From a virus (lineage: Duplodnaviria > Heunggongvirae > Uroviricota > Caudoviricetes), in the IMG/VR virus record IMGVR_UViG_2740892443_000002: a stretch of 22,057 nucleotides of DNA. One strand, written 5' to 3'. The position numbers were made by a program, and so were the translations under genes. Positions 1-22,057 of this stretch are shown here, one piece after another. Positions within the stretch are counted from its first letter, which is position 1, and each line of letters starts with the position of its first letter. The notes under the pieces were generated by a model. That model did no database searches and was not told where the DNA came from. It saw nothing but the letters and a program-made list of their open reading frames with translations.

Positions 1-1032
1 TCAAAAACTTGCTATTGATGTTGGTAGTGTTGCCAGCGGATTAAACCGTAATGCAGTTTCTAGGTGATCCGGTGCTAGATGTGCGTAACGCATAGTCATT
101 TTTATGTCGTGATGTCCGAGGATTTTTTGCAAAGCAAGGATATTTCCACCCGACATCATAAAATGCGCCGCAAACGTATGGCGCAGAACGTGTGTCAGTT
201 GACCGCGAGGGAGCACGATAGACGTTTTTTCCATCACGGATAAAAATTGAAAATAGCAGTCTGTGAAGAAATTGAACCCATCGAGCGCCATGATCTCTTC
301 GTAAAGCTCTTTACTGATAGGGATGCTTCTGTTTTTCTTCCCCTTCGTTCTGACAAAGGTAATTCGGTATTTGGTCACCTGTGAGCGGGTAAGGTTTATT
401 GCTTCTCGCCAGCGTGCGCCTGTGCTTAAGCATATCTTGACTACCAGTGCCAGAATTGGGTCCTGACGTTTGCAATCATCCAGCAGTTCAACAATCTGCT
501 CATGGGTAAGCCATGCCATCTCTTTTTCTGCGATGGTGAATTTTCGCATGTTCTCCAGTGGGTTTGGATACGACCATTCGCCCAGGCGGGATAGTTCGCT
601 AAAAACACTACTTAGATAGCTTTGCTCCAGGTTAATGGTGACCGGGCTGGCCCCTTTCTTCCATTTCTCGCTGAAGTAGATCTCACCTGTCAGTCGTTTA
701 TCTCGATAATGGGCAAACATTTTAGATGTGAGATCGGTTGCAAGGGGATTGCCCAGAGCGTCAACCATCAGCAGCAATTTGTCATAGACATGCTGCCCAG
801 CAGTCAGAGATTTACCATGTAGTTTGAACCATAGCTCAACCACGTCTTTCAGGGTTCGACGATCTACTGATTCGCCCAGCCAGGGCTTTGCTTCGGTTTC
901 TTCCATCGTATGACGCTCAAAAGCCAGTGCTTCGCCTTTGGTGGCGAATTGTTTACGCACACGACGCCCACTACGTCCGGCGGGGTAACATTCGCAAAGC
1001 CATTTTCCTGTGGTGAGTTTTCGTACTGCCAT
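1..1032 (-). CDS. int: Tyrosine integrase, P2/186 type (343 aa from ATG at 1030-1032; stop at 1-3)
   Basis: ORF translation starting MAVRKLTTGKW... parallels remembered P2 Int N-terminus (MAIKKLDDGRYEVD...RKF..K.EA.AFE) and has the C-terminal catalytic region (LRHTFAAHF...MRYAHL) typical of tyrosine recombinases. The ORF-track start upstream is probably a non-ATG artefact. Confidence 0.9.
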   Translation of the reverse strand: MAVRKLTTGKWLCECYPAGRSGRRVRKQFATKGEALAFERHTMEETEAKPWLGESVDRRTLKDVVELWFKLHGKSLTAGQHVYDKLLLMVDALGNPLATDLTSKMFAHYRDKRLTGEIYFSEKWKKGASPVTINLEQSYLSSVFSELSRLGEWSYPNPLENMRKFTIAEKEMAWLTHEQIVELLDDCKRQDPILALVVKICLSTGARWREAINLTRSQVTKYRITFVRTKGKKNRSIPISKELYEEIMALDGFNFFTDCYFQFLSVMEKTSIVLPRGQLTHVLRHTFAAHFMMSGGNILALQKILGHHDIKMTMRYAHLAPDHLETALRFNPLATLPTSIASF

Positions 1033-1218
1033 AAAAAATGCCCTCCAATAGAGAGCATTTTTACTGTATGTATAACCAGTGTCAATGTATGAAATCTTGC
1101 GACCATACATCTCACTGAAGCCATAATGAAGTTGGCTATTTTTTGCTATGTGAGTATGTGACTTTTGCGGTTAGCCTGCGGCTCATTGTTATATTAGGCG
1201 CAGATATAAAAGCAAAAA

Positions 1219-1410
1219 TTATCGCGAGTTTTTAGTACAGATTTTTTTTGATTTACTAATAGTTCCATCATTGCAAACGAACTTTCCATCGGAGGTACAG
1301 TGAGAGACACCTCCCTTTTTTCCAGAACAAGGATAATTTTTAGCATAGGTAGTTAGTGGGTTTAATAACAAAGAGCATGATAAAACCACAAAAAATACCT
1401 TACCAAGCAT
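1219..1410 (-). CDS. Small secreted cysteine-rich protein (63 aa; signal peptide plus ~40 aa mature peptide with 4 Cys), probable moron
   Basis: ATG at 1408-1410 preceded on the minus strand by GGGAGGA Shine-Dalgarno (plus 1414-1420). N-terminus [23 protein letters not shown] looks like a signal peptide; mature part has C-x8-C-x7-C-x11-C. Lies between cI and int on the same strand. AT-rich. Confidence 0.55.
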
Positions 1411-1425
1411 AGTTTCCTCCCGGTA

Positions 1426-1995
1426 TTACCTAACGTACTTAATTGTTAAACTTATAATTTTTCCAATTATTTCAACATCTTCTATCTTGCACTCGAAGGA
1501 TCTGTTTCCACCTTCAACGAAGATTCTTCCACCGGGTAAACGAGTAATGTCGCGGATTGTTATTTCGCCATCAATACTTATTACCCATTTACCATCACGT
1601 ATATCATCAAATTCTTTATCACAAATAAATTCAGAATTGTTATCTGTGATGACAAAAGGTTTTTTAAACGTAGAGGGTAGAAATCCCTTATCAAAAATAT
1701 AAAAACCGTCTTCACGCAAGGCACCATCAGATAATACATATTTAGCAACTTCCATCGTATTTGTATTACCTGAAGTTTGCTTTGAACCATGTCCAGTTGT
1801 GAGCCAATTAAGCGAGGTGCCCGTTTCAAGGGCGCACTGGATTACCCATTCTGCTGGGAATGAGTCACGCATGTAGCGTGTAGCGAGTGTACTTTTAGAG
1901 ATTCCTAAATGATCGCACAACGCCTGTCGAGTTTTGAATCCATAAGCTTCTACCATGCGCTCTATAGCGCCTCGTCCGCCTTTCTCCAAATTCAT
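1426..1995 (-). CDS. cI: 186-type CI immunity repressor (189 aa from ATG at 1993-1995; a GTG two codons upstream is an alternative start)
   Basis: Translation (…ERMVEAYGFKTRQALCDHLGISKSTLATRYMRDSFPAEWVIQCALETGTSLNWLTTGHG…) closely parallels the remembered phage 186 CI sequence (…DRICEAYGFSQKIQLANHFDIASSSLSNRYTRGAISYDFAAHCALETGANLQWLLTGEG…) and is the same length class (~190 aa). GGAG precedes the ATG on the minus strand. Confidence 0.85.
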   Translation of the reverse strand: MNLEKGGRGAIERMVEAYGFKTRQALCDHLGISKSTLATRYMRDSFPAEWVIQCALETGTSLNWLTTGHGSKQTSGNTNTMEVAKYVLSDGALREDGFYIFDKGFLPSTFKKPFVITDNNSEFICDKEFDDIRDGKWVISIDGEITIRDITRLPGGRIFVEGGNRSFECKIEDVEIIGKIISLTIKYVR

Positions 1996-2019
1996 GGTCA
2001 CTCCAAGTGAACTTTTATC

Positions 2020-2048
2020 TTGACGATTTCATAGTGCGATCGTATGTT
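2020..2048 (+). promoter_or_regulatory. Candidate rightward lytic promoter (pR-like): -35 TTGACG (2020-2025), 17-bp spacer, -10 TATGTT (2043-2048)
   Basis: Read directly in the cI-apl intergenic region; spacing and hexamers fit sigma-70. Orientation toward apl/cII fits the 186 switch. No operator sites could be assigned. Confidence 0.4.
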
Positions 2049-2120
2049 TATGGTGTTCACAAAATACAAACGATCCGTATTCGTCCTGATTAATCATCAT
2101 TAAACGAGGAATGTTGCATC

Positions 2121-2342
2121 ATGAGACCTAACATTTCAATCACTCTTACCACGCCTCATGTGACTATTGAACGCTATAGCGAGCTGACAGGACTGTCCAT
2201 CGATACCATCAATGACATGTTGGCTGATGGACGCCTTATCCGTCACCGTTTGCGCAAAGATAAAAAACGCGAAAAAGTGATGATCAACATAGCAGCCATG
2301 ACCGTTGATGCGCTTTCAGAATGCAATCTAAACCTTAATTAG
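2121..2342 (+). CDS. apl: Apl/Cox-like small DNA-binding protein (excisionase and switch regulator), 73 aa
   Basis: First gene transcribed divergently from cI, immediately upstream of cII, as in phage 186; small basic protein with HTH-like segment ([21 protein letters not shown]). GAGGA precedes ATG at 2121. Assignment by position and size, not by remembered sequence. Confidence 0.65.
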
Positions 2343-2374
2343 TTCGATTCTGAAATACATCAGAGGCATTGACC

Positions 2375-2884
2375 ATGTTTGATTACCAAGTTTCCAAACA
2401 TCCACATTTTGATGAAGCCTGTCGTGCATTTGCACTGCGCCACAATCTGGTGCAACTGGCAGAACGTGCAGGCATGAATGTGCAGATTCTGCGGAACAAG
2501 CTGAACCCAGCTCAGCCTCATTTATTAACCGCACCAGAAATCTGGCTGCTTACCGATCTGACTGAAGATTCAACGCTGGTAGATGGTTTTCTGGCACAGA
2601 TTCACTGCCTGCCATGTGTACCGATTAATGAGGTTGCAAAAGAGAAACTGCCGCATTACGTCATGAGCGCAACTGCAGAGATCGGACGTGTTGCAGCAGG
2701 TGCGGTATCTGGTGATGTAAAAACTAGTGCCGGTCGTCGTGATGCTATCAGCAGCATTAACTCTGTAACACGACTGATGGCGCTGGCTGCTGTTTCATTG
2801 CAGGCCCGTTTACAGGCTAATCCTGCGATGGCGAGTGCAGTTGATACCGTGATTGGCCTCGGTGCTTCATTCGGTTTGCTGTGA
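2375..2884 (+). CDS. cII: 186-type CII lysogeny-establishment activator (169 aa from ATG at 2375)
   Basis: Translation [24 protein letters not shown]...[25 protein letters not shown]... is near-identical in pattern to remembered 186 CII ([24 protein letters not shown]...), same length (169 aa). Confidence 0.85.
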
Positions 2885-2891
2885 GGTGCTT

Positions 2892-3092
2892 ATGCTGACG
2901 AAAGAACCATCATTTGCATCGCTGCTGGTAAAACAAAGCCCGGCAATGCACTACGGTCACGGCTGGATCATGGGTGAGGATGGTAAACGCTGGCATCCGT
3001 GCCGTTCACAAGATGAATTGCTGGCAGAACTATCTACGAAAAAACGGGGGAACAAATGGCTATTGAAGGCGCTGCGGCGACTGTTCCATTAA
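2892..3092 (+). CDS. Hypothetical early protein (66 aa)
   Basis: ATG at 2892 preceded by GAGGTG; sits where 186 carries fil/dhr-type small early genes, but no sequence-level recognition. Confidence 0.4.
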   Translation: MLTKEPSFASLLVKQSPAMHYGHGWIMGEDGKRWHPCRSQDELLAELSTKKRGNKWLLKALRRLFH

Positions 3093-3397
3093 GCCCCGGT
3101 GAACGCCTGAATGGACTTAATCACATAGCGGAATTAAGGGCAAAAGTTTTTGGCCTGAATATTGAGTCAGAGCTTGAGCGGTTTATTAAAGATATGCGTG
3201 ATCCACGGGATATCAATAACGAACAAAATAAACGAGCACTGGCAGCCATATTCTTTATGGCAAAAATTCCGGCTGAACGTCATAGCATCAGCATCAATGA
3301 GCTGACCACTGACGAAAAGCGGGAGTTGATTAAAGCAATGAATCATTTTCGTGCAGTGGTGAGCTTATTTCCCAGACGGCTAACCATGCCGAATTAA
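3056..3397 (+). CDS. Hypothetical early protein (113 aa)
   Basis: ORF with upstream GGGG purine tract, overlaps the previous ORF by 37 nt in another frame; same strand as the early operon. Function unknown. Confidence 0.45.
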   Translation: MAIEGAAATVPLSPGERLNGLNHIAELRAKVFGLNIESELERFIKDMRDPRDINNEQNKRALAAIFFMAKIPAERHSISINELTTDEKRELIKAMNHFRAVVSLFPRRLTMPN

Positions 3398-3464
3398 CCA
3401 ACTAATGAAATTAATGGCGTAAACCCGCCGAGCATCCCTTTATCTAAATTCAGGAGAATTGATT

Positions 3465-3698
3465 ATGCGTAATATTGAGATCCTCACGACTAAAACCGGA
3501 TCGGATGATGCAGGGCTTAATATTTTACTGACAGTGGCTCGTCTGGAAGAACGCCGGGCAAGGGCTGAAGCAATGGCAGCTCGCCTTGATAGCCTGGCGT
3601 GTCATATCTCATCCCGTCAGCTAAACCACGTGGAAGCAGCAGAACTACTGCGTGTAACTGCTGAAGCAATCCAGAACGAAGCGCAGGAGATCCACTAA
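3465..3698 (+). CDS. Hypothetical early protein (77 aa from ATG at 3465)
   Basis: AGGAG at 3453-3457 with 7-nt spacing to ATG 3465; the ORF-track start at 3459 is a TTG. Stop overlaps the next gene start (TAATG). Confidence 0.5.
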   Translation: MRNIEILTTKTGSDDAGLNILLTVARLEERRARAEAMAARLDSLACHISSRQLNHVEAAELLRVTAEAIQNEAQEIH

Positions 3699-3925
3699 TG
3701 GCTGATGCAATGGATCTCGTACAGCAGCGCGTTGAAGAAGAACGCCAGCGCCATATTCGTGCTGCCCGTGCCAAAACACCGGGCGTGTCTCGCGTGCTTT
3801 GTATTGAATGTGAAGCGCCAATTCCGCCAGCACGACGCCGCGCCATTCCGGGAGTGCAGCTTTGCATTACCTGCCAGGAAATCGCAGAGCTGAAAGACAA
3901 ACATTACAACGGAGGTGCTGTATGA
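3698..3925 (+). CDS. TraR/DksA-family C4 zinc-finger protein (75 aa)
   Basis: C-x2-C-x17-C-x2-C (CIECEAPIPPARRRAIPGVQLCITC) in a ~75 aa protein is the TraR/DksA zinc-finger signature, common in P2-like early operons. Translationally coupled to neighbours. Confidence 0.7.
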   Translation: MADAMDLVQQRVEEERQRHIRAARAKTPGVSRVLCIECEAPIPPARRRAIPGVQLCITCQEIAELKDKHYNGGAV

Positions 3926-4779
3926 GCACCATCCTGAAATGGGCGGGAAATAAAACCGCCATTATGTCCGAACTGAAAAAACACCTTCCTGCTGGCCCGC
4001 GACTGGTTGAACCTTTCGCGGGTTCCTGTGCTGTGATGATGGAGACGGATTACCCCAGCTATCTGGTTGCGGATATTAATCCTGATTTAATCAACCTCTA
4101 TAAAAAGGTTGCCGCTGATTGTGAATCGTTTATATCTCGCGCCAGAGTTTTATTTGAGATCGCAAACAGGGAGGTGGCTTATTACAACATAAGGCAGGAG
4201 TTTAATTACTCCACTGAAATTACTGATTTCATGAAAGCGGTATATTTCCTGTATCTCAATCGTCACGGTTACCGTGGTTTATGTCGCTATAACAAGAGCG
4301 GGCATTTCAACATTCCCTACGGTAATTATAAAAATCCGTATTTCCCTGAAAAAGAAATTCGCGCATTTGCAGAAAAGGCCCAGCGAGCAACGTTTATCTG
4401 CGCCAGCTTTGATGAAACGCTGGCGATGTTGAAGGCGGGGGATGTGGTGTATTGCGATCCGCCGTATGACGGTACGTTTTCCGGCTATCACACTGACGGC
4501 TTCACTGAAGATGACCAGTATCACCTGGCATCTGTTCTTGAACATCGGTCATCAGAAGGACATCCGGTCATTGTTTCTAACAGTGACACATCCCTGATCC
4601 GTTCGCTGTATCGCAATTTTACTCACCACTACATCAAGGCAAAACGCAGCATCGGTGTGGCAGCTGGCGAGGGTAAATCAGCAACAGAAATCATTGCTGT
4701 TTCCGGGCCGCGCTGCTGGGTGGGATTTGATTATTCGCGTGGCGTGGATAGTTCTGCCGTGTACGGAGTACGTGCATGA
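3922..4779 (+). CDS. dam: DNA N6-adenine methyltransferase, Dam family (285 aa from ATG at 3922)
   Basis: N-terminal LKWAGNK and FAGSCAV (AdoMet-binding motif I region) and catalytic DPPY ([10 protein letters not shown]) motifs read in the translation. ATGA overlap with both upstream and downstream genes. Confidence 0.85.
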
Positions 4780-7190
4780 GTCATGCCGATATGAACAACT
4801 GCTGCGGCTTTAACGAGGCTGCCGCAGCATTCTCATGGAACAGCCCGAAAAAGGCCATTAACCCTTATCTGGACCCGGCGGAAGTTGCGCCGGTTTCTAC
4901 GCTTTCAAACCTGATCACTCTGTACGCTGCCGATAACGAGCAGGAACAGTTGCGCCGCGAGACACTGAGTGATCAGGTCTGGGAGCGTTATTTCTTTAAT
5001 GAATCACGTGATCCTGTCCAGCGCGAAATGGAGCAGGATAAGCTCATTAGCCGGGCAAAGCTGGCGCATGAGCAGCAGCGTTTTAATTCAGACATGGTCA
5101 TTCTGGCGGACGTCAACGCCAAGCCTTCCCATATCAGCAAGCCGCTGATGCAACGTATTGAATACTTCAGCAGCCTGGGCAGGCCAAAGGCTTATTCCCG
5201 CTATTTACGTGAGACGATTAAGCCATGTCTGGAACGACTGGAGCATGTACGCGACAGTCAGCTATCTGCATCTTTTCGCTTTATGGCAAGCCATGAAGGG
5301 CTGGACGGCCTGCTGATCCTGCCTGAAATGAGTCAGGATCAGGTGAAACGCCTGTCCACCCTGGTAGCTGCGCATATGAGTATGTGCCTTGATGCAGCTT
5401 GTGGTGATTTGTATGCCACCGATGACGTTAAGCCAGAAGAAATCCGCAAGACATGGGAAAAGGTGGCAGCGGAAACCCTGCGTCTGGATGTCATCCCACC
5501 TGCGTTTGAGCAACTCCGTCGGAAAAGAAACCGCCGTAAACCCGTGCCCTATGAACTCATTCCGGGTTCGCTGGCGCGTATGTTGTGCGCCGACTGGTGG
5601 TATCGGAAATTATGGAAGATGCGTTGCGAATGGCGGGAAGAGCAGTTGCGCGCTGTTTGCCTGGTCAGCAAAAAAGCATCTCCTTATGTCAGCTATGAAG
5701 CCGTGATGCATAAACGTGAGCAGCGCCGTAAGTCGCTGGAGTTTTTCCGTTCTCATGAACTGGTGAACGAAGACGGCGACACGCTGGACATGGAGGATGT
5801 GGTAAACGCCAGCAGCAGCAACCCTGCGCATCGCCGCAATGAGATGATGGCCTGTGTTAAAGGTCTGGAGCTTATCGCGGAAATGCGCGGTGACTGCGCC
5901 GTTTTCTACACTATCACCTGTCCGTCGCGTTTCCATTCCACGCTAAATAACGGCAGACCAAACCCGACCTGGACAAACGCGACGGTAAGACAAAGCAGCG
6001 ATTATCTGGTCGGCATGTTTGCTGCATTTCGTAAGGCGATGCACAAAGCCGGGTTGCGCTGGTATGGCGTGCGGGTGGCTGAGCCGCATCATGATGGCAC
6101 AGTTCACTGGCACCTGTTGTGTTTCATGCGCAAAAAAGACCGCCGTGCCATCACTGCATTACTGCGTAAGTTTGCCATCCGTGAAGACCGCGAGGAGCTG
6201 GGCAATAACACTGGGCCGCGCTTTAAGTCTGAGTTGATTAACCCGCGCAAAGGAACGCCGACAAGCTACATCGCGAAATATATCAGTAAGAACATTGACG
6301 GTCGTGGTCTGGCTGGCGAGATCAGCAAGGAAACGGGTAAATCTCTGCGTGATAACGCTGAATACGTGAATGCCTGGGCGTCTCTGCATCGTGTTCAGCA
6401 ATTCCGCTTCTTTGGTATTCCGGGGCGTCAGGCTTACCGTGAACTTCGCTTGCTGGCTGGTCAGGCGGCAAGGCAACAGGGTGACAAAAAAGCAGGTGCG
6501 CCGGTACTGGATAACCCGCGTCTTGATGCCATTCTGGCTGCTGCTGATGCTGGTTGTTTTGCCACCTACATCATGAAGCAGGGCGGCGTACTGGTTCCCC
6601 GTAAATATCACCTCATCAGAACCGCTTATGAAATCAACGAAGAGCCGACCGCCTATGGCGATCACGGCATTCGTATTTATGGCATCTGGTCACCCATTGC
6701 AGAGGGCAAGATCTGCACTCATGCAGTGAAGTGGAAAATGGTTCGTAAAGCCGTTGACGTTCAGGAGGCGGCAGCCGACCAGGGCGCTTGCGCCCCTTGG
6801 ACTCGTGGCAATAACTGTCCCCTTGCTGAAAATTTGAACCAACAGGAGAAAGATAAATCAGCAGATGGGGATACCAGAACTGATATTACCTGCATGGATG
6901 ACAAGGAATTGCACGATTACCTGCACAATATGAGCAAAAAAGAGCGCCGGGAACTGGCAGCAAGATTACGCCTGGTTAAACCGAAACGGCGTAAAGACTA
7001 CAAACAGCGAATTACAGAGCATCAGCGTCAGCAGCTCGTCTATGAACTGAAGTCCAGAGGATTTGATGGCAGCGAGAAAGAGGTCGATTTGCTCCTTCGC
7101 GGTGGCAGTATTCCGTCAGGAGCAGGCCTGCGTATCTTCTATCGGAACCAGCGTTTGCAGGAAGATGATAAGTGGCGGAACCTGTATTAA
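4776..7190 (+). CDS. A: Rolling-circle replication initiator, P2 gpA family (804 aa)
   Basis: Large protein at the position of P2/186 gene A, with a paired-tyrosine motif YIAKYISK (nt 6265-6288; Y-x3-Y) as in P2 gpA / phiX174 gpA-type nicking endonucleases. Confidence 0.85.
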
Positions 7191-7282
7191 TTACGCGGGT
7201 TAACAATTCGTGCTCTTAATAATACCAGGCATATCAGGCTGATGAACGTAAAAAAACGTTTTACATCAGTAAGATTATTATA

Positions 7283-7302
7283 TACTGTAAATATAAACAG
7301 TG
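7283..7302. promoter_or_regulatory. LexA (SOS) box: TACTGTAAATATAAACAGTG (CTGT-N8-ACAG)
   Basis: Exact CTGT-N8-ACAG with AT-rich spacer, read at 7285-7300; overlaps a possible promoter (-35 TTTACA 7260-7265, 17-bp spacer, -10 TACTGT 7283-7288) about 45 bp upstream of the ORF at 7344. Confidence 0.6.
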
Positions 7303-7343
7303 TTTGTGCATACAGTATTGCTTGTGGTGTCATAGGAGGAAAG

Positions 7344-7532
7344 ATGCAGGACTATTTTTTGGAGTCTTTGAAGCTCCAGCGCATTGATTTTTTTCTTAAG
7401 CTTGTAGCGGCTAGTGAGTGTAGTGATGAAGAGAAGGGGCTGGCTCTGCAGTGGGTTTCTGAATTGACTGATGAACTCATGGCAAAAATCAGAAGCCACG
7501 AATACAACCGCTCAATGGATGTCATCAGCTGA
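7344..7532 (+). CDS. Small protein (62 aa) downstream of the LexA box; possibly the 5' part of a split tum-like antirepressor gene
   Basis: ATG at 7344 preceded by AGGAGG. The longer ORF-track start at 7242 would run through the LexA box and is rejected. Relationship to 186 tum is inferred from position and from the adjacent DinI-like gene. Confidence 0.5.
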   Translation: MQDYFLESLKLQRIDFFLKLVAASECSDEEKGLALQWVSELTDELMAKIRSHEYNRSMDVIS

Positions 7533-7542
7533 GGTGACTTTT

Positions 7543-7776
7543 ATGCGCATTGAAATAATGATCGATAAAGAGCAGAAGATTAGCCAGTCTACCCTGGACG
7601 CTCTGGAGTCCGAGCTTTACCGCAACCTGCAACCCATCTATCCCAAGACAGCTATCCGCATCCGTAAAGGGTCGGCAAACGGCGTTGAGCTGAGTGGCTT
7701 AAAGCTTGATGAAGACAAAACGCGGGTGATGGAAATTATGCAGCAGGTTTGGGAAGACGACAGCTGGCTGCACTAA
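7543..7776 (+). CDS. DinI-family protein (77 aa from ATG at 7543)
   Basis: Translation MRIEIMIDKEQKISQSTLDALESELYRNLQPIYPK...DEDKTRVMEIMQQVWEDDSWL aligns along its length with remembered E. coli DinI (MRIEVTIAK...AIDALAGELSRRIQYAFPD...KEDKQRISEILQETWESADDWF). GAGGTG at 7531-7536 precedes the ATG. Confidence 0.85.
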   Translation: MRIEIMIDKEQKISQSTLDALESELYRNLQPIYPKTAIRIRKGSANGVELSGLKLDEDKTRVMEIMQQVWEDDSWLH

Positions 7777-7849
7777 GGAACGTTCCTGATGTAAGAACTT
7801 GATTCTGACGTCAGCAAGGTTGAACAACGAGAGTAGCGAGGCGTTAGCC

Positions 7850-8110
7850 ATGGGTAAAAAAGACAGTAATCACCAGATTATTTATCGGGGCCAGGTGCTG
7901 GAACGGTTTACCCCTGGCGGCTGGGTCTTCTTTCAACGCCCAAAGGAGTGTGGCGGAGGTTTTTGGTTGGGCCGCACCTATGAAGACTGCTTCTGGCTTG
8001 AGCTGGAATTCCCCGTTTCGCTATATGACGGCCTGGAGTTTTTGATGGAAGTCACCAGGGTAGAGCAGAGAAGTGATGAGGTTGACGCGAATTATTCCCT
8101 GTTTGATTAA
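7850..8110 (+). CDS. Hypothetical protein (86 aa from ATG at 7850)
   Basis: GAGG at 7838-7841 about 8 nt before ATG 7850; ORF-track start at 7799 is TTG. No recognisable family. Confidence 0.45.
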   Translation: MGKKDSNHQIIYRGQVLERFTPGGWVFFQRPKECGGGFWLGRTYEDCFWLELEFPVSLYDGLEFLMEVTRVEQRSDEVDANYSLFD

Positions 8111-8158
8111 AAATGTATTAGCTTATAATGGAATACTATTTTTGCAGGTGGGGGCGCA

Positions 8159-8770
8159 ATGGATTTAGTCTTTAAAATTCTGGCTTCGTTGGGTGGGGTG
8201 TCTTTTGTTGCATCTGGCATATTTGTTTGGATCGGGAAAGTTTATTTAGAAAGATATAAGTCGCGGCTAAACAAAGATATTGCTGAATTTCAATCACAAC
8301 TGAGTGCAACTAATGAAAGAATAAAGGCTAAGTTAGACAATTCTGTTTATGTAACGAAAGCGTATTTTGATAAGGAGTTATCAGCATATAGTCTCATTTG
8401 GAATTCGATGTTTGAAACCAGAGAAAGCGTGCTTAAGCTGAGGCCTGCGCTGGATCATTTTGACCCCAACGAACCATTTGAAGAGAGAAAATTTAGAAGG
8501 TTGAAAGTTTTTTTCGATGCATTTAATACTTTTGTTACAAGTGTTGAGTCTAACAAACCGTTCATCTCACCAGAGGTTTATATAATCTTGGACCGTTTCC
8601 GGAAGGAATGCTTTTCAGAGTCAATATCGTTTCAGCATGGCGATCCAGAATTTGACTGGCAAAATTATTGGAAAGAGGCAGAGTTGAATCGTACAACCAT
8701 CATCAAGCTTTTTGATGAGACGTGTGATGCAATTCGAGACAGGATGCACACATTAACTGTGGTTACGTAG
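8159..8770 (+). CDS. Membrane-anchored protein (203 aa): one N-terminal transmembrane helix, coiled-coil-like segment, C-terminal domain of unknown function; cargo gene, candidate defence function
   Basis: Hydrophobic stretch ILASLGGVSFVASGIFVWIG near the N-terminus; AT-rich codon usage unlike the flanking prophage genes; own -10 TATAAT at 8124-8129 and a downstream hairpin terminator at 8862-8889. Confidence 0.7.
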   Translation: MDLVFKILASLGGVSFVASGIFVWIGKVYLERYKSRLNKDIAEFQSQLSATNERIKAKLDNSVYVTKAYFDKELSAYSLIWNSMFETRESVLKLRPALDHFDPNEPFEERKFRRLKVFFDAFNTFVTSVESNKPFISPEVYIILDRFRKECFSESISFQHGDPEFDWQNYWKEAELNRTTIIKLFDETCDAIRDRMHTLTVVT

Positions 8771-8861
8771 TTTTCCAAAAAGTCTCGATGCCCGCTTTGG
8801 CGATTGTGCATGTCTATGCCGCATGAATCCGCATGATCGTTTGAGGATCGTTTTAGCTGAG

Positions 8862-8889
8862 GCCCGCTAGGAATGGCGGGCTTTTGCTT
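8862..8889 (+). terminator. Intrinsic terminator candidate: GCCCGC-TAGGAATG-GCGGGC followed by TTTTGCTT
   Basis: 6-bp GC stem (8862-8867 / 8876-8881), 8-nt loop, T-rich tail 8882-8889; lies about 90 nt downstream of the 8159-8770 gene. Confidence 0.45.
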
Positions 8890-8930
8890 ATGTCATGCAG
8901 ACGCATGAAAACCACTACATAAAGCGGGCA

Positions 8931-8949
8931 GGCGTGGCGGGGATACGAG
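8931..8949 (+). other. cos-like site: GGCGTGGCGGGGATACGAG, resembling the 19-nt cohesive end of P2/186
   Basis: First 13 nt match the remembered 186 cos end GGCGTGGCGGGGA(AAGCAT), and the following GCGCGCT also parallels the remembered P2 left end. Orientation points toward Q as in P2. Remembered sequences are unverified. Confidence 0.45.
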
Positions 8950-9059
8950 CGCGCGCTCATGGTTGAATTAATGAAATTATGGTGTTAAATAGGCTAGCTT
9001 TTTAAGTCGTGAATATTCAATTTTTCAACTCATTTTTTTCATAGGGAGGAGTAATTGAC

Positions 9060-9758
9060 ATGGTTATGTTAGTGGATGACTGTCCACGATGTGGATCACA
9101 AAAAATAGCGTTTGATGTTAATGGGCTGAATTGCACTAGGGTTTACAATGCATTGGGCGGGGGTAAAACATACGAGTACGAGGTCTATTGTGTTTGCCGA
9201 GAGTGTCATAAAACGACAATGTTTCTTTGCAGACCTTTAACGAAAAATAAAACTTTAGATGGCTATAATTGGGAAAGTGGAATATTCGGCTTAAAGGAAG
9301 TTGCAGAGGTTGTTAGGCCTATATCACCGGCAGACTTAGCAGTAGAGGAGCCACCAGAGTTCTTACCTGAGCATATCAATAGTGCATATGAGGAAGGGGC
9401 GAAATGTTTGGCTATAGGTTGTTATAATGCAGCAGCAACCATGTTTAGGCTTTGCCTTGATTATGCCACAAAAGGACTTCTTCCTGATGGGGAGCAAGGG
9501 CCTGCGCAAAAAATAAGGAGAAGCCTAGGGTTAAGAATGGAGTGGTTATTTGATAATCATCTACTGCCTGAAGCTTTAAGGGAACTAGCTGAATGCGTTA
9601 AAGATGACGGAAATGATGGAGCGCATGAAGGTATTTTGGATAAAGCTGCTGCTGAGGATCTTGAAGATTTTACCTATCTTTTTTTAGAACGGCTTTACAC
9701 TGAACCTCAACGCCTTATCGAAGCCAAGACAAGGCGTGAACAAAGAAGAAACAAATAA
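9060..9758 (+). CDS. Zinc-ribbon protein with DUF4145/HEPN-like C-terminal domain (232 aa); cargo gene between cos and portal, candidate defence/abortive-infection effector
   Basis: N-terminal CPRCG...CVCRECH (C4 ribbon); C-terminal helical region ending ...LRELAECVKDDGNDGAHEG... resembles the GN-x-AH core that I recall for DUF4145. GGGAGGAG precedes the ATG; candidate promoter -35 TTGAAT 8963-8968 with TG-extended -10 TAAATA 8986-8991. AT-rich. Stop is 8 bp from the convergent Q stop. Confidence 0.7.
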   Translation: MVMLVDDCPRCGSQKIAFDVNGLNCTRVYNALGGGKTYEYEVYCVCRECHKTTMFLCRPLTKNKTLDGYNWESGIFGLKEVAEVVRPISPADLAVEEPPEFLPEHINSAYEEGAKCLAIGCYNAAATMFRLCLDYATKGLLPDGEQGPAQKIRRSLGLRMEWLFDNHLLPEALRELAECVKDDGNDGAHEGILDKAAAEDLEDFTYLFLERLYTEPQRLIEAKTRREQRRNK

Positions 9759-9766
9759 GTTCGGAA

Positions 9767-10801
9767 TTATTCTTCTGAAAGAATATAGGGCGTAAATTTA
9801 ATCACTTCTTCGCCCAGCCAGTCGTTCAGCTCTTGTAGCCTTTTTTGCAAGGGCGTTAATTCATTACGTACAAATACGCGACTGGCCTTCTCCACATCCC
9901 CAAACCCCCCGACATTATTAGGCATTATCCCCATCATTTGTGGCGGCACACGATGCGCCGCCATCATGTCGTCCCGGCTCACGTTCTTGATATTCAGGAA
10001 CTCATCCTTCGCCGCCACTTCTGACAACGGGATAATCTGAAGCCCGTCCTTTTTACCGTTAGGCGAGTACATAAACAGGTTACGGAAGTTACCAGGACCT
10101 TTGGCGCTTTTCATCGCATTGCGGAGGTTGTTCACATCTTCCTGGTTCTGCGCTGCATCGGTCATGTACATGATGAAGCCTGCATGACTGCCGTTAATGT
10201 AATACTTGCGGCGGAACAGCGTGGCGGACTCGTTGAGCAGAGCTGACGGAATGGCAGAAAGATAACCAGGCAGGCCGTAGATCTCCTGGTTGATGTCCGG
10301 TTCCATCAGATGAAAAATGTTGCATTTCGTGAACTGATACGGCTGCGTAGTCATGCCGTATTGCACAAACCAGTAGGTATCAAGGTCTAACCCGCGTCGG
10401 GTGTATTTTGCCAGTGCAGGCTCAAGGGCGATAACTTCACCGAAGCGGTTCGTGCGTTTCTCCAGGTAGGCGTTACCAAAAACCAGATAGTCCTGTACAA
10501 AACGCGAAAAAGCCTGCTGGCTGAGCAGCGGGTGAGGGATGTAGGTGCTGGTCAGAATGTTGCACTTCACTGCAATCGGTGAGCTGTGATGCACGGCGGC
10601 GCGGAAGGTTCGCGCCAGTCCGTCGAAACTCACAGGCGGCTCGTACCAACGATCCATCTGTACGCATTCCACATAGTCCAGCAGTTCGCGGCGGTCCAGA
10701 ACAGGAACGGGATCACCGAAGCTGAATGCTTCGGCTGAAGTCTGGCTTTTATGCTGGATCTGTTTCGTCGACGCAGCGCGGTTCTTCTTACTCTTTCCCA
10801 T
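9767..10801 (-). CDS. Q: Portal protein, P2 gpQ family (344 aa from ATG at 10799-10801)
   Basis: Size identical to P2 Q (344 aa), position and orientation next to cos and the large terminase gene as in P2; start overlaps the P stop (TGATG). Confidence 0.85.
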   Translation of the reverse strand: MGKSKKNRAASTKQIQHKSQTSAEAFSFGDPVPVLDRRELLDYVECVQMDRWYEPPVSFDGLARTFRAAVHHSSPIAVKCNILTSTYIPHPLLSQQAFSRFVQDYLVFGNAYLEKRTNRFGEVIALEPALAKYTRRGLDLDTYWFVQYGMTTQPYQFTKCNIFHLMEPDINQEIYGLPGYLSAIPSALLNESATLFRRKYYINGSHAGFIMYMTDAAQNQEDVNNLRNAMKSAKGPGNFRNLFMYSPNGKKDGLQIIPLSEVAAKDEFLNIKNVSRDDMMAAHRVPPQMMGIMPNNVGGFGDVEKASRVFVRNELTPLQKRLQELNDWLGEEVIKFTPYILSEE

Positions 10802-12567
10802 CAAAAAATCTCCACAATATTGCTGGTATTGGCGGACTCGCCCTGCAGCGGTTCGTTAAACAGTGCGTGCATTGTTGCCCAGGCCAGATCGGCATGGCTG
10901 GCTTCTTCGCTGCGGCTGGCTTCATAGGTCGGGCGGTTGCCACTGGCAGTGGTAGCGCGACGGATTGCCATAAATGACTGCGCAATGTCGGTGTGCCCGG
11001 CGTCAAACTCCAGACGGCGGTGGCTGATAATGTCGTAGGCCTTGAGTACCAGGGCGTTTTTAACGTTGGGGTTATAGACAAACTCCCTGACGGCAGGAAA
11101 AAACGCTTTCACGTTCTCGTAAACCCCGTGACCGACGCCGGTCGAGTCGATACCGATATAGGTCACGTTATACTGTTCGGTCAGTTTTTTGATGGCGTCA
11201 GCCTGGGCGCGGAAGTCCATCCCGCGCCACTGGTGACGCTCAAGAATGCGGAACTTACCACCCGGCACGGCTGGCGGAGCCACCACCACGCATCCGGCAC
11301 TGTCGCCGTTCTGCGTACCTTTTGCCGGGTCATAACCGATCCACACTTCGCGCCAGCCAAACGGGCGCAGGGCCAGTGCATGAAAGTCGGTCCAGACTTC
11401 CCAGCTGTCCACCATGCACGCCTGCAGTTCGCTGAGCGGGAACACGGACGCGAGATCGTCCACGAACTCGCACATCAGCAGGTTCTGGTATTCGTCCGGG
11501 CTGTACTCCATGCGCAGCTGGTCGAGGTCGAACAGGTTACAGCCGCCGCGCACCGCATCTTCCACGGTGACTATCTGGCGGTATTGCCCGTCTGCGCACA
11601 GTAGGCCGGGGGCCAGATTGCTGTGGGACAGGTCGATGTCCACCTTGTCAGCTTTGTTGCGTCCACGGTTGAACAGCGCACCGGACCAGAACGGATAAGC
11701 ACTGTGGGTCAGGCTGGATGGCGTGGAAAAATAGGTTTGTCGCCATTTCTTGTGAATAGCCATACCGGAAGCCACTTTGCGCAACTCCTGGAATTTCGGT
11801 ATCCAGAAATATTCATCCAGATACAGGTTGCCGTGGTAACTCTGCGCCGTGCGGGCATTGGTGCCGAGGAAGTAAAGCGTGGCCCCGTTAGGAAGCACCA
11901 TCGGATCGCCTTTCAGCTCCACCTCGACTTCTTTGGCGAAGTCGATGATGTACTGCTTAAAGACGTGAGCCTGTGCCTTACTGGCAGAAAGGAAAATCTG
12001 GTTACGTCCGGTAAGCAGGGCGTCAATCAGGGCTTCACGGGCAAAGTAAAAGGTCGCGCCGATCTGGCGTGACTTCAGCAGGTTGCGGATGCGGTTGGTT
12101 TTTCCGGCTTCCCACCAGTGGCGCTGGTAGTTGAACATGGAGGAATGGAAGATTTCTTCCAGTTTCTCTATCTGTTCATCGGTGAAAACATTCTTTTCCG
12201 GCTGACGGCGCGGGCCTTTGTTGCGGTTGGCGACGTTAGGGTTTAAGTCGGCTTCGTTACCGCCATTGTTAAACTTGCCGATCCGCGCGTGGCGCTCCGA
12301 CTGGCGCGCCAGCAGGTCAATTTCTTTGAAATCTTTCCCTTCTTTGTGCTCCTTCATAATGAGCTGGCAGTAACGTGCGGCGGTGGTGAGCTGCATCTGA
12401 TCCAGCGGCCCATAGTCACCCCACTTGTCGCGTTTCTTCCAGCTGTGAACGGTTGCAACTTTCTCGCCCAGCATTTCAGCAATGCGGGCTACGCGGTATC
12501 CCTGAAAGTACAGCAGCATGGCCTGCCGACGGGGATCGAGATCTGCGGGTGTCAGTGTGGTGTTCAT
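10801..12567 (-). CDS. P: Terminase large (ATPase) subunit, P2 gpP family (588 aa)
   Basis: Size (P2 P is ~590 aa) and position, co-oriented with Q and divergent from O, as in the P2 packaging module. Confidence 0.85.
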   Translation of the reverse strand: MNTTLTPADLDPRRQAMLLYFQGYRVARIAEMLGEKVATVHSWKKRDKWGDYGPLDQMQLTTAARYCQLIMKEHKEGKDFKEIDLLARQSERHARIGKFNNGGNEADLNPNVANRNKGPRRQPEKNVFTDEQIEKLEEIFHSSMFNYQRHWWEAGKTNRIRNLLKSRQIGATFYFAREALIDALLTGRNQIFLSASKAQAHVFKQYIIDFAKEVEVELKGDPMVLPNGATLYFLGTNARTAQSYHGNLYLDEYFWIPKFQELRKVASGMAIHKKWRQTYFSTPSSLTHSAYPFWSGALFNRGRNKADKVDIDLSHSNLAPGLLCADGQYRQIVTVEDAVRGGCNLFDLDQLRMEYSPDEYQNLLMCEFVDDLASVFPLSELQACMVDSWEVWTDFHALALRPFGWREVWIGYDPAKGTQNGDSAGCVVVAPPAVPGGKFRILERHQWRGMDFRAQADAIKKLTEQYNVTYIGIDSTGVGHGVYENVKAFFPAVREFVYNPNVKNALVLKAYDIISHRRLEFDAGHTDIAQSFMAIRRATTASGNRPTYEASRSEEASHADLAWATMHALFNEPLQGESANTSNIVEIF

Positions 12568-12613
12568 GGCACAAACCTACAGCCTTGAATGAAGGCTTTC
12601 CCCGCCTGCGGTT

Positions 12614-12631
12614 TGTGTGGTTGTCGGTACA
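12614..12631 (+). promoter_or_regulatory. TGT-N12-ACA dyad in the P-O divergent intergenic region; candidate Ogr/B-dependent late-promoter activator site
   Basis: TGTGTGGTTGTCGGTACA read at 12614-12631; P2-family late promoters carry a TGT-N12-ACA element about 55 bp upstream of the start site, which here would place a rightward start roughly 30 nt before the O ATG. Confidence 0.4.
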
Positions 12632-12709
12632 AATACCGCGCATTGTTTCACTGCCCCCATCACCGCAACCATAAGGCTCCAGTAAGTTATTTCTAACGGA
12701 GCACGGCTC

Positions 12710-13543
12710 ATGACAGTGAAAGCAAAGCGTTTTCGCATCGGGGTGGAAGGTGCCACCACCGACGGACGCGAAATCCAGCGTGAATGGCTGGAACAGATGG
12801 CAGCCAGCTACAACCCGGCGGTGTATACCGCGCTGATTAACCTTGAGCACATCAAGTCTTATCTCCCGGACAGCACCTTTAACCGTTACGGCAAGGTGAC
12901 GGCGCTGTTTGCTGAAGAAATCACGGAAGGCCCGCTGGCAGGCAAGATGGCGCTGTATGCCGGCGTTGAGCCAACGGAGTCCCTGGTGGAATTGGTGAAA
13001 AAAGGCCAGAAATTATTCACCTCTATGGAAGTCAGCCCGAAGTTTGCTGATACGGGCAAAGCCTACCTGGTCGGCCTGGCTGCCACTGATGACCCTGCCA
13101 GTCTGGGCACTGAAATGCTGACATTCAGCGCCAGTGCAGCCCATAACCCGCTGGCAAACCGCAAGCAGAATCCTGCCAATCTCTTTACCGCTGCAGAGGA
13201 AACGGTGATCGAACTGGAAGAAATCCAGGACGACAAACCGTCCCTGTTTGCCCGCGTCACGGCGCTGTTTACCAAAAAAGAGCAGTCCGATGACGCCCGG
13301 TTCTCTGATGTGCATAAGGCCGTGGAGCTGGTCGCCACTGAGCAGCAGAACCTGAGCGCACGCACCGAAAAATCCCTGTCTGAGCAGGAAGAACGCCTGT
13401 CTGAGCTGGAGACTGCCTTGCAGGCACAGCAAACCGCCTTTAACGAACTGGTGGACAAGCTGAGTCATGAAGACAGCCGCCAGGACTACCGCCAGCGTGC
13501 AACAGGCGGTAACGCCCCCGCTGACACTCTGACCAATTGCTGA
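12710..13543 (+). CDS. O: Capsid scaffolding protein, P2 gpO family (277 aa)
   Basis: Position and size (P2 O ~284 aa) immediately before the major capsid gene; acidic, alanine-rich, coiled-coil-like C-terminal half typical of scaffold proteins. Confidence 0.8.
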   Translation: MTVKAKRFRIGVEGATTDGREIQREWLEQMAASYNPAVYTALINLEHIKSYLPDSTFNRYGKVTALFAEEITEGPLAGKMALYAGVEPTESLVELVKKGQKLFTSMEVSPKFADTGKAYLVGLAATDDPASLGTEMLTFSASAAHNPLANRKQNPANLFTAAEETVIELEEIQDDKPSLFARVTALFTKKEQSDDARFSDVHKAVELVATEQQNLSARTEKSLSEQEERLSELETALQAQQTAFNELVDKLSHEDSRQDYRQRATGGNAPADTLTNC

Positions 13544-13559
13544 TGGAGCACAAAACCCG

Positions 13560-14618
13560 ATGAAGAAGAATACCCGCTTTGCTTTTAACGCTTACCTGCA
13601 GCAGCTGGCGCGTCTGAACGGTGTGGCAGTTGAAGAACTGTCCAGCAAGTTCACCGTGGAGCCGTCTGTACAGCAGACGCTGGAAGACCAGATCCAGCAG
13701 TCCGCCGCTTTCCTGACGCTGATTAACGTCACGCCAGTGACTGAGCAGTCTGGGCAGTTGCTGGGGCTGGGGGTTGGCAGCACCATTGCCGGAACCACTG
13801 ATACCACCGCAAAAGAGCGTGAGCCTGTCGATCCGACGCTGATGGTCGATGTGGAATACAAATGCGAACAGACCAACTTTGACACGGTGCTGACCTACGC
13901 GAAGCTGGACCTGTGGGCGAAGTTTCAGGATTTCCAGGTGCGTATCCGTAACGCCATCGTGAAACGTCAGGCACTGGACCGCATCATGATCGGCTTTAAC
14001 GGCGTGAAGCGTGCGAAAACCTCCAACCGTAGCGAAAACCCGCTGCTGCAGGATGTGAACAAAGGCTGGCTGCAGAAAATCCGTGAGGATGCACCGGATC
14101 ACGTCATGGGCAGCACCACCACGGGCGGTGAAACCACACCGGGCGCGGTGAAAGTCGGGAAAGGTGGCGAATATGCCAACCTGGACGCCGTAGTGATGGA
14201 TGCCGTCAATGAGCTTATCGATGTGGTCTACCAGGACGATGACGATCTGGTGGTGATTTGCGGTCGTGAACTGCTGTCTGACAAGTATTTCCCGCTGGTC
14301 AACAAAGAGCAGGAAAACAGTGAAAAACTGGCTGCCGATATGATCATCAGTCAGAAACGCATGGGTGGCCTGCAGGCGGTGCGTGCGCCGTTCTTCCCGC
14401 CGAATGCGCTGCTGATCACCCGTCTGGATAACCTGTCCATCTACTGGCAGGAAGATACCCGCCGCCGTTCAGTTATCGACAACCCGAAACGTGACCGGAT
14501 TGAAAATTTTGAATCCGTTAACGAAGCCTATGTGGTTGAGGACTATCGCTGCGCTGCACTGGTGGAAAACATCCAGATTGGTGACTTCAGCGCCGCCGCA
14601 GCAGAAACCGGAGCGTAA
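13560..14618 (+). CDS. N: Major capsid protein, P2 gpN family (352 aa)
   Basis: Translation MKKNTRFAFNAYLQQLARLNGVAVEELSSKFTVEPSVQQTLEDQIQQSAAFLTLINVTPV... matches the pattern of remembered P2 gpN (M..ETRFKFNAYLSRVAELNGIDAGDVSKKFTVEPSVTQTL...); size fits. Confidence 0.9.
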   Translation: MKKNTRFAFNAYLQQLARLNGVAVEELSSKFTVEPSVQQTLEDQIQQSAAFLTLINVTPVTEQSGQLLGLGVGSTIAGTTDTTAKEREPVDPTLMVDVEYKCEQTNFDTVLTYAKLDLWAKFQDFQVRIRNAIVKRQALDRIMIGFNGVKRAKTSNRSENPLLQDVNKGWLQKIREDAPDHVMGSTTTGGETTPGAVKVGKGGEYANLDAVVMDAVNELIDVVYQDDDDLVVICGRELLSDKYFPLVNKEQENSEKLAADMIISQKRMGGLQAVRAPFFPPNALLITRLDNLSIYWQEDTRRRSVIDNPKRDRIENFESVNEAYVVEDYRCAALVENIQIGDFSAAAAETGA

Positions 14619-14621
14619 TTC

Positions 14622-15272
14622 ATGAGCCTGAGTCCCGCACGGCAGCATCGCCTGCGCGTTCAGGCTGAACAGGCCGCTCGCGAGGGTGGCAGTGTTCGCC
14701 ACGCGTCGGGCTATGACCTGATGCTGCTGCAACTGGCGGAAGACCGTCGCCGTCTCAAGGGCGTTCAGTCCACGGTAAAAAAAGCGGAAATCAAGGTGGA
14801 GCTGCTGCCGAAATATGCTGCCTGGGCGGAGGGCGTTCTGGCTGCCGGAGGCGCTCAACAGGATGACGTGCTGATGTACGTGATGCTGTGGCGCATTGAT
14901 GCCGGAGATTATGCCGGGGCGCTGGAGATCGGGCGTCATGCCCTGCGTCATGGCTGGGTGATGCCGCTGGGTAACCGCAACGTGCAGACCGTGCTGGCAG
15001 AGGAAATGGCAGACGCGGCGCAGAGCGCAATGCTTGCCGCCACCGGCTTTGATGCCGATCTGTTGCTGCAGACGCTGGAGCTGACAGACGGTCTGGATAT
15101 GCCGGACCAGTCACGGGCGCGTCTGCATAAAGCGATTGGCGCTGTCCTGTGTGAAAGCAACCCGGCTTCCGCCCTTAATCATCTCAACCATGCGTTACAG
15201 CTCGATCCCCGCTGTGGCGTGAAAAAAGACAAACAGCAGCTGGAGCGCAGACTGCGCAATGACAGCCGCTGA
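14622..15272 (+). CDS. M: Terminase small/endonuclease subunit, P2 gpM family (216 aa)
   Basis: Position directly after N and size class fit P2 gene M; start 3 nt after the N stop. Confidence 0.75.
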   Translation: MSLSPARQHRLRVQAEQAAREGGSVRHASGYDLMLLQLAEDRRRLKGVQSTVKKAEIKVELLPKYAAWAEGVLAAGGAQQDDVLMYVMLWRIDAGDYAGALEIGRHALRHGWVMPLGNRNVQTVLAEEMADAAQSAMLAATGFDADLLLQTLELTDGLDMPDQSRARLHKAIGAVLCESNPASALNHLNHALQLDPRCGVKKDKQQLERRLRNDSR

Positions 15273-15367
15273 CAGAACGTGCCCCCGCGCACGGGCGGCA
15301 CGGGGTGGCGAAAGGCACTGCCACATCAACACCCCGTCCACCGCCCTCTATTTCAGGAGAAAGCAGC

Positions 15368-16867
15368 ATGAAGTTTGTTGCGCCAGAACAGGCACCGGAA
15401 CAGGCGGAAATCATCAGAAACACGCCGTTCTGGCCTGATGTGGACCTGTCGGAGTTTCGCAGTGTCATGCGCACTGACGGCACGGTGACGCAGCCGCGTT
15501 TAAAGCAGGTTGCGCTGGCTGCAGTGCTGGGGCCGCTGGCAGTGATCCGTCTGGGATTCTCTGTGCTGGGTATCAAAACGTTATCTTCCGTTACGGCAGC
15601 AGTAACTCGAACCAGCAGCGCGTTGTCCTGGCTGGCTGGCGCACCACTGGCACTGCTGCGACGCGGGCTTGCTTCATCGGGCAACGCCGCAGGTTTACTT
15701 ACTGCGCCGTTGTCGTCTTTGCGCCGCACGGCATCACTGACGGGAAATGTCCTGAAAACTGTAGCAGGTGCGCCGGTTGCACTTTTGCGGTCTGGATTAT
15801 CCGGTTTACGTGCTGTTGCTGTGATGTTTATGAATCCTCTGGCGGTACTGCGCGGTGGACTGGCCGCCGCAGGCACGGTGCTGCGAGTACTGGCATCTGG
15901 TCCACTGGCGATGCTGCGCGTTGCCCTGTATGCCATATCTGGTCTGTTAGGTGCTCTGCTCAGTCCGATAGGTCTTGTGGTTACTGCACTGGCGGGCGTG
16001 GCGCTGGTTGTCTGGAAATACTGGCAACCCATCACCGCATTTCTCGGTGGCGTGGTGGAAGGATTCAAAGCGGCGGCAGGTCCCATCAGTGCAGCGTTCG
16101 AACCGCTTAAGCCCGTGTTCCAGTGGATTGGCGACAAAGTGCAGGCGCTGTGGGGCTGGTTTACTGATCTGCTGACGCCCGTTAAGTCGACCTCTGCCGA
16201 ACTGCAGAGCGCAGCGGCAATGGGGCGGCGATTCGGGGAGGCACTGGCGGAAGGGCTGAATATGGTCATGCATCCGCTGGACTCCCTGAAATCCGGCGTT
16301 TCCTGGTTGCTGGAGAAGCTCGGCATTGTCAGTAAAGAGGCCGCAAAGGCAAAACTGCCGGAAAGCGTGACGCGTCAGCAACCTGCGACGGTGAATGCAG
16401 ACGGTAAAGTGATGATGCCATCGGGTGGTTTTCCATCATGGGGATATGGCTTTGCGGGGATGTATGACAGCGGCGGGTATATCCCGCGCGGGCAGTTTGG
16501 CATCGTCGGTGAAAACGGGCCGGAAATTGTTAACGGCCCGGCAAATGTGACCAGCCGGAGAAATACAGCTGCACTGGCTGCCGTTGTTGCCGGAATGATG
16601 GGCGTTGCTGCCGCGCCAGCAGAGCTTCCACCGTTGCACCCTTTGGCACTTCCCGCGAAAGGTGGAGAAGCAATTGTGAGTCGCGCAGCCACTGTGCCGC
16701 TCGTTCAACGGATTGAGGCACCGACGCAGATCATCATTCAGACGCAGCCAGGACAAAGTGCGCAGGATATTGCGCGGGAGGTGGCACGCCAGCTTGATGA
16801 ACGTGAACGCAGGCTGAAGGCAAAAGCCAGGAGTAACTACAGCGATCAGGGGGGATACGACGCATGA
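15368..16867 (+). pseudogene. In-frame deletion remnant: 5' end of a head-completion (gpL-position) gene fused to the C-terminal part of a tail tape-measure (gpT-like) gene; 499 aa ORF
   Basis: ATG at 15368 with AGGAG at 15355-15359. N-terminal ~45 aa (MKFVAPEQAPEQAEIIRNTPFWPDVDLSEF...) is unlike what follows, which is Ala/Leu/Gly-rich repetitive sequence with a C-terminal ...GYIPRGQFGIVGENGPEIV... segment typical of tape-measure proteins. The ORF sits between M and U, where P2 has about 20 genes (L through T). Confidence 0.6.
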
Positions 16868-17349
16868 TGATGGTGCTGGGATTGTACGTGTTTATGCTGC
16901 GCACCGTTCCGTATCAGGAACTGCAGTATCAACGCAGCTGGCGACATGCGGCAAACAGTCGGGTAAACCGACGTCCGTCCACGCAGTTTCTGGGACCGGA
17001 AAACGACATGCTGACGCTTTCCGGTGTTCTTATGCCGGAAATAACAGGCGGCAGGCTGTCGTTGCTGGCACTGGAGCAGATGGCAGAACAGGGGAAAGCA
17101 TGGCCCCTGATTGAAGGCAGCGGCACGATTTACGGCATGTATGTGATTGAGGGACTGAATCAGACTAAAACGGAGTTTTTCCGCGACGGTATGCCGCGCC
17201 GGATTGAGTTCACCCTGTCGCTCAAACGAGTGGATGAATCCCTGTCCGATATGTTCGGTGATCTCAGTGCGCAACTGAATAATCTGCAGGACACGGCAAC
17301 GTCTGCCTTAAGCGATATCAGTAAAACGGTGGGAGGGCTGCTGTCGTGA
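16864..17349 (+). CDS. U: Tail protein, P2 gpU family (161 aa)
   Basis: Translation MMMVLGLYVFMLRTVPYQELQ...FLGPENDMLTLSGVLMPEITGG... resembles remembered P2 gpU (MMLALGMFVF...TLPYQ...FLG...ITLAGVLYPELTGG); ATGA overlap with upstream ORF. Confidence 0.8.
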   Translation: MMMVLGLYVFMLRTVPYQELQYQRSWRHAANSRVNRRPSTQFLGPENDMLTLSGVLMPEITGGRLSLLALEQMAEQGKAWPLIEGSGTIYGMYVIEGLNQTKTEFFRDGMPRRIEFTLSLKRVDESLSDMFGDLSAQLNNLQDTATSALSDISKTVGGLLS

Positions 17350-18446
17350 ATTTCAGCTCTGAACTGCTTAACAAAGGCAACAAAACTCCCGCATTCAGCA
17401 TCAGTATTGAGGGCAGGGATATCACCACTGTGCTGGATAACCGCCTGATGAGTTTGACGCTGACGGATAACCGGGGCTTTGAAGCGGACCAGCTTGATCT
17501 GGAGCTGGATGACGCTGACGGAAAAATCGTGCTGCCGCGCCGTGGTGCGGTTATTACGCTGGCGCTGGGCTGGAAGGGGCAGCCGCTTTTCCCGAAAGGG
17601 GCATTCACAGTGGACGAGATTGAACACACTGGCGCACCGGACCGCCTGACTATCCGGGCGCGAAGTGCTGATTTTCGGGAAACGCTGAATACCCGCCGTG
17701 AAAAATCGTGGCATAAGACTACCGTCGGGGAAGTGGTGAAGGAAATAGCCGCGCGGCACAAGCTGAAGATGGCACTGGGTAAAGACCTGTCGGATAAGCC
17801 CGTGGAGCATATAGACCAGACTAATGAGAGTGACGGCAGTTTTCTGATGCGGCTGGCGCGACAGTACGGTGCCATCGCGTCGGTGAAAAATGGCAATCTG
17901 TTATTCATCCGGCAGGGGCAGGGCAAAAGCGCCACTGGTAAACCTCTGCCAGTGATCACTCTCACACGCAAGGACGGCGACAGTCACCGATTTACCCTGG
18001 CAGATCGCGGAGCCTACACGGGCGTAATTGCCAGCTGGTTGCATACCCGCGAACCTGCGAAGAAAGAAAGCACCACGGTGAAGCGTAAGCGCAGAACTAA
18101 GAAGCAGAAGAAAGAGCCAGAAGCGAAGCAGGGCGATTACCTGGTGGGTACGGATGAAAACGTGCTGGTACTTAATCGCACTTATGCCAACCGGAGCAAC
18201 GCTGAACGGGCAGCGAAAATGCAGTGGGAACGCCTGCAACGCGGCGTTGCGTCATTCTCGCTACAACTGGCGGAAGGGCGGGCAGATCTCTACACAGAAA
18301 TGCCTGTGAAGGTCAGTGGCTTTAAACAGCCGATAGATGATGCGGAATGGACCATTACGACTCTGACGCATACCGTCAGCCCGGATAACGGTTTTACGAC
18401 CAGTCTGGAGCTTGAAGTGAGGATTGATGATTTCGAAATGGAATGA
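17346..18446 (+). CDS. D: Tail protein D / late control gene D, P2 gpD family (366 aa, GTG start)
   Basis: Position between U and ogr and size class (P2 D ~387 aa); GTG start overlapping the U stop (GTGA). Confidence 0.8.
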   Translation: MNFSSELLNKGNKTPAFSISIEGRDITTVLDNRLMSLTLTDNRGFEADQLDLELDDADGKIVLPRRGAVITLALGWKGQPLFPKGAFTVDEIEHTGAPDRLTIRARSADFRETLNTRREKSWHKTTVGEVVKEIAARHKLKMALGKDLSDKPVEHIDQTNESDGSFLMRLARQYGAIASVKNGNLLFIRQGQGKSATGKPLPVITLTRKDGDSHRFTLADRGAYTGVIASWLHTREPAKKESTTVKRKRRTKKQKKEPEAKQGDYLVGTDENVLVLNRTYANRSNAERAAKMQWERLQRGVASFSLQLAEGRADLYTEMPVKVSGFKQPIDDAEWTITTLTHTVSPDNGFTTSLELEVRIDDFEME

Positions 18447-18536
18447 TTCTTCGCAATGGAGAACTTTTAAGTTTGCAAAATGGAATAATGCGGTATCATT
18501 ATTGTGAATTTAGCAAAAATGGGGAGAGCTCGAAAA

Positions 18537-18755
18537 ATGATGATTTGCCCACTGTGTGGAAGTGCCGCCCATACTCGCAGCAGTTTTCAGGTATCTTCAT
18601 TGACCAAAGAGCGTTACAACCAGTGCCAGAACATTAACTGCAGCCATACTTTTGTTACCCATGAAACTTTTGTTCGTTCGATTGCAACGCCAAAAGAGTC
18701 AAATCCGGTTCAGCCGCATCCAATGAAATCAGGACAGGTGGCGCTCTCTCTTTGA
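18537..18755 (+). CDS. ogr: Late-gene transcriptional activator, Ogr/Delta/B zinc-finger family (72 aa from ATG at 18537)
   Basis: Translation MMICPLCGSAAHTRSSFQVSSLTKERYNQCQNINCSHTFVTHETF...PHPM.SGQ parallels remembered P2 Ogr (MFHCPLCQHAAHARTSRYITDTTKERYHQCQNVNCSATFITYESV...PHPLPSGQ), including the C-x2-C...C-x4-C zinc site. GGGGAGAG at 18521-18528. Confidence 0.85.
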   Translation: MMICPLCGSAAHTRSSFQVSSLTKERYNQCQNINCSHTFVTHETFVRSIATPKESNPVQPHPMKSGQVALSL

Positions 18756-18835
18756 CGCTGCCGCCATTTTGTCGCCATCGTTAAAGAATAGTGCTTCTAA
18801 CATCATGATTTTAAACAGCTTAAATTTCAGACAAC

Positions 18836-18877
18836 AAAAAACCCATCAACCTTGAACCGAAATGGCGGGGTTGATGG
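18836..18877 (-). terminator. Intrinsic terminator for ybjL (minus strand): 10-bp stem CCCATCAACC/GGTTGATGGG followed by a U-run
   Basis: Stem arms at 18841-18850 and 18868-18877; on the minus strand the hairpin is followed by TTTTT (plus 18836-18840 AAAAA). Lies ~115 nt downstream of the ybjL stop. Confidence 0.6.
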
Positions 18878-18990
18878 GCTCCACAAAATGGGGACATCAA
18901 AGAAAAGCAGTGGCACTAATTAAGACTGATGCCCTGCGGAAAAGTTCTGCGGTTGTGCAAAAAAATTTCATTTTCAGGGCAACTTCAGTT

Positions 18991-20676
18991 TTATCCTAAT
19001 CCTGGCCATACCATGACGATGATTGTCCCTGCCAGCGTCAGCAGGACGTTGGCGATTGCATAGGTGCCCGCATAGCCCAGCGCCGGGATGTTACTGCGAG
19101 CTGTATCACTGATGATCTCCATTGCCGGCGCGCAGGTACGTGCGCCCATCATTGCGCCGAACAACAGTGCGCGGTTCATTCGCAATACATAAGCACCGAA
19201 CAAGAAACAGATAACCACGGGCACCAGACTGACAATCAATCCGGCAATCAACATCTGACCGCCAATCGCGCCCAGGCCGTTATTAATACCGCTACCGGCG
19301 CTCAGACCAACGCCTGCCATAAACACCATCAAGCCGAACTCTTTCACCATGCTTAATGCACCTTGCGGAATGTAACCGAAGGTCGGGTGGTTAGCACGCA
19401 TAAAGCCCAGCATAATTCCGGCGAATAACAACCCGGCAGCGTTCCCCATGCCGAAACTGAATGTGCTGAACTGGAAGGTGATCATCCCGATCATCAGCCC
19501 AATAACAAAGAAGGCGCAAAATGCCAGCAGGTCAGTGACCTGGCTGTGAATCGAGATAAAGCCGATGCGATCGGCGATGGTTTTTACGCGACGGGCATCA
19601 CCGCTGACTTGTAAAACGTCACCTTTGTTAAGCACGACGTTGTCATCTATCGGCATCTCAATCTGGCTACGAATGACGCGGTTAAGGAAGCAACCGTGAT
19701 CGGTCAACTTCAGTTGTGCGAGACGTTTACCTACAGCGTTATGGTTTTTAACGACCACTTCTTCAGTGACGATACGCATGTCGAGAAGGTCACGATCGAA
19801 AACTTCTTTACCGTTACGGAAGCTGGGATCGAGTCGGGCATGGGCGTCGGGATAGCCTACCAACGCTATTTCATCGCCCATTTGTAGCACGGCATCACCG
19901 TCTGGATTTGCCAGAATCCCGTTACGTCGAATACGTTCAATGTAGCAGCCGGTTTGTCGATAAATACCCAGTTCACGCAGATTTTTGCCGTCGGTCCAGG
20001 CCACCAGCTCCGGGCCGACGCGATAGGCGCGGATCACCGGTAAATAAACCTTACGGTTGGCATCAGTGTCCAGGCCACGTTCGCGGGCGATTTGCTGGGC
20101 GCTGGTCTGTAAGTCCTGATGCTGCAATTTCGGCAAGTAACGCGCACCAACAATCAAACTCACCAGACCGATTAAATAGGTTAAGGCATACCCGAGGCTC
20201 AGATTATCCAGTGCCAGTGAGAGCTGCCTGCTTTCCATGCCGGAATGACGCAGTGTATCGCCAGCACCGACCAGAACCGGTGTCGACGTCATAGAGCCTG
20301 CTAACATACCGGCCGTCAGGCCAATATCCCAGCCAAACAGCTTACCTAACCCTAAGGCGATCACCAGCGCACTGCCAACCATCACCAGTGCTAACATTAG
20401 GTAATTTTTCCCATCGCGAAAAAAAATGGAAAAAAAGTTCGGTCCGGCTTCGACCCCGACGCAGAAAATAAACAGCATAAAGCCAAGATTAAGCGCATCG
20501 GTGTTAATGCTGAAATGTTGTTGGCCTAATAACAGCGATACGACTAAAACGCCAATGGAATTACCCAGTTGGATCGAACCAAGTCGTAACTTTCCGAGAC
20601 ATAGCCCAAGCGCGAGGACCACAAATAATAACAGAATGTAATTCCCATTTAACAATTCGGCGACGTTTATATTCAC
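18991..20676 (-). CDS. ybjL: Putative transporter YbjL (AspT/YidE/YbjL family, 561 aa)
   Basis: Translation [29 protein letters not shown]... and length 561 aa match what I recall of E. coli YbjL; multi-TM protein with central soluble domains. Confidence 0.9.
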
Positions 20677-20945
20677 GGAGGCTAACTTCTTGTTTACTAG
20701 TAAGCTGTTGAAAGAAATGGTAATTTACGATAATGTTTTTTACCAGAATTCAGGGCGCAGATTCATTCAGCGCACCTAAACGATAGTAAAGTAACAATAT
20801 ATTTTACTAGTGTAATCACATTAGGTATCAACGGCTATATGAATTGCGTTGGCCTATATTAGCATGGAATGCGAAGCGGCTTTATCTTACTGAACGCCAC
20901 ACTGGCGAAAAATGTGTTCGATAGACGCAGTGTCAGGAGGAACGA

Positions 20946-21323
20946 GTGAAACATAAACAACGTTGGGCGGGGGCAATCTGCTGTTTTGTCCTCTTCATTG
21001 TGGTGTGCCTTTTTCTGGCGACGCACATGAAAGGCGCTTTTCGGGCTGCCGGGCATCCTGAAATCGGCTTGCTATTTTTCATTCTTCCTGGAGCAGTGGC
21101 CAGCTTCTTTTCACAGCGTAGAGAAGTCCTGAAACCTCTGTTTGGCGCAATGCTGGCGGCACCCTGTTCGATGCTCATTATGCGGCTGTTTTTTTCACCG
21201 ACGCGCTCATTCTGGCAAGAGCTGGCATGGTTACTAAGCGCGGTGTTCTGGTGTGCGCTGGGGGCACTGTGTTTCTTATTTATCAGTAGTTTGTTTAAAC
21301 CACAGCACAGAAAAAATCAGTAA
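20946..21323 (+). CDS. ybjM: Inner-membrane protein YbjM (125 aa, GTG start)
   Basis: Conserved E. coli gene order ybjL-ybjM-grxA-ybjC-nfsA; 125 aa hydrophobic protein; AGGAGG at 20935-20940 before GTG 20946. Confidence 0.8.
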   Translation: MKHKQRWAGAICCFVLFIVVCLFLATHMKGAFRAAGHPEIGLLFFILPGAVASFFSQRREVLKPLFGAMLAAPCSMLIMRLFFSPTRSFWQELAWLLSAVFWCALGALCFLFISSLFKPQHRKNQ

Positions 21324-21343
21324 AGCCCTCAACGCGAGGGCTT
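21323..21343. terminator. Hairpin between convergent ybjM and grxA (AAGCCCTC-AACGC-GAGGGCTT), possible bidirectional terminator
   Basis: 8-bp stem read directly; T-run on the minus strand is a few nt from the stem (plus 21311-21316 AAAAAA), none on the plus strand, so weak. Confidence 0.35.
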
Positions 21344-21352
21344 GTCAGACGA

Positions 21353-21610
21353 TCAGGCGTCCAGATTTTCTTTCACCCATGCAGCAAAATCGGTATAGCC
21401 GCCGATATGTTGCTGATCGACAAAAATCTGCGGCACGGTTTCTACGGGTTTACCTGCCTTTTGTTGTAGATCTTCTTTAGTGATCCCTTCCGCACGAATA
21501 TCTACATACTGATACTGAAAATCATCGCGTTCATTGCTCAATTTCTCAGCCAGATCTTTTGCACGCACACAGTAAGGGCAACCCGAACGACCAAAAATAA
21601 CGGTTTGCAT
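21353..21610 (-). CDS. grxA: Glutaredoxin 1 (85 aa from ATG at 21608-21610)
   Basis: Translation MQTVIFGRSGCPYCVRAKDLAEKL... with the CPYC active site matches remembered E. coli GrxA; the ORF-track start 5 codons upstream is not used. Confidence 0.9.
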   Translation of the reverse strand: MQTVIFGRSGCPYCVRAKDLAEKLSNERDDFQYQYVDIRAEGITKEDLQQKAGKPVETVPQIFVDQQHIGGYTDFAAWVKENLDA

Positions 21611-21769
21611 TATTTCTCTCCTCATAGATTTATGCCTGTAATGATCACGCTAAAATGTATTCGCTGAAAGTAGGTTTAACCTGTTGCATTAATTGCTAAA
21701 AGCTATAACTGTTAAACACAATACAGTGAAAAGTTTTAGACTGAAGGCTCACTTTGCAGAGGGAAGCGT

Positions 21770-22057
21770 ATGCGCGCGATCGGTAAATTGCCTAAAGGCG
21801 TGTTGATACTGGAATTTATCGGAATGATGCTACTGGCGGTGGCGCTGCTGTCGGTAAGCGACTCCCTGTCGCTGCCTGAGCCATTTTCTCGGCCAGAAGT
21901 GCAGATTCTGATGATTTTTCTCGGTGTTTTGCTCATGCTTCCCGCTGCGGTGGTGGTTATTCTTCAGGTGGCAAAACGTCTTGCCCCACAGCTGATGAAC
22001 CGTCCACCGCAATATTCACGTTCAGAAAGAGAAAAAGATAATGACGCCAACCATTGA
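21770..22057 (+). CDS. ybjC: Membrane protein YbjC (95 aa; stop at 22055-22057)
   Basis: Conserved position upstream of nfsA; 95 aa with hydrophobic segments; TGA at the window end. Confidence 0.85.
   Translation: MRAIGKLPKGVLILEFIGMMLLAVALLSVSDSLSLPEPFSRPEVQILMIFLGVLLMLPAAVVVILQVAKRLAPQLMNRPPQYSRSEREKDNDANH
22041..22057 (+). CDS. nfsA: Start of nitroreductase NfsA (first 5 codons only: MTPTI...), truncated by the window end
   Basis: ATGACGCCAACCATTGA encodes MTPTI(E), matching the remembered NfsA N-terminus; overlaps the end of ybjC in another frame as in E. coli. Confidence 0.5.

Follow-up and report, generated by a model that had tools for sequence, protein, structure and literature searches.

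A grounded 186/P2-like prophage in a single Escherichia coli clone, very probably in continuing decay and not a capsid-forming satellite

The genomic region between the A and Q genes of P2-like phages, adjacent to cos, is a documented defence hotspot (PMC9122126; PMC9519451), and there is a report of defective P2-like prophages in which defence genes are conserved (bioRxiv 10.64898/2026.02.27.708500). Two types of satellite provide further points of reference. The cf-PICIs combine an HK97-type packaging operon and PICI-type regulation in a small, conserved architecture that is spread across species, encode their own adaptor and connector genes, and constitute proof that tail piracy occurs in E. 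coli. The satellite phage P4 carries no capsid genes, and instead encodes the dedicated piracy genes sid, psu, delta and alpha.

The DNA analysed here (the window; 22,057 nucleotides, from contig JUJY01000017.1 of GCA_000804325.1) in all likelihood carries a grounded (defective) 186/P2-like myovirus prophage, extending over 19.3 kb from attL to attR at the rcdA/ybjL site of E. coli. Both ends of the element fall outside positions 1-15272, with attR at 18833-18846 and attL, the core of which was located in locus L018, 462 bp to the left of window position 1 on the source contig. A P2-family head and packaging cluster is present in canonical order and orientation (Q and P leftward, O, N, M and L rightward; Pfam, with a partial Phage_GPL match), as are a GPA-type replication endonuclease with an internal ori (Phage_GPA, E=9.5e-128), a cos-like 19-mer at the P2-type location between A and Q, and a tyrosine integrase, a 186-type CI / Cox(Apl) / CII switch and an Ogr/Delta late activator (Pfam, PHROG). 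A complete lysis cassette and contractile-tail set is lacking, X, Y, K, lysA/B/C, R, S, V, W, J, I, H, G, FI, FII and E/E' being absent from the window when compared with the intact loci L002 and L029. With L and T cut and the lysis and most tail genes gone, the element is assigned as a defective member of the 186/P2-like Peduoviridae. Its features, in window coordinates, are as follows.

1..1032, minus strand: tyrosine integrase, 343 aa (Pfam Int_N and Phage_integrase; 100% amino acid identity to int of the intact 17MR471 prophage); the window begins at the int stop codon, beyond which the source contig continues leftward with one small ORF and attL
1219..1410, minus strand: YdcA-family small ORF, 63 aa (phrog_6000; equal length in relatives)
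1426..1995, minus strand: 186-type CI repressor, 189 aa (Pfam Phage_CI_repr and Phage_CI_C; 100% identity to L002/L003)
2121..2342, plus strand: Cox/Apl-like excisionase-repressor, 73 aa (phrog_575)
2375..2884, plus strand: CII, 169 aa, with derived T160I (Pfam Phage_CP76; polarised SNP)
2892..3925, plus strand: early genes fil, DUF5347, DUF2732 and traR/dksA-like (Pfam)
3922..4779, plus strand: Dam-type adenine methylase, 285 aa (Pfam MethyltransfD12)
4776..7190, plus strand: replication endonuclease A, 804 aa, with derived Q116K (Pfam Phage_GPA; polarised SNP)
6791-6818: ori homolog inside A (23/28 identical to the annotated P2 ori nick region)
7344..8770, plus strand: orf62, DinI-like gene (7543-7776), orf86 and orf203 (Pfam DinI; PHROGs), forming the left part of the A-to-Q variable hotspot, the content of which differs among relatives
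8931..8949, plus strand: cos-like site GGCGTGGCGGGGATACGAG (read from the sequence; 14/19 identical to P2 cosR)
9060..9758, plus strand: DUF4145 protein, 232 aa, cargo between cos and Q (Pfam DUF4145, E=4.5e-7), also found at 99.8-99.9% in 25 complete genomes
9767..10801, minus strand: portal Q, 344 aa (Pfam Phage_portal; 99.7% identity to the intact L007)
10801..12567, minus strand: terminase ATPase subunit P, 588 aa (Pfam Terminase_5/6N/6C; 100% amino acid identity to relatives)
11766-11773: breakpoint hotspot CGGAAGCC within P
12710..13543, plus strand: capsid scaffold O, 277 aa, with derived D85G (Pfam Phage_GPO; polarised SNP)
13560..14618, plus strand: major capsid protein N, 352 aa (Pfam Phage_cap_P2)
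14622..15272, plus strand: terminase endonuclease subunit M, 216 aa (Pfam Phage_term_smal)
15164-15171: breakpoint hotspot GGCTTCCG within M
15368..15517, plus strand: L', codons 1-50 of head-completion gene L (alignment to L of L002/L029; Pfam Phage_GPL partial)
15512..15517, no strand: deletion junction, a 6-bp perfect microhomology GCGCTG common to L and T (three-way alignment of the window with both sides of the intact L002)
15518..16867, plus strand: 'T, the last ~450 codons (3' 1,350 nt) of a tape measure of 1,025 aa, read in frame with L' (98.7% identity to T of L002/L007 by tblastn; PHROG tape-measure matches)
16864..17349, plus strand: tail protein U, 161 aa (Pfam Phage_P2_GpU)
17346..18446, plus strand: tail/late-control protein D, 366 aa (Pfam Phage_GPD), found as the exact protein in 593 index blocks beside intact tails
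18537..18755, plus strand: Ogr/Delta late-gene activator, 72 aa (Pfam Ogr_Delta)
18833..18846, plus strand: attR core AACAAAAAACCCAT, a direct repeat of the attL core
18991..22057, no single strand: chromosomal flank outside the element, with ybjL (minus), ybjM, grxA (minus), ybjC and the first 17 nt of nfsA (Pfam; homologous-locus annotation)

The window allele has 24 ORFs, none of them interrupted. Comparison with intact relatives shows int, cI, cox, cII, dam, A, Q, P, O, N and M to be of full length and in the same order. The genes which a first-pass annotation of positions 1-15272 had described as full-length and coupled (the same set without cox) indeed have the ORF lengths of these relatives, with 93-100% amino acid identity, zero gaps and neither frameshifts nor premature stops in the head genes, while overlapping starts and stops couple traR/dam, dam/A, P/Q, T/U and U/D. 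The element had also been termed tail-less, with lysis and tail genes gone and L lost. The lysis genes and most of the tail genes are gone, but U, D, the late activator gene ogr and the 3' part of T remain beyond position 15272, and L, although no longer functional, has been truncated and fused in frame to 'T.

A single deletion of 11.5-13.9 kb at GCGCTG placed approximately codon 576 of T in frame behind codon 50 of L, giving a chimeric ORF of 499 aa (L'::'T), which carries the NCBI label 'head completion/stabilization protein', and leaving U, D and ogr intact downstream. The sequence lost comprises 19 complete genes (X, holin, endolysin and the series from lysA/B/C to E/E' given above), together with L from codon 51 onwards and the 5' 56% of T. 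This founding deletion was one illegitimate-recombination event at a microhomology. It took place just once, in the ancestor of a single E. coli clone, and vertical inheritance of the junction since then is shown by the identical chromosomal flanks. The junction was found in none of 5,426 complete E. coli genomes and in none of the GTDB species representatives. At least 24 contigs, from draft assemblies or the SRA and belonging to one near-identical clone, carry the exact fusion protein, and 17 named contigs on which it is encoded are all labelled E. coli. The fusion-bearing loci share 99.9-100% identity with the window over element and flanks alike, and the junction is always in one chromosomal context. 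Restriction of the element to one strain with intact relatives elsewhere, which had been named as an observation that would speak against selective retention, is thus what is seen, at the level of one clone.

Divided into thirds, the element matches blocks of intact prophages found elsewhere, at 99.6-100% identity in each case. The int-dam region has 100% amino acid identity to the intact prophage at the same site in 17MR471 (NZ_CP051158.1; locus L002), A to M share 99-100% identity and the same DUF4145 cargo with the intact prophage of C2 (NZ_CP010117.1; locus L007), and 'T through ybjC is 99.86% identical at the nucleotide level to L019 and L029, both with a full tail module. The recent deletion that had been offered as one explanation is supported by these blocks, the single microhomology junction and the one near-clonal lineage. 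In complete genomes of other strains, at least nine further independent deletion alleles occur at the same site, their left ends lying at various points between the P/O intergenic region and the endolysin gene K; some of these cut into M or O, or remove O-N-M.

Clone loci were found via the L'::'T protein and are shown with 10 kb of flank, so that 'T-U-D-ogr is retained in all of them by ascertainment, and deletions to the left of window position ~5,400 are invisible in some. Among these loci, at least seven distinct secondary deletions have occurred, with loss of P, O-N-M, Q, cos or the replication module (8764-10466 together with 11977-15165; 2940-11764; 2444-11768; 5195-15166; 11406-12257; 12716-15150; 7008-10356), and one of the alleles is an 852-bp in-frame deletion that takes out solely the ATPase domain of P. 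Q-P-O-N-M is whole in 4 of 19 places, at least one head or packaging gene being lost or truncated in the other 15. The DUF4145 cargo has been deleted in six of the ten clone loci shown (L008, L009, L010, L011, L016 and L017), and in L008 cI-cII has been replaced by an IS. The nfsA gene, just to the right of the window, has four separate inactivating alleles within the clone. These alleles mark subclades, and differing prophage deletion states occur within each of them, indicating that the secondary deletions are recent and independent; window-like alleles persist in at least three nfsA subclades. Conservation of the deletion architecture across strains, proposed as a check on selective retention, is therefore not observed, as the architecture is unstable even within the clone and the independent same-site deletions differ from it.

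Polarisation with 7-8 outgroups yielded six nonsynonymous post-deletion SNPs, two of them in O, versus one synonymous SNP, a tiny sample (n=7) pooled over genes. The long-term dN/dS of the same genes is 0.004-0.1, and six or more nonsynonymous changes out of seven have a probability of P~3e-5 under historical constraint and P~0.44 under neutrality by our own binomial estimate. Within the limits of these few mixed sites, substitution since the deletion looks unconstrained. A four-gamete conflict between positions 5121 and 12963 indicates that the genealogy of the clone is not a clean tree.

Deletion breakpoints recur at three exact sites. The site in P (11769-11770) is used by two alleles, that in M (15167-15168) by three clone alleles and the unrelated strain cM2a, and that in T (equivalent of 15946|15947) by three unrelated strains. 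In eight of nine of these events the terminus-proximal end is fixed and the other end is variable. The P and M sites have in common the 8-mer CGGAAGCC, are its sole two copies in the window, and both have the crossover on the central AA. It is tentatively proposed, as a possibility somewhat on the unlikely side, that erosion of this prophage family is non-random and that a site-specific nick or replication-pause process drives directional decay, in which a nick or pause would lead to fork collapse or template switching and then to microhomology joining.

The element is best explained, with high probability, as an ordinary decaying prophage that is still eroding and is not kept as a capsid-making parasite. 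Its remaining genes would be intact through recency of the deletion and not through maintenance, given that additional microhomology deletions have since cost members of the clone P, O-N-M, Q, cos, the cargo of the hotspot or the entire replication module, and that point substitutions build up as if unconstrained. Against decay, the uninterrupted state of the 24 ORFs, taken alone, is equally expected under purifying selection. The first-pass annotation had raised, as a speculation, a selectively retained, capsid-forming and helper-dependent element that could borrow tails from a co-resident P2-like phage. Such an element would, in the manner of cf-PICIs, build and fill P2-type heads of its own and obtain both tails and lysis from that phage. 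Tail piracy has its E. coli precedent in the cf-PICIs, and cos, Q, P, O, N, M, int, cox, A/ori and ogr are intact in the window allele. Such retention is nonetheless highly improbable: L, the adaptor for head stabilisation and tail joining, has been destroyed, the useless tail fragments 'T, U and D persist, head or packaging genes have been lost in 15 of the 19 clone places, substitutions since the deletion are six to one nonsynonymous, with two in O, the junction is limited to one chromosomal background, and independent deletions elsewhere cut or remove the O-N-M genes. Furthermore, 19.3 kb would fill only ~60% of a P2-type head, as estimated from the known packaging of P2 and P4.

Domestication of a host-beneficial remnant, in which CI would confer superinfection immunity, the hotspot cargo (DUF4145/PD-T7-4-like, orf203) would act against phages and the lethal lysis and tail genes would have been purged, is quite unlikely. 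The location of the cargo in the defence hotspot of P2-like phages (PMC9122126; PMC9519451) and the precedent of defective P2-like prophages keeping defence genes (bioRxiv 10.64898/2026.02.27.708500) argue in its favour, as do the intact DUF4145 gene, 99.6% identical to copies in intact prophages, and the absence of the endolysin-to-tail-fibre block from 10 of 10 independent deletion alleles seen at the site. This common loss is, however, confounded by the ranking of loci by coverage of a query without that block, the match of ORF 9060-9758 to the PADLOC model PD-T7-4 is weak (E=1.2e-6, 26 bits, model positions 39-165 of 211), and both the cargo (six of ten loci) and cI-cII (L008) have been lost within the clone. 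A further possibility, which refines and does not replace the decay explanation, is that the secondary deletions were positively selected, a putatively inducible prophage that replicates in situ and cuts cos without lysis being harmful. Consistent with this, seven of seven secondary alleles affect at least one of cos, Q, P, O, N and M, the in-frame allele removes just the ATPase domain of P, and the DinI-like gene adjoining A suggests SOS-linked induction, which is known for 186 Tum. Of the DNA that can be seen leftward of the probe gene, the packaging block nevertheless accounts for more than half, making this pattern appreciably probable by chance on a rough estimate, and window-like alleles still persist across subclades, so that positive selection is rather unlikely.

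Judged from its gene content, the decaying prophage of the window allele could still repress homo-immune phages via cI, and upon induction, excision, replication and expression of the P/Q and O-N-M-L'T-U-D transcription units are conceivable. It would be incapable of lysis, of head completion without L and of tail formation, and a helper providing lysis, L and tails in trans would presumably provide everything else too. Correct class assignment keeps such deletion debris from being called a new satellite class. The clone represents a natural time series, in which one lysis/tail deletion was fixed and at least seven more followed within ~1e-4 substitutions per site, offering a direct, datable view of the rate and order of erosion in a grounded prophage. 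The recurrent exact breakpoints would be relevant to research on illegitimate recombination, if borne out in a large survey.

Among known systems, the window shares its att core, gene order and proteins with the intact 186/P2-like Peduoviridae prophages at the rcdA-ybjL site (17MR471; H1, NZ_CP010160.1), its cos, ori and ogr sites match those of intact relatives, and 'T to attR is ~100% identical at the nucleotide level to the H1 prophage; unlike these, it is without the sequence from L codon 51 to ~T codon 576 (11.5-13.9 kb). On paper it resembles the cf-PICIs, as it resides in a chromosome and has genes for capsid and packaging but no functional tail. Membership was rejected, as the adaptor/connector set is not self-sufficient (L being 50 codons fused to 'T), the capsid module is of the P2 family, the early region is of the 186 type (cI/cox/cII/A), and neither cross-species architecture nor horizontal spread is seen, the element being confined to a single clone with eroding head genes. 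In place of the cf-PICI features it displays a P2-type module with a destroyed adaptor gene, tail debris and an unstable architecture, and Pfam scans of the window detected no alpA or pri-rep-type domains. With P4 it has P2-type cos logic in common (PMC9122126), and any transfer of either would depend on a P2-like helper. A P4-like satellite was ruled out by the presence of capsid genes and the missing piracy gene set, no sid, psu, delta or alpha(-primase) families being found in Pfam and PHROG scans of the window. Defective P2-like prophages (bioRxiv 10.64898/2026.02.27.708500) and cryptic prophages are likewise non-mobile remnants that have lost mobility and structural genes, and hotspot cargo near-identical to that of intact elements is a further common feature. 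Compared with these remnants, the window allele stands at a very early stage, with one deletion and zero pseudogenes, and the next steps of decay, including loss of the hotspot cargo, are documented in its own clone.

The gene order of the window, as established from the ORF listing and from Pfam and PHROG scans, is the canonical order of the 186/P2-like phages (Peduoviridae). No tRNA gene is present in the window.

Features of the window, in window coordinates
1-1032, minus strand, int
between int and cI, an ORF of 63 aa
1426-1995, minus strand, cI
2121-2342, cox/apl
2375-2884, cII
between cII and dam, fil, DUF5347, DUF2732 and traR
3922-4779, dam
4776-7190, A
6791-6818, homolog of ori
between A and the cos-like site, a variable block of orf62, the dinI-like gene, orf86 and orf203
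8931-8949, cos-like 19-mer
9060-9758, DUF4145 gene
9767-10801, minus strand, Q
10801-12567, minus strand, P
12710-13543, O
13560-14618, N
14622-15272, M
15368-16867, chimeric ORF of 499 aa (L'::'T)
between the chimeric ORF and ogr, U and D
18537-18755, ogr
18833-18846, attR core
right of attR, chromosomal ybjL, ybjM, grxA and ybjC

The exact A protein of the window is encoded on one public contig only, JUJY01000017.1 of GCA_000804325.1, which is 100% identical to the window. On this contig the attL core AACAAAAAACCCAT is located 462 bp to the left of window position 1, giving an element of 19,308 bp. The dinI-like gene (77 aa, 7543-7776) is localised directly downstream of A and shows 83-99% amino acid identity among relatives. 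Tum is the SOS-linked antirepressor of phage 186, and the DinI-like protein may, by analogy, be a Tum-like, SOS-linked antirepressor. The DUF4145 protein (232 aa) is encoded within the known defence hotspot of P2, flanked by cos and the portal gene, and shows a strong match to phrog_1305 and a weak match to PADLOC PD-T7-4 (E=1.2e-6). This cargo is also found in 25 complete E. coli genomes, at 98-99.9% identity and mostly at other integration sites.

Alignment with the intact prophages of E. coli 17MR471 and H1, which occupy the same chromosomal site, reveals a single internal deletion. Homology ends at window position 15517 (nucleotide 150 of L) and restarts at approximately nucleotide 1716-1730 of the tape-measure gene T, and a three-way alignment places the crossover within a perfect 6-bp repeat, GCGCTG, with imperfect homology around it. 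The deleted length is 11.46 kb relative to 17MR471 and 13.9 kb relative to H1, the larger figure being due to the longer tail-fibre region of H1. As judged from the annotation of the intact relatives, the remainder of L, X, the holin and endolysin genes, lysA/B/C, R, S, V, W, J, I, H, G, FI, FII, E/E' and the 5' 56% of T were removed. The first-pass annotation had described int, cI, cII, dam, A, Q, P, O, N and M as full-length and the tail genes as gone. The former are indeed uninterrupted, without frameshifts or premature stops in the head genes, match their intact counterparts in length and align with them without gaps at 93-100% amino acid identity. Most tail genes are likewise deleted, but the last ~450 codons of T are retained, as are U, D and ogr. 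As the first 50 codons of L (L') and the retained part of T ('T) share a reading frame, the chimera is reported by gene callers and at NCBI as a "head completion/stabilization protein" of 499 aa, and has been deposited under that name (e.g. MCL7076972.1). This label is an annotation artefact of the deletion junction.

Intact relatives of the element are frequent, and block for block they are almost identical to it. When compared with the intact prophages of 17MR471, C2 and H1, the prophage (window 1-18846) is a mosaic of three blocks, each 99.4-100% identical to its match. Window 1-6500 corresponds to 17MR471 and GF31 (99.4-100% identity), window 6500-12700 and the cargo genes to the intact prophage of strain C2 (99.4-100%), which is integrated at another att site and carries a different int and cI, and the region from 'T to attR to the intact H1 prophage (99.8-100%). 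A D protein identical to that of the window is found in 593 index blocks; in all ten places listed, a complete tail module is present at the ybjL site. Nine other independent deletion alleles were observed at the same att site in complete genomes, those of strains FDN-11, GF31, cM2a, NCTC9041, LH10-b-1, CFSAN061772, NCTC_13148, H6 and 22F46. Their left ends lie in the P/O intergenic region, O, M, L, Y and up to K, indicating that this prophage family does not preferentially retain its head genes. IS insertions occur in related same-site prophages, with ISApl1 between int and cI in 17MR471 (L002 3839-4813), IS1 inside the portal gene of NCTC_13148 (L032 10241-10938) and an IS5-family element in place of int-cII in L008 (L008 1583-2563), one of the loci sharing the junction of the window.

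The L'::'T junction itself gave no junction-spanning match to a 301-bp probe in 5,426 complete E. coli genomes, and the junction 40-mer had no match in the GTDB species representatives. An exact look-up of the fusion protein located it on at least 24 contigs, all labelled E. coli, that derive from draft assemblies at NCBI, Logan assemblies of SRA data and a single metagenome in ENA. The ten loci returned (L008-L017) are 99.9-100% identical to the window, the ybjL-to-potG flank included, and thus represent one clone in which the junction was inherited vertically. In the flank, the closest complete genomes reach 99.8% identity.

The phage genes left after the primary deletion are being lost within this clone. 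Only the source locus L013 and L015 are window-like among the ten loci, and Q-P-O-N-M is whole in four of 19 places, a count that includes similar places not shown.

Secondary deletions in the clone, in window coordinates
L008 and the metagenome contig L016, deletion 1: 8764-10466, affecting cos, DUF4145 and the 3' part of Q
L008 and L016, deletion 2: 11977-15165, affecting the 5' part of P, O, N and most of M
L009: 2940-11764
L010: 2444-11768
L011: 5195-15166
L012: 852 bp, in-frame, removing the ATPase domain of P
L014: 12716-15150, affecting O, N and most of M
L017: 7008-10356

Microhomology of 1-7 nt is present at all secondary junctions, in addition to one imperfect 19-mer. The chromosomal nfsA gene, which begins at window position 22041 and continues to the right of the window (~16674-17396 in locus coordinates), carries four different inactivating alleles within the clone, with R27C also present in all inactivated copies.

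Inactivating nfsA alleles
L008: E28* nonsense
L009-L012: 1-bp deletion at nt 44
L013 and L017: 7-bp deletion at nt 403-409
L014 and L015: IS30 insertion at nt 675

Several prophage states are found in each nfsA subclade, showing the secondary deletions to be recent and independent. The nfsA alleles represent parallel nitroreductase loss and are consistent with nitrofuran selection. Among the loci, wild-type nfsA is found only in L016, whose prophage has the same two secondary deletions as L008. In this contig, ybjL and ybjM also show a cluster of six synonymous differences (window-equivalent 19168-21098), and its flank resembles a tract of chromosomal recombination that borders on the prophage.

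Using 7-8 outgroup prophages, seven point differences in the prophage genes were polarised, namely six nonsynonymous changes (int A78T, cII T160I, A Q116K, O Q23K, O D85G and U E104G) and a single synonymous change (M R216R). Three of the derived nonsynonymous changes are present in the window itself. The same genes show dN/dS values of 0.004-0.1 against diverged relatives, which reflect their history in functional phages and not post-deletion evolution. By our binomial estimate, six or more nonsynonymous changes out of seven have P~3e-5 under historical constraint and P~0.44 under neutrality, and this small sample points in the same direction as the deletions. All four allele combinations at window positions 5121 and 12963 (A Q116K and O D85G) occur in the clone (L012-L015), and L014 and L015, despite their common IS30 insertion in nfsA, differ at both, which suggests that recombination or gene conversion has taken place within the clone, or that the mutations are recurrent.

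Deletion breakpoints recur exactly at three sites. At the P site, L009 and L010 restart at ...CCGGAA/GCCAC (11769-11770; two alleles), while at the M site L008/L016, L011 and L014 restart at ...GGCTT/CCGCCC (15167-15168; three alleles in three nfsA subclades), and the left end of the M-to-D deletion in the unrelated strain cM2a falls on the same dinucleotide, 15167-15168. At both sites, the deletions of the clone have a constant right end and differing left ends. The sequence CGGAAGCC has only two copies in the window, in opposite orientation at 11766-11773 (+) and 15164-15171 (-), and both coincide with the P and M breakpoints, with the crossover on the central AA/TT. Loci with breakpoints at these copies are L004, L008-L011, L014 and L016. 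The T site (T nt 2159, between window-equivalent 15946 and 15947, ...CTGTTA/GGTGCTCTG) is the right breakpoint of three independent deletions, in NCTC9041, NCTC_13148 and the second deletion of H6 (L005 17691, L032 15840 and L033 16940-16951), in backgrounds 1-2% apart. It contains neither CGGAAGCC nor a motif in common with the P and M sites. In eight of nine events the end that stays constant is on the right, towards the terminus, with replication direction deduced from a gene order as in K-12 and positive GC skew.

No link of these hotspots to ori, cos or att, to Chi, to IS ends or hairpins, or to a recognisable gyrase site could be established. Nicking by the A protein (HUH) and cleavage by terminase were rejected, as the ori homolog (6791-6818) and the cos-like site (8931-8949) are unlike the hotspot sequences, and the att core bears no resemblance to them either. 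Chi/RecBCD was discarded since the canonical Chi sequence, GCTGGTGG, is absent from both strands of the 18.8 kb prophage (window 1-18846); within the window it occurs once, in ybjL (20001, minus strand). Local hairpins are limited to weak inverted repeats of 8-9 nt, and no IS is present at any junction that could indicate IS-mediated adjacent deletion. AAG and the adjoining sequence persist after the P-site deletions, which would not, therefore, be escape events from CRISPR self-targeting. For gyrase cleavage there is no recognisable site, the quinolone preference ^GNNC shows no obvious fit and the published motif is too degenerate to be judged by eye. A putative nick or pause at specific sites, with subsequent fork collapse or template switching, would be compatible with the recurrent breakpoints.

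The first-pass annotation had proposed either a recent deletion or a selectively retained, capsid-forming, helper-dependent element. The former is supported by the restriction of the junction to one clone, the near-identical intact relatives and the nature of the junction: the primary event was one microhomology-mediated deletion, clonally inherited, with erosion ongoing. Selective retention is not supported, in view of the repeated deletion of head and packaging genes, a deletion architecture that varies among carriers and the small set of post-deletion SNPs (6 nonsynonymous : 1 synonymous, n=7). An element unique to one strain with intact relatives elsewhere had been put forward as evidence against retention; the intact relatives exist, and the junction belongs to one clone rather than one strain. 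The packaging machinery may be under active counter-selection in the clone, as every secondary deletion affects cos, Q, P, O, N or M, but most of the DNA that can be seen in the loci belongs to the packaging region, and because only ~10 kb left of the probe gene is visible this enrichment was judged not significant. Maintenance of the remnant for immunity and for its defence hotspot is a weaker alternative to simple decay after a recent deletion; the cos-proximal region is a known site of P2 defence genes (PMC9122126; PMC9519451), yet the DUF4145 cargo has been lost from six of the ten loci.

The element is a new allele of a familiar type, the defective P2-like prophage. Immunity through CI is probably still provided by the window allele, and upon derepression int, cox and the two att cores could support excision, after which the element could replicate by means of A and the ori homolog at 6791-6818. 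The P/Q unit and the fused O-N-M-L'T-U-D unit could be transcribed under Ogr. As L, the lysis genes and tails are missing, no stable, releasable, infective particles would be formed. Known P2 and P4 packaging suggests, moreover, that a 19.3-kb element would under-fill a P2-type head. As a dated natural record of prophage erosion, the clone has a certain value. Helper complementation would be possible only in the trivial sense that applies to any rescuable defective prophage, and the analogy with the cf-PICIs, which carry adaptor and connector genes of their own as well as an HK97-type operon and have a conserved, horizontally spread architecture, fails on these defining points.

What the first reader, a model, noticed from the sequence alone, without database searches (positions are those of the whole stretch)
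1111..1425. Secreted cysteine-rich mini-protein encoded inside the lysogenic cI-int transcript
A 63-aa ORF with an excellent Shine-Dalgarno, a signal-peptide-like N-terminus and a ~40-aa mature peptide with four cysteines sits between cI and int, co-oriented with both. In 186/P2 these genes are adjacent, so this is an insertion (moron) that would be expressed in the lysogen from the repressor-maintenance promoter. Candidate functions include lysogenic conversion or superinfection exclusion at the envelope.
Basis: partly seen in the sequence, partly recalled or inferred. Interest (0 to 1): 0.55.

Follow-up and report, generated by a model that had tools for sequence, protein, structure and literature searches.

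The report
Prophage YdcA-family exported mini-protein beside cI
The small ORF is a real, strongly conserved gene for a tiny, positively charged, disulfide-rich exported protein of the uncharacterised YdcA family; it sits directly after the prophage repressor gene in a known cargo and defence hotspot, and its function is still unproven.

Summary
Window 1219-1410 (-) encodes a 63-aa protein. It has a GGGAGG Shine-Dalgarno and starts 15 nt after the cI stop. It has a Sec-type signal peptide and a 40-aa mature peptide with four Cys (+7, pI 9.6).

It is not an orphan. It passes the NCBIfam YdcA model (116 bits, cutoff 93), and RefSeq labels it 'YdcA family protein' or 'hypothetical protein'. E. coli also carries a chromosomal paralogue, ydcA.

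The mature core is under strong purifying selection (9 synonymous, 0 non-synonymous changes against a sister copy). The signal peptide varies freely.

Phages 186 and P2 have nothing between repressor and int. Sister prophages carry PD-Lambda-1, or ydcA plus a PDC-S20 KAP NTPase, at this published hotspot. Divergent 186/HP2-like prophages keep ydcA immediately after cI; in HP2 it is unannotated and overlaps the cI stop (TAATG).

New leads:
- The domain is fused or adjacent to several unrelated secreted nuclease families.
- It is homologous to the two lobes of Legionella Dot/Icm protein Dis2, which the literature calls Legionella-specific.

Best guess: a periplasmic polyanion- or DNA-binding knot made in lysogens that acts on incoming DNA. 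This function is inferred and untested. The family is known; interest is moderate.

The parts
1219..1410 (-). ydcA-family gene (63 aa plus stop). The precursor of a small exported Cys-rich protein.
   Evidence: ORF list. NCBIfam NF007463 at 116.1 bits, above the cutoff of 93. phrog_6000 at E 4.6e-34. RefSeq product 'YdcA family protein'. Homologues carry the precomputed Pfam hit PF27300 (YdcA).
1342..1410 (-). Codons 1-23, the predicted Sec (signal peptidase I) signal peptide [23 protein letters not shown].
   Evidence: Basic n-region, 12-residue hydrophobic core, and T-Y-A at -3 to -1. Ala at -1 is at least 90% conserved. This part evolves fast (pN 0.4-0.65) but stays hydrophobic. The cleavage site is inferred; no dedicated signal-peptide predictor was available.
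1222..1341 (-). Codons 24-63, the mature 40-aa peptide. Four Cys, net charge +7, pI 9.6, 4.26 kDa. This is the YdcA domain core [32 protein letters not shown].
   Evidence: Nearly invariant from Enterobacterales to Moraxella and Herbaspirillum. 0 non-synonymous against 9 synonymous changes versus L016. Charge and pI. AF2 pLDDT is 85-89 over residues 31-50, with a small beta-hairpin.
1416..1421 (-). Shine-Dalgarno GGGAGG, 5 nt upstream of the ATG.
   Evidence: Read from the sequence. The same element is present in the sister locus L016.
1426..2001 (-). 186-type CI repressor gene. Its stop codon lies 15 nt before the ydcA start.
   Evidence: Pfam Phage_CI_repr at 2.8e-33 and Phage_CI_C at 1.1e-28. 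RefSeq product 'phage repressor protein CI'.
1033..1218 (-). 186-nt spacer between ydcA and int. It has no canonical minus-strand terminator directly after ydcA. The int-proximal ~60 nt belong to the conserved int module.
   Evidence: Promoter and terminator scan. Megablast matches to int modules of other phages extend to 1090-1092. The spacer RNA folds better than shuffles, z = -3.78. No Rfam match.
1034..1062 (-). 13-bp hairpin (AAAAAUGCUCUCU-AUU-GGAGGGCAUUUUU) running into a U tract just before the int ATG. Its 3' arm contains the int SD (GGAGG). It is a candidate attenuator, terminator or translational block between ydcA and int.
   Evidence: RNA fold. The functional reading is inference only.
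1057..1085 (-). Sigma-70-like promoter match TTGACA-17-AAAAAT upstream of int.
   Evidence: Consensus scan, 10 of 12 positions. The number of matches in the region is no greater than in shuffles, so this is weak evidence.
1..1032 (-). P2/186-type tyrosine integrase gene, at the end of the lysogenic gene string.
   Evidence: Pfam Int_N at 2.8e-32 and Phage_integrase at 4.3e-22. 94-95% nucleotide identity to int of Klebsiella phage 4LV2017 and Escherichia phage vB_EcoM-813R9.
2121..2884 (+). Divergent early lytic genes apl/cox-like (2121-2342) and cII (2375-2884). They define the 186-type switch, from which the leftward cI transcript is inferred to start.
   Evidence: phrog_575 Cox-like at 6.1e-31 and Pfam Phage_CP76 at 3.2e-42. 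Architecture as annotated for phage 186.

Best explanation
This is a prophage-borne copy of the YdcA family of small exported proteins.

**Shown.** It is a genuine gene under strong purifying selection. It sits 15 nt downstream of the 186-type cI repressor gene, with its own strong ribosome-binding site, in the variable cI-int cargo slot.

**Inferred with good support.**
- It is transcribed with cI from the lysogenic promoters, so it is made continuously in lysogens.
- The precursor is exported by Sec and cleaved after Ala23.
- The 40-residue mature peptide is oxidised into a compact, two-disulfide, strongly cationic knot that stays in the periplasm, probably near the outer membrane.

**Inferred, weaker.** The knot is a binding module for a polyanionic ligand, most likely DNA. 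The same domain is repeatedly fused or adjacent to unrelated secreted nucleases and also occurs as tandem repeats. In a lysogen it would then act on nucleic acid crossing the periplasm (superinfecting phage genomes, possibly conjugative or transforming DNA), either by obstructing it or by handing it to a periplasmic nuclease. That would be an envelope-level exclusion function that complements cI immunity.

**Confidence by layer.**
- Real YdcA-family gene: 0.95.
- Exported disulfide-bonded periplasmic peptide: 0.85.
- Co-expressed with cI in lysogens: 0.75.
- Polyanion or DNA binding: 0.4.
- Exclusion of incoming DNA as the selected role: 0.25-0.3.
For: **Identity.**
- NF007463 scores 116 bits, above the cutoff of 93.
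- RefSeq labels it 'YdcA family protein'.
- Homologues carry PF27300.
- The family comprises 473 clusters at 50% identity.

**Selection.**
- Mature core: 9 synonymous and 0 non-synonymous changes versus L016.
- Synonymous sites are saturated (pS 0.86) while pN is 0.03 versus L008.
- The signal peptide has pN 0.4-0.65.

**Export.**
- Signal-peptide features are conserved family-wide, including Ala at -1.
- The homologous Dis2 lobes are disulfide-pinned and lie next to the outer membrane in a 2.8 A cryo-EM structure (PMC8486379).

**Co-expression with cI.**
- The gap is 15 nt with a GGGAGG SD.
- No minus-strand terminator or credible own promoter lies in between.
- In HP2 the start overlaps the cI stop as TAATG.
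- The cI-ydcA order is kept beside cI proteins only 32-38% identical, in Yersinia, Buttiauxella, Haemophilus and Pasteurellaceae.

**Hotspot context.**
- 186 and P2 have nothing at this position.
- vB_EcoM-813R9 carries PD-Lambda-1 there (E 7.9e-120).
- E. coli L008 carries ydcA followed by a PDC-S20 KAP NTPase (E 1.3e-171).
- In HP2, ydcA is followed by a protein matching a superinfection-exclusion (Sie-like) family at E 8.6e-9.
- The hotspot is published (PMC9122126; bioRxiv 10.64898/2026.02.27.708500).

**DNA or polyanion link.**
- Among the top 150 family representatives there are fusions to Endonuclease_NS (3), SNase (1) and PLDc_2 (1).
- SNase is adjacent in L064 and L069, nearby in L077, and fused in L078.
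- A GIY-YIG nuclease lies next to a YdcA-domain protein on a Citrobacter plasmid.
- Proteins with 2 or 3 tandem domain copies exist.
- The domain's net charge has a median of +4 across the family and is +7 here.
Against: - No experiment or published work shows DNA binding, exclusion or any other activity for any family member.
- PADLOC has no match.
- The nuclease-fused copies are the least basic (+1 to +3). In those proteins the domain could equally be an envelope-anchoring or protein-docking module.
- Its one structurally characterised relative, Dis2, binds proteins of a secretion machine (DotK, DotC, DotD), not DNA, and its deletion has only subtle effects (PMC12716638).
- E. coli already has a chromosomal ydcA linked to organic-acid tolerance (PMC7642389). 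That points to envelope physiology rather than phage defence.
- In Moraxella phages the gene lies among structural genes, not beside cI.
- Transcription with cI is inferred from anatomy only. The hairpin before int shows that transcript processing here is not simple.
Confidence: 0.4

Rival explanations
1. **Envelope or acid-stress lysogenic conversion.** The prophage supplies an extra, constitutively expressed copy of a host periplasmic factor (YdcA) that improves envelope robustness, for example under organic-acid or low-pH stress. It would have no direct effect on phages.
For: - Chromosomal ydcA is a 57-aa paralogue with the same core.
- Deleting ydcA in E. coli W makes cells sensitive to 300 mM 3-hydroxypropionate. 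The same paper cites YdcI control and induction at pH 5 (PMC7642389).
- A sigma-S SELEX peak lies in the rydC/ydcA intergenic region (PMC5493296).
- A cationic peptide near the outer membrane could bind lipid or LPS head groups.
Against: - The phenotype comes from a single study, has no mechanism, and was overridden by yieP deletion.
- It does not explain the recurrent nuclease fusions and neighbours.
- It does not explain why the gene travels on phages and plasmids of many genera, in a slot otherwise filled by anti-phage genes.
Confidence: 0.2
2. **Protein-docking accessory (Dis2-like).** The knot binds an outer-membrane-associated protein machine, such as a secretin, a conjugative T4SS, an Omp-type receptor or a lipoprotein. 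It would modulate or block that machine, for example by masking a phage receptor or limiting conjugation.
For: [quoted passage not shown]
- One family member is fused to a T6SS VasL domain, and another lies inside a T6SS cluster.
Against: - The window encodes no secretion system.
- The near-invariance of the core from Enterobacterales to Moraxella and Herbaspirillum is hard to reconcile with docking to fast-evolving, lineage-specific partners.
- Dis2 itself is much less basic and has extra cysteines.
Confidence: 0.15
3. **Operon passenger.** The ORF is kept mainly because its translation or its RNA supports expression or stability of the cI-int message. The peptide itself would be dispensable.
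For: - Tight coupling to cI: a 15-nt gap here and a TAATG overlap in HP2.
- Structured RNA lies downstream.
Against: - Purifying selection acts on the amino-acid sequence of the mature domain, not on the RNA. Synonymous sites are saturated while the protein is almost unchanged.
- The same domain is conserved in unrelated contexts.
Confidence: 0.05
4. **Released antimicrobial peptide.** The peptide is a released cationic, defensin-like or bacteriocin-like molecule that acts on competitor cells.
For: The mature peptide is 4.3 kDa, carries a charge of +7 and has two predicted disulfides. These features are shared with many antimicrobial peptides.
Against: - It has a Sec signal peptide only. No export, lysis or immunity partner is encoded nearby.
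- A chromosomal copy exists in essentially all E. coli.
- Fusion to periplasmic or secreted nucleases indicates an accessory module rather than a toxin.
Confidence: 0.03

Closest known systems
E. coli K-12 YdcA (b1419) and the YdcA family (Pfam PF27300; NCBIfam NF007463 / PRK10040)
   Same: The architecture matches: a signal peptide followed by a domain of about 32 residues with C-x9-C-x7-C-x11-C spacing and the motifs KGG and F-x-C-x-D-G-x-x-S-x-S-K. The window protein passes the curated HMM cutoff. The core is about 78% identical to chromosomal YdcA (counted by eye).
   Different: This copy is encoded on a 186-like prophage directly behind cI rather than next to cybB/rydC. Its signal peptide differs and it is more basic (+7). 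No function has been established for the family.
Legionella pneumophila Dis2 (Lpg0823), a Dot/Icm T4SS outer-membrane-cap component (PDB 7MUC, 7MUD)
   Same: Both lobes of Dis2 match the YdcA profile. Evidence:
- hmmsearch E 3.8e-5
- the top two Foldseek PDB hits, at 38-44% identity
- hhalign E 2.3e-4
- a Dis2-like protein carries PF27300

Dis2 is periplasmic, disulfide-pinned and located near the outer membrane (PMC8486379).
   Different: Dis2 has two lobes with ten cysteines, is far less basic, and is built into a secretion machine. Here there is a single free-standing domain and no T4SS. The literature describes Dis2 as Legionella-specific with no structural neighbours (PMC8486379, PMC12716638).
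Vibrio phage K139 glo, and the cI-int defence hotspot of K139/P2-related prophages
   Same: A small periplasmic protein gene of a P2-related temperate phage. PMC4870250 describes it as a periplasmic protein and as the K139-family immunity gene. Rousset et al. describe the cI-int interval of K139-like phages as a defence hotspot (PMC9122126). That glo lies between cI and int and takes part in exclusion (Nesper et al. 1999) rests on my own recollection and was not checked here.
   Different: No sequence similarity was detected: tblastn of the ORF against 50,697 phage records returned no Vibrio phage. The analogy rests on position and cell compartment only.
Accessory binding domains of secreted nucleases (for example the HhH modules of ComEA-like proteins, OB folds, and Excalibur in Bacillus nucleases)
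   Same: A small N-terminal module placed after the signal peptide of SNase, Endonuclease_NS and PLD-type nucleases, which also occurs free-standing and in tandem copies.
Classical prophage morons and P2 accessory genes (old, tin, fun(Z))
   Same: A non-essential accessory gene that is absent from close relatives at the same position, lies in a lysogen-expressed region, and has low G+C (33% against 45-52% in int and the early genes).
   Different: It has no promoter or terminator of its own and relies on the cI transcript. The low G+C extends into the 3' half of cI, so cI and ydcA look like a single module. No exclusion phenotype is known.

Membership tests
YdcA family (PF27300 / NF007463) | Score above the curated HMM cutoff | tested here: met
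   NF007463.0 scores 116.1 bits against a cutoff of 93, covering model positions 1-58 of 58. Close homologues carry a precomputed PF27300 hit. The local Pfam copy lacks PF27300, so that model could not be run directly.
YdcA family (PF27300 / NF007463) | N-terminal Sec signal peptide followed by one short Cys-rich domain (C-x9-C-x7-C-x11-C, KGG, F-x-C-x-DG-x-x-S-x-S-K) | tested here: met
   All invariant and nearly invariant columns of the 32- and 150-sequence alignments are present in the window protein.
Anti-phage defence / superinfection exclusion gene | Located in a recognised prophage defence hotspot | tested here: met
   In sister prophages the cI-int interval holds PD-Lambda-1 (E 7.9e-120) or ydcA plus PDC-S20 (E 1.3e-171). 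In HP2 it holds a Sie-like ORF. The hotspot is described in PMC9122126 and bioRxiv 10.64898/2026.02.27.708500.
Anti-phage defence / superinfection exclusion gene | Similarity to a known defence or exclusion protein | tested here: not met
   No PADLOC family at E <= 1e-3. The PHROG match is to phrog_6000, function unknown.
Anti-phage defence / superinfection exclusion gene | Reduces infection by, or DNA entry of, other phages | not testable with these tools
   This needs plating-efficiency, adsorption and DNA-entry assays.
Moron (strict sense) | Absent from otherwise related phages at the same position | tested here: met
   186 (cI and int overlap), P2, and 4LV2017 and vB_EcoM-813R9 (same int, different cargo).
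Moron (strict sense) | Autonomous transcription unit with its own promoter and terminator | tested here: not met
   No promoter-like site lies between the cI stop and the ATG (only 15 nt). No minus-strand terminator follows the ORF. This rests on consensus scans only.
Dis2-type T4SS outer-membrane-cap component | Domain homology to the Dis2 lobes | tested here: met
   [not shown]
Dis2-type T4SS outer-membrane-cap component | Two-lobed protein associated with a Dot/Icm-type secretion system | tested here: not met
   There is a single domain, and the window is a 186-like prophage with no T4SS genes.
Secreted-nuclease accessory / DNA-binding module | Recurrent fusion or operonic linkage with nucleases | tested here: met
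   Fusions to SNase, Endonuclease_NS and PLDc_2. SNase neighbours or fusion in 4 of 80 species-level loci. A GIY-YIG nuclease neighbour. No nuclease is encoded next to the gene in this window.
Secreted-nuclease accessory / DNA-binding module | Binds nucleic acid | not testable with these tools
   Only the positive charge is available as evidence (median +4 in the family, +7 here). This needs EMSA or anisotropy with the oxidised peptide.
Bacterial lipoprotein | Lipobox with Cys at about positions 15-35, conserved in homologues | tested here: not met
   VLSC12 lies too close to the N-terminus, and the Cys is absent from homologous signal peptides.

The most novel reading that the evidence does not exclude
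The YdcA domain is a previously unrecognised periplasmic nucleic-acid-binding mini-domain of about 32 residues with two disulfides. Prophage and plasmid copies expressed with the repressor would then be a new, very small class of envelope-level exclusion factor that traps incoming phage, conjugative or transforming DNA, or hands it to periplasmic nucleases. The 'Legionella-specific' T4SS component Dis2 would be a duplicated member of the same family. That would give both the E. coli y-gene ydcA and Dis2 a testable function.
Probability: 0.2. Interest if true: 0.7.

Novelty: new member of a known kind. Interest (0 to 1): 0.45.

Why it matters
- **Prevalence.** The cI-ydcA stretch is present in 728 of 5,426 complete E. 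coli genomes. The family spans Alpha-, Beta- and Gammaproteobacteria on chromosomes, phages and plasmids. Despite this, no member has a known function.
- **A concrete hypothesis.** Three observations turn an anonymous y-gene into something testable: the gene sits directly behind the repressor in a defence hotspot, its domain is repeatedly joined to secreted nucleases, and it is homologous to a structurally solved but functionally opaque T4SS protein (Dis2).
- **If the hypothesis holds.** It would add a minimal 4-kDa periplasmic player to prophage-mediated exclusion. It would also explain an orphan component of the Dot/Icm machine.
- **If it fails.** The gene remains a well-conserved accessory periplasmic peptide of unknown role.

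Tried and rejected
- **Local Pfam-A.** Only a sub-threshold GULLO2-like hit, because PF27300 is newer than the local copy.
- **Foldseek afdb50.** The library was not available.
- **Foldseek PDB.** Nothing significant by E-value, although the top two hits are Dis2.
- **Rfam on 900-2200.** No match.
- **Scan of IMG/VR with the YdcA alignment.** 493 relatives were found, but the 80 loci returned are all 98-100% identical copies of this same prophage type, so no new contexts emerged.
- **Literature on 'ydcA'.** Several hits are unrelated namesakes and were discarded: the B. subtilis rhomboid YdcA, the F-like plasmid leading-region ydcA (putative methylase on pS88), and, by inference and unchecked, the gonococcal genetic island ydcA.
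- **'Conjugal transfer protein'.** UniRef gives this name to the cluster. No conjugation genes lie nearby, so I treated it as an annotation artefact.
- **Lipoprotein reading (VLSC12).** Rejected, because the Cys is too close to the N-terminus and is not conserved.
- **Chance ORF.** Rejected on the selection evidence.
- **Metal-binding knuckle (4 Cys + His37).** Judged unlikely. The protein is exported and the homologous Dis2 lobes show disulfide density (PMC8486379). His37 is not among the nearly invariant columns of the wider alignment.
- **Disulfide pairing.** It could not be determined because model coordinates are not exposed.
- **Second AF2 run with the deeper alignment.** Not possible, because representatives may not be submitted.
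Full report
**1. What is in the sequence**

The window begins with the left end of a 186-type prophage. On the minus strand lie int (1-1032), a 63-codon ORF (1219-1410) and cI (1426-2001). On the plus strand the divergent apl/cox-like gene (2121-2342) and cII (2375-2884) follow.

The ORF has a GGGAGG Shine-Dalgarno at 1416-1421, 5 nt before its ATG. It starts 15 nt after the cI stop codon.

The protein is [23 protein letters not shown]|[40 protein letters not shown]. It has a basic n-region, a 12-residue hydrophobic core and T-Y-A at -3 to -1. The 40-residue mature part has four cysteines, a net charge of +7, a pI of 9.6 and a mass of 4.26 kDa. No dedicated signal-peptide predictor was available, so the cleavage site is inferred from these features and from family conservation.

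**2. It is a real gene**

- It scores 116.1 bits against NCBIfam NF007463 (PRK10040.1-2), whose cutoff is 93, and E 4.6e-34 against phrog_6000.
- RefSeq annotates the identical locus as 'YdcA family protein' or 'hypothetical protein'. The cI-ORF stretch occurs in 728 of 5,426 complete E. coli genomes.
- Homologues carry the precomputed Pfam hit PF27300, named YdcA. That model is newer than the local Pfam copy, which explains the empty Pfam result.
- A profile search of 1.84 billion representatives finds 473 clusters at E <= 1e-3.

In a 32-sequence alignment the signal peptides are unalignable. The mature core [32 protein letters not shown] is nearly invariant from Enterobacterales to Moraxella and Herbaspirillum.

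Nei-Gojobori counts confirm protein-level selection:

| Comparison | Mature core | Signal peptide |
|---|---|---|
| Window vs L016 (Escherichia sp.) | 9 synonymous, 0 non-synonymous changes in 32 codons | 2 synonymous, 1 non-synonymous change |
| Window vs L008 | pS 0.86 (saturated), pN 0.03 | pN 0.42 |
| Other homologues compared | pN 0.05-0.17 | pN 0.38-0.65 |

Family-wide, 97% of members have a hydrophobic N-terminus, with a median of 27 residues before the first domain cysteine.

**3. It is accessory, but not a random insertion**

In phage 186, cI and int overlap by one base. In P2, C and int are 115 nt apart. Neither has a gene in between.

Two phages share a 94-95% identical int but carry different cargo between cI and int:
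- Klebsiella phage 4LV2017 has a 350-aa unknown protein.
- Escherichia phage vB_EcoM-813R9 has a 557-aa protein that matches PD-Lambda-1 at E 7.9e-120.

Other 186-like prophages keep ydcA directly behind cI and add a further gene before int:
- E. coli: cI-ydcA-KAP NTPase-int, where the NTPase matches PADLOC PDC-S20 at E 1.3e-171.
- Hafnia: cI-ydcA-347 aa-int.
- Haemophilus phage HP2 and S2: cI-ydcA-orf1(S)-int.
  - The ydcA gene is unannotated (60 aa; HP2 record 2486-2668).
  - Its ATG overlaps the cI stop as TAATG.
  - orf1(S) matches a Sie-like PHROG at E 8.6e-9.

Among 80 species-level genome loci that encode a family member, 11 lie in 186-like prophages. In 9 of these the gene lies downstream of cI, directly in all but Buttiauxella. 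In seven of the nine the cI is only 32-38% identical to the one here: Yersinia x3, Buttiauxella, Haemophilus x2 and a Pasteurellaceae genome. The other two are close relatives of this prophage.

The cI-int interval is a published defence hotspot. It was described for K139-like phages (PMC9122126) and as a minor hotspot of P2-like prophages (bioRxiv 10.64898/2026.02.27.708500). Neither paper mentions YdcA.

G+C is 33% over the ORF. The low value extends into the 3' half of cI (32-37%), against 44-52% in int and the early genes. cI and ydcA therefore look like one module.

**4. Expression (inferred)**

- No promoter-like site fits in the 15-nt gap, and no minus-strand terminator follows the ORF.
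- By analogy with the annotated 186 switch, the gene should be transcribed with cI from pL, and from the CII-activated pE during establishment. It should be translated from its own SD.
- The 186-nt spacer before int folds unusually well (z = -3.78). It ends in a 13-bp hairpin at 1034-1062 that runs into a U tract and buries the int SD.
- A TTGACA-17-AAAAAT match lies at 1085-1057.
- One possible reading is that cI-ydcA read-through is attenuated or translationally silent for int, while int has a start of its own. This is speculation and was not tested.

**5. What the protein is like**

A profile search of PDB sequences, however, hits chain AN of 7MUC/7MUD at E 3.8e-5, with both lobes aligned. 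This chain is Legionella Dis2 (Lpg0823). Three further results agree:
- Foldseek ranks the same chain first and second among 350,542 chains, at 38-44% identity, although E is only 0.46-0.64.
- A Dis2-like protein retrieved by sequence carries PF27300.
- hhalign gives E 2.3e-4.

**6. Functional leads**

Domain fusions and neighbours:
- Among the top 150 family representatives, the domain follows a signal peptide and precedes Endonuclease_NS in three proteins.
- The same arrangement occurs with SNase in one protein and with PLDc_2 in one protein.
- The nuclease partners thus come from three unrelated superfamilies.
- Smaller numbers of fusions involve DUF4124, PBCV_basic_adap, VasL and TerY_C.
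- Proteins with two or three tandem copies of the domain exist.
- In the genome loci, an SNase gene lies immediately downstream (L064) or upstream (L069) of a free-standing ydcA, lies nearby in L077, and is fused in L078.
- On a Citrobacter plasmid, a 133-aa YdcA-domain protein lies between tssE and a GIY-YIG nuclease gene.

The domain is basic throughout the family (median +4, range -1 to +7).

These observations suggest an accessory binding module for a polyanion, most simply DNA. The nuclease-fused copies are the least basic, and Dis2 binds proteins. An envelope-anchoring or docking role therefore cannot be excluded.

The only phenotype in the literature concerns the chromosomal paralogue. 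Its deletion in E. coli W causes sensitivity to 3-hydroxypropionate, and that paper cites YdcI control and acid induction (PMC7642389).

**7. Mobility of the family**

Homologues with about 75% identity in the mature part occur in Moraxella phages (within the structural gene region), in Acinetobacter, Haemophilus and Pseudomonas phages, and on Acinetobacter and Rhizobium plasmids.

Outside prophages, neighbours are heterogeneous. The enterobacterial chromosomal copy lies beside cytochrome b561 (cybB).

**8. Verdict**

It belongs to a known, uncharacterised family, it is not an autonomous moron, and no exclusion function has been shown.

My preferred mechanism is a periplasmic cationic disulfide knot that binds DNA or another polyanion and interferes with incoming nucleic acid. 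I hold it at roughly 0.25-0.4, depending on the layer. The rivals are envelope-stress conversion (0.2) and Dis2-like protein docking (0.15).

I classify it as a new member of a known kind, of moderate interest (0.45). The interest comes mainly from the prevalence of the gene, the nuclease association and the Dis2 link.

Noticed in passing
[not shown]
   Followed up: partly
PDB 7MUC/7MUD chain AN (Legionella Dis2, Lpg0823); P0229, P0230: Both lobes of Dis2 are YdcA-type domains: profile E 3.8e-5, top Foldseek hit, hhalign E 2.3e-4, and PF27300 on a Dis2-like protein. The literature describes Dis2 as Legionella-specific with no structural relatives.
   Followed up: yes
window 1034-1085 (-): A 13-bp hairpin plus U tract lies directly before the int ATG and sequesters the int Shine-Dalgarno. 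It is preceded by a TTGACA-17-AAAAAT promoter-like match. The whole spacer RNA folds with z = -3.78. This may be attenuation or translational control of int. The element belongs to the int module shared with Klebsiella phage 4LV2017.
   Followed up: partly
window 15305-16867 (+): A 520-aa ORF fuses the N-terminus of head-completion protein gpL (residues ~21-107) to the C-terminal half of a tail tape-measure protein (residues ~94-520). gpU-like (16864-17349) and gpD-like (17346-18446) genes follow. The prophage in this window therefore seems to have lost its lysis, sheath, baseplate and fibre genes and is probably defective. The top E. coli genome hits do not show the exact junction as a single aligned piece.
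   Followed up: partly
window 18991-21625: Host genes follow the prophage: an Asp-Al_Ex/TrkA_C permease (ybjL-like, 18991-20676, minus strand), YbjM (20946-21323) and a glutaredoxin (21353-21625, minus strand). In a sister genome rcdA lies on the int side, so the element sits between rcdA and ybjL.
   Followed up: partly
window 8159-8770 (+) and 9060-9758 (+): Two cargo-like ORFs lie between the replication gene (4776-7190) and the portal gene (9767-10804), which is the main published P2 defence hotspot. One matches phrog_26391 (function unknown). The other contains DUF4145 and matches phrog_1305 'DNA binding protein', with a weak PADLOC hit to PD-T7-4 (E 1.2e-6).
   Followed up: partly
L005 3595-5268 (-); L008 4198-5526 (+): Sister prophages with the same int carry recognised or candidate defence genes in the cI-int interval: PD-Lambda-1 in Escherichia phage vB_EcoM-813R9 (deposited as 'chromosome segregation ATPase') and a PDC-S20 KAP NTPase 11 nt downstream of ydcA in E. 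coli.
   Followed up: yes
L064 5941-6902; L069 4963-6162; L078 4569-5321; L176 3426-5227: Free-standing ydcA genes lie next to secreted staphylococcal-nuclease homologues. A Methylococcales genome has a YdcA-SNase fusion. On a Citrobacter plasmid a 133-aa YdcA-domain protein lies between tssE and a GIY-YIG nuclease gene in a T6SS cluster.
   Followed up: partly
P0056, P0057, P0060-P0062 (Herbaspirillum and relatives): Family members of about 100-105 aa carry a C-terminal extension with CxC...C[TA]GPRGG[KQ]YC. This resembles a second, degenerate copy of the CSGKKGG motif. Pfam matches PBCV_basic_adap in two members of the 150-sequence set, whose identity was not listed.
   Followed up: no

Follow-up and report, generated by a model that had tools for sequence, protein, structure and literature searches.

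Described tum loci

In phage 186 the tum gene (NC_001317 29082-29522, 146 aa) lies just after gene A, behind the promoter p95 and a LexA site. Its product looks like an antirepressor-DinI fusion (Lemire et al. 2011, PMC3121763), and both modules are encoded in one ORF under a single LexA box. In that article, 186 Tum is described as binding CI, blocking its binding to the operator and being required for SOS induction, and PSP3 TumA is reported to act likewise. The 186 record annotates three shorter in-frame tum products. One of them starts at an internal GTG (29292) and is labelled 'truncated Tum - modulates SOS induction'. Because this internal start gives a truncated Tum, the DinI part is made separately even in 186. 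The fused, 186-type tum forms a tight clade, with 28 of 38 phage records at least 90% identical.

Two separate genes have been described in other phages of this type. PSP3 (NC_005340) has tumA (60 aa) and tumB behind a LexA box after gene A. Its record annotates the first as 'similar to 5' end 186 tum; UV induction of prophage' and the second as 'similar to dinI and 3' end of 186 tum'. In Fels-2 of Salmonella LT2 the same layout is formed by STM2728 (62 aa) and STM2726.1, a DinI-family gene whose note cites PSP3 TumB. Lemire et al. 2011 (PMC3121763) write that tum is split in two in Fels-2 and PSP3 and that the upstream gene is the antirepressor, a statement that rests there on a 2002 paper for Fels-2 (Bunny et al. 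2002) and on a personal communication for the PSP3 antirepressor. Thus, the two-gene tum arrangement is already known for Fels-2 and PSP3 from the literature and from GenBank. A word search of the literature for the names TumA and TumB returned irrelevant matches only.

A comparable pairing exists in the prophages Gifsy-1, -2 and -3. Their dinI-gfoA/gftA operons are LexA-controlled and combine a small antirepressor with a DinI homologue, as in the locus studied here, and they bring about induction without repressor cleavage (PMC3121763). On the other hand, the gene order is reversed with dinI first, the prophages are lambdoid and the repressor belongs to another family. No sequence relation of the Gifsy antirepressors to TumA was found.

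The cassette and its control region

The whole stretch of DNA analysed here, 22,057 nt long and called the window below, is a P2-family (Peduoviridae) prophage of the 186/Fels-2 type. It encodes an integrase (1-1110, minus strand) and a 186-type CI immunity repressor (1426-2001, minus strand; Pfam Phage_CI_repr E 3e-33, Phage_CI_C E 1e-28, phrog_4 transcriptional repressor), which is the presumed target of TumA. Other genes code for a Cox/Apl-like protein, CII, Fil, a DksA-like zinc-finger protein and a DNA methylase. Directly before the tum cassette stands a replicase of 804 aa that resembles P2 gpA (4776-7190). The cassette thus follows replication gene A immediately, and the prophage carries a CI of the 186 type. 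An earlier reading made from the letters of the DNA (the sequence-only reading) had noticed here a 62-aa ORF at 7344-7532 followed by a DinI-family ORF at 7543-7776, and both are indeed present. We refer to them as tumA and tumB. That reading had left three interpretations side by side, namely a tum gene broken by a frameshift, a sequencing error and a natural two-gene arrangement. Our data support the last of these. We assign a probability of about 0.88 to the region being a natural two-gene SOS operon (tumA/tumB) of a 186/Fels-2-like P2-family prophage.

The first gene, tumA (7344-7532, plus strand), encodes a free-standing protein of 62 aa that aligns with phrog_698 from end to end (E 6e-38) and that would be the CI antirepressor. 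It shows 97% identity to Fels-2 STM2728 and 98% to the counterpart in the isolated phage Cartapus, which has the same pair of tumA and dinI genes. The gene is preceded by the Shine-Dalgarno sequence AGGAGG (7334-7339, plus strand), read from the sequence and conserved in the alignment. Many database entries for TumA are longer, 84-109 aa, such as a 96-aa ORF that begins at ATG 7242 (region 7242-7532). Such long versions have their first codon upstream of the -35 hexamer, so that promoter and LexA boxes fall inside the ORF. Their starts are almost certainly wrong, and the conserved one is the ATG at 7344 behind AGGAGG.

The second gene, tumB (7543-7776, plus strand), encodes a DinI-family protein of 77 aa. 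It matches Pfam PF06183 at profile positions 1-63 of 63 (E 5e-24; 84.8 bits against a cut-off of 24.2), while against NF007893, the NCBIfam equivalog of chromosomal E. coli DinI, it reaches 53.1 bits where the cut-off is 111. By these scores TumB is a phage paralogue and not the host dinI. TumB is 91% identical to PSP3 TumB and 84% to the Fels-2 protein. It is 43% identical to residues 71-145 of 186 Tum, so that the description, in the sequence-only reading, of a 186 Tum of about 146 aa with a DinI-like C-terminal half proved correct. Codon 1 of tumB aligns exactly with the annotated internal GTG start (29292) of the 186 truncated Tum. The gene has a Shine-Dalgarno-like GAGGTG of its own (7531-7536, plus strand; read from the sequence), as had been pointed out before, and this site overlaps the tumA stop codon; relatives have GGGGA or AGGTG at that position. 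Translational coupling through a hairpin at 7521-7538, covering the tumA stop and the tumB ribosome-binding site, was considered. It was dropped because the terminator-like hairpin is not significant (z -0.85) and is not conserved in relatives. An Rfam search of 7150-9100 gave no match.

The control region upstream of tumA contains the -35 hexamer TTTACA (7260-7265, plus strand), which is nearly invariant in 21 aligned loci with a variable spacer adjoining it, and the -10 region TATACTGT (7281-7288, plus strand), which is kept in all aligned loci. Two -10 candidates are contained in the latter, TATACT (7281-7286) with a 15-nt spacer and TACTGT (7283-7288) with a 17-nt spacer. The annotated -10 hexamer of 186 p95 is TACTGT, the same as the second candidate, and the annotated -35 of p95 sits at the same offset from the LexA box as TTTACA does in the window. 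The promoter, equivalent to p95, was assigned from the 186 annotation and from conservation, since a generic promoter scan of the window did not call it. LexA box 1 (TACTGTAAATATAAACAGTG, 7283-7302, plus strand) agrees with the consensus at 17 of 20 positions and overlaps this promoter at sequence level, with the geometry of the annotated 186 p95. Its core CTGTAAATATAAACAG (7285-7300) is the sole CTGT-N8-ACAG in the 22-kb window, and the perfect SOS box over a candidate promoter, as reported in the sequence-only reading, is thus confirmed. In shuffled versions of the window 0.2 such motifs are expected and at least one match occurred in 18 of 100 shuffles; because of this, the box count alone does not exclude chance. 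The box is, however, retained at the same position in relatives. The conserved blocks of the 21 aligned upstream regions come in the order A-tract, TTTACA, TATACTGT-N8-ACAGTG (box 1), TACAGT and AGGAGG, with variable spacers between them. The promoter and the LexA boxes are therefore phylogenetically footprinted, and LexA would be expected to bind at one or both boxes.

The block TACAGT belongs to an imperfect LexA box 2 (CAGTGTTTGTGCATACAGTA, 7298-7317, plus strand; core GTGT-N8-ACAG at 7300-7315), which overlaps box 1. In the window this box agrees with the consensus at 14 of 20 positions by manual count, and its left core is GTGT. Across loci the right half TACAGT is nearly invariant between variable flanks, and the left half is degenerate. 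A second ACAG stands exactly 15 nt past the first in 24 of 36 Fels-2-type tumA loci, including the window, Fels-2 and Cartapus, and the relatives share the consensus CTGT-N8-ACAGTGG-N8-ACAG over both boxes. The second box is absent in 186, PSP3 and a Pantoea/Erwinia subgroup, all with a single box. A similar pattern is known from colicin operators, where a full box is followed by another box that overlaps it and has one core base in common with it. There, two LexA dimers are bound to the overlapping double SOS boxes and repression is very tight (PMC2994835). The likeness to the window lies in the sequence pattern only, and it suggests that a second LexA dimer may be placed on the putative box 2.

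TumA and the CI repressors

The relation of TumA to 186 Tum is remote. BLASTP could not align the 62-aa protein with 186 Tum, and identity to the N-terminal module is about 21%. A profile of 20 TumA sequences aligned residues 1-43 to residues 1-43 of 186 Tum by hhalign (E 5e-4, probability 31%); against PSP3 TumA, which is only 22% identical to the window protein, the profile match was not significant (E 0.076). Matches to common families were also seen. In addition to phrog_698, TumA matches phrog_8554 (1e-8) and phrog_1993 (2e-3), and the first ~60 residues of 186 Tum match phrog_1993 (1e-22), phrog_8554 (1e-11) and phrog_698 (2e-5). Because of these profile matches, the identical genomic position and the promoter, we accept TumA, the first product of the cassette, as a remote homologue of the N-terminal half of 186 Tum. 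The AlphaFold2 model of TumA is a two-helix hairpin (helices 2-23 and 28-61, mean pLDDT 89), for which Foldseek against the PDB returned generic helical hairpins only, all with E > 0.6.

The operon could work in the following manner. In the lysogen, LexA on the box or boxes over the -10 and start region of the promoter (7260-7317) would keep the operon off. After DNA damage, activated RecA would lead to self-cleavage of LexA and the promoter would fire. Both genes would be co-transcribed on one message, each with its own ribosome-binding site. The two-helix TumA would then bind the 186-type CI and free the lytic promoter, giving induction without cleavage of the repressor. TumB could be an accessory protein that modulates RecA filaments and the SOS response, a role modelled on the 'truncated Tum' annotation of the 186 record. 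Since many relatives have no tumB, it would be dispensable.

The interaction between TumA and CI has to be seen against the unequal conservation of the two proteins. Where TumA is 80-98% identical to that of the window, the CI of the prophage shares only 38-61% identity with the window CI. A strictly cognate antirepressor would not be expected to show such a contrast. Within CI, the N-terminal helix-turn-helix domain shows a mean pairwise identity of 67% among the TumA-sharing prophages as against 40% for the C-terminal domain. Compared with the window (L005-L037), identities are 57-95% for the N-terminal and 24-42% for the C-terminal domain, with one exception, L005, where the C-terminal domain is 93% identical. 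A tight covariation of TumA type with the whole length of CI was tested and rejected, only the CI N-domain being moderately conserved. These values would fit a TumA that recognises the DNA-binding domain of CI and acts on several heteroimmune repressors. The rule of one TumA for many CIs is not strict, since a Pantoea stewartii locus (L026) combines this TumA type with a 186-like CI N-domain that is only 35% identical. In another locus (L037) the CI N-domain is 95% and the C-domain 36% identical to the window's, which suggests domain shuffling within CI.

The foremost alternative accepts the LexA control of the 62-aa protein and gives it a function other than antirepression of the resident CI. 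It could be a modulator of SOS or of the host, or an antirepressor against other prophages, with induction of the prophage itself depending on something else. The far stronger conservation of TumA than of CI across heteroimmune prophages speaks for this view, as do the remoteness of its similarity to 186 Tum and the lack of any family in Pfam, NCBIfam or PADLOC or of an informative structural match. Against it, tumA occupies the place of 186 tum and PSP3 tumA behind the same LexA-controlled promoter, and PSP3 tumA is annotated as needed for UV induction. In the literature (PMC3121763) the split tum of Fels-2 is treated as the equivalent of 186 Tum. Moreover, the part of CI that is conserved is the N-domain, which fits one TumA for many CIs. 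We consider a function of this other kind improbable, and antirepression of the resident CI remains the preferred reading.

The same observations allow a further proposal, which we regard as possible but doubtful. The Fels-2-type TumA may be a generalist that acts through the shared CI N-domain and induces several P2-family prophages in trans, and the colicin-like double LexA operator may keep the operon shut until damage is severe. Neither a generalist TumA nor the double LexA operator was found in the literature examined.

Two genes as the usual state of the locus

The idea that tum is a single gene frameshifted here, with a fused Tum of about 144 aa broken in two and a prophage unable to respond to SOS, has some basis in the window itself. 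In 186 the same two modules make up one protein of 146 aa, and in the window both frames are open over 7468-7532. It is correct that the DinI frame is open upstream to 7468, as the sequence-only reading had it; the TGA that closes it occupies 7465-7467, not 7468. The comparison of homologous prophages, however, speaks against any lesion. The two-ORF layout recurs in Fels-2, PSP3, Cartapus and dozens of further phages, so that intact, inducible or isolated phages share it. In addition to the layout, Fels-2 shares with the window the 10-nt spacer, the TGA stop, the promoter with a putative double LexA box and the place after gene A. It differs in TumB (84%), in CI (39% identical) and in the cargo genes downstream. 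PSP3 is more distant, with a LexA box 40 nt from the start codon, an intergenic spacer of 3 nt and a cI ORF of 861 nt (record 23218-24078), much longer than the window's.

A broader sample of 33 prophage loci was drawn from one-genome-per-species bacterial assemblies and covered many Enterobacterales, among them Escherichia, Citrobacter, Klebsiella, Enterobacter, Serratia, Pantoea, Erwinia and Tatumella. An ORF of 62-63 aa, closed by TGA, TAA or TAG, represents the small gene in 30 of these 33 loci. The spacer to dinI, in loci that have it, measures 9, 10, 11 or 12 nt. Since its length varies from locus to locus, there is no fixed frame relation between tumA and dinI, and the variation in stop codon and spacing speaks against a broken gene. 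The reading frames themselves lead to the same result. Over 7468-7532, homologues show 2405, 1856 and 5447 substitutions at frame-0 codon positions 1, 2 and 3, the last 20 codons of TumA being under frame-0 purifying selection, and in this stretch the DinI frame is interrupted by stop codons in 27 of the 34 copies compared. The open double frame in the window is for these reasons accidental. The dN/dS of tumA against the window copy is 0.03-0.14 while synonymous divergence reaches saturation, which means strong purifying selection. None of the marks of a frameshifted pseudogene, that is an indel relative to relatives, relaxed constraint or a conserved alternative frame, was found.

A joined product of frame 0 (to about 7470) and frame 1 has no counterpart among homologues. 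No TumA-DinI fusion occurs among the 120 matches listed of 483 clusters in a search of 5.8 billion proteins, where lengths run from 55 to 109 aa, or among the 87 members found by a profile search of 1.84 billion cluster representatives. An indel relative to 186 tum cannot be placed, because TumA has no similarity to 186 Tum that BLASTP can detect. The cassette is also common in bacterial genomes. Of 5426 complete E. coli genomes, 1126 carry it, the laboratory strain BL21 among them, with up to three copies per genome, and 7 of its 1161 places are on plasmids. Among the E. coli matches listed, the two genes are always annotated 'hypothetical protein' and 'DinI-like family protein', and never as a pseudogene. 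These comparative tests across loci and the protein searches refute a frameshift, for which practically no likelihood is left. A sequencing or assembly error in the record is refuted in the same way and is just as negligible, for the identical arrangement appears in independent records from many laboratories, species and platforms, among them CP019275 with a TumA 100% identical to the window's and E. coli strain 4314 with a cassette 99.6% identical.

With the natural two-gene operon retained, the fused gene of 186 is the special case and the split the normal state of tum in this large prophage group. It is the exception because the fused gene is confined to its tight clade and free-standing TumA-like proteins make up four PHROG families. 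This correction is the main value of the present analysis. It follows that the prophage is expected to be SOS-inducible. About one in five complete E. coli genomes has TumA under the label 'hypothetical protein' or under a spurious name, and gene calls often start too far upstream, so that the ORF takes in the promoter of the gene. The label 'hypothetical protein' follows from the lack of a family in Pfam, NCBIfam and PADLOC. Annotations by the thousand would be mended by a family model and a proper name for TumA. Modest new points are the conserved, putative second LexA box, the optional tumB and the conservation of TumA against a divergent CI, and the second box and the mismatch between TumA and CI are small leads that can be tested.

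The two genes of the cassette have different histories. TumA is close to that of Fels-2 and TumB to that of PSP3, so that the window cassette is essentially a Fels-2 tumA allele joined to a PSP3-like tumB allele. Such a mosaic implies that recombination took place in or close to the short spacer between the genes. About a third of the loci (~12 of 33) have tumA and no dinI. In four of these the sequence 3' of the tumA stop is the sequence that lies 3' of the tumB stop in the window (AGGAACGTT.CTG..GTAAGAA...TTCTGACGTCAGCAAGGTTGAACAACGAG). The precise boundary in the four loci means that dinI was inserted or lost as a cleanly bounded segment of about 245 bp. Judging from these loci, tumB is an optional, movable module. 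Decayed copies were also seen. In Siccibacter, tumA is cut to 20 codons (L035, 7001-7063), and partial dinI matches lie around 7200-7430, in a 60-aa ORF in L019 and without an ORF of at least 50 aa in L022 and L036. In L020 the ORF after tumA was taken by eye for UmuD-like, and this was given up as it has no Pfam match.

Downstream of the tum operon, three ORFs occupy 7850-9758. They encode proteins of 86 aa (phrog_2100), 203 aa (phrog_26391) and 232 aa, the last with a match to DUF4145 (E 4.5e-7) and a weak PADLOC match to PD-T7-4 (E 1e-6). This region takes the place of orf97 in 186, and Fels-2 and other relatives carry other genes there. It is a variable cargo spot, and one of its genes may act against phages. 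A terminator was not detected between tumB and the three ORFs, and therefore the genes at 7850-9758 may be SOS-induced too. Between the operon and the cargo lie about 75 nt of non-coding sequence (7777-7849), for which a stem-loop of -19.3 kcal/mol is predicted that is not significant (z -1.35), has no T-run and gave no Rfam match. The same stretch holds the palindromes GGAACGTTCC (7778-7787) and CTGACGTCAG (7808-7817), and it is kept in relatives with different cargo and also in loci without tumB.

Follow-up and report, generated by a model that had tools for sequence, protein, structure and literature searches.

A moron in the P2 cos hotspot encodes a predicted single-pass membrane protein and is a candidate anti-phage gene

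The gene and its location beside cos

The window, by which we mean the whole stretch of 22,057 nucleotides that we analysed, carries a P2/186-like prophage that shares ~98% identity with Cartapus, a phage of E. coli LF82, and that has lost all of its tail and lysis genes. Our subject is a coding sequence with an ATG start (8159-8770; phrog_26391, WP_053274844 class) for a 203-aa protein, predicted to span the inner membrane once. On one side of the gene is gpA (4776-7190) and on the other cos/portal; it is the last gene before cos in the replication arm. All features described here are on the plus strand, except the cos region, which is given without a strand. Upstream is an ORF of 86 aa (7850-8110; phrog_2100, no assigned function) that accompanies the gene without being required and ends in TAA at 8108-8110. 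The cos region (8899-8957) splits the hotspot described below into two arms; bases 1-59 of the Cartapus record are its putative cos site, and Cartapus base 1 aligns to 8899 of the window. The core of the region, GGCGTGGCGGGGATACGAG at 8931-8949, resembles the P2 cohesive end. A second cargo gene (9060-9758), outside the unit considered here, encodes a Cys4 zinc ribbon and a DUF4145 (HEPN-like) domain, an architecture like that of RAZR/PD-T7-4.

The gene is in a known defence hotspot. The gpA-cos-gpQ segment is where P2 carries old/tin, and many of its cargos are validated defences (Rousset et al. 2022, PMC9122126). The original prediction had placed the gene at the old/tin site of P2, from gpA to cos, and this is indeed the hotspot: the gene is between gpA and gpQ, beside cos and in a variable segment. 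Rousset et al. (PMC9122126) catalogue the locus as 'hypothetical', and the accession is absent from the table of tested systems in the part of that publication available to us. The gene is carried by 52 of 5,426 E. coli genomes, corresponding to ~4% of the ~1,289 genomes that have the hotspot flanks.

The gene has much in common with other cargo of the P2 hotspot (old, tin, retrons, AbiF, DUF4238, 2TM-1TM-TIR), including the locus, rapid swapping between otherwise syntenic prophages, expression from the prophage, and a foreign base composition (38.1% GC, versus 49.8% in the upstream ORF and 52-55% in gpA, Q/P, and N). However, the 203-aa protein has no sequence relationship to the validated cargo, Old and Tin included, and we found no AAA/TOPRIM or other domain in it. 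The gene is found only on the gpA side of cos, and its presence is not linked to the type of cargo on the portal side.

The coding sequence is a real gene, because dN/dS was 0.12-0.14 (relative to an 83%-identical Enterobacter homolog) and full-length homologs number in the hundreds. The product is recorded only as hypothetical or under the erroneous name 'valyl-tRNA synthetase', as might be expected if AT-rich DNA had produced an ORF by chance or if the gene were in decay. We regard that explanation as extremely improbable, and indeed refuted, given purifying selection (dN/dS of 0.13), 757 homologous clusters that are full-length with invariant residues, a confident structure model of the protein, and transcription of the gene. 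No RNA family was found inside or near the cassette in Rfam, and a repeat search of 7700-9100 returned nothing meaningful. Each of the elements originally claimed for the locus (the ORF, upstream stop, -10, ribosome-binding site, hairpin, and transmembrane helix) was found in its place.

The gene is an independently transcribed moron expressed in lysogens

A putative sigma-70 promoter (8103-8129) precedes the gene. It consists of a weak -35, TTGATT (8103-8108), which is the only -35-like hexamer near the gene, a 15-nt spacer, and a perfect -10, TATAAT (8124-8129). By itself, TATAAT occurs at chance frequency on the plus strand of the 22 kb (5 copies, ~5 expected). The putative promoter is credible because diverged Enterobacter loci all keep this hexamer although the bases around it vary, and because there is a step in RNA-seq signal between the orthologs of the upstream ORF and of the gene (below). 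The ribosome-binding site read from the sequence, AGGTGGGGG (8146-8154), is 7 nt before the ATG. Downstream of the gene, folding predicted an intrinsic-terminator-like hairpin followed by UUUUGCUU (8855-8888), with a free energy of -22.9 kcal/mol (z = -3.84; 0 of 200 shuffles as stable) and a U-rich tail. A consensus promoter and terminator scan flagged neither element, the promoter because its spacer is 15 nt and the hairpin because greedy G-U extension of the stem consumed the T-run, and alignment, RNA-seq, and folding were used instead to examine the two.

The hairpin is not part of the variable cassette. Together with the last ~35 nt before it, the hairpin belongs to a conserved cos-proximal backbone (8806-8960) that is present in ~1,289 E. 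coli genomes irrespective of cargo, so the variable cassette would be ~7850-8806, with a terminator borrowed from the backbone. The claim that the cassette is self-contained thus stands for a gene with its own putative promoter, but not for the hairpin.

Transcription was evaluated using published RNA-seq data for E. coli LF82. The ortholog in Cartapus, LF82_789 (CARTA_47), is 99.6% identical to the gene and maps exactly to 8159-8770; the data are those of this ortholog and not of the window's own strain. Expression, as log2(FPKM+5), was 5.4-5.6 for LF82_789 and 3.1-3.3 for LF82_790 (the ortholog of the 86-aa ORF, directly upstream) in LB, 8.5-8.6 and 2.6-2.8 in condition B6 (which reads as DMEM, 6 h), and 10.5 and 7.5-7.7 after 6 h in macrophages. 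LF82_790 was off in LB and at background while LF82_789 was expressed. In all five conditions, LF82_789 exceeded LF82_790, by 4- to 60-fold, indicating that the gene has its own promoter. In the published work, LF82_789 is listed as one of only two Cartapus morons, at ~7-fold above the prophage background, in agreement with the promoter-gene-terminator layout of a moron that the original prediction had described and with its expectation of transcription in lysogens. The gene has the attributes of a moron: its own promoter, a predicted downstream terminator, deviant GC content, and patchy presence. Based on these results, we conclude that 8159-8770 is an independently transcribed accessory gene that is expressed in the lysogen.

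LF82_789 was expressed ~30-fold more strongly after 6 h in macrophages than in LB, and in B6 its expression was already high while SOS-linked neighbours were still silent. This pattern, and the presence of homologs in non-phage contexts in free-living bacteria, might indicate lysogenic conversion, with the protein acting on host physiology (envelope or stress, in stationary phase or macrophages) and having no direct anti-phage role. If so, this would be a macrophage-induced lysogenic-conversion gene of adherent-invasive E. coli. We consider such a role unlikely, as defence genes make up most of the hotspot's cargo, the family is tied to mobile elements and is patchy (the 52 of 5,426 genomes above), and the Cartapus part of a CRISPRi study of LF82 mentions no fitness effect of the gene.

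Hotspots can carry counter-defence genes too, and as the last gene before cos in the replication arm the gene could benefit the phage itself, either by anti-defence or by serving as a tether at the membrane with an influence on induction, replication, or packaging. This is quite improbable for a gene that is accessory (only ~4% of the E. coli genomes with the hotspot), is transcribed when there is no expression of gpA, the dam methylase, or the late genes, has been kept in a prophage without tail and lysis genes, and is also found in non-phage elements.

The gene assorts independently of its neighbours. Copies at 83% identity adjoin at least six unrelated cos-to-portal cargos (AIPR, STM3845+RT, AAA_15+OLD-TOPRIM, AAA_21+RloB, a Schlafen-like protein, and an unknown protein). 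The gene and the same DUF4145 gene were paired in only 4 of 21 P2-like loci in IMG/VR and 25 of 52 E. coli genomes, so that co-occurrence was not conserved in either set, and no partner recurred among the 98 immediate neighbours of 28 diverse homologs. The 86-aa ORF is intact upstream of the gene in 16 E. coli-type IMG/VR loci (92-100% identity), and is a pseudogene in the aligned Enterobacter loci L003, L005, and L008 (ATG to CTG, and a +1 frameshift).

The product of 9060-9758 matched Pfam DUF4145 (E = 4.5e-7) and PADLOC PD-T7-4 (E = 1.2e-6; 26 bits, weak). It has the two-domain architecture of RAZR/PD-T7-4 (PMC13017515), although membership is not established by so weak a score. RAZR acts as a single gene (PMC13017515). 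The 8159-8770 gene has no relationship to the RAZR-like neighbour, nor is its distribution tied to that gene.

Could the gene nevertheless be half of a two-gene system, with either the RAZR-like DUF4145 gene or the 86-aa ORF? The DUF4145 gene is adjacent in the prophage, LF82_788 and LF82_789 increase in parallel across conditions, and in E. coli the gene is found together with the 86-aa ORF. We rejected such a system, which is very unlikely and was largely refuted by the comparative genomics: the portal-side cargos are interchangeable, pairing is inconsistent, RAZR is a single-gene system, and the 86-aa ORF is broken in Enterobacter and silent in LB. The hairpin and cos also separate the gene from the DUF4145 gene. 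Independence from 9060-9758 had been predicted from that terminator and cos, and independent assortment across prophages is the stronger argument for it. By genome comparison, the gene was shown to be solitary, apparently needing neither the 86-aa ORF nor the RAZR-like gene.

The predicted protein and its family

The 203-aa protein is predicted to be a single-pass inner-membrane protein with its N-terminus out and its C-terminus in, and with a cytoplasmic stalk and four-helix bundle. There is only one hydrophobic stretch, the transmembrane helix at residues 7-25 (8177-8233; Kyte-Doolittle 19-residue mean of 2.02), and none past residue 60. The helix has conserved glycines (Gly12/13 and Gly20) and is followed by a conserved W-x-G-K-V-W/Y juxtamembrane motif. 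The orientation is predicted by the positive-inside rule, because the C-terminal flank of the helix is the more positive in 47 of 51 family members.

An AlphaFold2 model (mean pLDDT of 84.7) has the transmembrane helix, a helical stalk, and a four-helix bundle, with residues 2-92 forming a single continuous helix. The stalk comprises residues ~27-65 (8237-8353), a boundary at ~65 that we infer, and varies in length in the family, with insertions in homologs P0043, P0063, P0082, and P0132. The bundle, predicted to be cytoplasmic, comprises residues ~66-200 (8354-8758) and contains residues that are invariant (E73, R95, P134, E154, and R195) or nearly so (F70, W81, P96, F135, I192, and R193). 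Hydropathy and the model therefore agree with the originally proposed order of transmembrane helix, coiled-coil-like region, and unrecognised C-terminal domain.

The folds nearest to the model are four-helix bundles that bind ligands or peptides (the sensor domains of Tar/Tsr/TorS, and the FAT domain). The fold is shared with 4HB_MCP-type sensors (Tar/Tsr, TorS, PcaY, and the periplasmic domains of histidine kinases) and FAT, but sequence identity is 3-14% and there was no match to Pfam 4HB_MCP. Those sensor domains are periplasmic and between two transmembrane helices, whereas the bundle in the 203-aa protein is C-terminal, predicted to be cytoplasmic, and preceded by one transmembrane helix. 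Csx28, the membrane pore that is an accessory of Cas13b (PDB 8gi1), was a structural match at rank 59, below many generic four-helix bundles; unlike Csx28, the 203-aa protein is solitary and has no HEPN Rx4-6H motif, no conserved histidine, and no association with CRISPR.

Searches of sequence databases with the 203-aa protein gave no match in Pfam, NCBIfam, PADLOC-DB v2, or PDB sequences, and a PDB profile search gave only a chance match, to ribosomal protein eS17 (E = 0.38). Across this protein and 51 homologs, Pfam, PHROGs, NCBIfam, and PADLOC returned only coiled-coil noise (Val_tRNA-synt_C and Apolipoprotein), with scattered single weak PADLOC matches among the homologs; such noise accounts for the mislabelling of some records as 'valyl-tRNA synthetase'. 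Families for exclusion (SieB and others) and lysis (holin, antiholin, and spanin) were not matched in Pfam, PHROG functions, or NCBIfam. Homology to a structural or lysis protein, against which the original prediction was to be checked, was found in none of Pfam, PHROGs, NCBIfam, PADLOC, and PDB. We rejected a lysis or structural protein on this basis and because the ortholog is expressed in the lysogen, where the signal of the holin and endolysin genes does not rise above the detection floor.

These properties bear on superinfection exclusion. T4 Imm, P22 SieA, and HK97 gp15 exclude an incoming phage without killing the cell, and the 203-aa protein might likewise block genome entry or an early membrane-associated step. 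It resembles the exclusion proteins (T4 Imm, P22 SieA/SieB, HK97 gp15, and lactococcal Sie2009) in being small, prophage-encoded, membrane-anchored, and made in the lysogen, and the hotspot also serves competition between phages. It differs from them in having no homology to SieB or other exclusion families and in its predicted cytoplasmic topology, in which a stalk would hold most of the protein ~40 residues below the membrane, an arrangement less suited to blocking injection at the periplasmic face. Known exclusion proteins are also narrow, phage-specific families, whereas this family is broader in both taxonomy and type of mobile element, extending over many phyla and non-phage elements. 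Taken together, exclusion seems unlikely.

The family has 757 clusters at 50% identity, from many phyla. Its members are solitary and are found in prophages, satellites, and transposon-like elements. Contexts of homologs include int-AlpA-X islands, a position adjoining the CI repressor in Pseudomonas phage Riah, one after the integrase in a Lactiplantibacillus element, and others next to genes for transposases, resolvases, and a PemK toxin. Of the 98 neighbours, only a few matched defence models (type III MTase, type IV REase, PDC-S51, PDC-M37B, PDC-S32, and DolB), and the link to known defence genes is weak outside Enterobacteria.

The two ends of the protein differ in conservation. The N-terminal module is near-invariant across phyla, and the C-terminal domains form at least eight clusters, several of them with no detectable relation. 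Pfam gave nothing for 48 proteins with other C-terminal domains, and a search with the 60-aa N-terminal module against 5.8 billion proteins found short fragments only and no fusion to a known domain.

A candidate role in anti-phage defence

We propose, tentatively, that the gene is a one-gene system of the abortive-infection type whose product acts against phages at the membrane, a function that is plausible by location and architecture only and that we hold at somewhat less than an even chance. The protein would be self-contained and would act on the cytoplasmic side of the inner membrane, with the four-helix bundle as a sensor that binds a phage-derived protein or ligand. The output would be the conserved transmembrane and juxtamembrane module (a Gly-rich face and W-L-G-K-V-W-A-x-R), which, purely as conjecture, might oligomerise and perturb the membrane such that the infected cell no longer supports phage growth. 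A near-invariant N-terminal module with diverse C-terminal domains would be expected if a fixed output were joined to swappable sensors.

Several properties of the gene favour a role in defence: its location in a defence hotspot, expression in the lysogen, selection, autonomy, topology and fold, mobile lysogeny-linked contexts, and modularity. Against these stand the lack of homology to defence families, the weak link to known defence genes outside Enterobacteria, and induction in DMEM and macrophages that fits a role in host physiology equally well.

A broader version of the anti-phage proposal, which is doubtful, is that the family is an uncharacterised superfamily in which a common N-terminal membrane output (GG...W-L-G-K-V-W-A-x-R) is combined with interchangeable cytoplasmic sensors, making a one-protein immune module that phages, satellites, and transposons have spread across phyla.

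Few sources of new anti-phage systems have been as rich as the P2 cos hotspot, and most of its validated cargos have recognisable enzymatic domains. The gene described here differs from most of them in encoding a 203-aa membrane protein without a known domain, and it is a moron of a prophage in a model pathobiont, strongly induced in macrophages and with hundreds of clusters across phyla. If defensive, the protein would be among the smallest self-contained membrane sensor-effectors known, and the pairing of a conserved N-terminal module with C-termini that can be swapped would provide a direct handle on how membrane-acting immunity is triggered.

The proposed anti-phage protein can be compared to membrane effectors of abortive infection (lambda RexB; the transmembrane effectors of CBASS, Pycsar, and Thoeris; and the transmembrane partners in hydrolase-3TM and 2TM-1TM-TIR). 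In common with these, it is a small membrane protein from a prophage or defence locus and would presumably act on membrane integrity. Those effectors have a separate sensor or signal partner and usually 2-4 transmembrane helices, whereas the 203-aa protein has no partner, one transmembrane helix, and a large conserved cytoplasmic domain.

The gene and its transcript in the lysogen

The 203-codon ORF at 8159-8770 (+) encodes an autonomous, lysogen-expressed, single-pass membrane protein that has a predicted cytoplasmic four-helix bundle, is without a partner, and lies in a defense hotspot. The original prediction described an AT-rich gene with a TATAAT right after the upstream stop, a G-rich ribosome-binding site and a hairpin terminator, and all of these were found. 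The ORF starts with ATG and has 38.1% GC, versus 49.8% for the upstream 86-aa ORF and 52-55% for gpA and the portal/terminase and capsid genes. The upstream stop (8108-8110, +) is followed by a perfect -10 hexamer, TATAAT (8124-8129, +), and by the ribosome-binding site AGGTGGGGG (8146-8154, +), with the ATG 7 nt further on. RNA folding predicted a hairpin at 8855-8888 (+; -22.9 kcal/mol, z = -3.84, as stable in 0/200 shuffles), followed by UUUUGCUU. Block 8806-8960, hairpin included, is conserved in ~1,289 E. coli genomes irrespective of cargo, and the terminator is therefore part of the cos-proximal backbone; judged from sequence comparison, the variable cassette is about 7850-8806. The dN/dS of the gene against its Enterobacter homolog was 0.12-0.14, showing purifying selection, and the ORF is almost certainly not a chance or decaying one.

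The gene is transcribed on its own in a near-identical prophage, that of E. coli LF82. Window 8100-8890 matches LF82 2759412-2760202 (minus strand), and the ORF corresponds to LF82 2760143-2759532, which is exactly LF82_789/CARTA_47 in S1 Table of Misson et al. 2023. Table 1 of that paper gives LF82_789 as one of only two morons of Cartapus (the LF82 prophage), 7-fold above the prophage median. An independent transcript in lysogens had been predicted, and the published RNA-seq values (log2(FPKM+5), paired as given) bear this out: the gene was expressed under every condition, and LF82_789 exceeded LF82_790, the 86-aa ORF, in stationary LB (5.4/5.6 and 3.3/3.1), in B1, which reads as DMEM, 1 h (7.1/7.3 and 3.3/3.6), in B6, which reads as DMEM, 6 h (8.6/8.5 and 2.8/2.6), and in macrophages at 1 h (9.0 and 4.9/5.2) and 6 h (10.5 and 7.5/7.7). 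gpA and all late genes were at the detection floor. Expression steps up 4- to 60-fold over the 48 nt that separate the two ORFs, which calls for a promoter within this gap. The gap TATAAT is invariant in Enterobacter prophages, and the flanking bases and ribosome-binding site vary. TATAAT occurs five times on the + strand of the window, the chance frequency, and a consensus scan called no promoter upstream of the gene because the sole -35-like hexamer nearby, TTGATT (8103-8108), is separated from TATAAT by a 15-nt spacer. This expression profile lends support to a host stress or macrophage fitness factor, a role that we consider rather unlikely.

A perfect LexA box (CTGTAAATATAAACAG, 7285-7300) and a near-perfect one (7300-7315) precede the 62-aa ORF and DinI. 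They fit the published RNA-seq, in which LF82_791 and DinI are strongly induced in macrophages specifically; the pattern of LF82_789 is different, its expression being already high in B6.

Position in the hotspot and independence from neighboring genes

The gene occupies the A-to-cos position in which P2 carries old and tin, as had been proposed. The window is a P2/186-like prophage (Peduoviridae) that aligns with Cartapus in three collinear blocks: 2372-8898 with Cartapus 26844-33368 (98.2% identity), 8899-15523 with 1-6625 (97.0%), and 15508-18667 with 19561-22698 (93.8%). The closest chromosome is that of E. coli C2 (99.9% identity across the finding). The gene order is gpA (4776-7190), the 62-aa ORF, DinI, the 86-aa ORF (7850-8110, +) directly upstream of the gene, and then cos (8899-8957, from the Cartapus annotation); on the portal side of cos are a zinc-finger and DUF4145 gene (9060-9758, +) and the minus-strand portal Q and terminase P genes. 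The gpA-cos-gpQ hotspot, which holds old and tin in P2, has 1,650 gene arrangements, many of them defense systems (Rousset et al. 2022, PMC9122126). Table S5 of that survey includes the arrangement 'hypothetical + DinI + hypothetical + hypothetical + DUF4145', with our protein as WP_053274844; this accession is absent from the tested-systems table in the available text of that paper.

The gene very probably acts without either neighbor, as judged from gene content. Six P2-like prophages have a homolog 83% identical to it (P0002) between gpA and cos, and six unrelated cargos between cos and portal: an unknown 223-aa protein, AIPR, STM3845 with reverse transcriptase, AAA_15 with OLD-TOPRIM, AAA_21 with RloB, and SLFN_AlbA_2 with HATPase_c_4. 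The same DUF4145 gene accompanies the 8159-8770 gene in only 4 of 21 IMG/VR P2-like loci, and among complete E. coli genomes the gene is in 52 and the whole 7200-9800 segment in only 25. RAZR/PD-T7-4, which has the two-domain architecture of the 9060-9758 product, is a single-gene system (PMC13017515). These findings support the independence anticipated for the two genes and led us to reject a two-gene system with the DUF4145 gene, the two not being kept together. Pairing with the 86-aa ORF (phrog_2100) was also rejected. That ORF travels with the gene and has an intact reading frame in E. coli, but LF82 does not express it in LB, its GC content differs from that of the gene, and in three Enterobacter loci (L003/L005/L008, ~5700-5950; ATG to CTG, +1 frameshift) it is a pseudogene. 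Overall, a two-gene system is very unlikely.

The Enterobacter DNA at the 86-aa ORF is still ~91% identical, closer than the gene itself (dS ~0.7-0.8), suggesting mosaicism by recombination or a constraint acting on this upstream stretch.

The 9060-9758 product has a Cys4 zinc ribbon (C8xxC11...C46xxC49) and a DUF4145/HEPN-like domain, the architecture of RAZR, a ring-activated RNase for which phage portal proteins are the trigger (PMC13017515). Its match to the PD-T7-4 HMM is weak (26 bits), and DefensePredictor DS-38 has the same domain pair. The lysogen also expresses its ortholog, LF82_788, with induction in macrophages.

The window prophage is defective. Relative to Cartapus, it lacks ~12.9 kb that runs from within head-completion gene L to within tape-measure gene T, with a junction at ~15508-15523 (within 15305-16867; 16-nt overlap) that leaves an L'-'T fusion ORF of 520 aa. 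The lysis, baseplate, fiber, sheath and tube genes are all lost, but the two cargo genes of the hotspot remain intact. Just past the right limit of Cartapus-homologous DNA (~18667) comes rybB (105 bits; 18833-18911, -), a host sRNA gene, and after it a YbjL-like permease gene and YbjM; the insertion is therefore beside rybB. In window 1-2371, the integrase (369 aa, reaching the window edge) and CI repressor (191 aa) differ from the Cartapus alleles, and the sole aligning patch is 828-1008 (70% identity). Relative to Cartapus, the immunity/integration module has been exchanged, the remainder being 94-98% identical.

Protein fold, family and candidate function

The protein has the single N-terminal transmembrane helix and unrecognized C-terminal domain that were originally predicted. 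Hydropathy gave one transmembrane segment (residues 7-25) and none after it. The C-terminal flank of this segment is the more positive in 47 of 51 family members, and we therefore predict an N-out, C-in topology that leaves most of the protein cytoplasmic. Remote homology searches with the protein and 51 homologs against Pfam, NCBIfam, PADLOC and PDB sequences returned only coiled-coil noise; in PHROGs it is phrog_26391, function unknown. An AlphaFold2 model from an 80-sequence alignment (mean pLDDT 84.7; 85-96 over residues 70-200) has a long helix, 2-92, that is the transmembrane helix plus a stalk, and helices 107-131, 138-160 and 167-200 pack with its end as a four-helix bundle. E73, R95, P134, E154 and R195 are invariant, and F70, W81, P96, F135, I192 and R193 nearly so. 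From the helix order, the membrane-proximal end of the modeled bundle would hold E73, the P134-F135 turn and R193/R195, and the distal tip the R95-P96 loop and E154. Some RefSeq records, such as NZ_AP022215.1 and NZ_CP019355.1 (hits H25 and H26), label this protein 'valyl-tRNA synthetase'. The label is an error arising from a coiled-coil match to Pfam Val_tRNA-synt_C that falls below threshold (E = 0.0096; 16.6 bits, with the cutoff at 25.9).

Homologs are spread across phyla in mobile DNA. Run exhaustively over 1.84 billion cluster representatives, phmmer matched 757 clusters at E <= 0.001 and 270 at E <= 1e-10; among the matches listed, most were ~200-215 aa and aligned across most of their length. 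Named sources include Dyella, Nitrospira, Corallococcus, Clostridium, Desulfosporosinus and Methylotenera, all labeled 'hypothetical'. The distant homologs occur singly, in DNA that is mobile or linked to lysogeny: next to a DDE transposase and HsdM fragment (Nitrospira), in a prophage-like region (Corallococcus), next to a Mu-type transposase and PemK toxin-antitoxin pair (Desulfosporosinus), beside the CI repressor (Pseudomonas phage Riah), between terminase subunits (Clostridium phage Maintenon), after an integrase (a Lactiplantibacillus element), amid integrases and resolvases, or, for enterobacterial homologs of 35-49% identity, straight after int-AlpA in small int-AlpA-...-AAA_25 islands. 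No recurrent partner family was found among 98 immediate neighbors of 28 diverse members; the commonest were resolvase (3), rve (2) and HNH (2), and only a handful matched PADLOC models.

The N-terminal module is conserved far beyond the needs of a simple anchor and is joined to different C-terminal domains. In 185,579 species genomes scanned for the juxtamembrane motif WLGKVWAxR, 132 relatives were confirmed. Nearly all of the best 80 are 180-280 aa; only 22 of these 80 have the C-terminal domain of our protein by BLAST (17 align with most of the family profile), and the remainder form at least seven further C-terminal clusters, at least eight in all. One is a diverged homolog (hhalign 93.6%); for others no relation was detectable (0.2-27%), including among several of the clusters themselves, and none has a Pfam domain. 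The module itself (Gly-rich transmembrane helix, WLGKVWAxR and stalk start; window equivalent 8177-8250) is common to many phyla (loci L049-L128).

Based on the hotspot location, the spread on mobile elements in many phyla, a fold of the binding type, and an N-terminus that is conserved where the C-termini vary, we tentatively propose, at somewhat less than even confidence, a one-protein anti-phage sensor-effector of the abortive-infection type. In this scheme the bundle is the part that would bind a phage cue, and the part that would oligomerize and disturb the membrane is the conserved, Gly-rich module of transmembrane helix and juxtamembrane motif. The lack of defense homology in PADLOC, a weak defense-island signal outside Enterobacteria, and the generic nature of four-helix bundles count against this. 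Superinfection exclusion has a low probability, being disfavored by the predicted cytoplasmic topology and the breadth of the family, and a function benefiting the phage itself is quite improbable. This prophage hotspot moron and candidate single-gene defense behaves like other P2-hotspot morons and may act like membrane effectors such as Csx28 or RexB, without belonging to any of those families. It lacks a HEPN motif, has no homology to Old, Tin or Sie proteins, and does not share the topology of the four-helix-bundle domains in chemoreceptors. Earlier publications cover this type of locus and the transcription of the gene; to our knowledge, there is no earlier description of the family, of its topology and fold, of its independence from the RAZR-like neighbor, or of the modular N-terminal superfamily.

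The enterobacterial int-AlpA islands (L042-L047, IMG/VR; int-AlpA-...-DUF4222-AAA_25) are apparently inserted in structural genes of lambdoid prophages. In L043 and L044 it is the major capsid gene, following the C/D-like genes, that is truncated, and in L045 and L047 the portal gene. The islands resemble satellite-like elements whose targets are the morphogenesis genes of prophages.

Follow-up and report, generated by a model that had tools for sequence, protein, structure and literature searches.

Background

Phages P2 and 186 and the satellite P4 share a cohesive-end site (cos) with a 19-nt 5' overhang that starts GGCG[A/T]GGCGGGGA and ends AAGCAC or AAGCAT. The left end of the P2 record reads GGCGAGGCGGGGAAAGCAC followed by TGCGCGC, with bases 1-19 annotated as cosL, and the left end of the 186 record reads GGCGTGGCGGGGAAAGCAT, also followed by TGCGCGC, with bases 1-19 annotated as cos. 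A 55-bp cos core is credited to Ziermann and Calendar 1990 in a passage of PMC5694545.

Rousset et al. 2022 describe the interval between gpA and gpQ, next to cos, as a hotspot for defence genes and count 1650 arrangements among 18,150 loci (PMC9122126). The P4 hotspot is reported there to abut cos likewise, and the entries of Table S5 of the same study include DUF4145 arrangements, e.g. 'hypothetical + DinI + DUF2971 + DUF4145'. The same gpA-gpQ hotspot figures in Vassallo et al. 2022 (PMC9519451). For phiCTX, a P2-like phage of Pseudomonas, the position of the ctx gene is cited in a passage of PMC5694545 as a suggested hotspot for foreign genes.

For the mitomycin-inducible E. coli HS phage 1 the cos was determined as 5'-GGCGTGGCGGGGATACGAG-3' by read-start analysis and PhageTerm, and was placed at NC_009800 926016-926034 (PMC8008629; Zünd et al. 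2021, Microbiome 9:77, Supplementary Table 4). Cartapus, which is prophage 4 of E. coli LF82 (OV696611 / NC_070909), gives DNase-protected genomes at about 3.3e5 per mL, and neither plaques nor myovirus particles were seen and no indicator host was found (PMC9928086). Bases 1-59 of the Cartapus record are annotated as 'putative cos site, homologous to the cos of P2 phage'.

The DNA analysed in this work, referred to below as the window, is a single stretch of 22,057 nucleotides from the IMG/VR virus record IMGVR_UViG_2740892443_000002. The first-pass annotation of its letters had pointed to a cos-like sequence separated from the portal gene by inserted cargo, and the site and its surroundings were followed up by comparison with the systems described above.

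Results

Gene order around the site

The window has the order gpA, DinI-like gene, cargo, cos, cargo, Q and P, which is also the order in Fels-2, HS phage 1 and Cartapus. The gpA replication gene (4776-7190) is an intact ORF of the expected Pfam family, and the DinI-like gene (7471-7776, + strand) follows downstream of it. Beyond cos lie the portal gene, homologous to P2 gpQ (9767-10804, - strand; Pfam Phage_portal; 60.6 % identical to P2 gpQ), the gene for the large (ATPase) terminase subunit, homologous to P2 gpP (10801-12567, - strand; Pfam Terminase_6N, Terminase_6C and Terminase_5), and the gene for the small (endonuclease) terminase subunit, homologous to P2 gpM (14622-15272, + strand), whose match in HS phage 1 is annotated 'terminase endonuclease subunit'. 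The cos-like sequence is thus found between the replication/accessory region and the divergent Q-P / O-N-M packaging genes, with the ORFs of the cognate terminase intact, and it shares with the P2/186/P4 cos a location between early or accessory genes and Q-P.

The DinI-family gene at 7471-7776 (+ strand) occupies the place of tum in 186, and a 191-aa ORF (1426-2001, - strand) stands at the repressor position. Together these two genes suggest a 186-like SOS-inducible switch and not the non-inducible P2 type.

A P2/186-type cohesive-end sequence at 8931-8949

Direct reading of the letters gives GGCGTGGCGGGGATACGAG at 8931-8949 (+ strand), continued by CGCGCGCTCATGG, and the first 7 bases 3' of the 19-mer are CGCGCGC. 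The cos-like sequence noticed in the first pass is therefore present at 8931-8949, the string quoted there, GCGCGCTCATGG, beginning one base later, and the P2 and 186 cos sequences given for comparison proved right when checked against the records of both phages. The 19-mer opens with GGCG[A/T]GGCGGGG, as expected of a 19-nt cohesive end of this type, and is identical to 186 at 15/19 bases, to P2 at 14/19 and to P4 at 14/19. Its bases 1-13 are those of 186 and the differences concern four of the six bases at positions 14-19; the last six bases of the window segment are TACGAG, in contrast to AAGCAC or AAGCAT in P2, 186 and P4. The earlier statement that positions 14-19 differ from the consensus stands for four positions (against 186) but not for all six. 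A 16-base core pattern had one exact match in the 22-kb window, at 8931, and a second match with 2 mismatches, at the end of an ORF upstream of gpA, was within chance expectation.

For P2, 186 and P4 the right end was joined to the left end before alignment to the window. The left flank could be aligned as well, with GCATGAAAACC...AAAGCGGGCA in the window against GCATTAAAACC...AAG[C/T]GGGC[G/A] in P2 and 186; common to the window, P2, 186 and P4 are GCAT.AAAACC...AAG.GGGC[G/A] on the left and GCGCGC on the right. The counterpart of the P2/P4 55-bp cos core lies at 8902-8956 (29 + 19 + 7 bp) and is identical to P2 at 41/55 positions, to 186 at 43/55 and to P4 at 42/55. P2 and P4 agree at 52/55 positions over the same span and their homology stops right after GCGCGC, as it does in the window; this P2-P4 span of 29 + 19 + 7 = 55 bp is in agreement with the '55-bp core' named in the passage of PMC5694545. 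Since the left flank aligns as well and the same block is present in 1279 of 5426 complete E. coli genomes, the match between the window and the P2/186 cos is, as judged by sequence comparison, a matter of homology and not of chance. The alignment with the genome termini bears out the first reading of this stretch as a P2/186-type cos of a P2-family prophage.

The segment 8931-8949 was assigned as the 19-nt cohesive-end segment by its positional homology to P2 cosL and 186 cos and its identity to the HS phage 1 cos. The nicks would accordingly be expected at 8930/8931 on the top strand and at 8949/8950 on the bottom strand, to give the 5' overhang GGCGTGGCGGGGATACGAG.

The conserved cos island

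Relatives were taken from IMG/VR as 80 loci whose portal is at least 92 % identical to that of the window. The motif was found in 74 of them, and in most of the 6 loci without a motif match the flanking DNA is too short. All 74 motif-bearing loci share the first 18 bases, the identical 19-mer is present in 71, and the remaining 3 have T for the final G. Immediately 3' of the 19-mer CGCGC is found in 71 of the 74 relatives and TGCGC in 3, the T-ending ones, and beyond these bases the sequences diverge completely.

Per-column identity in 71 unique related sequences, together with the limits of BLAST matches, delimits a conserved cos island at 8806-8956. Of its 151 bp, 125 precede the top-strand nick, 19 make up the cohesive-end segment and 7 follow that segment. 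Identity is about 0.9-1.0 from 8806 onwards and collapses after 8956; columns 8931-8948 are invariant and column 8949 stands at 0.96. The BLAST matches in the 1279 E. coli genomes and in 78 phage records span only about 8806-8956/8962. Conservation is also lost to the left of 8806, and the island is flanked by variable DNA on both sides.

Four YGCAT repeats (+ strand) are located in the left arm of the island. Three of them, at 8807-8811, 8820-8824 and 8830-8834, are placed at -124, -111 and -101 from the nick, and the fourth, at 8902-8906, is placed at -29, where the 55-bp core starts. The offsets -124, -111, -101 and -29 are common to the window, HS phage 1, 186 and P4, and those of P2 are -123, -111, -101 and -29, while the DNA between the repeats is not conserved across these five. 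The columns of the three left-hand repeats (8807-8834) are conserved at about 100 % among the relatives. Counted over the 125 bp, GCATG/CATGC has 5 occurrences where 0.28 would be expected (Poisson P about 1e-5). The array was defined in this work by comparing P2, 186 and P4, not from published descriptions. The YGCAT repeats are presumed, on the model of the R sites in lambda cosB, to be recognition repeats to which the terminase would bind.

The island also contains a G+C-rich hairpin followed by UUUU (8859-8885, + strand), a candidate intrinsic terminator. Its predicted RNA fold has an energy of -22.9 kcal/mol (z = -4.08; 0 of 200 shuffled sequences were equally stable). The stem columns are conserved among the relatives and the loop columns 8868, 8871 and 8873 vary; likewise the counterpart in HS phage 1 keeps the stem and has a different loop. 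The hairpin was absent from the list produced by a simple terminator scan. The rightward gpA/DinI/cargo transcript probably ends at this hairpin.

The 7 bases that lead up to each nick, written 5' to 3' on each strand, are GCGGGCA (top) and GCGCGCG (bottom) in the window, GCGGGCG and GCGCGCA in P2, and GCGGGCG and GCGCGCG in P4. These half-sites would make a two-fold element GCG[G/C]GC[G/A] before each cut, and such an element would explain why conservation on the portal side stops at exactly 7 bp. The roles given here to the repeats and to the 7-bp half-site are read from conservation and should be taken as presumptive.

The TACGAG overhang and the terminase

The 19-mer of the window was confirmed at NC_009800 926016-926034 in the HS record. 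The window gpP is 100 %, gpM 99.1 % and the portal 93 % identical to the HS phage 1 proteins. The cos islands of the two are identical at 132/151 bp, including all of the last 55 bp, and the 19 differences fall in the left arm. In HS phage 1 cargo is likewise inserted between cos and portal (a 1392-bp ORF), but the cargo differs from that of the window on both sides of cos.

Against P2, the terminase subunits of the window are 42.5 % (gpM) and 63.6 % (gpP) identical. The low identity of both indicates that the overhang variant goes with a diverged terminase, and the TACGAG overhang reads as a lineage-specific cos class and not as a product of decay. The first-pass suggestion that positions 14-19 might mark a diverged or non-functional cos does not fit the read-mapped cohesive end of HS phage 1, which is the identical 19-mer, nor the constancy of the first 18 bases in all 74 related loci with the motif.

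P4-like satellites of the TACGAG class were looked for among 120 IMG/VR loci with the 19-mer, none of which (0/120) contained psu, sid, delta or alpha. When species genomes were scanned by way of Psu, 6 satellite loci were obtained, a small sample, and none was of the TACGAG class. The overhangs of these six Psu-encoding satellites end in AAAGCAC, AGAGCAT or ATAGCAT and are followed by TGCG[C/T]; the right flank of cos is TGCGCGC in 5 of the 6 and TGCGTCC in a Photorhabdus locus, and the DNA beyond it is unrelated.

Cargo slots on both sides of cos

From the 3' edge of cos to the portal stop codon the window has 817 bp, compared with 167 bp for P2 and 176 bp for 186, and the contrast drawn in the first pass, about 820 against about 150 bp, was essentially right. 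It was also right that a cargo gene separates cos from the portal gene: the gene at 9060-9758 sits where P2 and 186 have about 170 bp with only a terminator. The cargo genes of P2 (old and tin) are on the other side of cos from this one.

What did not hold is the implied rarity of a long gap. In the 74 relatives the cos-to-Q distance ranges from 183 to 3524 bp (median 1692 bp, 47 distinct lengths) and exceeds 500 bp in 72; only two loci look empty, with about 185 bp and a terminator-like hairpin. The 817-bp gap with one gene is typical among the relatives.

The homology of the relatives ends at about 8956, and the variable cargo slot, which runs from cos to the stop codon of the portal gene, was delimited as 8957-9766. 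In tblastn the matches of related portals extend no further than residue 340-345 (of 345), and the right boundary of the slot seems to be located within the last few portal codons (window 9767-9780). Just 8 bp separate the stop codons of the cargo gene and of the portal gene, and no obvious terminator is seen in this interval. The variable region on the gpA side of cos contains a cargo gene of 203 aa (8159-8770, + strand; phrog_26391), whose product has no Pfam or PADLOC family.

Only 25 of the 1279 E. coli genomes with the cos block carry the whole 8100-9900 segment. In E. coli N39, 8100-8955 is shared at 99.7 % and the right-hand cargo is different beyond 8955. As the left cargo and cos are kept there and the DNA to the right is different, the two slots exchange independently. 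The portal-side slot starts exactly 7 bp past the overhang, as in satellite P4, which fits cassette exchange using the shared cos core as one recombination arm.

The DUF4145 cargo gene

PD-T7-4 corresponds to RAZR, a ring-activated zinc-finger RNase composed of a zinc finger and a DUF4145/HEPN domain (PMC13017515). RAZR is activated by ring-shaped phage proteins (Gp77 and portals, including T7-type ones), and both R146 and H154 are needed for defence (PMC13017515).

The cargo gene at 9060-9758 (+ strand, convergent with the portal gene) encodes a protein of 232 aa that combines a Cys4 zinc ribbon with a DUF4145 (HEPN-like) domain. The protein matches Pfam DUF4145 at 4.5e-7 (30.3 bits; cut-off 23.1) and PHROG 1305 at 9.5e-53, and shows a weak match to PADLOC PD-T7-4 (26 bits, 1.2e-6); all 25 aligned members of its family match the PD-T7-4 model, the best at 3.6e-11. 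C8-x2-C11 and C46-x2-C49 are invariant in 25 homologues, which gives the N-terminal Cys4 zinc ribbon expected of RAZR, and the order of domains, with the DUF4145/HEPN-like part C-terminal, appears to be that of RAZR. Within the motif K181-DDGNDGA-H189, K181 and G184-N-D-G-A-H189 are invariant in the same 25 homologues. A His is present as H189 (H154 in RAZR), but at the position where DUF4145 proteins usually have their catalytic Arg (R146 in RAZR) the cargo family has Lys (K181), eight residues before H189, the equivalence being drawn from the spacing. Given the weak PD-T7-4 match and the invariant Lys where RAZR has Arg, the cargo protein appears to be only distantly related to RAZR, and its RNase chemistry is putative. 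Searches of PDB sequences with the cargo protein and with the 25-member profile returned nothing meaningful, and a single-sequence structure model of the protein was of low confidence (pLDDT 39.4).

The protein is 100 % identical in Cartapus, where it is annotated as a DUF4145 protein. Cartapus is the only deposited phage with a close copy, and distant homologues are present in Burkholderia, Stx and Gordonia phages. The one in Gordonia phage Meyran (145-759; 27 % identity) is gene 1 and so again lies at a genome end, in an unrelated actinophage. A consensus scan of the + strand between cos and the cargo start codon revealed no sigma-70 promoter.

The cargo protein might be a working sensor of the RAZR type, that is a zinc-ribbon/HEPN-like RNase switched on by portal-sized rings and using Lys in place of the catalytic Arg; this is an unlikely proposal. 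If it were true, the phage would have to silence the sensor gene while growing lytically itself, or else possess a portal that the sensor fails to recognise, and the locus would be a natural test case for how a competitor's portal is told from that of the resident phage.

Discussion

Working reading of the site

It is concluded with high confidence that a Fels-2-like (Elveevirus, Peduoviridae) P2-family prophage, near-identical to the LF82 phage Cartapus, has its working cohesive-end site at 8931-8949. Between the window and Cartapus there is one mismatch in 8899-9883, at base 8901, and there are scattered substitutions in the portal and terminase region, 95 in 3 kb. The annotated bases 1-59 of Cartapus correspond to window 8899-8957; the record starts 32 bp to the left of the nick proposed here and not at the nick.

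In the proposed mechanism gpM (14622-15272) and gpP (10801-12567) would recognise the 151-bp island 8806-8956 through the four YGCAT repeats, which stand at set distances from the nick on its gpA side, with the short two-fold element GCG[G/C]GC[G/A] directly 5' of each nick, and the staggered nicks at 8930/8931 and 8949/8950 would then leave 19-nt 5' overhangs. On the portal side only 7 bp past the overhang would be constrained, so the interval running from 8957 up to the end of Q would be free to vary and could act as a cargo slot. Cleavage in this particular prophage is presumed from its sequence and from that of its relatives.

Alternatives to a working cos

The differences from 186 at 4 of the last 6 bases and from P2 at 5/19, together with the low virion output of Cartapus, could be taken to mean that the site is a decayed remnant, drifted from the P2/186 consensus at positions 14-19, and that the prophage can no longer cut its DNA. 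This is very improbable. An inducible phage whose large terminase subunit is identical has had its cos mapped to this very 19-mer, and 18 bases that stay invariant in 74 relatives despite wholly different flanks speak of purifying selection and not of drift. The parallel divergence of the terminase subunits from P2 (gpM 42.5 %) is what would be expected of a distinct specificity class, and Q, P, O, N and M are all intact open reading frames. That the real cos is elsewhere in the prophage and the site at 8931 a look-alike is hardly conceivable. Within the window the core pattern is matched exactly at 8931 and nowhere else, and the site is syntenic, between gpA-side genes and Q-P, with those of P2, 186, Fels-2, HS phage 1 and phiCTX; no support for another location was found in the scan, which covered the 22057-nt window, the tail and lysis half lying beyond 22057. 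A chance match was also considered as the explanation of the cos-like sequence and was rejected on the grounds of flank homology and conservation.

The extent of the island could have a different cause, namely that it is kept mainly for a terminator or another regulatory element and that packaging needs only the 19-mer and its immediate flanks. The strong hairpin with a conserved stem and a U-run at 8859-8885 is in favour of it, but the YGCAT offsets are the same in P2, 186 and satellite P4 despite different intervening sequence and different local genes, and P4, without genes in common with P2, must be packaged by the P2 terminase (PMC9122126). As an account of the whole island it has little chance of being correct. 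A terminator within the island rather complements the explanation by terminase recognition, as terminator and recognition repeats can coexist. The working cos in a 151-bp recognition island remains the preferred explanation.

Packaging order

It had further been proposed in the first pass that packaging begins at the portal-side end, with the gene at 9060-9758 as the first DNA to enter the head. The chances of this are about even. Electron microscopy by Chattoraj and Inman in 1974 reportedly placed one specific end of P2, 186 and P4 DNA at the tail, and if that tail-attached end is the conventional right end, then the Q-side end would enter first. The terminase-binding repeats of lambda (cosB) are on the side that is packaged first; the repeat array of the window is on the gpA side of the nick, and by analogy with lambda the gpA-side end would enter first and the cos-Q cargo last. 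The literature search found no statement on the packaging polarity of P2, 186 or P4.

Implications

For genome annotation, the mature DNA ends of the prophage may be placed at 8931 and 8949, on the basis of the comparisons above, and prophages with a TACGAG cos should not be scored as packaging-defective. What P2-family terminases appear to need is, on one side of the overhang, 125 bp in which four YGCAT repeats have fixed places and, on the other, only 7 bp. With no more than 7 bp needed on the portal side, accessory genes can abut cos there, as they do in phiCTX, Fels-2, HS phage 1 and satellite P4.

Comparison with known systems

The cos itself, the gpA-gpQ hotspot and the presence of DUF4145 genes in that hotspot are already in the literature or in database records, and the current understanding is unchanged by this work. 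The window slot at 8957-9766 is a case of the P2 gpA-gpQ hotspot, as it lies between gpA and gpQ, adjoins cos and is hypervariable in content. The same cos-portal slot holds a 1698-bp ORF in Fels-2. In phiCTX cosL is followed by one accessory gene, the rightward ctx (362-1222), then by terminators and the convergent portal gene (1417-2469), a layout like that of the window, but the phage belongs to a different genus, its cos is annotated with 21 nt and its cargo is a toxin and not a DUF4145 protein. The Rousset and Vassallo studies appear to treat the gpA-gpQ interval as one locus, whereas in the window and its relatives it is split by the 151-bp cos island. The sole refinement offered here is the division of the hotspot into two slots, one on either side of this island.

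Follow-up and report, generated by a model that had tools for sequence, protein, structure and literature searches.

A zinc-ribbon and DUF4145/HEPN protein encoded between cos and the portal gene of a P2-like prophage: a probable anti-phage effector distantly related to RAZR/PD-T7-4

PD-T7-4, a single-gene system combining a zinc finger with a HEPN domain, was reported in 2022 (Vassallo 2022, PMC9519451), and its mechanism was solved in 2026 as RAZR, the ring-activated zinc-finger RNase (Zhang et al., Nature; PMC13017515). RAZR (E. coli UMB1727 RRL46918.1; PDB 9Y9C/9Y6U) is non-toxic by itself and is triggered by rings of ~170 Å, e.g. portal dodecamers or an Erf-like recombinase. Its specificity is set by the zinc-finger domain (ZFD), and these ZFDs are highly variable yet ring-sensing; the substitutions R146A and H154A abolish defence (PMC13017515). 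DUF4145 is a HEPN family for which zinc-ribbon fusions and defence contexts are on record (PMC3710099). The cos-to-portal slot of P2-like prophages belongs to an established defence hotspot with experimentally validated systems (PMC9122126; PMC9519451). Here, we analysed an ORF in this slot whose protein, WP_000245245, was included by Rousset et al. 2022 (PMC9122126) among the P2-hotspot cargo of their Table S5; the main text of a later P2-hotspot survey makes no mention of PD-T7-4, RAZR, or DUF4145 (PMC13586616).

The window, that is, the whole stretch of 22,057 nucleotides that was analysed, contains the following features around the ORF.

8859..8889, plus strand: terminator-like hairpin with a U-tract, at the end of the gpA-side cargo and just before cos.
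8899..8957, no strand: cos region of a P2-like phage, annotated at positions 1-59 of phage Cartapus as 'putative cos site, homologous to the cos of P2'.
8958..9059, plus strand: upstream region co-travelling with the ORF, with a conserved block and the Shine-Dalgarno sequence.
9060..9758, plus strand: the ORF, 232 aa, with an ATG start.
9060..9230, plus strand: Cys4 zinc ribbon (residues 1-57), with the knuckles C8-P-R-C11 (9081-9092) and C46-R-E-C49 (9195-9206).
9231..9344, plus strand: hypervariable insert (residues 58-95), preceded by the zinc ribbon and followed by the linker, most of which is missing from RAZR.
9345..9704, plus strand: linker and DUF4145/HEPN domain (residues 96-215), with the linker motif PPEFLPE, conserved as PPExLP, at residues 98-104.
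9600-9602, 9612-9614, and 9624-9626, plus strand: K181, N185, and H189, the putative active site by alignment with RAZR.
9705..9758, plus strand: basic C-terminal tail (residues 216-232, ...RREQRRNK) and stop codon.
9759..9766, no strand: spacer of 8 bp between the convergent stops, without a terminator.
9767..10804, minus strand: portal gene (gpQ) of the P2-like prophage (Pfam Phage_portal, E 8.6e-19; RefSeq annotation in LF82).

The ORF is a real, conserved gene, and chance is excluded by its matches to relatives in 927 clusters (50% identity) at E<=1e-3, of which 137 reach E<=1e-30. The earlier note on this DNA had described an AT-rich ORF of 232 aa with a Shine-Dalgarno sequence and 8 bp between convergent stops, and all of this is present in the sequence. 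The Shine-Dalgarno sequence GGGAGGAG occupies 9046-9053, with the ATG 6 nt further on, and a TAGGAGG-type sequence was kept in diverged alleles. The GC content was 0.40-0.42 across the ORF compared with 0.50-0.63 in the portal/terminase region. The stop codon TAA lies at 9756-9758 and the portal ORF stop at 9767-9769, leaving a gap of exactly 8 bp that recurred at every locus with the identical allele; in P2-like phages, the tail-to-tail, 8-bp placement held even where the portal was just 62-67% identical. The fold of 9735-9800 was at shuffle level (z 0.02), with no terminator found between the ORF and Q, and because no terminator intervenes, P-Q late transcription would run antisense through the ORF. 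The portal gene is context: it is convergent with the ORF and lies outside the system.

The 19-mer GGCGTGGCGGGGATACGAG at 8931-8949, previously proposed as a cos-like site, falls inside the Cartapus-annotated cos stretch (record 1-59 = 8899-8957; record position 162 = 9060). This stretch was conserved in 1,270 E. coli genomes, with homology ending at ~8957-8962, whereas the adjoining 8958..9059 was common to just 38 genomes. Alignment of nine alleles revealed a conserved block, GGTTGAAT ... TGGTATCAAA-like, at ~8961-8992, just past cos. The candidate promoter of the earlier note was not recovered by a sigma-70 consensus scan of the plus strand upstream of the ORF, which found no site; the conserved block may be a non-consensus promoter. 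The ORF's own transcription is supported indirectly by this block and by published RNA-seq. On the other side of cos, the RNA fold of 8850-8895 had a dG of -22.9 kcal/mol (z -4.08; 0 of 200 shuffles equalled it), with the stem at 8859..8889 followed by UUUUGCUU; the hairpin arm GGCGGGCTTTTGC occurs in allele L007 too. This terminator-like hairpin would insulate the ORF from transcription arriving from upstream. In one prophage without the ORF, cos and the portal gene were ~610 bp apart, with an 89-aa ORF in the interval.

Of 5,426 E. coli genomes, 46 carried the ORF and 1,270 the adjacent cos, indicating that it is accessory and not core; ~96% of the genomes with the cos segment lacked it. A core gene in all P2/186-like phages, which the earlier note had named as an outcome that would count against its reading, is not what these numbers show, and its placement in the P2 gpA-gpQ hotspot was confirmed, the ORF lying between gpA and gpQ, adjoining cos, with variable occupancy. 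Diverged alleles occurred in the same slot with different or no cargo beside them, and the identical allele was accompanied by at least three different cargos. No conserved partner gene was found across 60+ loci. In the window, no co-oriented partner adjoins the ORF, and thus no MNT antitoxin as in HEPN-MNT type II toxin-antitoxin modules; across the 60+ loci, the neighbours were heterogeneous, with no recurrent NTase. The 203-aa upstream ORF (8159-8770) was rejected as a partner, since it lies across cos behind the terminator-like hairpin, is missing at other alleles' loci, and is replaced by other cargos at further loci of the identical allele. Within the P2 hotspot, the ORF occupies the cos-to-portal slot as a self-contained cargo that is optional.

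Beyond this slot, 49 of 80 homologues on viral contigs were in P2-like phages, and the rest were in Mu-like (gemA/mor), inovirus (Zot), or integrase contexts, with one in a Gordonia phage. Both in Cartapus and in Gordonia phage Meyran, this gene comes first after cos. Portal/packaging adjacency was considered as a family-wide property and rejected, being limited to P2-like phages and one Gordonia phage; most family members lie outside P2-like phages. Neighbours elsewhere included TIR, KAP NTPase, ThsB-like, methyltransferase, and DRT-associated genes. In this window, the ORF persists in a deleted, defective prophage.

The protein has the architecture that the earlier note had outlined, namely an N-terminal C4 zinc ribbon, a DUF4145/HEPN-like domain, and a GNDGAH motif, the last correct as the putative active-site region. 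The cysteines C8, C11, C46, and C49 did not vary among 30-43 aligned relatives, and 223-233 of the 237 sequences of the family have them. The zinc ribbon, presumably the core of a sensor domain, gave weak, non-significant matches to the zinc ribbons of RPA12, Rpb9, and L33. The protein evolves at two speeds: the mean pairwise identity of the insert was 0.23 in the family and 0.44 among P2-slot alleles, and that of the sensor region was 0.35-0.51, compared with 0.68 and 0.80 for the HEPN domain. In the Pfam check, the match to DUF4145 (PF13643) had an E of 4.5e-7 and scored 30.3 bits, above the gathering cut-off of 23.1, aligning residues 114-203 with profile positions 4-82 of 88. The canonical HEPN motif is R-x4-6-H, whereas RAZR and the ORF family have R-x3-N-x3-H, i.e. 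R-x7-H. H189 was found in 233 and N185 in 229 of the 237 sequences; position 181 was K in 157, including this protein and its clade, and R in 67. Lysine at this position preserves the charge but differs from the canonical R, and its catalytic role is putative. E112 and R130 were near-invariant in the family, and R225, R226, and R229 of the tail were conserved. A single-sequence AF2 model of low confidence (pLDDT 39) was helical over residues 104-230.

The earlier note had stated that no named system matches the protein. In contrast, PADLOC, a profile search of the PDB, and hhalign all pointed to RAZR/PD-T7-4. In PADLOC, PD-T7-4 was the sole family matched by the ORF and by all 30 relatives tested (E 1.2e-6, best 3.6e-11). 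Against the PD-T7-4 model PDLC04109, the ORF scored 26.1 bits, with residues 36-200 aligned to model positions 39-165 of 211, whereas true RAZR-clade proteins scored 315-339 bits over positions 1-209; a full-length, family-level match of the ORF to PDLC04109 was not observed. When the broad family profile A6 was searched against the PDB, the top match was RAZR chain 9y9c_OA (E 1.3e-5, RAZR 37-191). A6 alone reached RAZR, and PDB searches with the single sequence, the narrow family profile, and Gordonia gp1 found nothing. With hhalign, the RAZR fragment was matched at 96.4% probability and a RAZR-clade profile of 24 sequences at 97.3% (E 2.7e-11), spanning the linker end and the HEPN domain, and the narrow profiles (A1 vs A7) reached only 52%. 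BLASTP of the ORF against RAZR gave 26% identity over 136 aa. When the ZFD alone was aligned with that of RAZR, hhalign recovered the knuckles alone, over 12 columns (68%) and 8 columns (48%), and no homology beyond these two Cys knuckles. Within RAZR, identity was 0.47 for the ZFD and 0.87 for the HEPN domain, a two-speed pattern that parallels that of the ORF family. By these comparisons, the ORF product is a distant yet detectable homologue of RAZR/PD-T7-4 that probably belongs to a distant sister family.

Published transcriptomes of AIEC LF82 include the ORF as LF82_788/CARTA_1. Its log2(fpkm+5) was 4.7 in LB stationary phase and 9.6 in macrophages, and these samples gave 2.3-3.1 for the portal and terminase genes (PMC9928086 S1 table). 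In lysogens of LF82, the ORF is transcribed, and the late genes next to it are silent. The rise in the transcript from LB stationary phase to macrophages, ~30-fold when derived from the PMC9928086 data, was also seen in hotspot genes located upstream, DinI among them; read-through may thus explain it.

Our analysis suggests that the ORF product probably acts on its own as an abortive-infection effector against phages, that it belongs to the zinc-finger and HEPN class, and that its family is a distant sister of RAZR/PD-T7-4. Since zinc-finger and HEPN defence is already known from RAZR, the ORF would represent a variant of it and a probable abortive-infection RNase. It is most likely an optional prophage cargo that would kill infected cells and so stop rival phages. 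The proposal of a single-gene defence or abortive-infection effector in the earlier note is consistent with the domains, the hotspot, and the accessory status, but its description as undescribed has to be dropped, given the 2022 report of PD-T7-4 and the listing of WP_000245245 in Rousset Table S5. We infer the defence role of the ORF family from sequence; a literature search found no experimental work on this family.

By homology to RAZR, the protein would stay idle and harmless in the lysogen as an inactive oligomer. On infection, the variable N-terminal domain would bind a protein assembly made by the incoming phage, and binding would move the paired HEPN domains to form an active RNase. 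Single-stranded RNA would then be cut non-specifically, so that translation stops and the infection aborts, which would protect the lysogen population and the prophage against competitors. The weakest links are which trigger is bound and whether a ring is required, since beyond the two knuckles the sensor cannot be aligned with that of RAZR.

A phage that builds a portal and also carries a ring-triggered suicide RNase is an awkward combination unless the ORF protein ignores the resident portal. Two means of self-tolerance can be envisaged: P-Q antisense transcription might keep the phage's own portal ring from triggering the RNase in the lytic cycle, or the sensor might have co-evolved with the resident portal so that its own ring escapes recognition. 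Both belong to a bolder proposal, which we regard as unlikely: the family would form a lineage of its own among HEPN RNases that assemble on a trigger, with an enlarged zinc finger sensing a class of phage structure other than that sensed by RAZR, and with the portal-adjacent arrangement solving the self/non-self problem.

Other explanations were weighed against the RAZR-like effector. The closest keeps the defensive HEPN RNase but replaces its trigger, so that its enlarged and unrelated zinc finger would sense, for example, a phage protein in monomeric form, a nucleic acid, or a perturbation of the host instead of a ~170 Å ring, and a RAZR-style 24-mer would be unneeded. This is possible, although less probable than a RAZR-like effector: the two ZFDs align at the knuckles alone, the ORF family has an additional hypervariable insert of ~27 aa, D179/D180 of RAZR are not conserved, the carrier phage builds its own portal ring, and the DefensePredictor authors concluded likewise for the ZF-HEPN protein DS-38, of which the HEPN domain alone aligns with PD-T7-4. 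However, the ribbon position, linker motif, and domain order are all retained, RAZR ZFDs sense rings in spite of their high variability, and no positive evidence points to another trigger. A moron serving host or prophage physiology, either as a stress- or macrophage-induced RNase or as a prophage-stabilising toxin, would fit the macrophage transcript rise in AIEC LF82, the retention of the ORF in the defective prophage of this window, and the occurrence of HEPN domains in toxin-antitoxin modules (PMC3710099). We consider this reading unlikely, because no MNT or antitoxin-like partner adjoins the gene in any context seen, RAZR alone is non-toxic, the neighbouring hotspot genes are equally induced, and both the validated systems of the hotspot and the TIR, KAP NTPase, ThsB-like, methyltransferase, and DRT-associated neighbours elsewhere point to defence.

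The position adjoining cos would also suit a phage accessory protein acting in DNA binding, regulation, or packaging, as would the zinc ribbon, the place as first gene after cos in Cartapus and Gordonia phage Meyran, and the match to phrog_1305 (E 9.5e-53), labelled 'DNA binding protein', a PHROG label with no test behind it. Such a role is very improbable for a gene that is missing in ~96% of E. coli genomes with the cos segment, occurs widely beyond phages, sits away from packaging genes in Mu-like phages and inoviruses, and encodes a near-invariant HEPN catalytic motif. It is equally improbable that the protein is a catalytically weakened HEPN decoy with an anti-defence function, for example one that co-assembles with and poisons host RAZR, letting the P2-like phage build its portal. 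The replacement of the canonical R by K in the ORF clade, the proximity to the portal gene of the carrier phage, which persists among deeply diverged P2-like phages, and the presence of RAZR-clade proteins in the same enterobacterial hosts would accord with such a decoy. In contrast, H189, N185, E112, and R130 are near-invariant, K retains the positive charge, one third of the family has R, the majority of members lie outside P2-like phages, and the gene is expressed in lysogens and not together with the late genes.

If the ORF product is indeed a RAZR-like effector, the family bears on how far ring sensing generalises and on what else such sensors detect. The principle revealed by RAZR is that immunity is switched on when an immune protein assembles around a phage-built ring. 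The ORF belongs to a large family, 927 clusters spread over many phyla, which appears to combine the effector and layout of RAZR with a different sensor, and to which the PD-T7-4 model gives just a weak, partial match. Its carrier phage builds a portal ring itself, raising the question of how self-activation is avoided. Because the ORF is expressed in Crohn's-associated LF82 lysogens, strongly in macrophages, it may affect which therapeutic phages infect such strains.

With regard to known systems, the ORF resembles the P2 gpA-gpQ cargo (old, tin, DUF4238, DprA-PRTase, and others; PMC9122126, Vassallo 2022) in its cos-proximal hotspot position, optional occupancy, expression in lysogens, and swapping between related prophages. 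However, it is unrelated in sequence to this cargo, and its place is the portal side of cos, the remaining cargo of the window being on the gpA side. BxaP (PMC10799925) shares a DUF4145/HEPN-type domain and abortive-infection-like phage defence, but its DUF4145 is N-terminal, fused to a HEAT-like domain, and BREX-associated, without a zinc ribbon. DS-38 ('HEP2', WP_001313577.1) from DefensePredictor is a validated single-protein E. coli defence with a HEPN domain and a zinc finger (10.1101/2025.01.08.631726; PMC13092281). It is likewise a ZF-HEPN protein of which just the HEPN domain aligned structurally with PD-T7-4, providing a precedent for differing sensor domains. Its length sets it apart, the gene occupying 8089-9189 of its contig and encoding ~366 aa compared with 232 aa, and identity of the ORF with DS-38 was ruled out.

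RAZR is the closest comparison. The two differ in that identity is just 22-26% and is limited to the linker and HEPN domain, the ORF family has ~27 aa more between ribbon and linker, the ORF clade has K where RAZR has R at the catalytic position, and the ORF protein has 232 aa compared with 208-221 aa. PD-T7-4 homologues are reported to overlap an integrase gene in many cases (PMC9519451); the ORF occupies the P2 cos-portal slot instead. Equivalents of the RAZR oligomerisation residues D179/D180 are not present in the ORF, where they align with E210 (in 169 of the 237 family sequences) and R211 (in 184); therefore, higher-order assembly may differ from that of RAZR. In both, a single gene on mobile elements of Enterobacterales encodes a ribbon, a proline-rich linker (ELPNPDMP in RAZR, EPPEFLPE in the ORF), and a C-terminal DUF4145/HEPN domain, pairing a variable sensor with a conserved effector. 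The CPxC...CxxC ribbon is in the same place (C8/C11/C46/C49 and RAZR C16/C19/C49/C52), E112 and R130 align with the invariant RAZR E88 and R105, and K181/N185/H189 correspond to RAZR R146/N150/H154 with the same basic-x3-N-x3-H spacing.

The ZnR-DUF4145 gene lies between cos and the portal gene, and the features of the window considered here are as follows.

Features of the window, with coordinates and strand
8159–8770, + strand: 203-aa ORF on the gpA side of cos, matching phrog_26391 (unknown function)
6 nt 5′ of the ATG of the ZnR-DUF4145 ORF, + strand: Shine-Dalgarno GGGAGGAG
9060–9758, + strand: ZnR-DUF4145 ORF, 232 aa, ATG start
9767–10804, − strand: portal gene (Pfam Phage_portal), convergent with the ZnR-DUF4145 ORF
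15305–16867, + strand: gpL/tape-measure fusion, 520 aa
18991–21625: host genes (ybjL-type Asp-Al_Ex/TrkA_C transporter, YbjM, and glutaredoxin)

The AT-rich 232-aa gene described in the earlier note, with its own Shine-Dalgarno, was recovered; its GC content was ~0.40–0.42 compared with 0.50–0.63 in the neighboring portal and terminase genes, and its stop codon was exactly 8 bp from that of the portal gene. The proposed cos-like 19-mer (8931–8949) falls inside the annotated cos site of Escherichia phage Cartapus, a P2-like phage (Peduoviridae) that resides in E. coli LF82 as a prophage, and the product of Cartapus gene 1 (LF82_788/CARTA_1, WP_000245245) is identical to that of the ORF. The cysteines of the suggested N-terminal C4 zinc ribbon (CPRC...CREC) did not vary among relatives, and the suspected resemblance to DUF4145 was upheld by Pfam (30.3 bits against a gathering score of 23.1). 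That the ORF is a genuine gene and no product of chance is certain: an exhaustive HMMER search yielded 927 clusters, defined at 50% identity, with E ≤ 1e-3, of which 137 reached E ≤ 1e-30.

The gene was present in 46 of 5,426 complete E. coli genomes, each time as one chromosomal copy, whereas the adjoining cos segment, in which homology ends at ~8957–8962, was present in 1,270, indicating that the gene is accessory, which disposes of one ground for refutation named in the earlier note, a conserved core gene in all P2/186-like phages. The exact same slot was filled by diverged alleles (70–81% nucleotide identity). At their loci, the gpA side of cos was empty of cargo or encoded either two hypothetical proteins or a DUF2971 protein. 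The identical allele was accompanied on the gpA side by three or more distinct cargos, its gap to the portal stop staying constant at 8 bp, and other cargo, such as an AIPR-family protein, took its place in related prophages. No conserved partner gene was found across 60+ loci from many phyla. Outside P2-like elements, the neighbors included TIR, KAP NTPase, ThsB-like, type II methyltransferase, DRT-associated, QatA, and HepT-like genes, together with integrases, transposases, and also housekeeping genes. In IMG/VR, a convergent P2-type portal was directly downstream in 49 of 80 homolog loci, including distant Peduoviridae (portal 62–67% and gpA 29–39% identical to those of the window), and the remaining loci were Mu-like (gemA/mor interval), inovirus, or other contexts. 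Thus, portal adjacency belongs to the P2 slot and not to the family.

Other phages also carried homologs. A second phage slot that recurs for the family is that of four Mu-like IMG/VR contigs (L148, L150, L156, and L157, around 3400–5200), where a homolog with 39% identity appears to be flanked by a gemA-like and a mor-like gene; the Pfam scan gave family counts (GemA 3, Mor 3), and we infer from recurrent ORF sizes that the matches belong to these loci and neighbor positions. In the unrelated actinophage Meyran (Gordonia; 94–783, +), a homolog with 27% identity, covering positions 7–179 of the PD-T7-4 model, is gene 1, so that the cohesive end is followed by the homolog and then by a small terminase gene. 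Burkholderia phage phiBt-TXDOH contains an unannotated clear homolog (2737–3636, +; 32% identity) with a canonical ...RLDGNDALHE... motif; the overlapping, opposite-strand BtTXDOH_26 and BtTXDOH_27 annotated there instead are probably a mis-annotation. Some P2 hotspots (L009, a relative's record, 2615–3733; Rousset et al. 2022, Table S5) have a DUF2971 protein gene toward gpA and a DUF4145 allele toward the portal. In the DefensePredictor tables, one validated construct is named "2971" (DS-45), and a 372-aa DUF2971 protein is among the predictions; from the name, we guess that these are the same, and two independent defense genes may therefore flank cos in such hotspots.

Within the window, the 203-aa ORF matched no Pfam or PADLOC family, contained a hydrophobic N-terminal helix and a coiled coil-like region, and was not linked to the DUF4145 gene at other loci; we regard it as a hotspot cargo candidate in its own right. 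It corresponds to the LF82 "moron" LF82_789, whose expression was 7-fold over the prophage background. The 520-aa ORF is an in-frame fusion in which the N-terminal half of head-completion gpL precedes a C-terminal segment of the tail tape-measure protein. The prophage lacks approximately 14 kb that held lysis and tail genes and must be defective, yet the hotspot cargo is kept; strains FDN-11 and GPEC1240 carry similar ~24-kb deleted prophages. The host genes place the right end at ~18.5–18.9 kb, adjoining ybjL.

The gpA-side cargo ends just before cos in a strong terminator-like hairpin (dG −22.9 kcal/mol, z −4.1), followed by UUUUGCUU, and the block immediately 3′ of cos was kept among alleles. 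The candidate promoter of the earlier note was not borne out, as the sigma-70 consensus had no match on the + strand upstream. In published LF82 RNA-seq data (PMC9928086, S1 table), LF82_788/CARTA_1 had log2(fpkm+5) values of 4.7 in LB stationary phase, 7.0–7.6 in two other conditions labeled B1 and B6, and 9.2–9.6 within macrophages, compared with 2.3–3.1 for the convergent portal and terminase genes in the same samples; the gene is therefore expressed in the lysogen. In the same data, all Cartapus hotspot genes (~7240–9758 equivalent), including DinI and small hypothetical ORFs, were 30- to 100-fold higher within macrophages than in LB stationary phase, and the late genes remained silent, suggesting that early-region or hotspot transcription is regulated in the lysogen. 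An independent promoter is inferred only, because the hotspot genes upstream show a parallel rise and transcription may read through. No terminator was found between the gene and Q, and antisense late P–Q transcription through the gene is speculation.

PD-T7-4, a "Zn finger-HEPN" protein, was recovered from E. coli UMB1727 by functional selection (PMC9519451) and was renamed RAZR (ring-activated zinc-finger RNase) in 2026 (PMC13017515). In that study, its N-terminal Cys4 zinc-finger domain (ZFD) is the sensor that determines specificity, and a conserved linker joins it to DUF4145, a divergent HEPN RNase requiring R146 and H154. RAZR by itself is non-toxic; a 24-mer forms around ~170 Å phage rings (Erf-like recombinase, or portals of T7, T3, and SECphi18), and the assembled protein cleaves ssRNA non-specifically, aborting infection (PMC13017515).

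PADLOC gave PD-T7-4 as the sole match of the ORF (E 1.2e-6) and of all 30 aligned relatives (best E 3.6e-11). Neither a single-sequence search nor a narrow family profile matched PDB sequences. The broadened profile A6, built from divergent family members and distant phage homologs, had as its top PDB match 9y9c_OA ("DUF4145 domain-containing protein", 219 aa; E 1.3e-5), spanning RAZR 37–191. The RAZR paper gives 9Y9C as its entry, and this identity is secure because the alignment count reproduces the published numbering (T41, E43, A68-G69-N70, R146, H154, and D179-D180). The hhalign probability was 96.4% against the recovered RAZR fragment and 97.3% (E 2.7e-11) against a 24-protein RAZR-clade profile. 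RAZR R146, N150, and H154 pair with K181, N185, and H189, and invariant E88 and R105 with E112 and R130. Of 237 family sequences, 233 have H189, 229 have N185, and all have E112; 157 carry K and 67 carry R at position 181, so that the lysine of this clade is a conservative swap for the canonical HEPN arginine. Four HEPN-domain cysteines, C116 (9405–9407), C121 (9420–9422), C132 (9453–9455), and C179 (9594–9596), were present in 198–224 of the 237; they have no aligned RAZR cysteine, C132 and C179 each being one position off RAZR C107 and C145, and might provide an additional metal site or a redox-sensitive feature.

The best-supported explanation, which we consider probable, is that the prophage constitutively expresses this gene and that its product is a single-protein abortive-infection RNase, RAZR-like in action. 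Its variable ZFD would sense a protein assembly made by the phage, and the induced oligomer geometry would activate the HEPN domains. The sensor domain is unrelated to that of RAZR, which favors the main rival, a retained effector with a different trigger or activation logic; we regard this as possible but doubtful. A physiological or addiction RNase is unlikely, and a DNA-binding or packaging accessory, suggested by a PHROG label, is highly improbable, as is a decoy or anti-RAZR factor. A trigger unlike that of RAZR would add interest, as would a self-tolerance role for the conserved tail-to-tail layout with the phage's own portal gene.

WP_000245245 appears 17 times among the P2-hotspot cassettes of Rousset et al. 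2022 (Table S5), one entry being the five-protein string of LF82; that paper describes no test of the protein in its main text, and we found no paper that tests this family. DefensePredictor validated another ZF-HEPN protein, DS-38, which is a different protein of ~366 aa. ZnF-HEPN single-gene defense and P2-hotspot cargo are of a known kind. Compared with RAZR, the ORF showed 22–26% identity, restricted to the linker end and the HEPN domain, and scored a partial 26 bits in the PADLOC PD-T7-4 model, whereas RAZR-clade proteins scored 315–339 bits full-length; with narrow profiles on both sides, hhalign fell to 52%. The zinc knuckles share their position (C8PxC11 and C46xxC49; C16PxC19 and C49xxC52 in RAZR), but nothing else in the zinc-finger domains was alignable. 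Unlike RAZR, the family has ~27 additional hypervariable residues between ribbon and linker, and the RAZR oligomerization residues D179/D180 correspond to E210/R211. On these differences, we treat it as a putative sister family in the ZnR-DUF4145 superfamily, outside the RAZR clade. Mean identity was 0.35 in the sensor region and 0.68 in the HEPN domain across the family, and 0.51 and 0.80 among alleles of the same P2 slot, the same evolutionary pattern as in the RAZR clade (0.47 and 0.87). The family is a distinct variant of ZnF-HEPN single-gene defense, putative in function.

Follow-up and report, generated by a model that had tools for sequence, protein, structure and literature searches.

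Gene content and location of the element

The stretch of DNA analysed here (the window; 22,057 nucleotides, virus record IMGVR_UViG_2740892443_000002) carries an integrated phage element followed by bacterial chromosome (Table 1). Its genes lie in P2-type order, with int and CI, then the early operon with gpA, then Q and P divergent from O, N, M and L, and finally T, U, D and ogr beside attR, and this order is supported by matches to the Pfam families Phage_GPA, Phage_portal, Phage_cap_P2, Phage_GPO, Phage_term_smal, Phage_GPL, Phage_P2_GpU, Phage_GPD and Ogr_Delta. In addition, the element is 95.7-97.5% identical in nucleotide sequence to Klebsiella phages 4LV2017, KP12 and related records; these two phages, at about 96-97%, are the nearest classified relatives, and the nearest intact phages are 186-like peduoviruses of Klebsiella and E. 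coli. On gene order, domain content and identity, it is assigned to the P2/186-like (Peduoviridae) prophages.

The chromosomal genes to the right of the element, the left flank of related contigs (rcdA/ybjK, ybjJ and ybjI) and the NCBI names of the matching loci identify the host as E. coli and place the prophage between rcdA (ybjK) and ybjL. The attR core corresponds to the annotated attR of 4LV2017, while attL, which is seen in contigs of the same lineage just downstream of rcdA, lies together with an 89-aa ORF about 0.46 kb to the left of the window start. The element is thus bounded by att sites at a position that intact relatives also use, since E. coli 17MR471 carries an intact prophage with a complete gene set at the same rcdA|ybjL locus. 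Both this prophage and phage 4LV2017 (NC_047818, Peduoviridae, Elveevirus) are collinear with the window at about 96-98% DNA identity outside the cargo, and they share its int, CI, CII, A, Q, P, O, N, M, L...T, U, D, ogr and att core; they differ in the cargo between A and Q and in keeping the interval from L codon 50 to T codon 577, which the window has lost.

A canonical LexA box follows directly after gpA and precedes, by about 40 nt, a 62-aa ORF and then a DinI-like gene. The tum gene of phage 186 is an antirepressor gene under LexA control, and the likeness of the two arrangements suggests that the prophage may be SOS-inducible, this region being a probable SOS-inducible antirepressor module. 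Further downstream, a 150-nt block conserved among relatives (8808-8957) contains a putative cos core, a tentative assignment with three mismatches to the P2/186 cos sequence. The region between gpA and Q (7799-9758) is variable cargo, in which a candidate defence gene sits between the putative cos and Q, and it also holds two unknown ORFs, one of 203 aa and one listed with 103 aa but called as 86 aa in related contigs. Same-locus relatives carry other cargo at this spot, including AIPR, retron St85, DarT-macro, KAP NTPase with DprA, HipA with HIRAN, ParA, and ASCH with Abi.

Table 1. Features of the window, further deletions in its lineage, and breakpoints shared by several deletions. Positions are those of the window unless stated otherwise.
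Feature	Position	Strand	Evidence or remark
Integrase, 343 aa	1-1032	-	tblastn 100% over 343 aa to 17MR471 integrase; window begins at its stop codon
186-type CI repressor, 189-190 aa	1426-1998	-	Pfam Phage_CI_repr, Phage_CI_C; 100% to CI of 17MR471 (L013)
Early operon: Apl/Cox-like, CII, Fil, DUF5347, DUF2732, TraR/DksA, Dam methylase, replication endonuclease gpA (4776-7190)	2121-7190	+	all full length; tblastn, Pfam
LexA-box-like site TACTGTAAATATAAACAGTG	7283-7302	+	only CTGT-N8-ACAG match in window, 0.2 expected by chance
62-aa ORF	7344-7532	+	downstream of LexA-box-like site
DinI-like gene	7543-7776	+	Pfam DinI match
Putative cos core GGCGTGGCGGGGATACGA	8931-8948	+	tentative
Cargo gene, DUF4145 / PD-T7-4-like candidate anti-phage protein, 232 aa	9060-9758	+	Pfam DUF4145 E=4.5e-7; PADLOC PD-T7-4 E=1.2e-6
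Q portal	9767-10804	-	full length; tblastn 96-99.8% (Q-M set)
P large terminase	10801-12567	-	full length; tblastn 96-99.8% (Q-M set)
O scaffold	12710-13543	+	full length; tblastn 96-99.8% (Q-M set)
N major capsid	13560-14618	+	full length; tblastn 96-99.8% (Q-M set)
M small terminase	14622-15272	+	full length; tblastn 96-99.8% (Q-M set)
gpL part of fusion, codons 1-48	15368-15511	+	native RBS and ATG; 100% to gpL 1-48
Deletion junction GCGCTG, codons A49 and L50	15512-15517	+	three-way alignment, blastn overlap
gpT part of fusion, T residues 577-1025 and stop	15518-16867	+	BLASTP 446/452 to T 574-1025 of L013
U	16864-17349	+	full length; tblastn 98-100% (U, D, ogr)
D	17346-18446	+	full length; tblastn 98-100% (U, D, ogr)
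ogr	18537-18755	+	full length; tblastn 98-100% (U, D, ogr); Pfam Ogr_Delta
attR core AACAAAAAACCCAT	18833-18846	+	14-nt direct repeat with site just downstream of rcdA in lineage contig L004
E. coli chromosomal flank: ybjL (-), ybjM, grxA (-), ybjC	18991-22057		RefSeq annotations of matching loci; Pfam
Secondary deletion	8766-10466 together with 11980-15165		window's lineage
Secondary deletion	2947-11764		window's lineage
Secondary deletion	2446-11768		window's lineage
Secondary deletion	5199-15166		window's lineage
Secondary deletion	11407-12257		window's lineage
Secondary deletion	12735-15150		window's lineage
Secondary deletion	7014-10356		window's lineage
Shared breakpoint in T	30475 of L013 (17MR471)		CTGGCTG^GCTGGCGC, inside (CTGG)3; CFSAN061772 (other end in holin), CP61_Sichuan (V), 2017.04.02CC (H fragment)
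Shared breakpoint in T	30432 of L013 (17MR471)		GTTA^CGGCAGCAG; 38A23CPO011 (W), VE-V11-M (P)
Shared breakpoint in M	18521 of L013 (17MR471)		GGCGC^, then G in L013, TG in window allele; LH10-b-1 (T), 38A23CPO011 (LysC)
Shared breakpoint near 3' end of M	15167-15169		three secondary deletions, window's lineage
Shared breakpoint in P	11767-11770		two secondary deletions, window's lineage

A chimeric L-T reading frame between M and U

Between M and U, the ORF listing of the window gives one uninterrupted frame that runs from a GTG at 15305 to 16867. The preferred start is the native gpL ATG at 15368, which has AGGAG upstream and yields a product of 499 aa made up of gpL residues 1-48, two residues common to both parents, and gpT residues 577-1025. 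In BLASTP comparisons with the intact prophage of 17MR471 (contig L013), the first 50 residues of the fusion agree with gpL residues 1-50 at every position, and fusion residues 48-499 match gpT residues 574-1025 at 446 of 452 positions, a resemblance that reflects homology and not coincidence. The first-pass annotation had described a continuous frame from M to just before U, D and ogr containing about 450 aa of tape-measure sequence, and both points are borne out by the ORF listing and by BLASTP to gpL and gpT, the retained T part being 449-452 aa. The start that it gave, 15273, is the first base after the M stop codon. It had further considered the opposite outcome, a native tape-measure N-terminus with tail genes elsewhere in the element; the N-terminus proved to be that of gpL, the frame falls short of the full tape-measure length (1025 aa in relatives), and none of the 18 genes listed below occurs in the window.

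The alignment to gpL and gpT of intact relatives that had been proposed, with a search for microhomology, maps the breakpoint closely. The DNA matches to relatives end on the L side at 15517 (15523 with imperfect matches) and begin on the T side at 15512 (15504-15508 with imperfect matches), so that the crossover falls within GCGCTG, a perfect 6-nt microhomology of L and T that forms the Ala49-Leu50 codons in both parent genes. An imperfect match of 13 out of 16 positions (15508-15523) surrounds it, as seen in a three-way alignment and in overlapping blastn segments. The start of L and the 95 nt of M-L intergenic DNA upstream are identical to 4LV2017. Moreover, the frames of T and L are offset by 1 and the deletion length is 1 modulo 3, and it is because these two values agree that the join is in frame.

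In Pfam, an N-terminal Phage_GPL fragment is the sole family match of the fusion protein. Hydrophobic segments are present in the gpT-derived part. The NCBI name of the protein, 'head completion/stabilization protein [Escherichia coli]', derives from the first 50 residues only, while 90% of the protein is tape measure; automated annotation thus names the chimera from its N-terminal residues.

Extent of the deletion

The segment missing from the window measures 11,446 bp by comparison with Klebsiella phage 4LV2017 and 11,462 bp by comparison with the E. coli 17MR471 prophage, which is less than the 13-14 kb estimated at first. The missing interval comprises 18 whole genes together with parts of L and T. 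In a tblastn search of the window with all proteins of the 17MR471 prophage, no trace was found of X, holin, endolysin (lysozyme), LysA-like, LysB, LysC, R, S, V, W, J, I, H, G, FI, FII, E and E', in agreement with the earlier proposal that the lysis genes and nearly all tail genes had been removed. Comparison with the intact prophage at the same locus, also suggested at that stage, shows the full L...T interval in 17MR471. The breakpoints lie inside two genes of an otherwise collinear relative and are directly joined, L codon 50 to T codon 577.

By the same search, the genes present at full length are int, CI, Apl/Cox, CII, Fil, DUF5347, DUF2732, TraR, Dam, A, the 62-aa ORF and the DinI-like gene in the left and early part, and Q, P, O, N, M, U, D and ogr in the late part, whereas L and T are truncated. 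The earlier statement that lysogeny, replication, packaging and capsid genes are kept therefore stands except for the head-completion gene L. The element lacks the complete set of virion and lysis genes of a functional phage, with 18 genes absent and two truncated, and this gene content predicts, as had been anticipated for tails and lysis, that it cannot build tails or lyse its host; nor can its heads be completed, because gpL is truncated. Capsid maturation is also predicted to be compromised, gpL itself being destroyed. The direct L-T join at a 6-nt microhomology fits the single deletion event that had been postulated; a series of nested deletions would end in an identical lone junction, so that a one-step origin is presumed.

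Distribution of the junction and continuing decay in its lineage

NCBI, ENA and Logan assemblies contain at least 24 contigs that encode exactly this 499-aa protein, among them NCBI GCA_000804325, GCA_022970775, GCA_023534065 and GCA_043181625, several Logan runs and one ENA metagenome, and on these contigs U, D, ogr and ybjL always follow. Ten carrier contigs that were fetched (L003-L012) are 99.9-100% identical to the window, and one of them, L008 (GCA_000804325.1, contig JUJY01000017), is identical to it over 16,690 bp. None of 5,426 complete RefSeq E. coli genomes has the exact junction, and searches for it in GTDB representative genomes, IMG/VR, JGI metagenomes and GenBank phages were likewise empty. 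The junction marks one modestly sampled E. coli lineage, for which the support consists of draft short-read assemblies from several independent sources. All carriers have the chimeric ORF without any change, but since they are clonal, its conservation is uninformative about selection.

The element continues to shrink within this lineage. Among the contigs with the identical junction (L003-L012), at least seven further deletions are found (Table 1), although the contig look-up favours distinct gene contexts and thereby exaggerates their variety, and in one contig an IS insertion replaces the left end of the element from int to Fil. Most of the secondary deletions take cos, portal, terminase or capsid genes. 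The ratio of deletions to SNPs in the window's clone (at least 99.9% identity) is very high.

The nfsA gene, which lies beside ybjC and downstream of the window, is often disrupted in these strains (L008, L012, L013, L014, L019, L009 and L010). L008 and L012 have it as two separate ORFs, FDN-11 has a stop codon within it, and E94 has a truncated copy beside ISVsa5; in 17MR471 an IS1 lies upstream of the gene, and in L009 and L010 an IS3-family element adjoins it. Loss of nfsA is associated with nitrofurantoin resistance.

Independent deletions at the same locus

Twelve other E. coli prophages at the same locus have independent deletions of the late region (FDN-11, CFSAN061772, LH10-b-1, NCTC9041, GF31, E94, 2017.04.02CC, CP61_Sichuan, 38A23CPO011, LR-46, VE-V11-M and HSP425). 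Their breakpoints all differ from those of the window, with left ends ranging from P to J and microhomologies of 0-6 nt. The right end lies inside T in 11 of the 12, leaving from about 420 to about 2250 nt of T among independent deletions, and at the U/D boundary in HSP425; D and ogr are kept in all 12 strains, and U in all except HSP425. Several of these deletions retain the lysis cassette, and on this ground the idea that they were driven by selection to lose lysis genes was rejected. Another apparent case of a deleted element, Klebsiella phage ST437-OXA245phi4.2 (18.3 kb), is only a record cut off where its contig ends.

Truncated tape-measure genes are also frequent in complete genomes. 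Of 5,426 complete E. coli genomes, 1,089 have a match to T, which in 125 of these (11.5%) covers less than 80% of the gene, and in an evenly spaced sample all eight truncated copies were 5' truncations that kept the 3' end and U. The FI-FII-E-E' block was matched in 1,023 complete E. coli genomes, 53 of them with partial copies, and from the two counts it follows that at least 66 genomes have part of T without the sheath and tube genes. The idea that T is uniquely targeted has to be tempered, given that partial copies amount to about 41 per kb for T vs about 24 per kb for FI-E' and that the deletion in HSP425 reaches the U/D boundary. Retention of the 3' part of T is largely expected, because left ends that yield a 5'-truncated T have about 28 kb to the left of T in which to fall, while right ends that yield a 3'-truncated T have only the approximately 2 kb between T and attR. 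This agrees with published surveys, in which incomplete prophages show preferential loss of lysis, portal, terminase and other structural genes (PMC7744054; see also PMC6379469).

The reading frame was tested at eight junctions with an upstream gene running into them: two are in frame (the window and the holin'-'T fusion of CFSAN061772) and six are out of frame. This is near the random expectation of one in three and agrees with the earlier view that the frame was kept by chance. There is no sign of selection on the chimera, and its in-frame status carries no signal.

Two further observations were made on these prophages. In CFSAN061772 (L015, 1-2512), the D and ogr genes of a second P2-like prophage lie directly upstream of the integrase, which indicates tandem polylysogeny at rcdA|ybjL, with the downstream copy having its own X-to-T deletion. 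In addition, a reverse-strand cargo gene (DUF6216 or hypothetical) is found between S and V (L019 20343-21149, L022 20839-21645, L024 20747-21901), and the deletions of E94 and HSP425 have their junction immediately beside this gene.

Recurrent breakpoints

A number of deletions have one endpoint in common, exact to the base apart from the few nucleotides of microhomology, while the other end differs (Table 1). Common descent is an unlikely source of the T breakpoint at 30475, since the three prophages that carry it are 58-96 SNPs apart over the adjacent 2.8 kb. In complete genomes, the 200-nt stretch of T that covers 30432 and 30475 contains a deletion endpoint in 23 records, compared with one for a control stretch of 200 nt, where clonal relatives were counted without collapsing.

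Several explanations for such fixed ends were considered and rejected. Stop sites for RecBCD do not fit, as the prophage has no Chi site, and hairpins do not fit either, the DNA folding z-scores being -1.2 to +1.5. One-way resection by type I-E Cas3 is disfavoured because inspection by eye revealed no fitting PAM where one would be expected, and because two of the junctions would keep PAM and protospacer. For EcoP15I and other restriction-site geometries, the cut distances misfit, again as judged by eye only.

Origin and status of the element

Taken together, it is highly probable that an internal deletion of about 11.5 kb in a P2/186-like prophage fused L to T and gave rise to a defective, decaying and vertically inherited element. 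Illegitimate recombination at short homology, through replication slippage or microhomology end-joining at GCGCTG, would have joined L codon 50 to T codon 577. The deletion took X, the lysis cassette and all tail, baseplate, fibre, sheath and tube genes but the 3' part of T, U and D, and a chance match of frames created the 499-aa chimeric ORF, which is most likely without function. What is left is a remnant with immunity, integration and replication genes, the probable SOS-inducible antirepressor module, a probable cos, and the genes for terminase, portal and capsid. As a defective prophage it is ordinary: the allele is new, while the class is frequent.

The element resembles the cryptic ('grounded') prophages of E. 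coli in its inactivation by internal deletion, its vertical inheritance, its progressive shrinkage and its retention of the att-proximal right end. The P2 remnant of E. coli K-12, for example, retains only part of D plus ogr. The element differs from these in representing an earlier stage of decay, at which the immunity, replication and head genes are intact and the L'-'T junction is still readable.

A rather different reading starts from the intact packaging genes. Capsid-forming PICIs and P4-type satellites make or use capsids while another phage supplies tails and lysis, and the element in the window could in principle do likewise, as a helper-dependent entity with its own capsids that borrows P2-like tails and lysis functions and is kept by selection. 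In its favour, the window has an intact putative cos and intact genes for terminase, portal, scaffold and capsid, another strain has P2-like prophages in tandem at this locus, and tail-gene deletions that spare capsid genes recur in other strains. However, gpL, which is required for head completion, is truncated, and at least seven different secondary deletions have stripped near-identical members of the lineage of cos, Q, P, O, N and/or M; packaging functions are thus not being preserved, which argues against upkeep as a capsid-making satellite. Other independent deletions at the locus also take M, O or P, and collections of viral contigs and phages (IMG/VR, GenBank phages) do not contain the junction. 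A satellite would form a lineage of its own in which selection conserves hijacking or packaging genes, whereas the element is a recent deletion derivative of a complete phage with head completion broken and sister isolates losing packaging genes. We therefore regard a satellite-like role as highly unlikely.

Slightly less probable again is that the in-frame L'-'T chimera has been co-opted as a new protein of benefit to host or prophage, for example as a membrane-active fragment of the tape measure. The open 499-aa frame, the hydrophobic segments of its T part and a second independent in-frame fusion, the 442-aa holin'-'T product of CFSAN061772, would fit such a role. Yet the two in-frame cases among eight are at or below the random one in three, the length of T retained varies widely among independent deletions, the upstream late operon has been lost in some members of the lineage, and Phage_GPL is the only family that the protein matches.

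It is very improbable that the junction is an artefact of assembly or of a chimeric contig, even though all carriers are draft assemblies and the complete (long-read) E. coli genomes are without it, because the same junction occurs in at least 24 contigs from different pipelines and submitters and the 6 nt of homology at the join are too few for collapse of a k-mer graph. Finally, the notion of a native short tape-measure gene in a naturally compact phage or satellite, to which the long, uninterrupted frame and the normal order of U, D and ogr after it might appeal, is refuted by the alignments and scarcely credible, given that the first 50 residues and the 95 nt upstream are the gpL start and the M-L intergenic region, that the remainder aligns only to T residues 574-1025, and that relatives at about 96-98% DNA identity hold the full 11.5 kb between the breakpoints.

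Implications

The prophage described here is a clean and fully mapped example of the passage from temperate phage to defective prophage, and is of little consequence in itself. Its unique junction is a dated marker for one E. coli lineage, and tools that score prophage completeness should not rate the element as capsid-competent, gpL being broken. The recurrent breakpoints are the only feature here that might repay further work. It is possible, but on present evidence doubtful, that the deletions are seeded at a few nucleotide-precise fragile sites and do not reflect random decay; in that case, site-specific breakage or replication arrest would be followed by one-sided resection and end joining, and abortive SOS induction of a prophage that replicates without lysing its host could plausibly be a source of deletions. 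Fragile sites of this kind, if true, would explain how a clone nearly free of SNPs came to have at least seven secondary deletions. If the recurrent breakpoints and the burst of secondary deletions in one clone were confirmed at the scale of populations, P2-like prophages could offer a natural system for the study of hotspots of illegitimate recombination.
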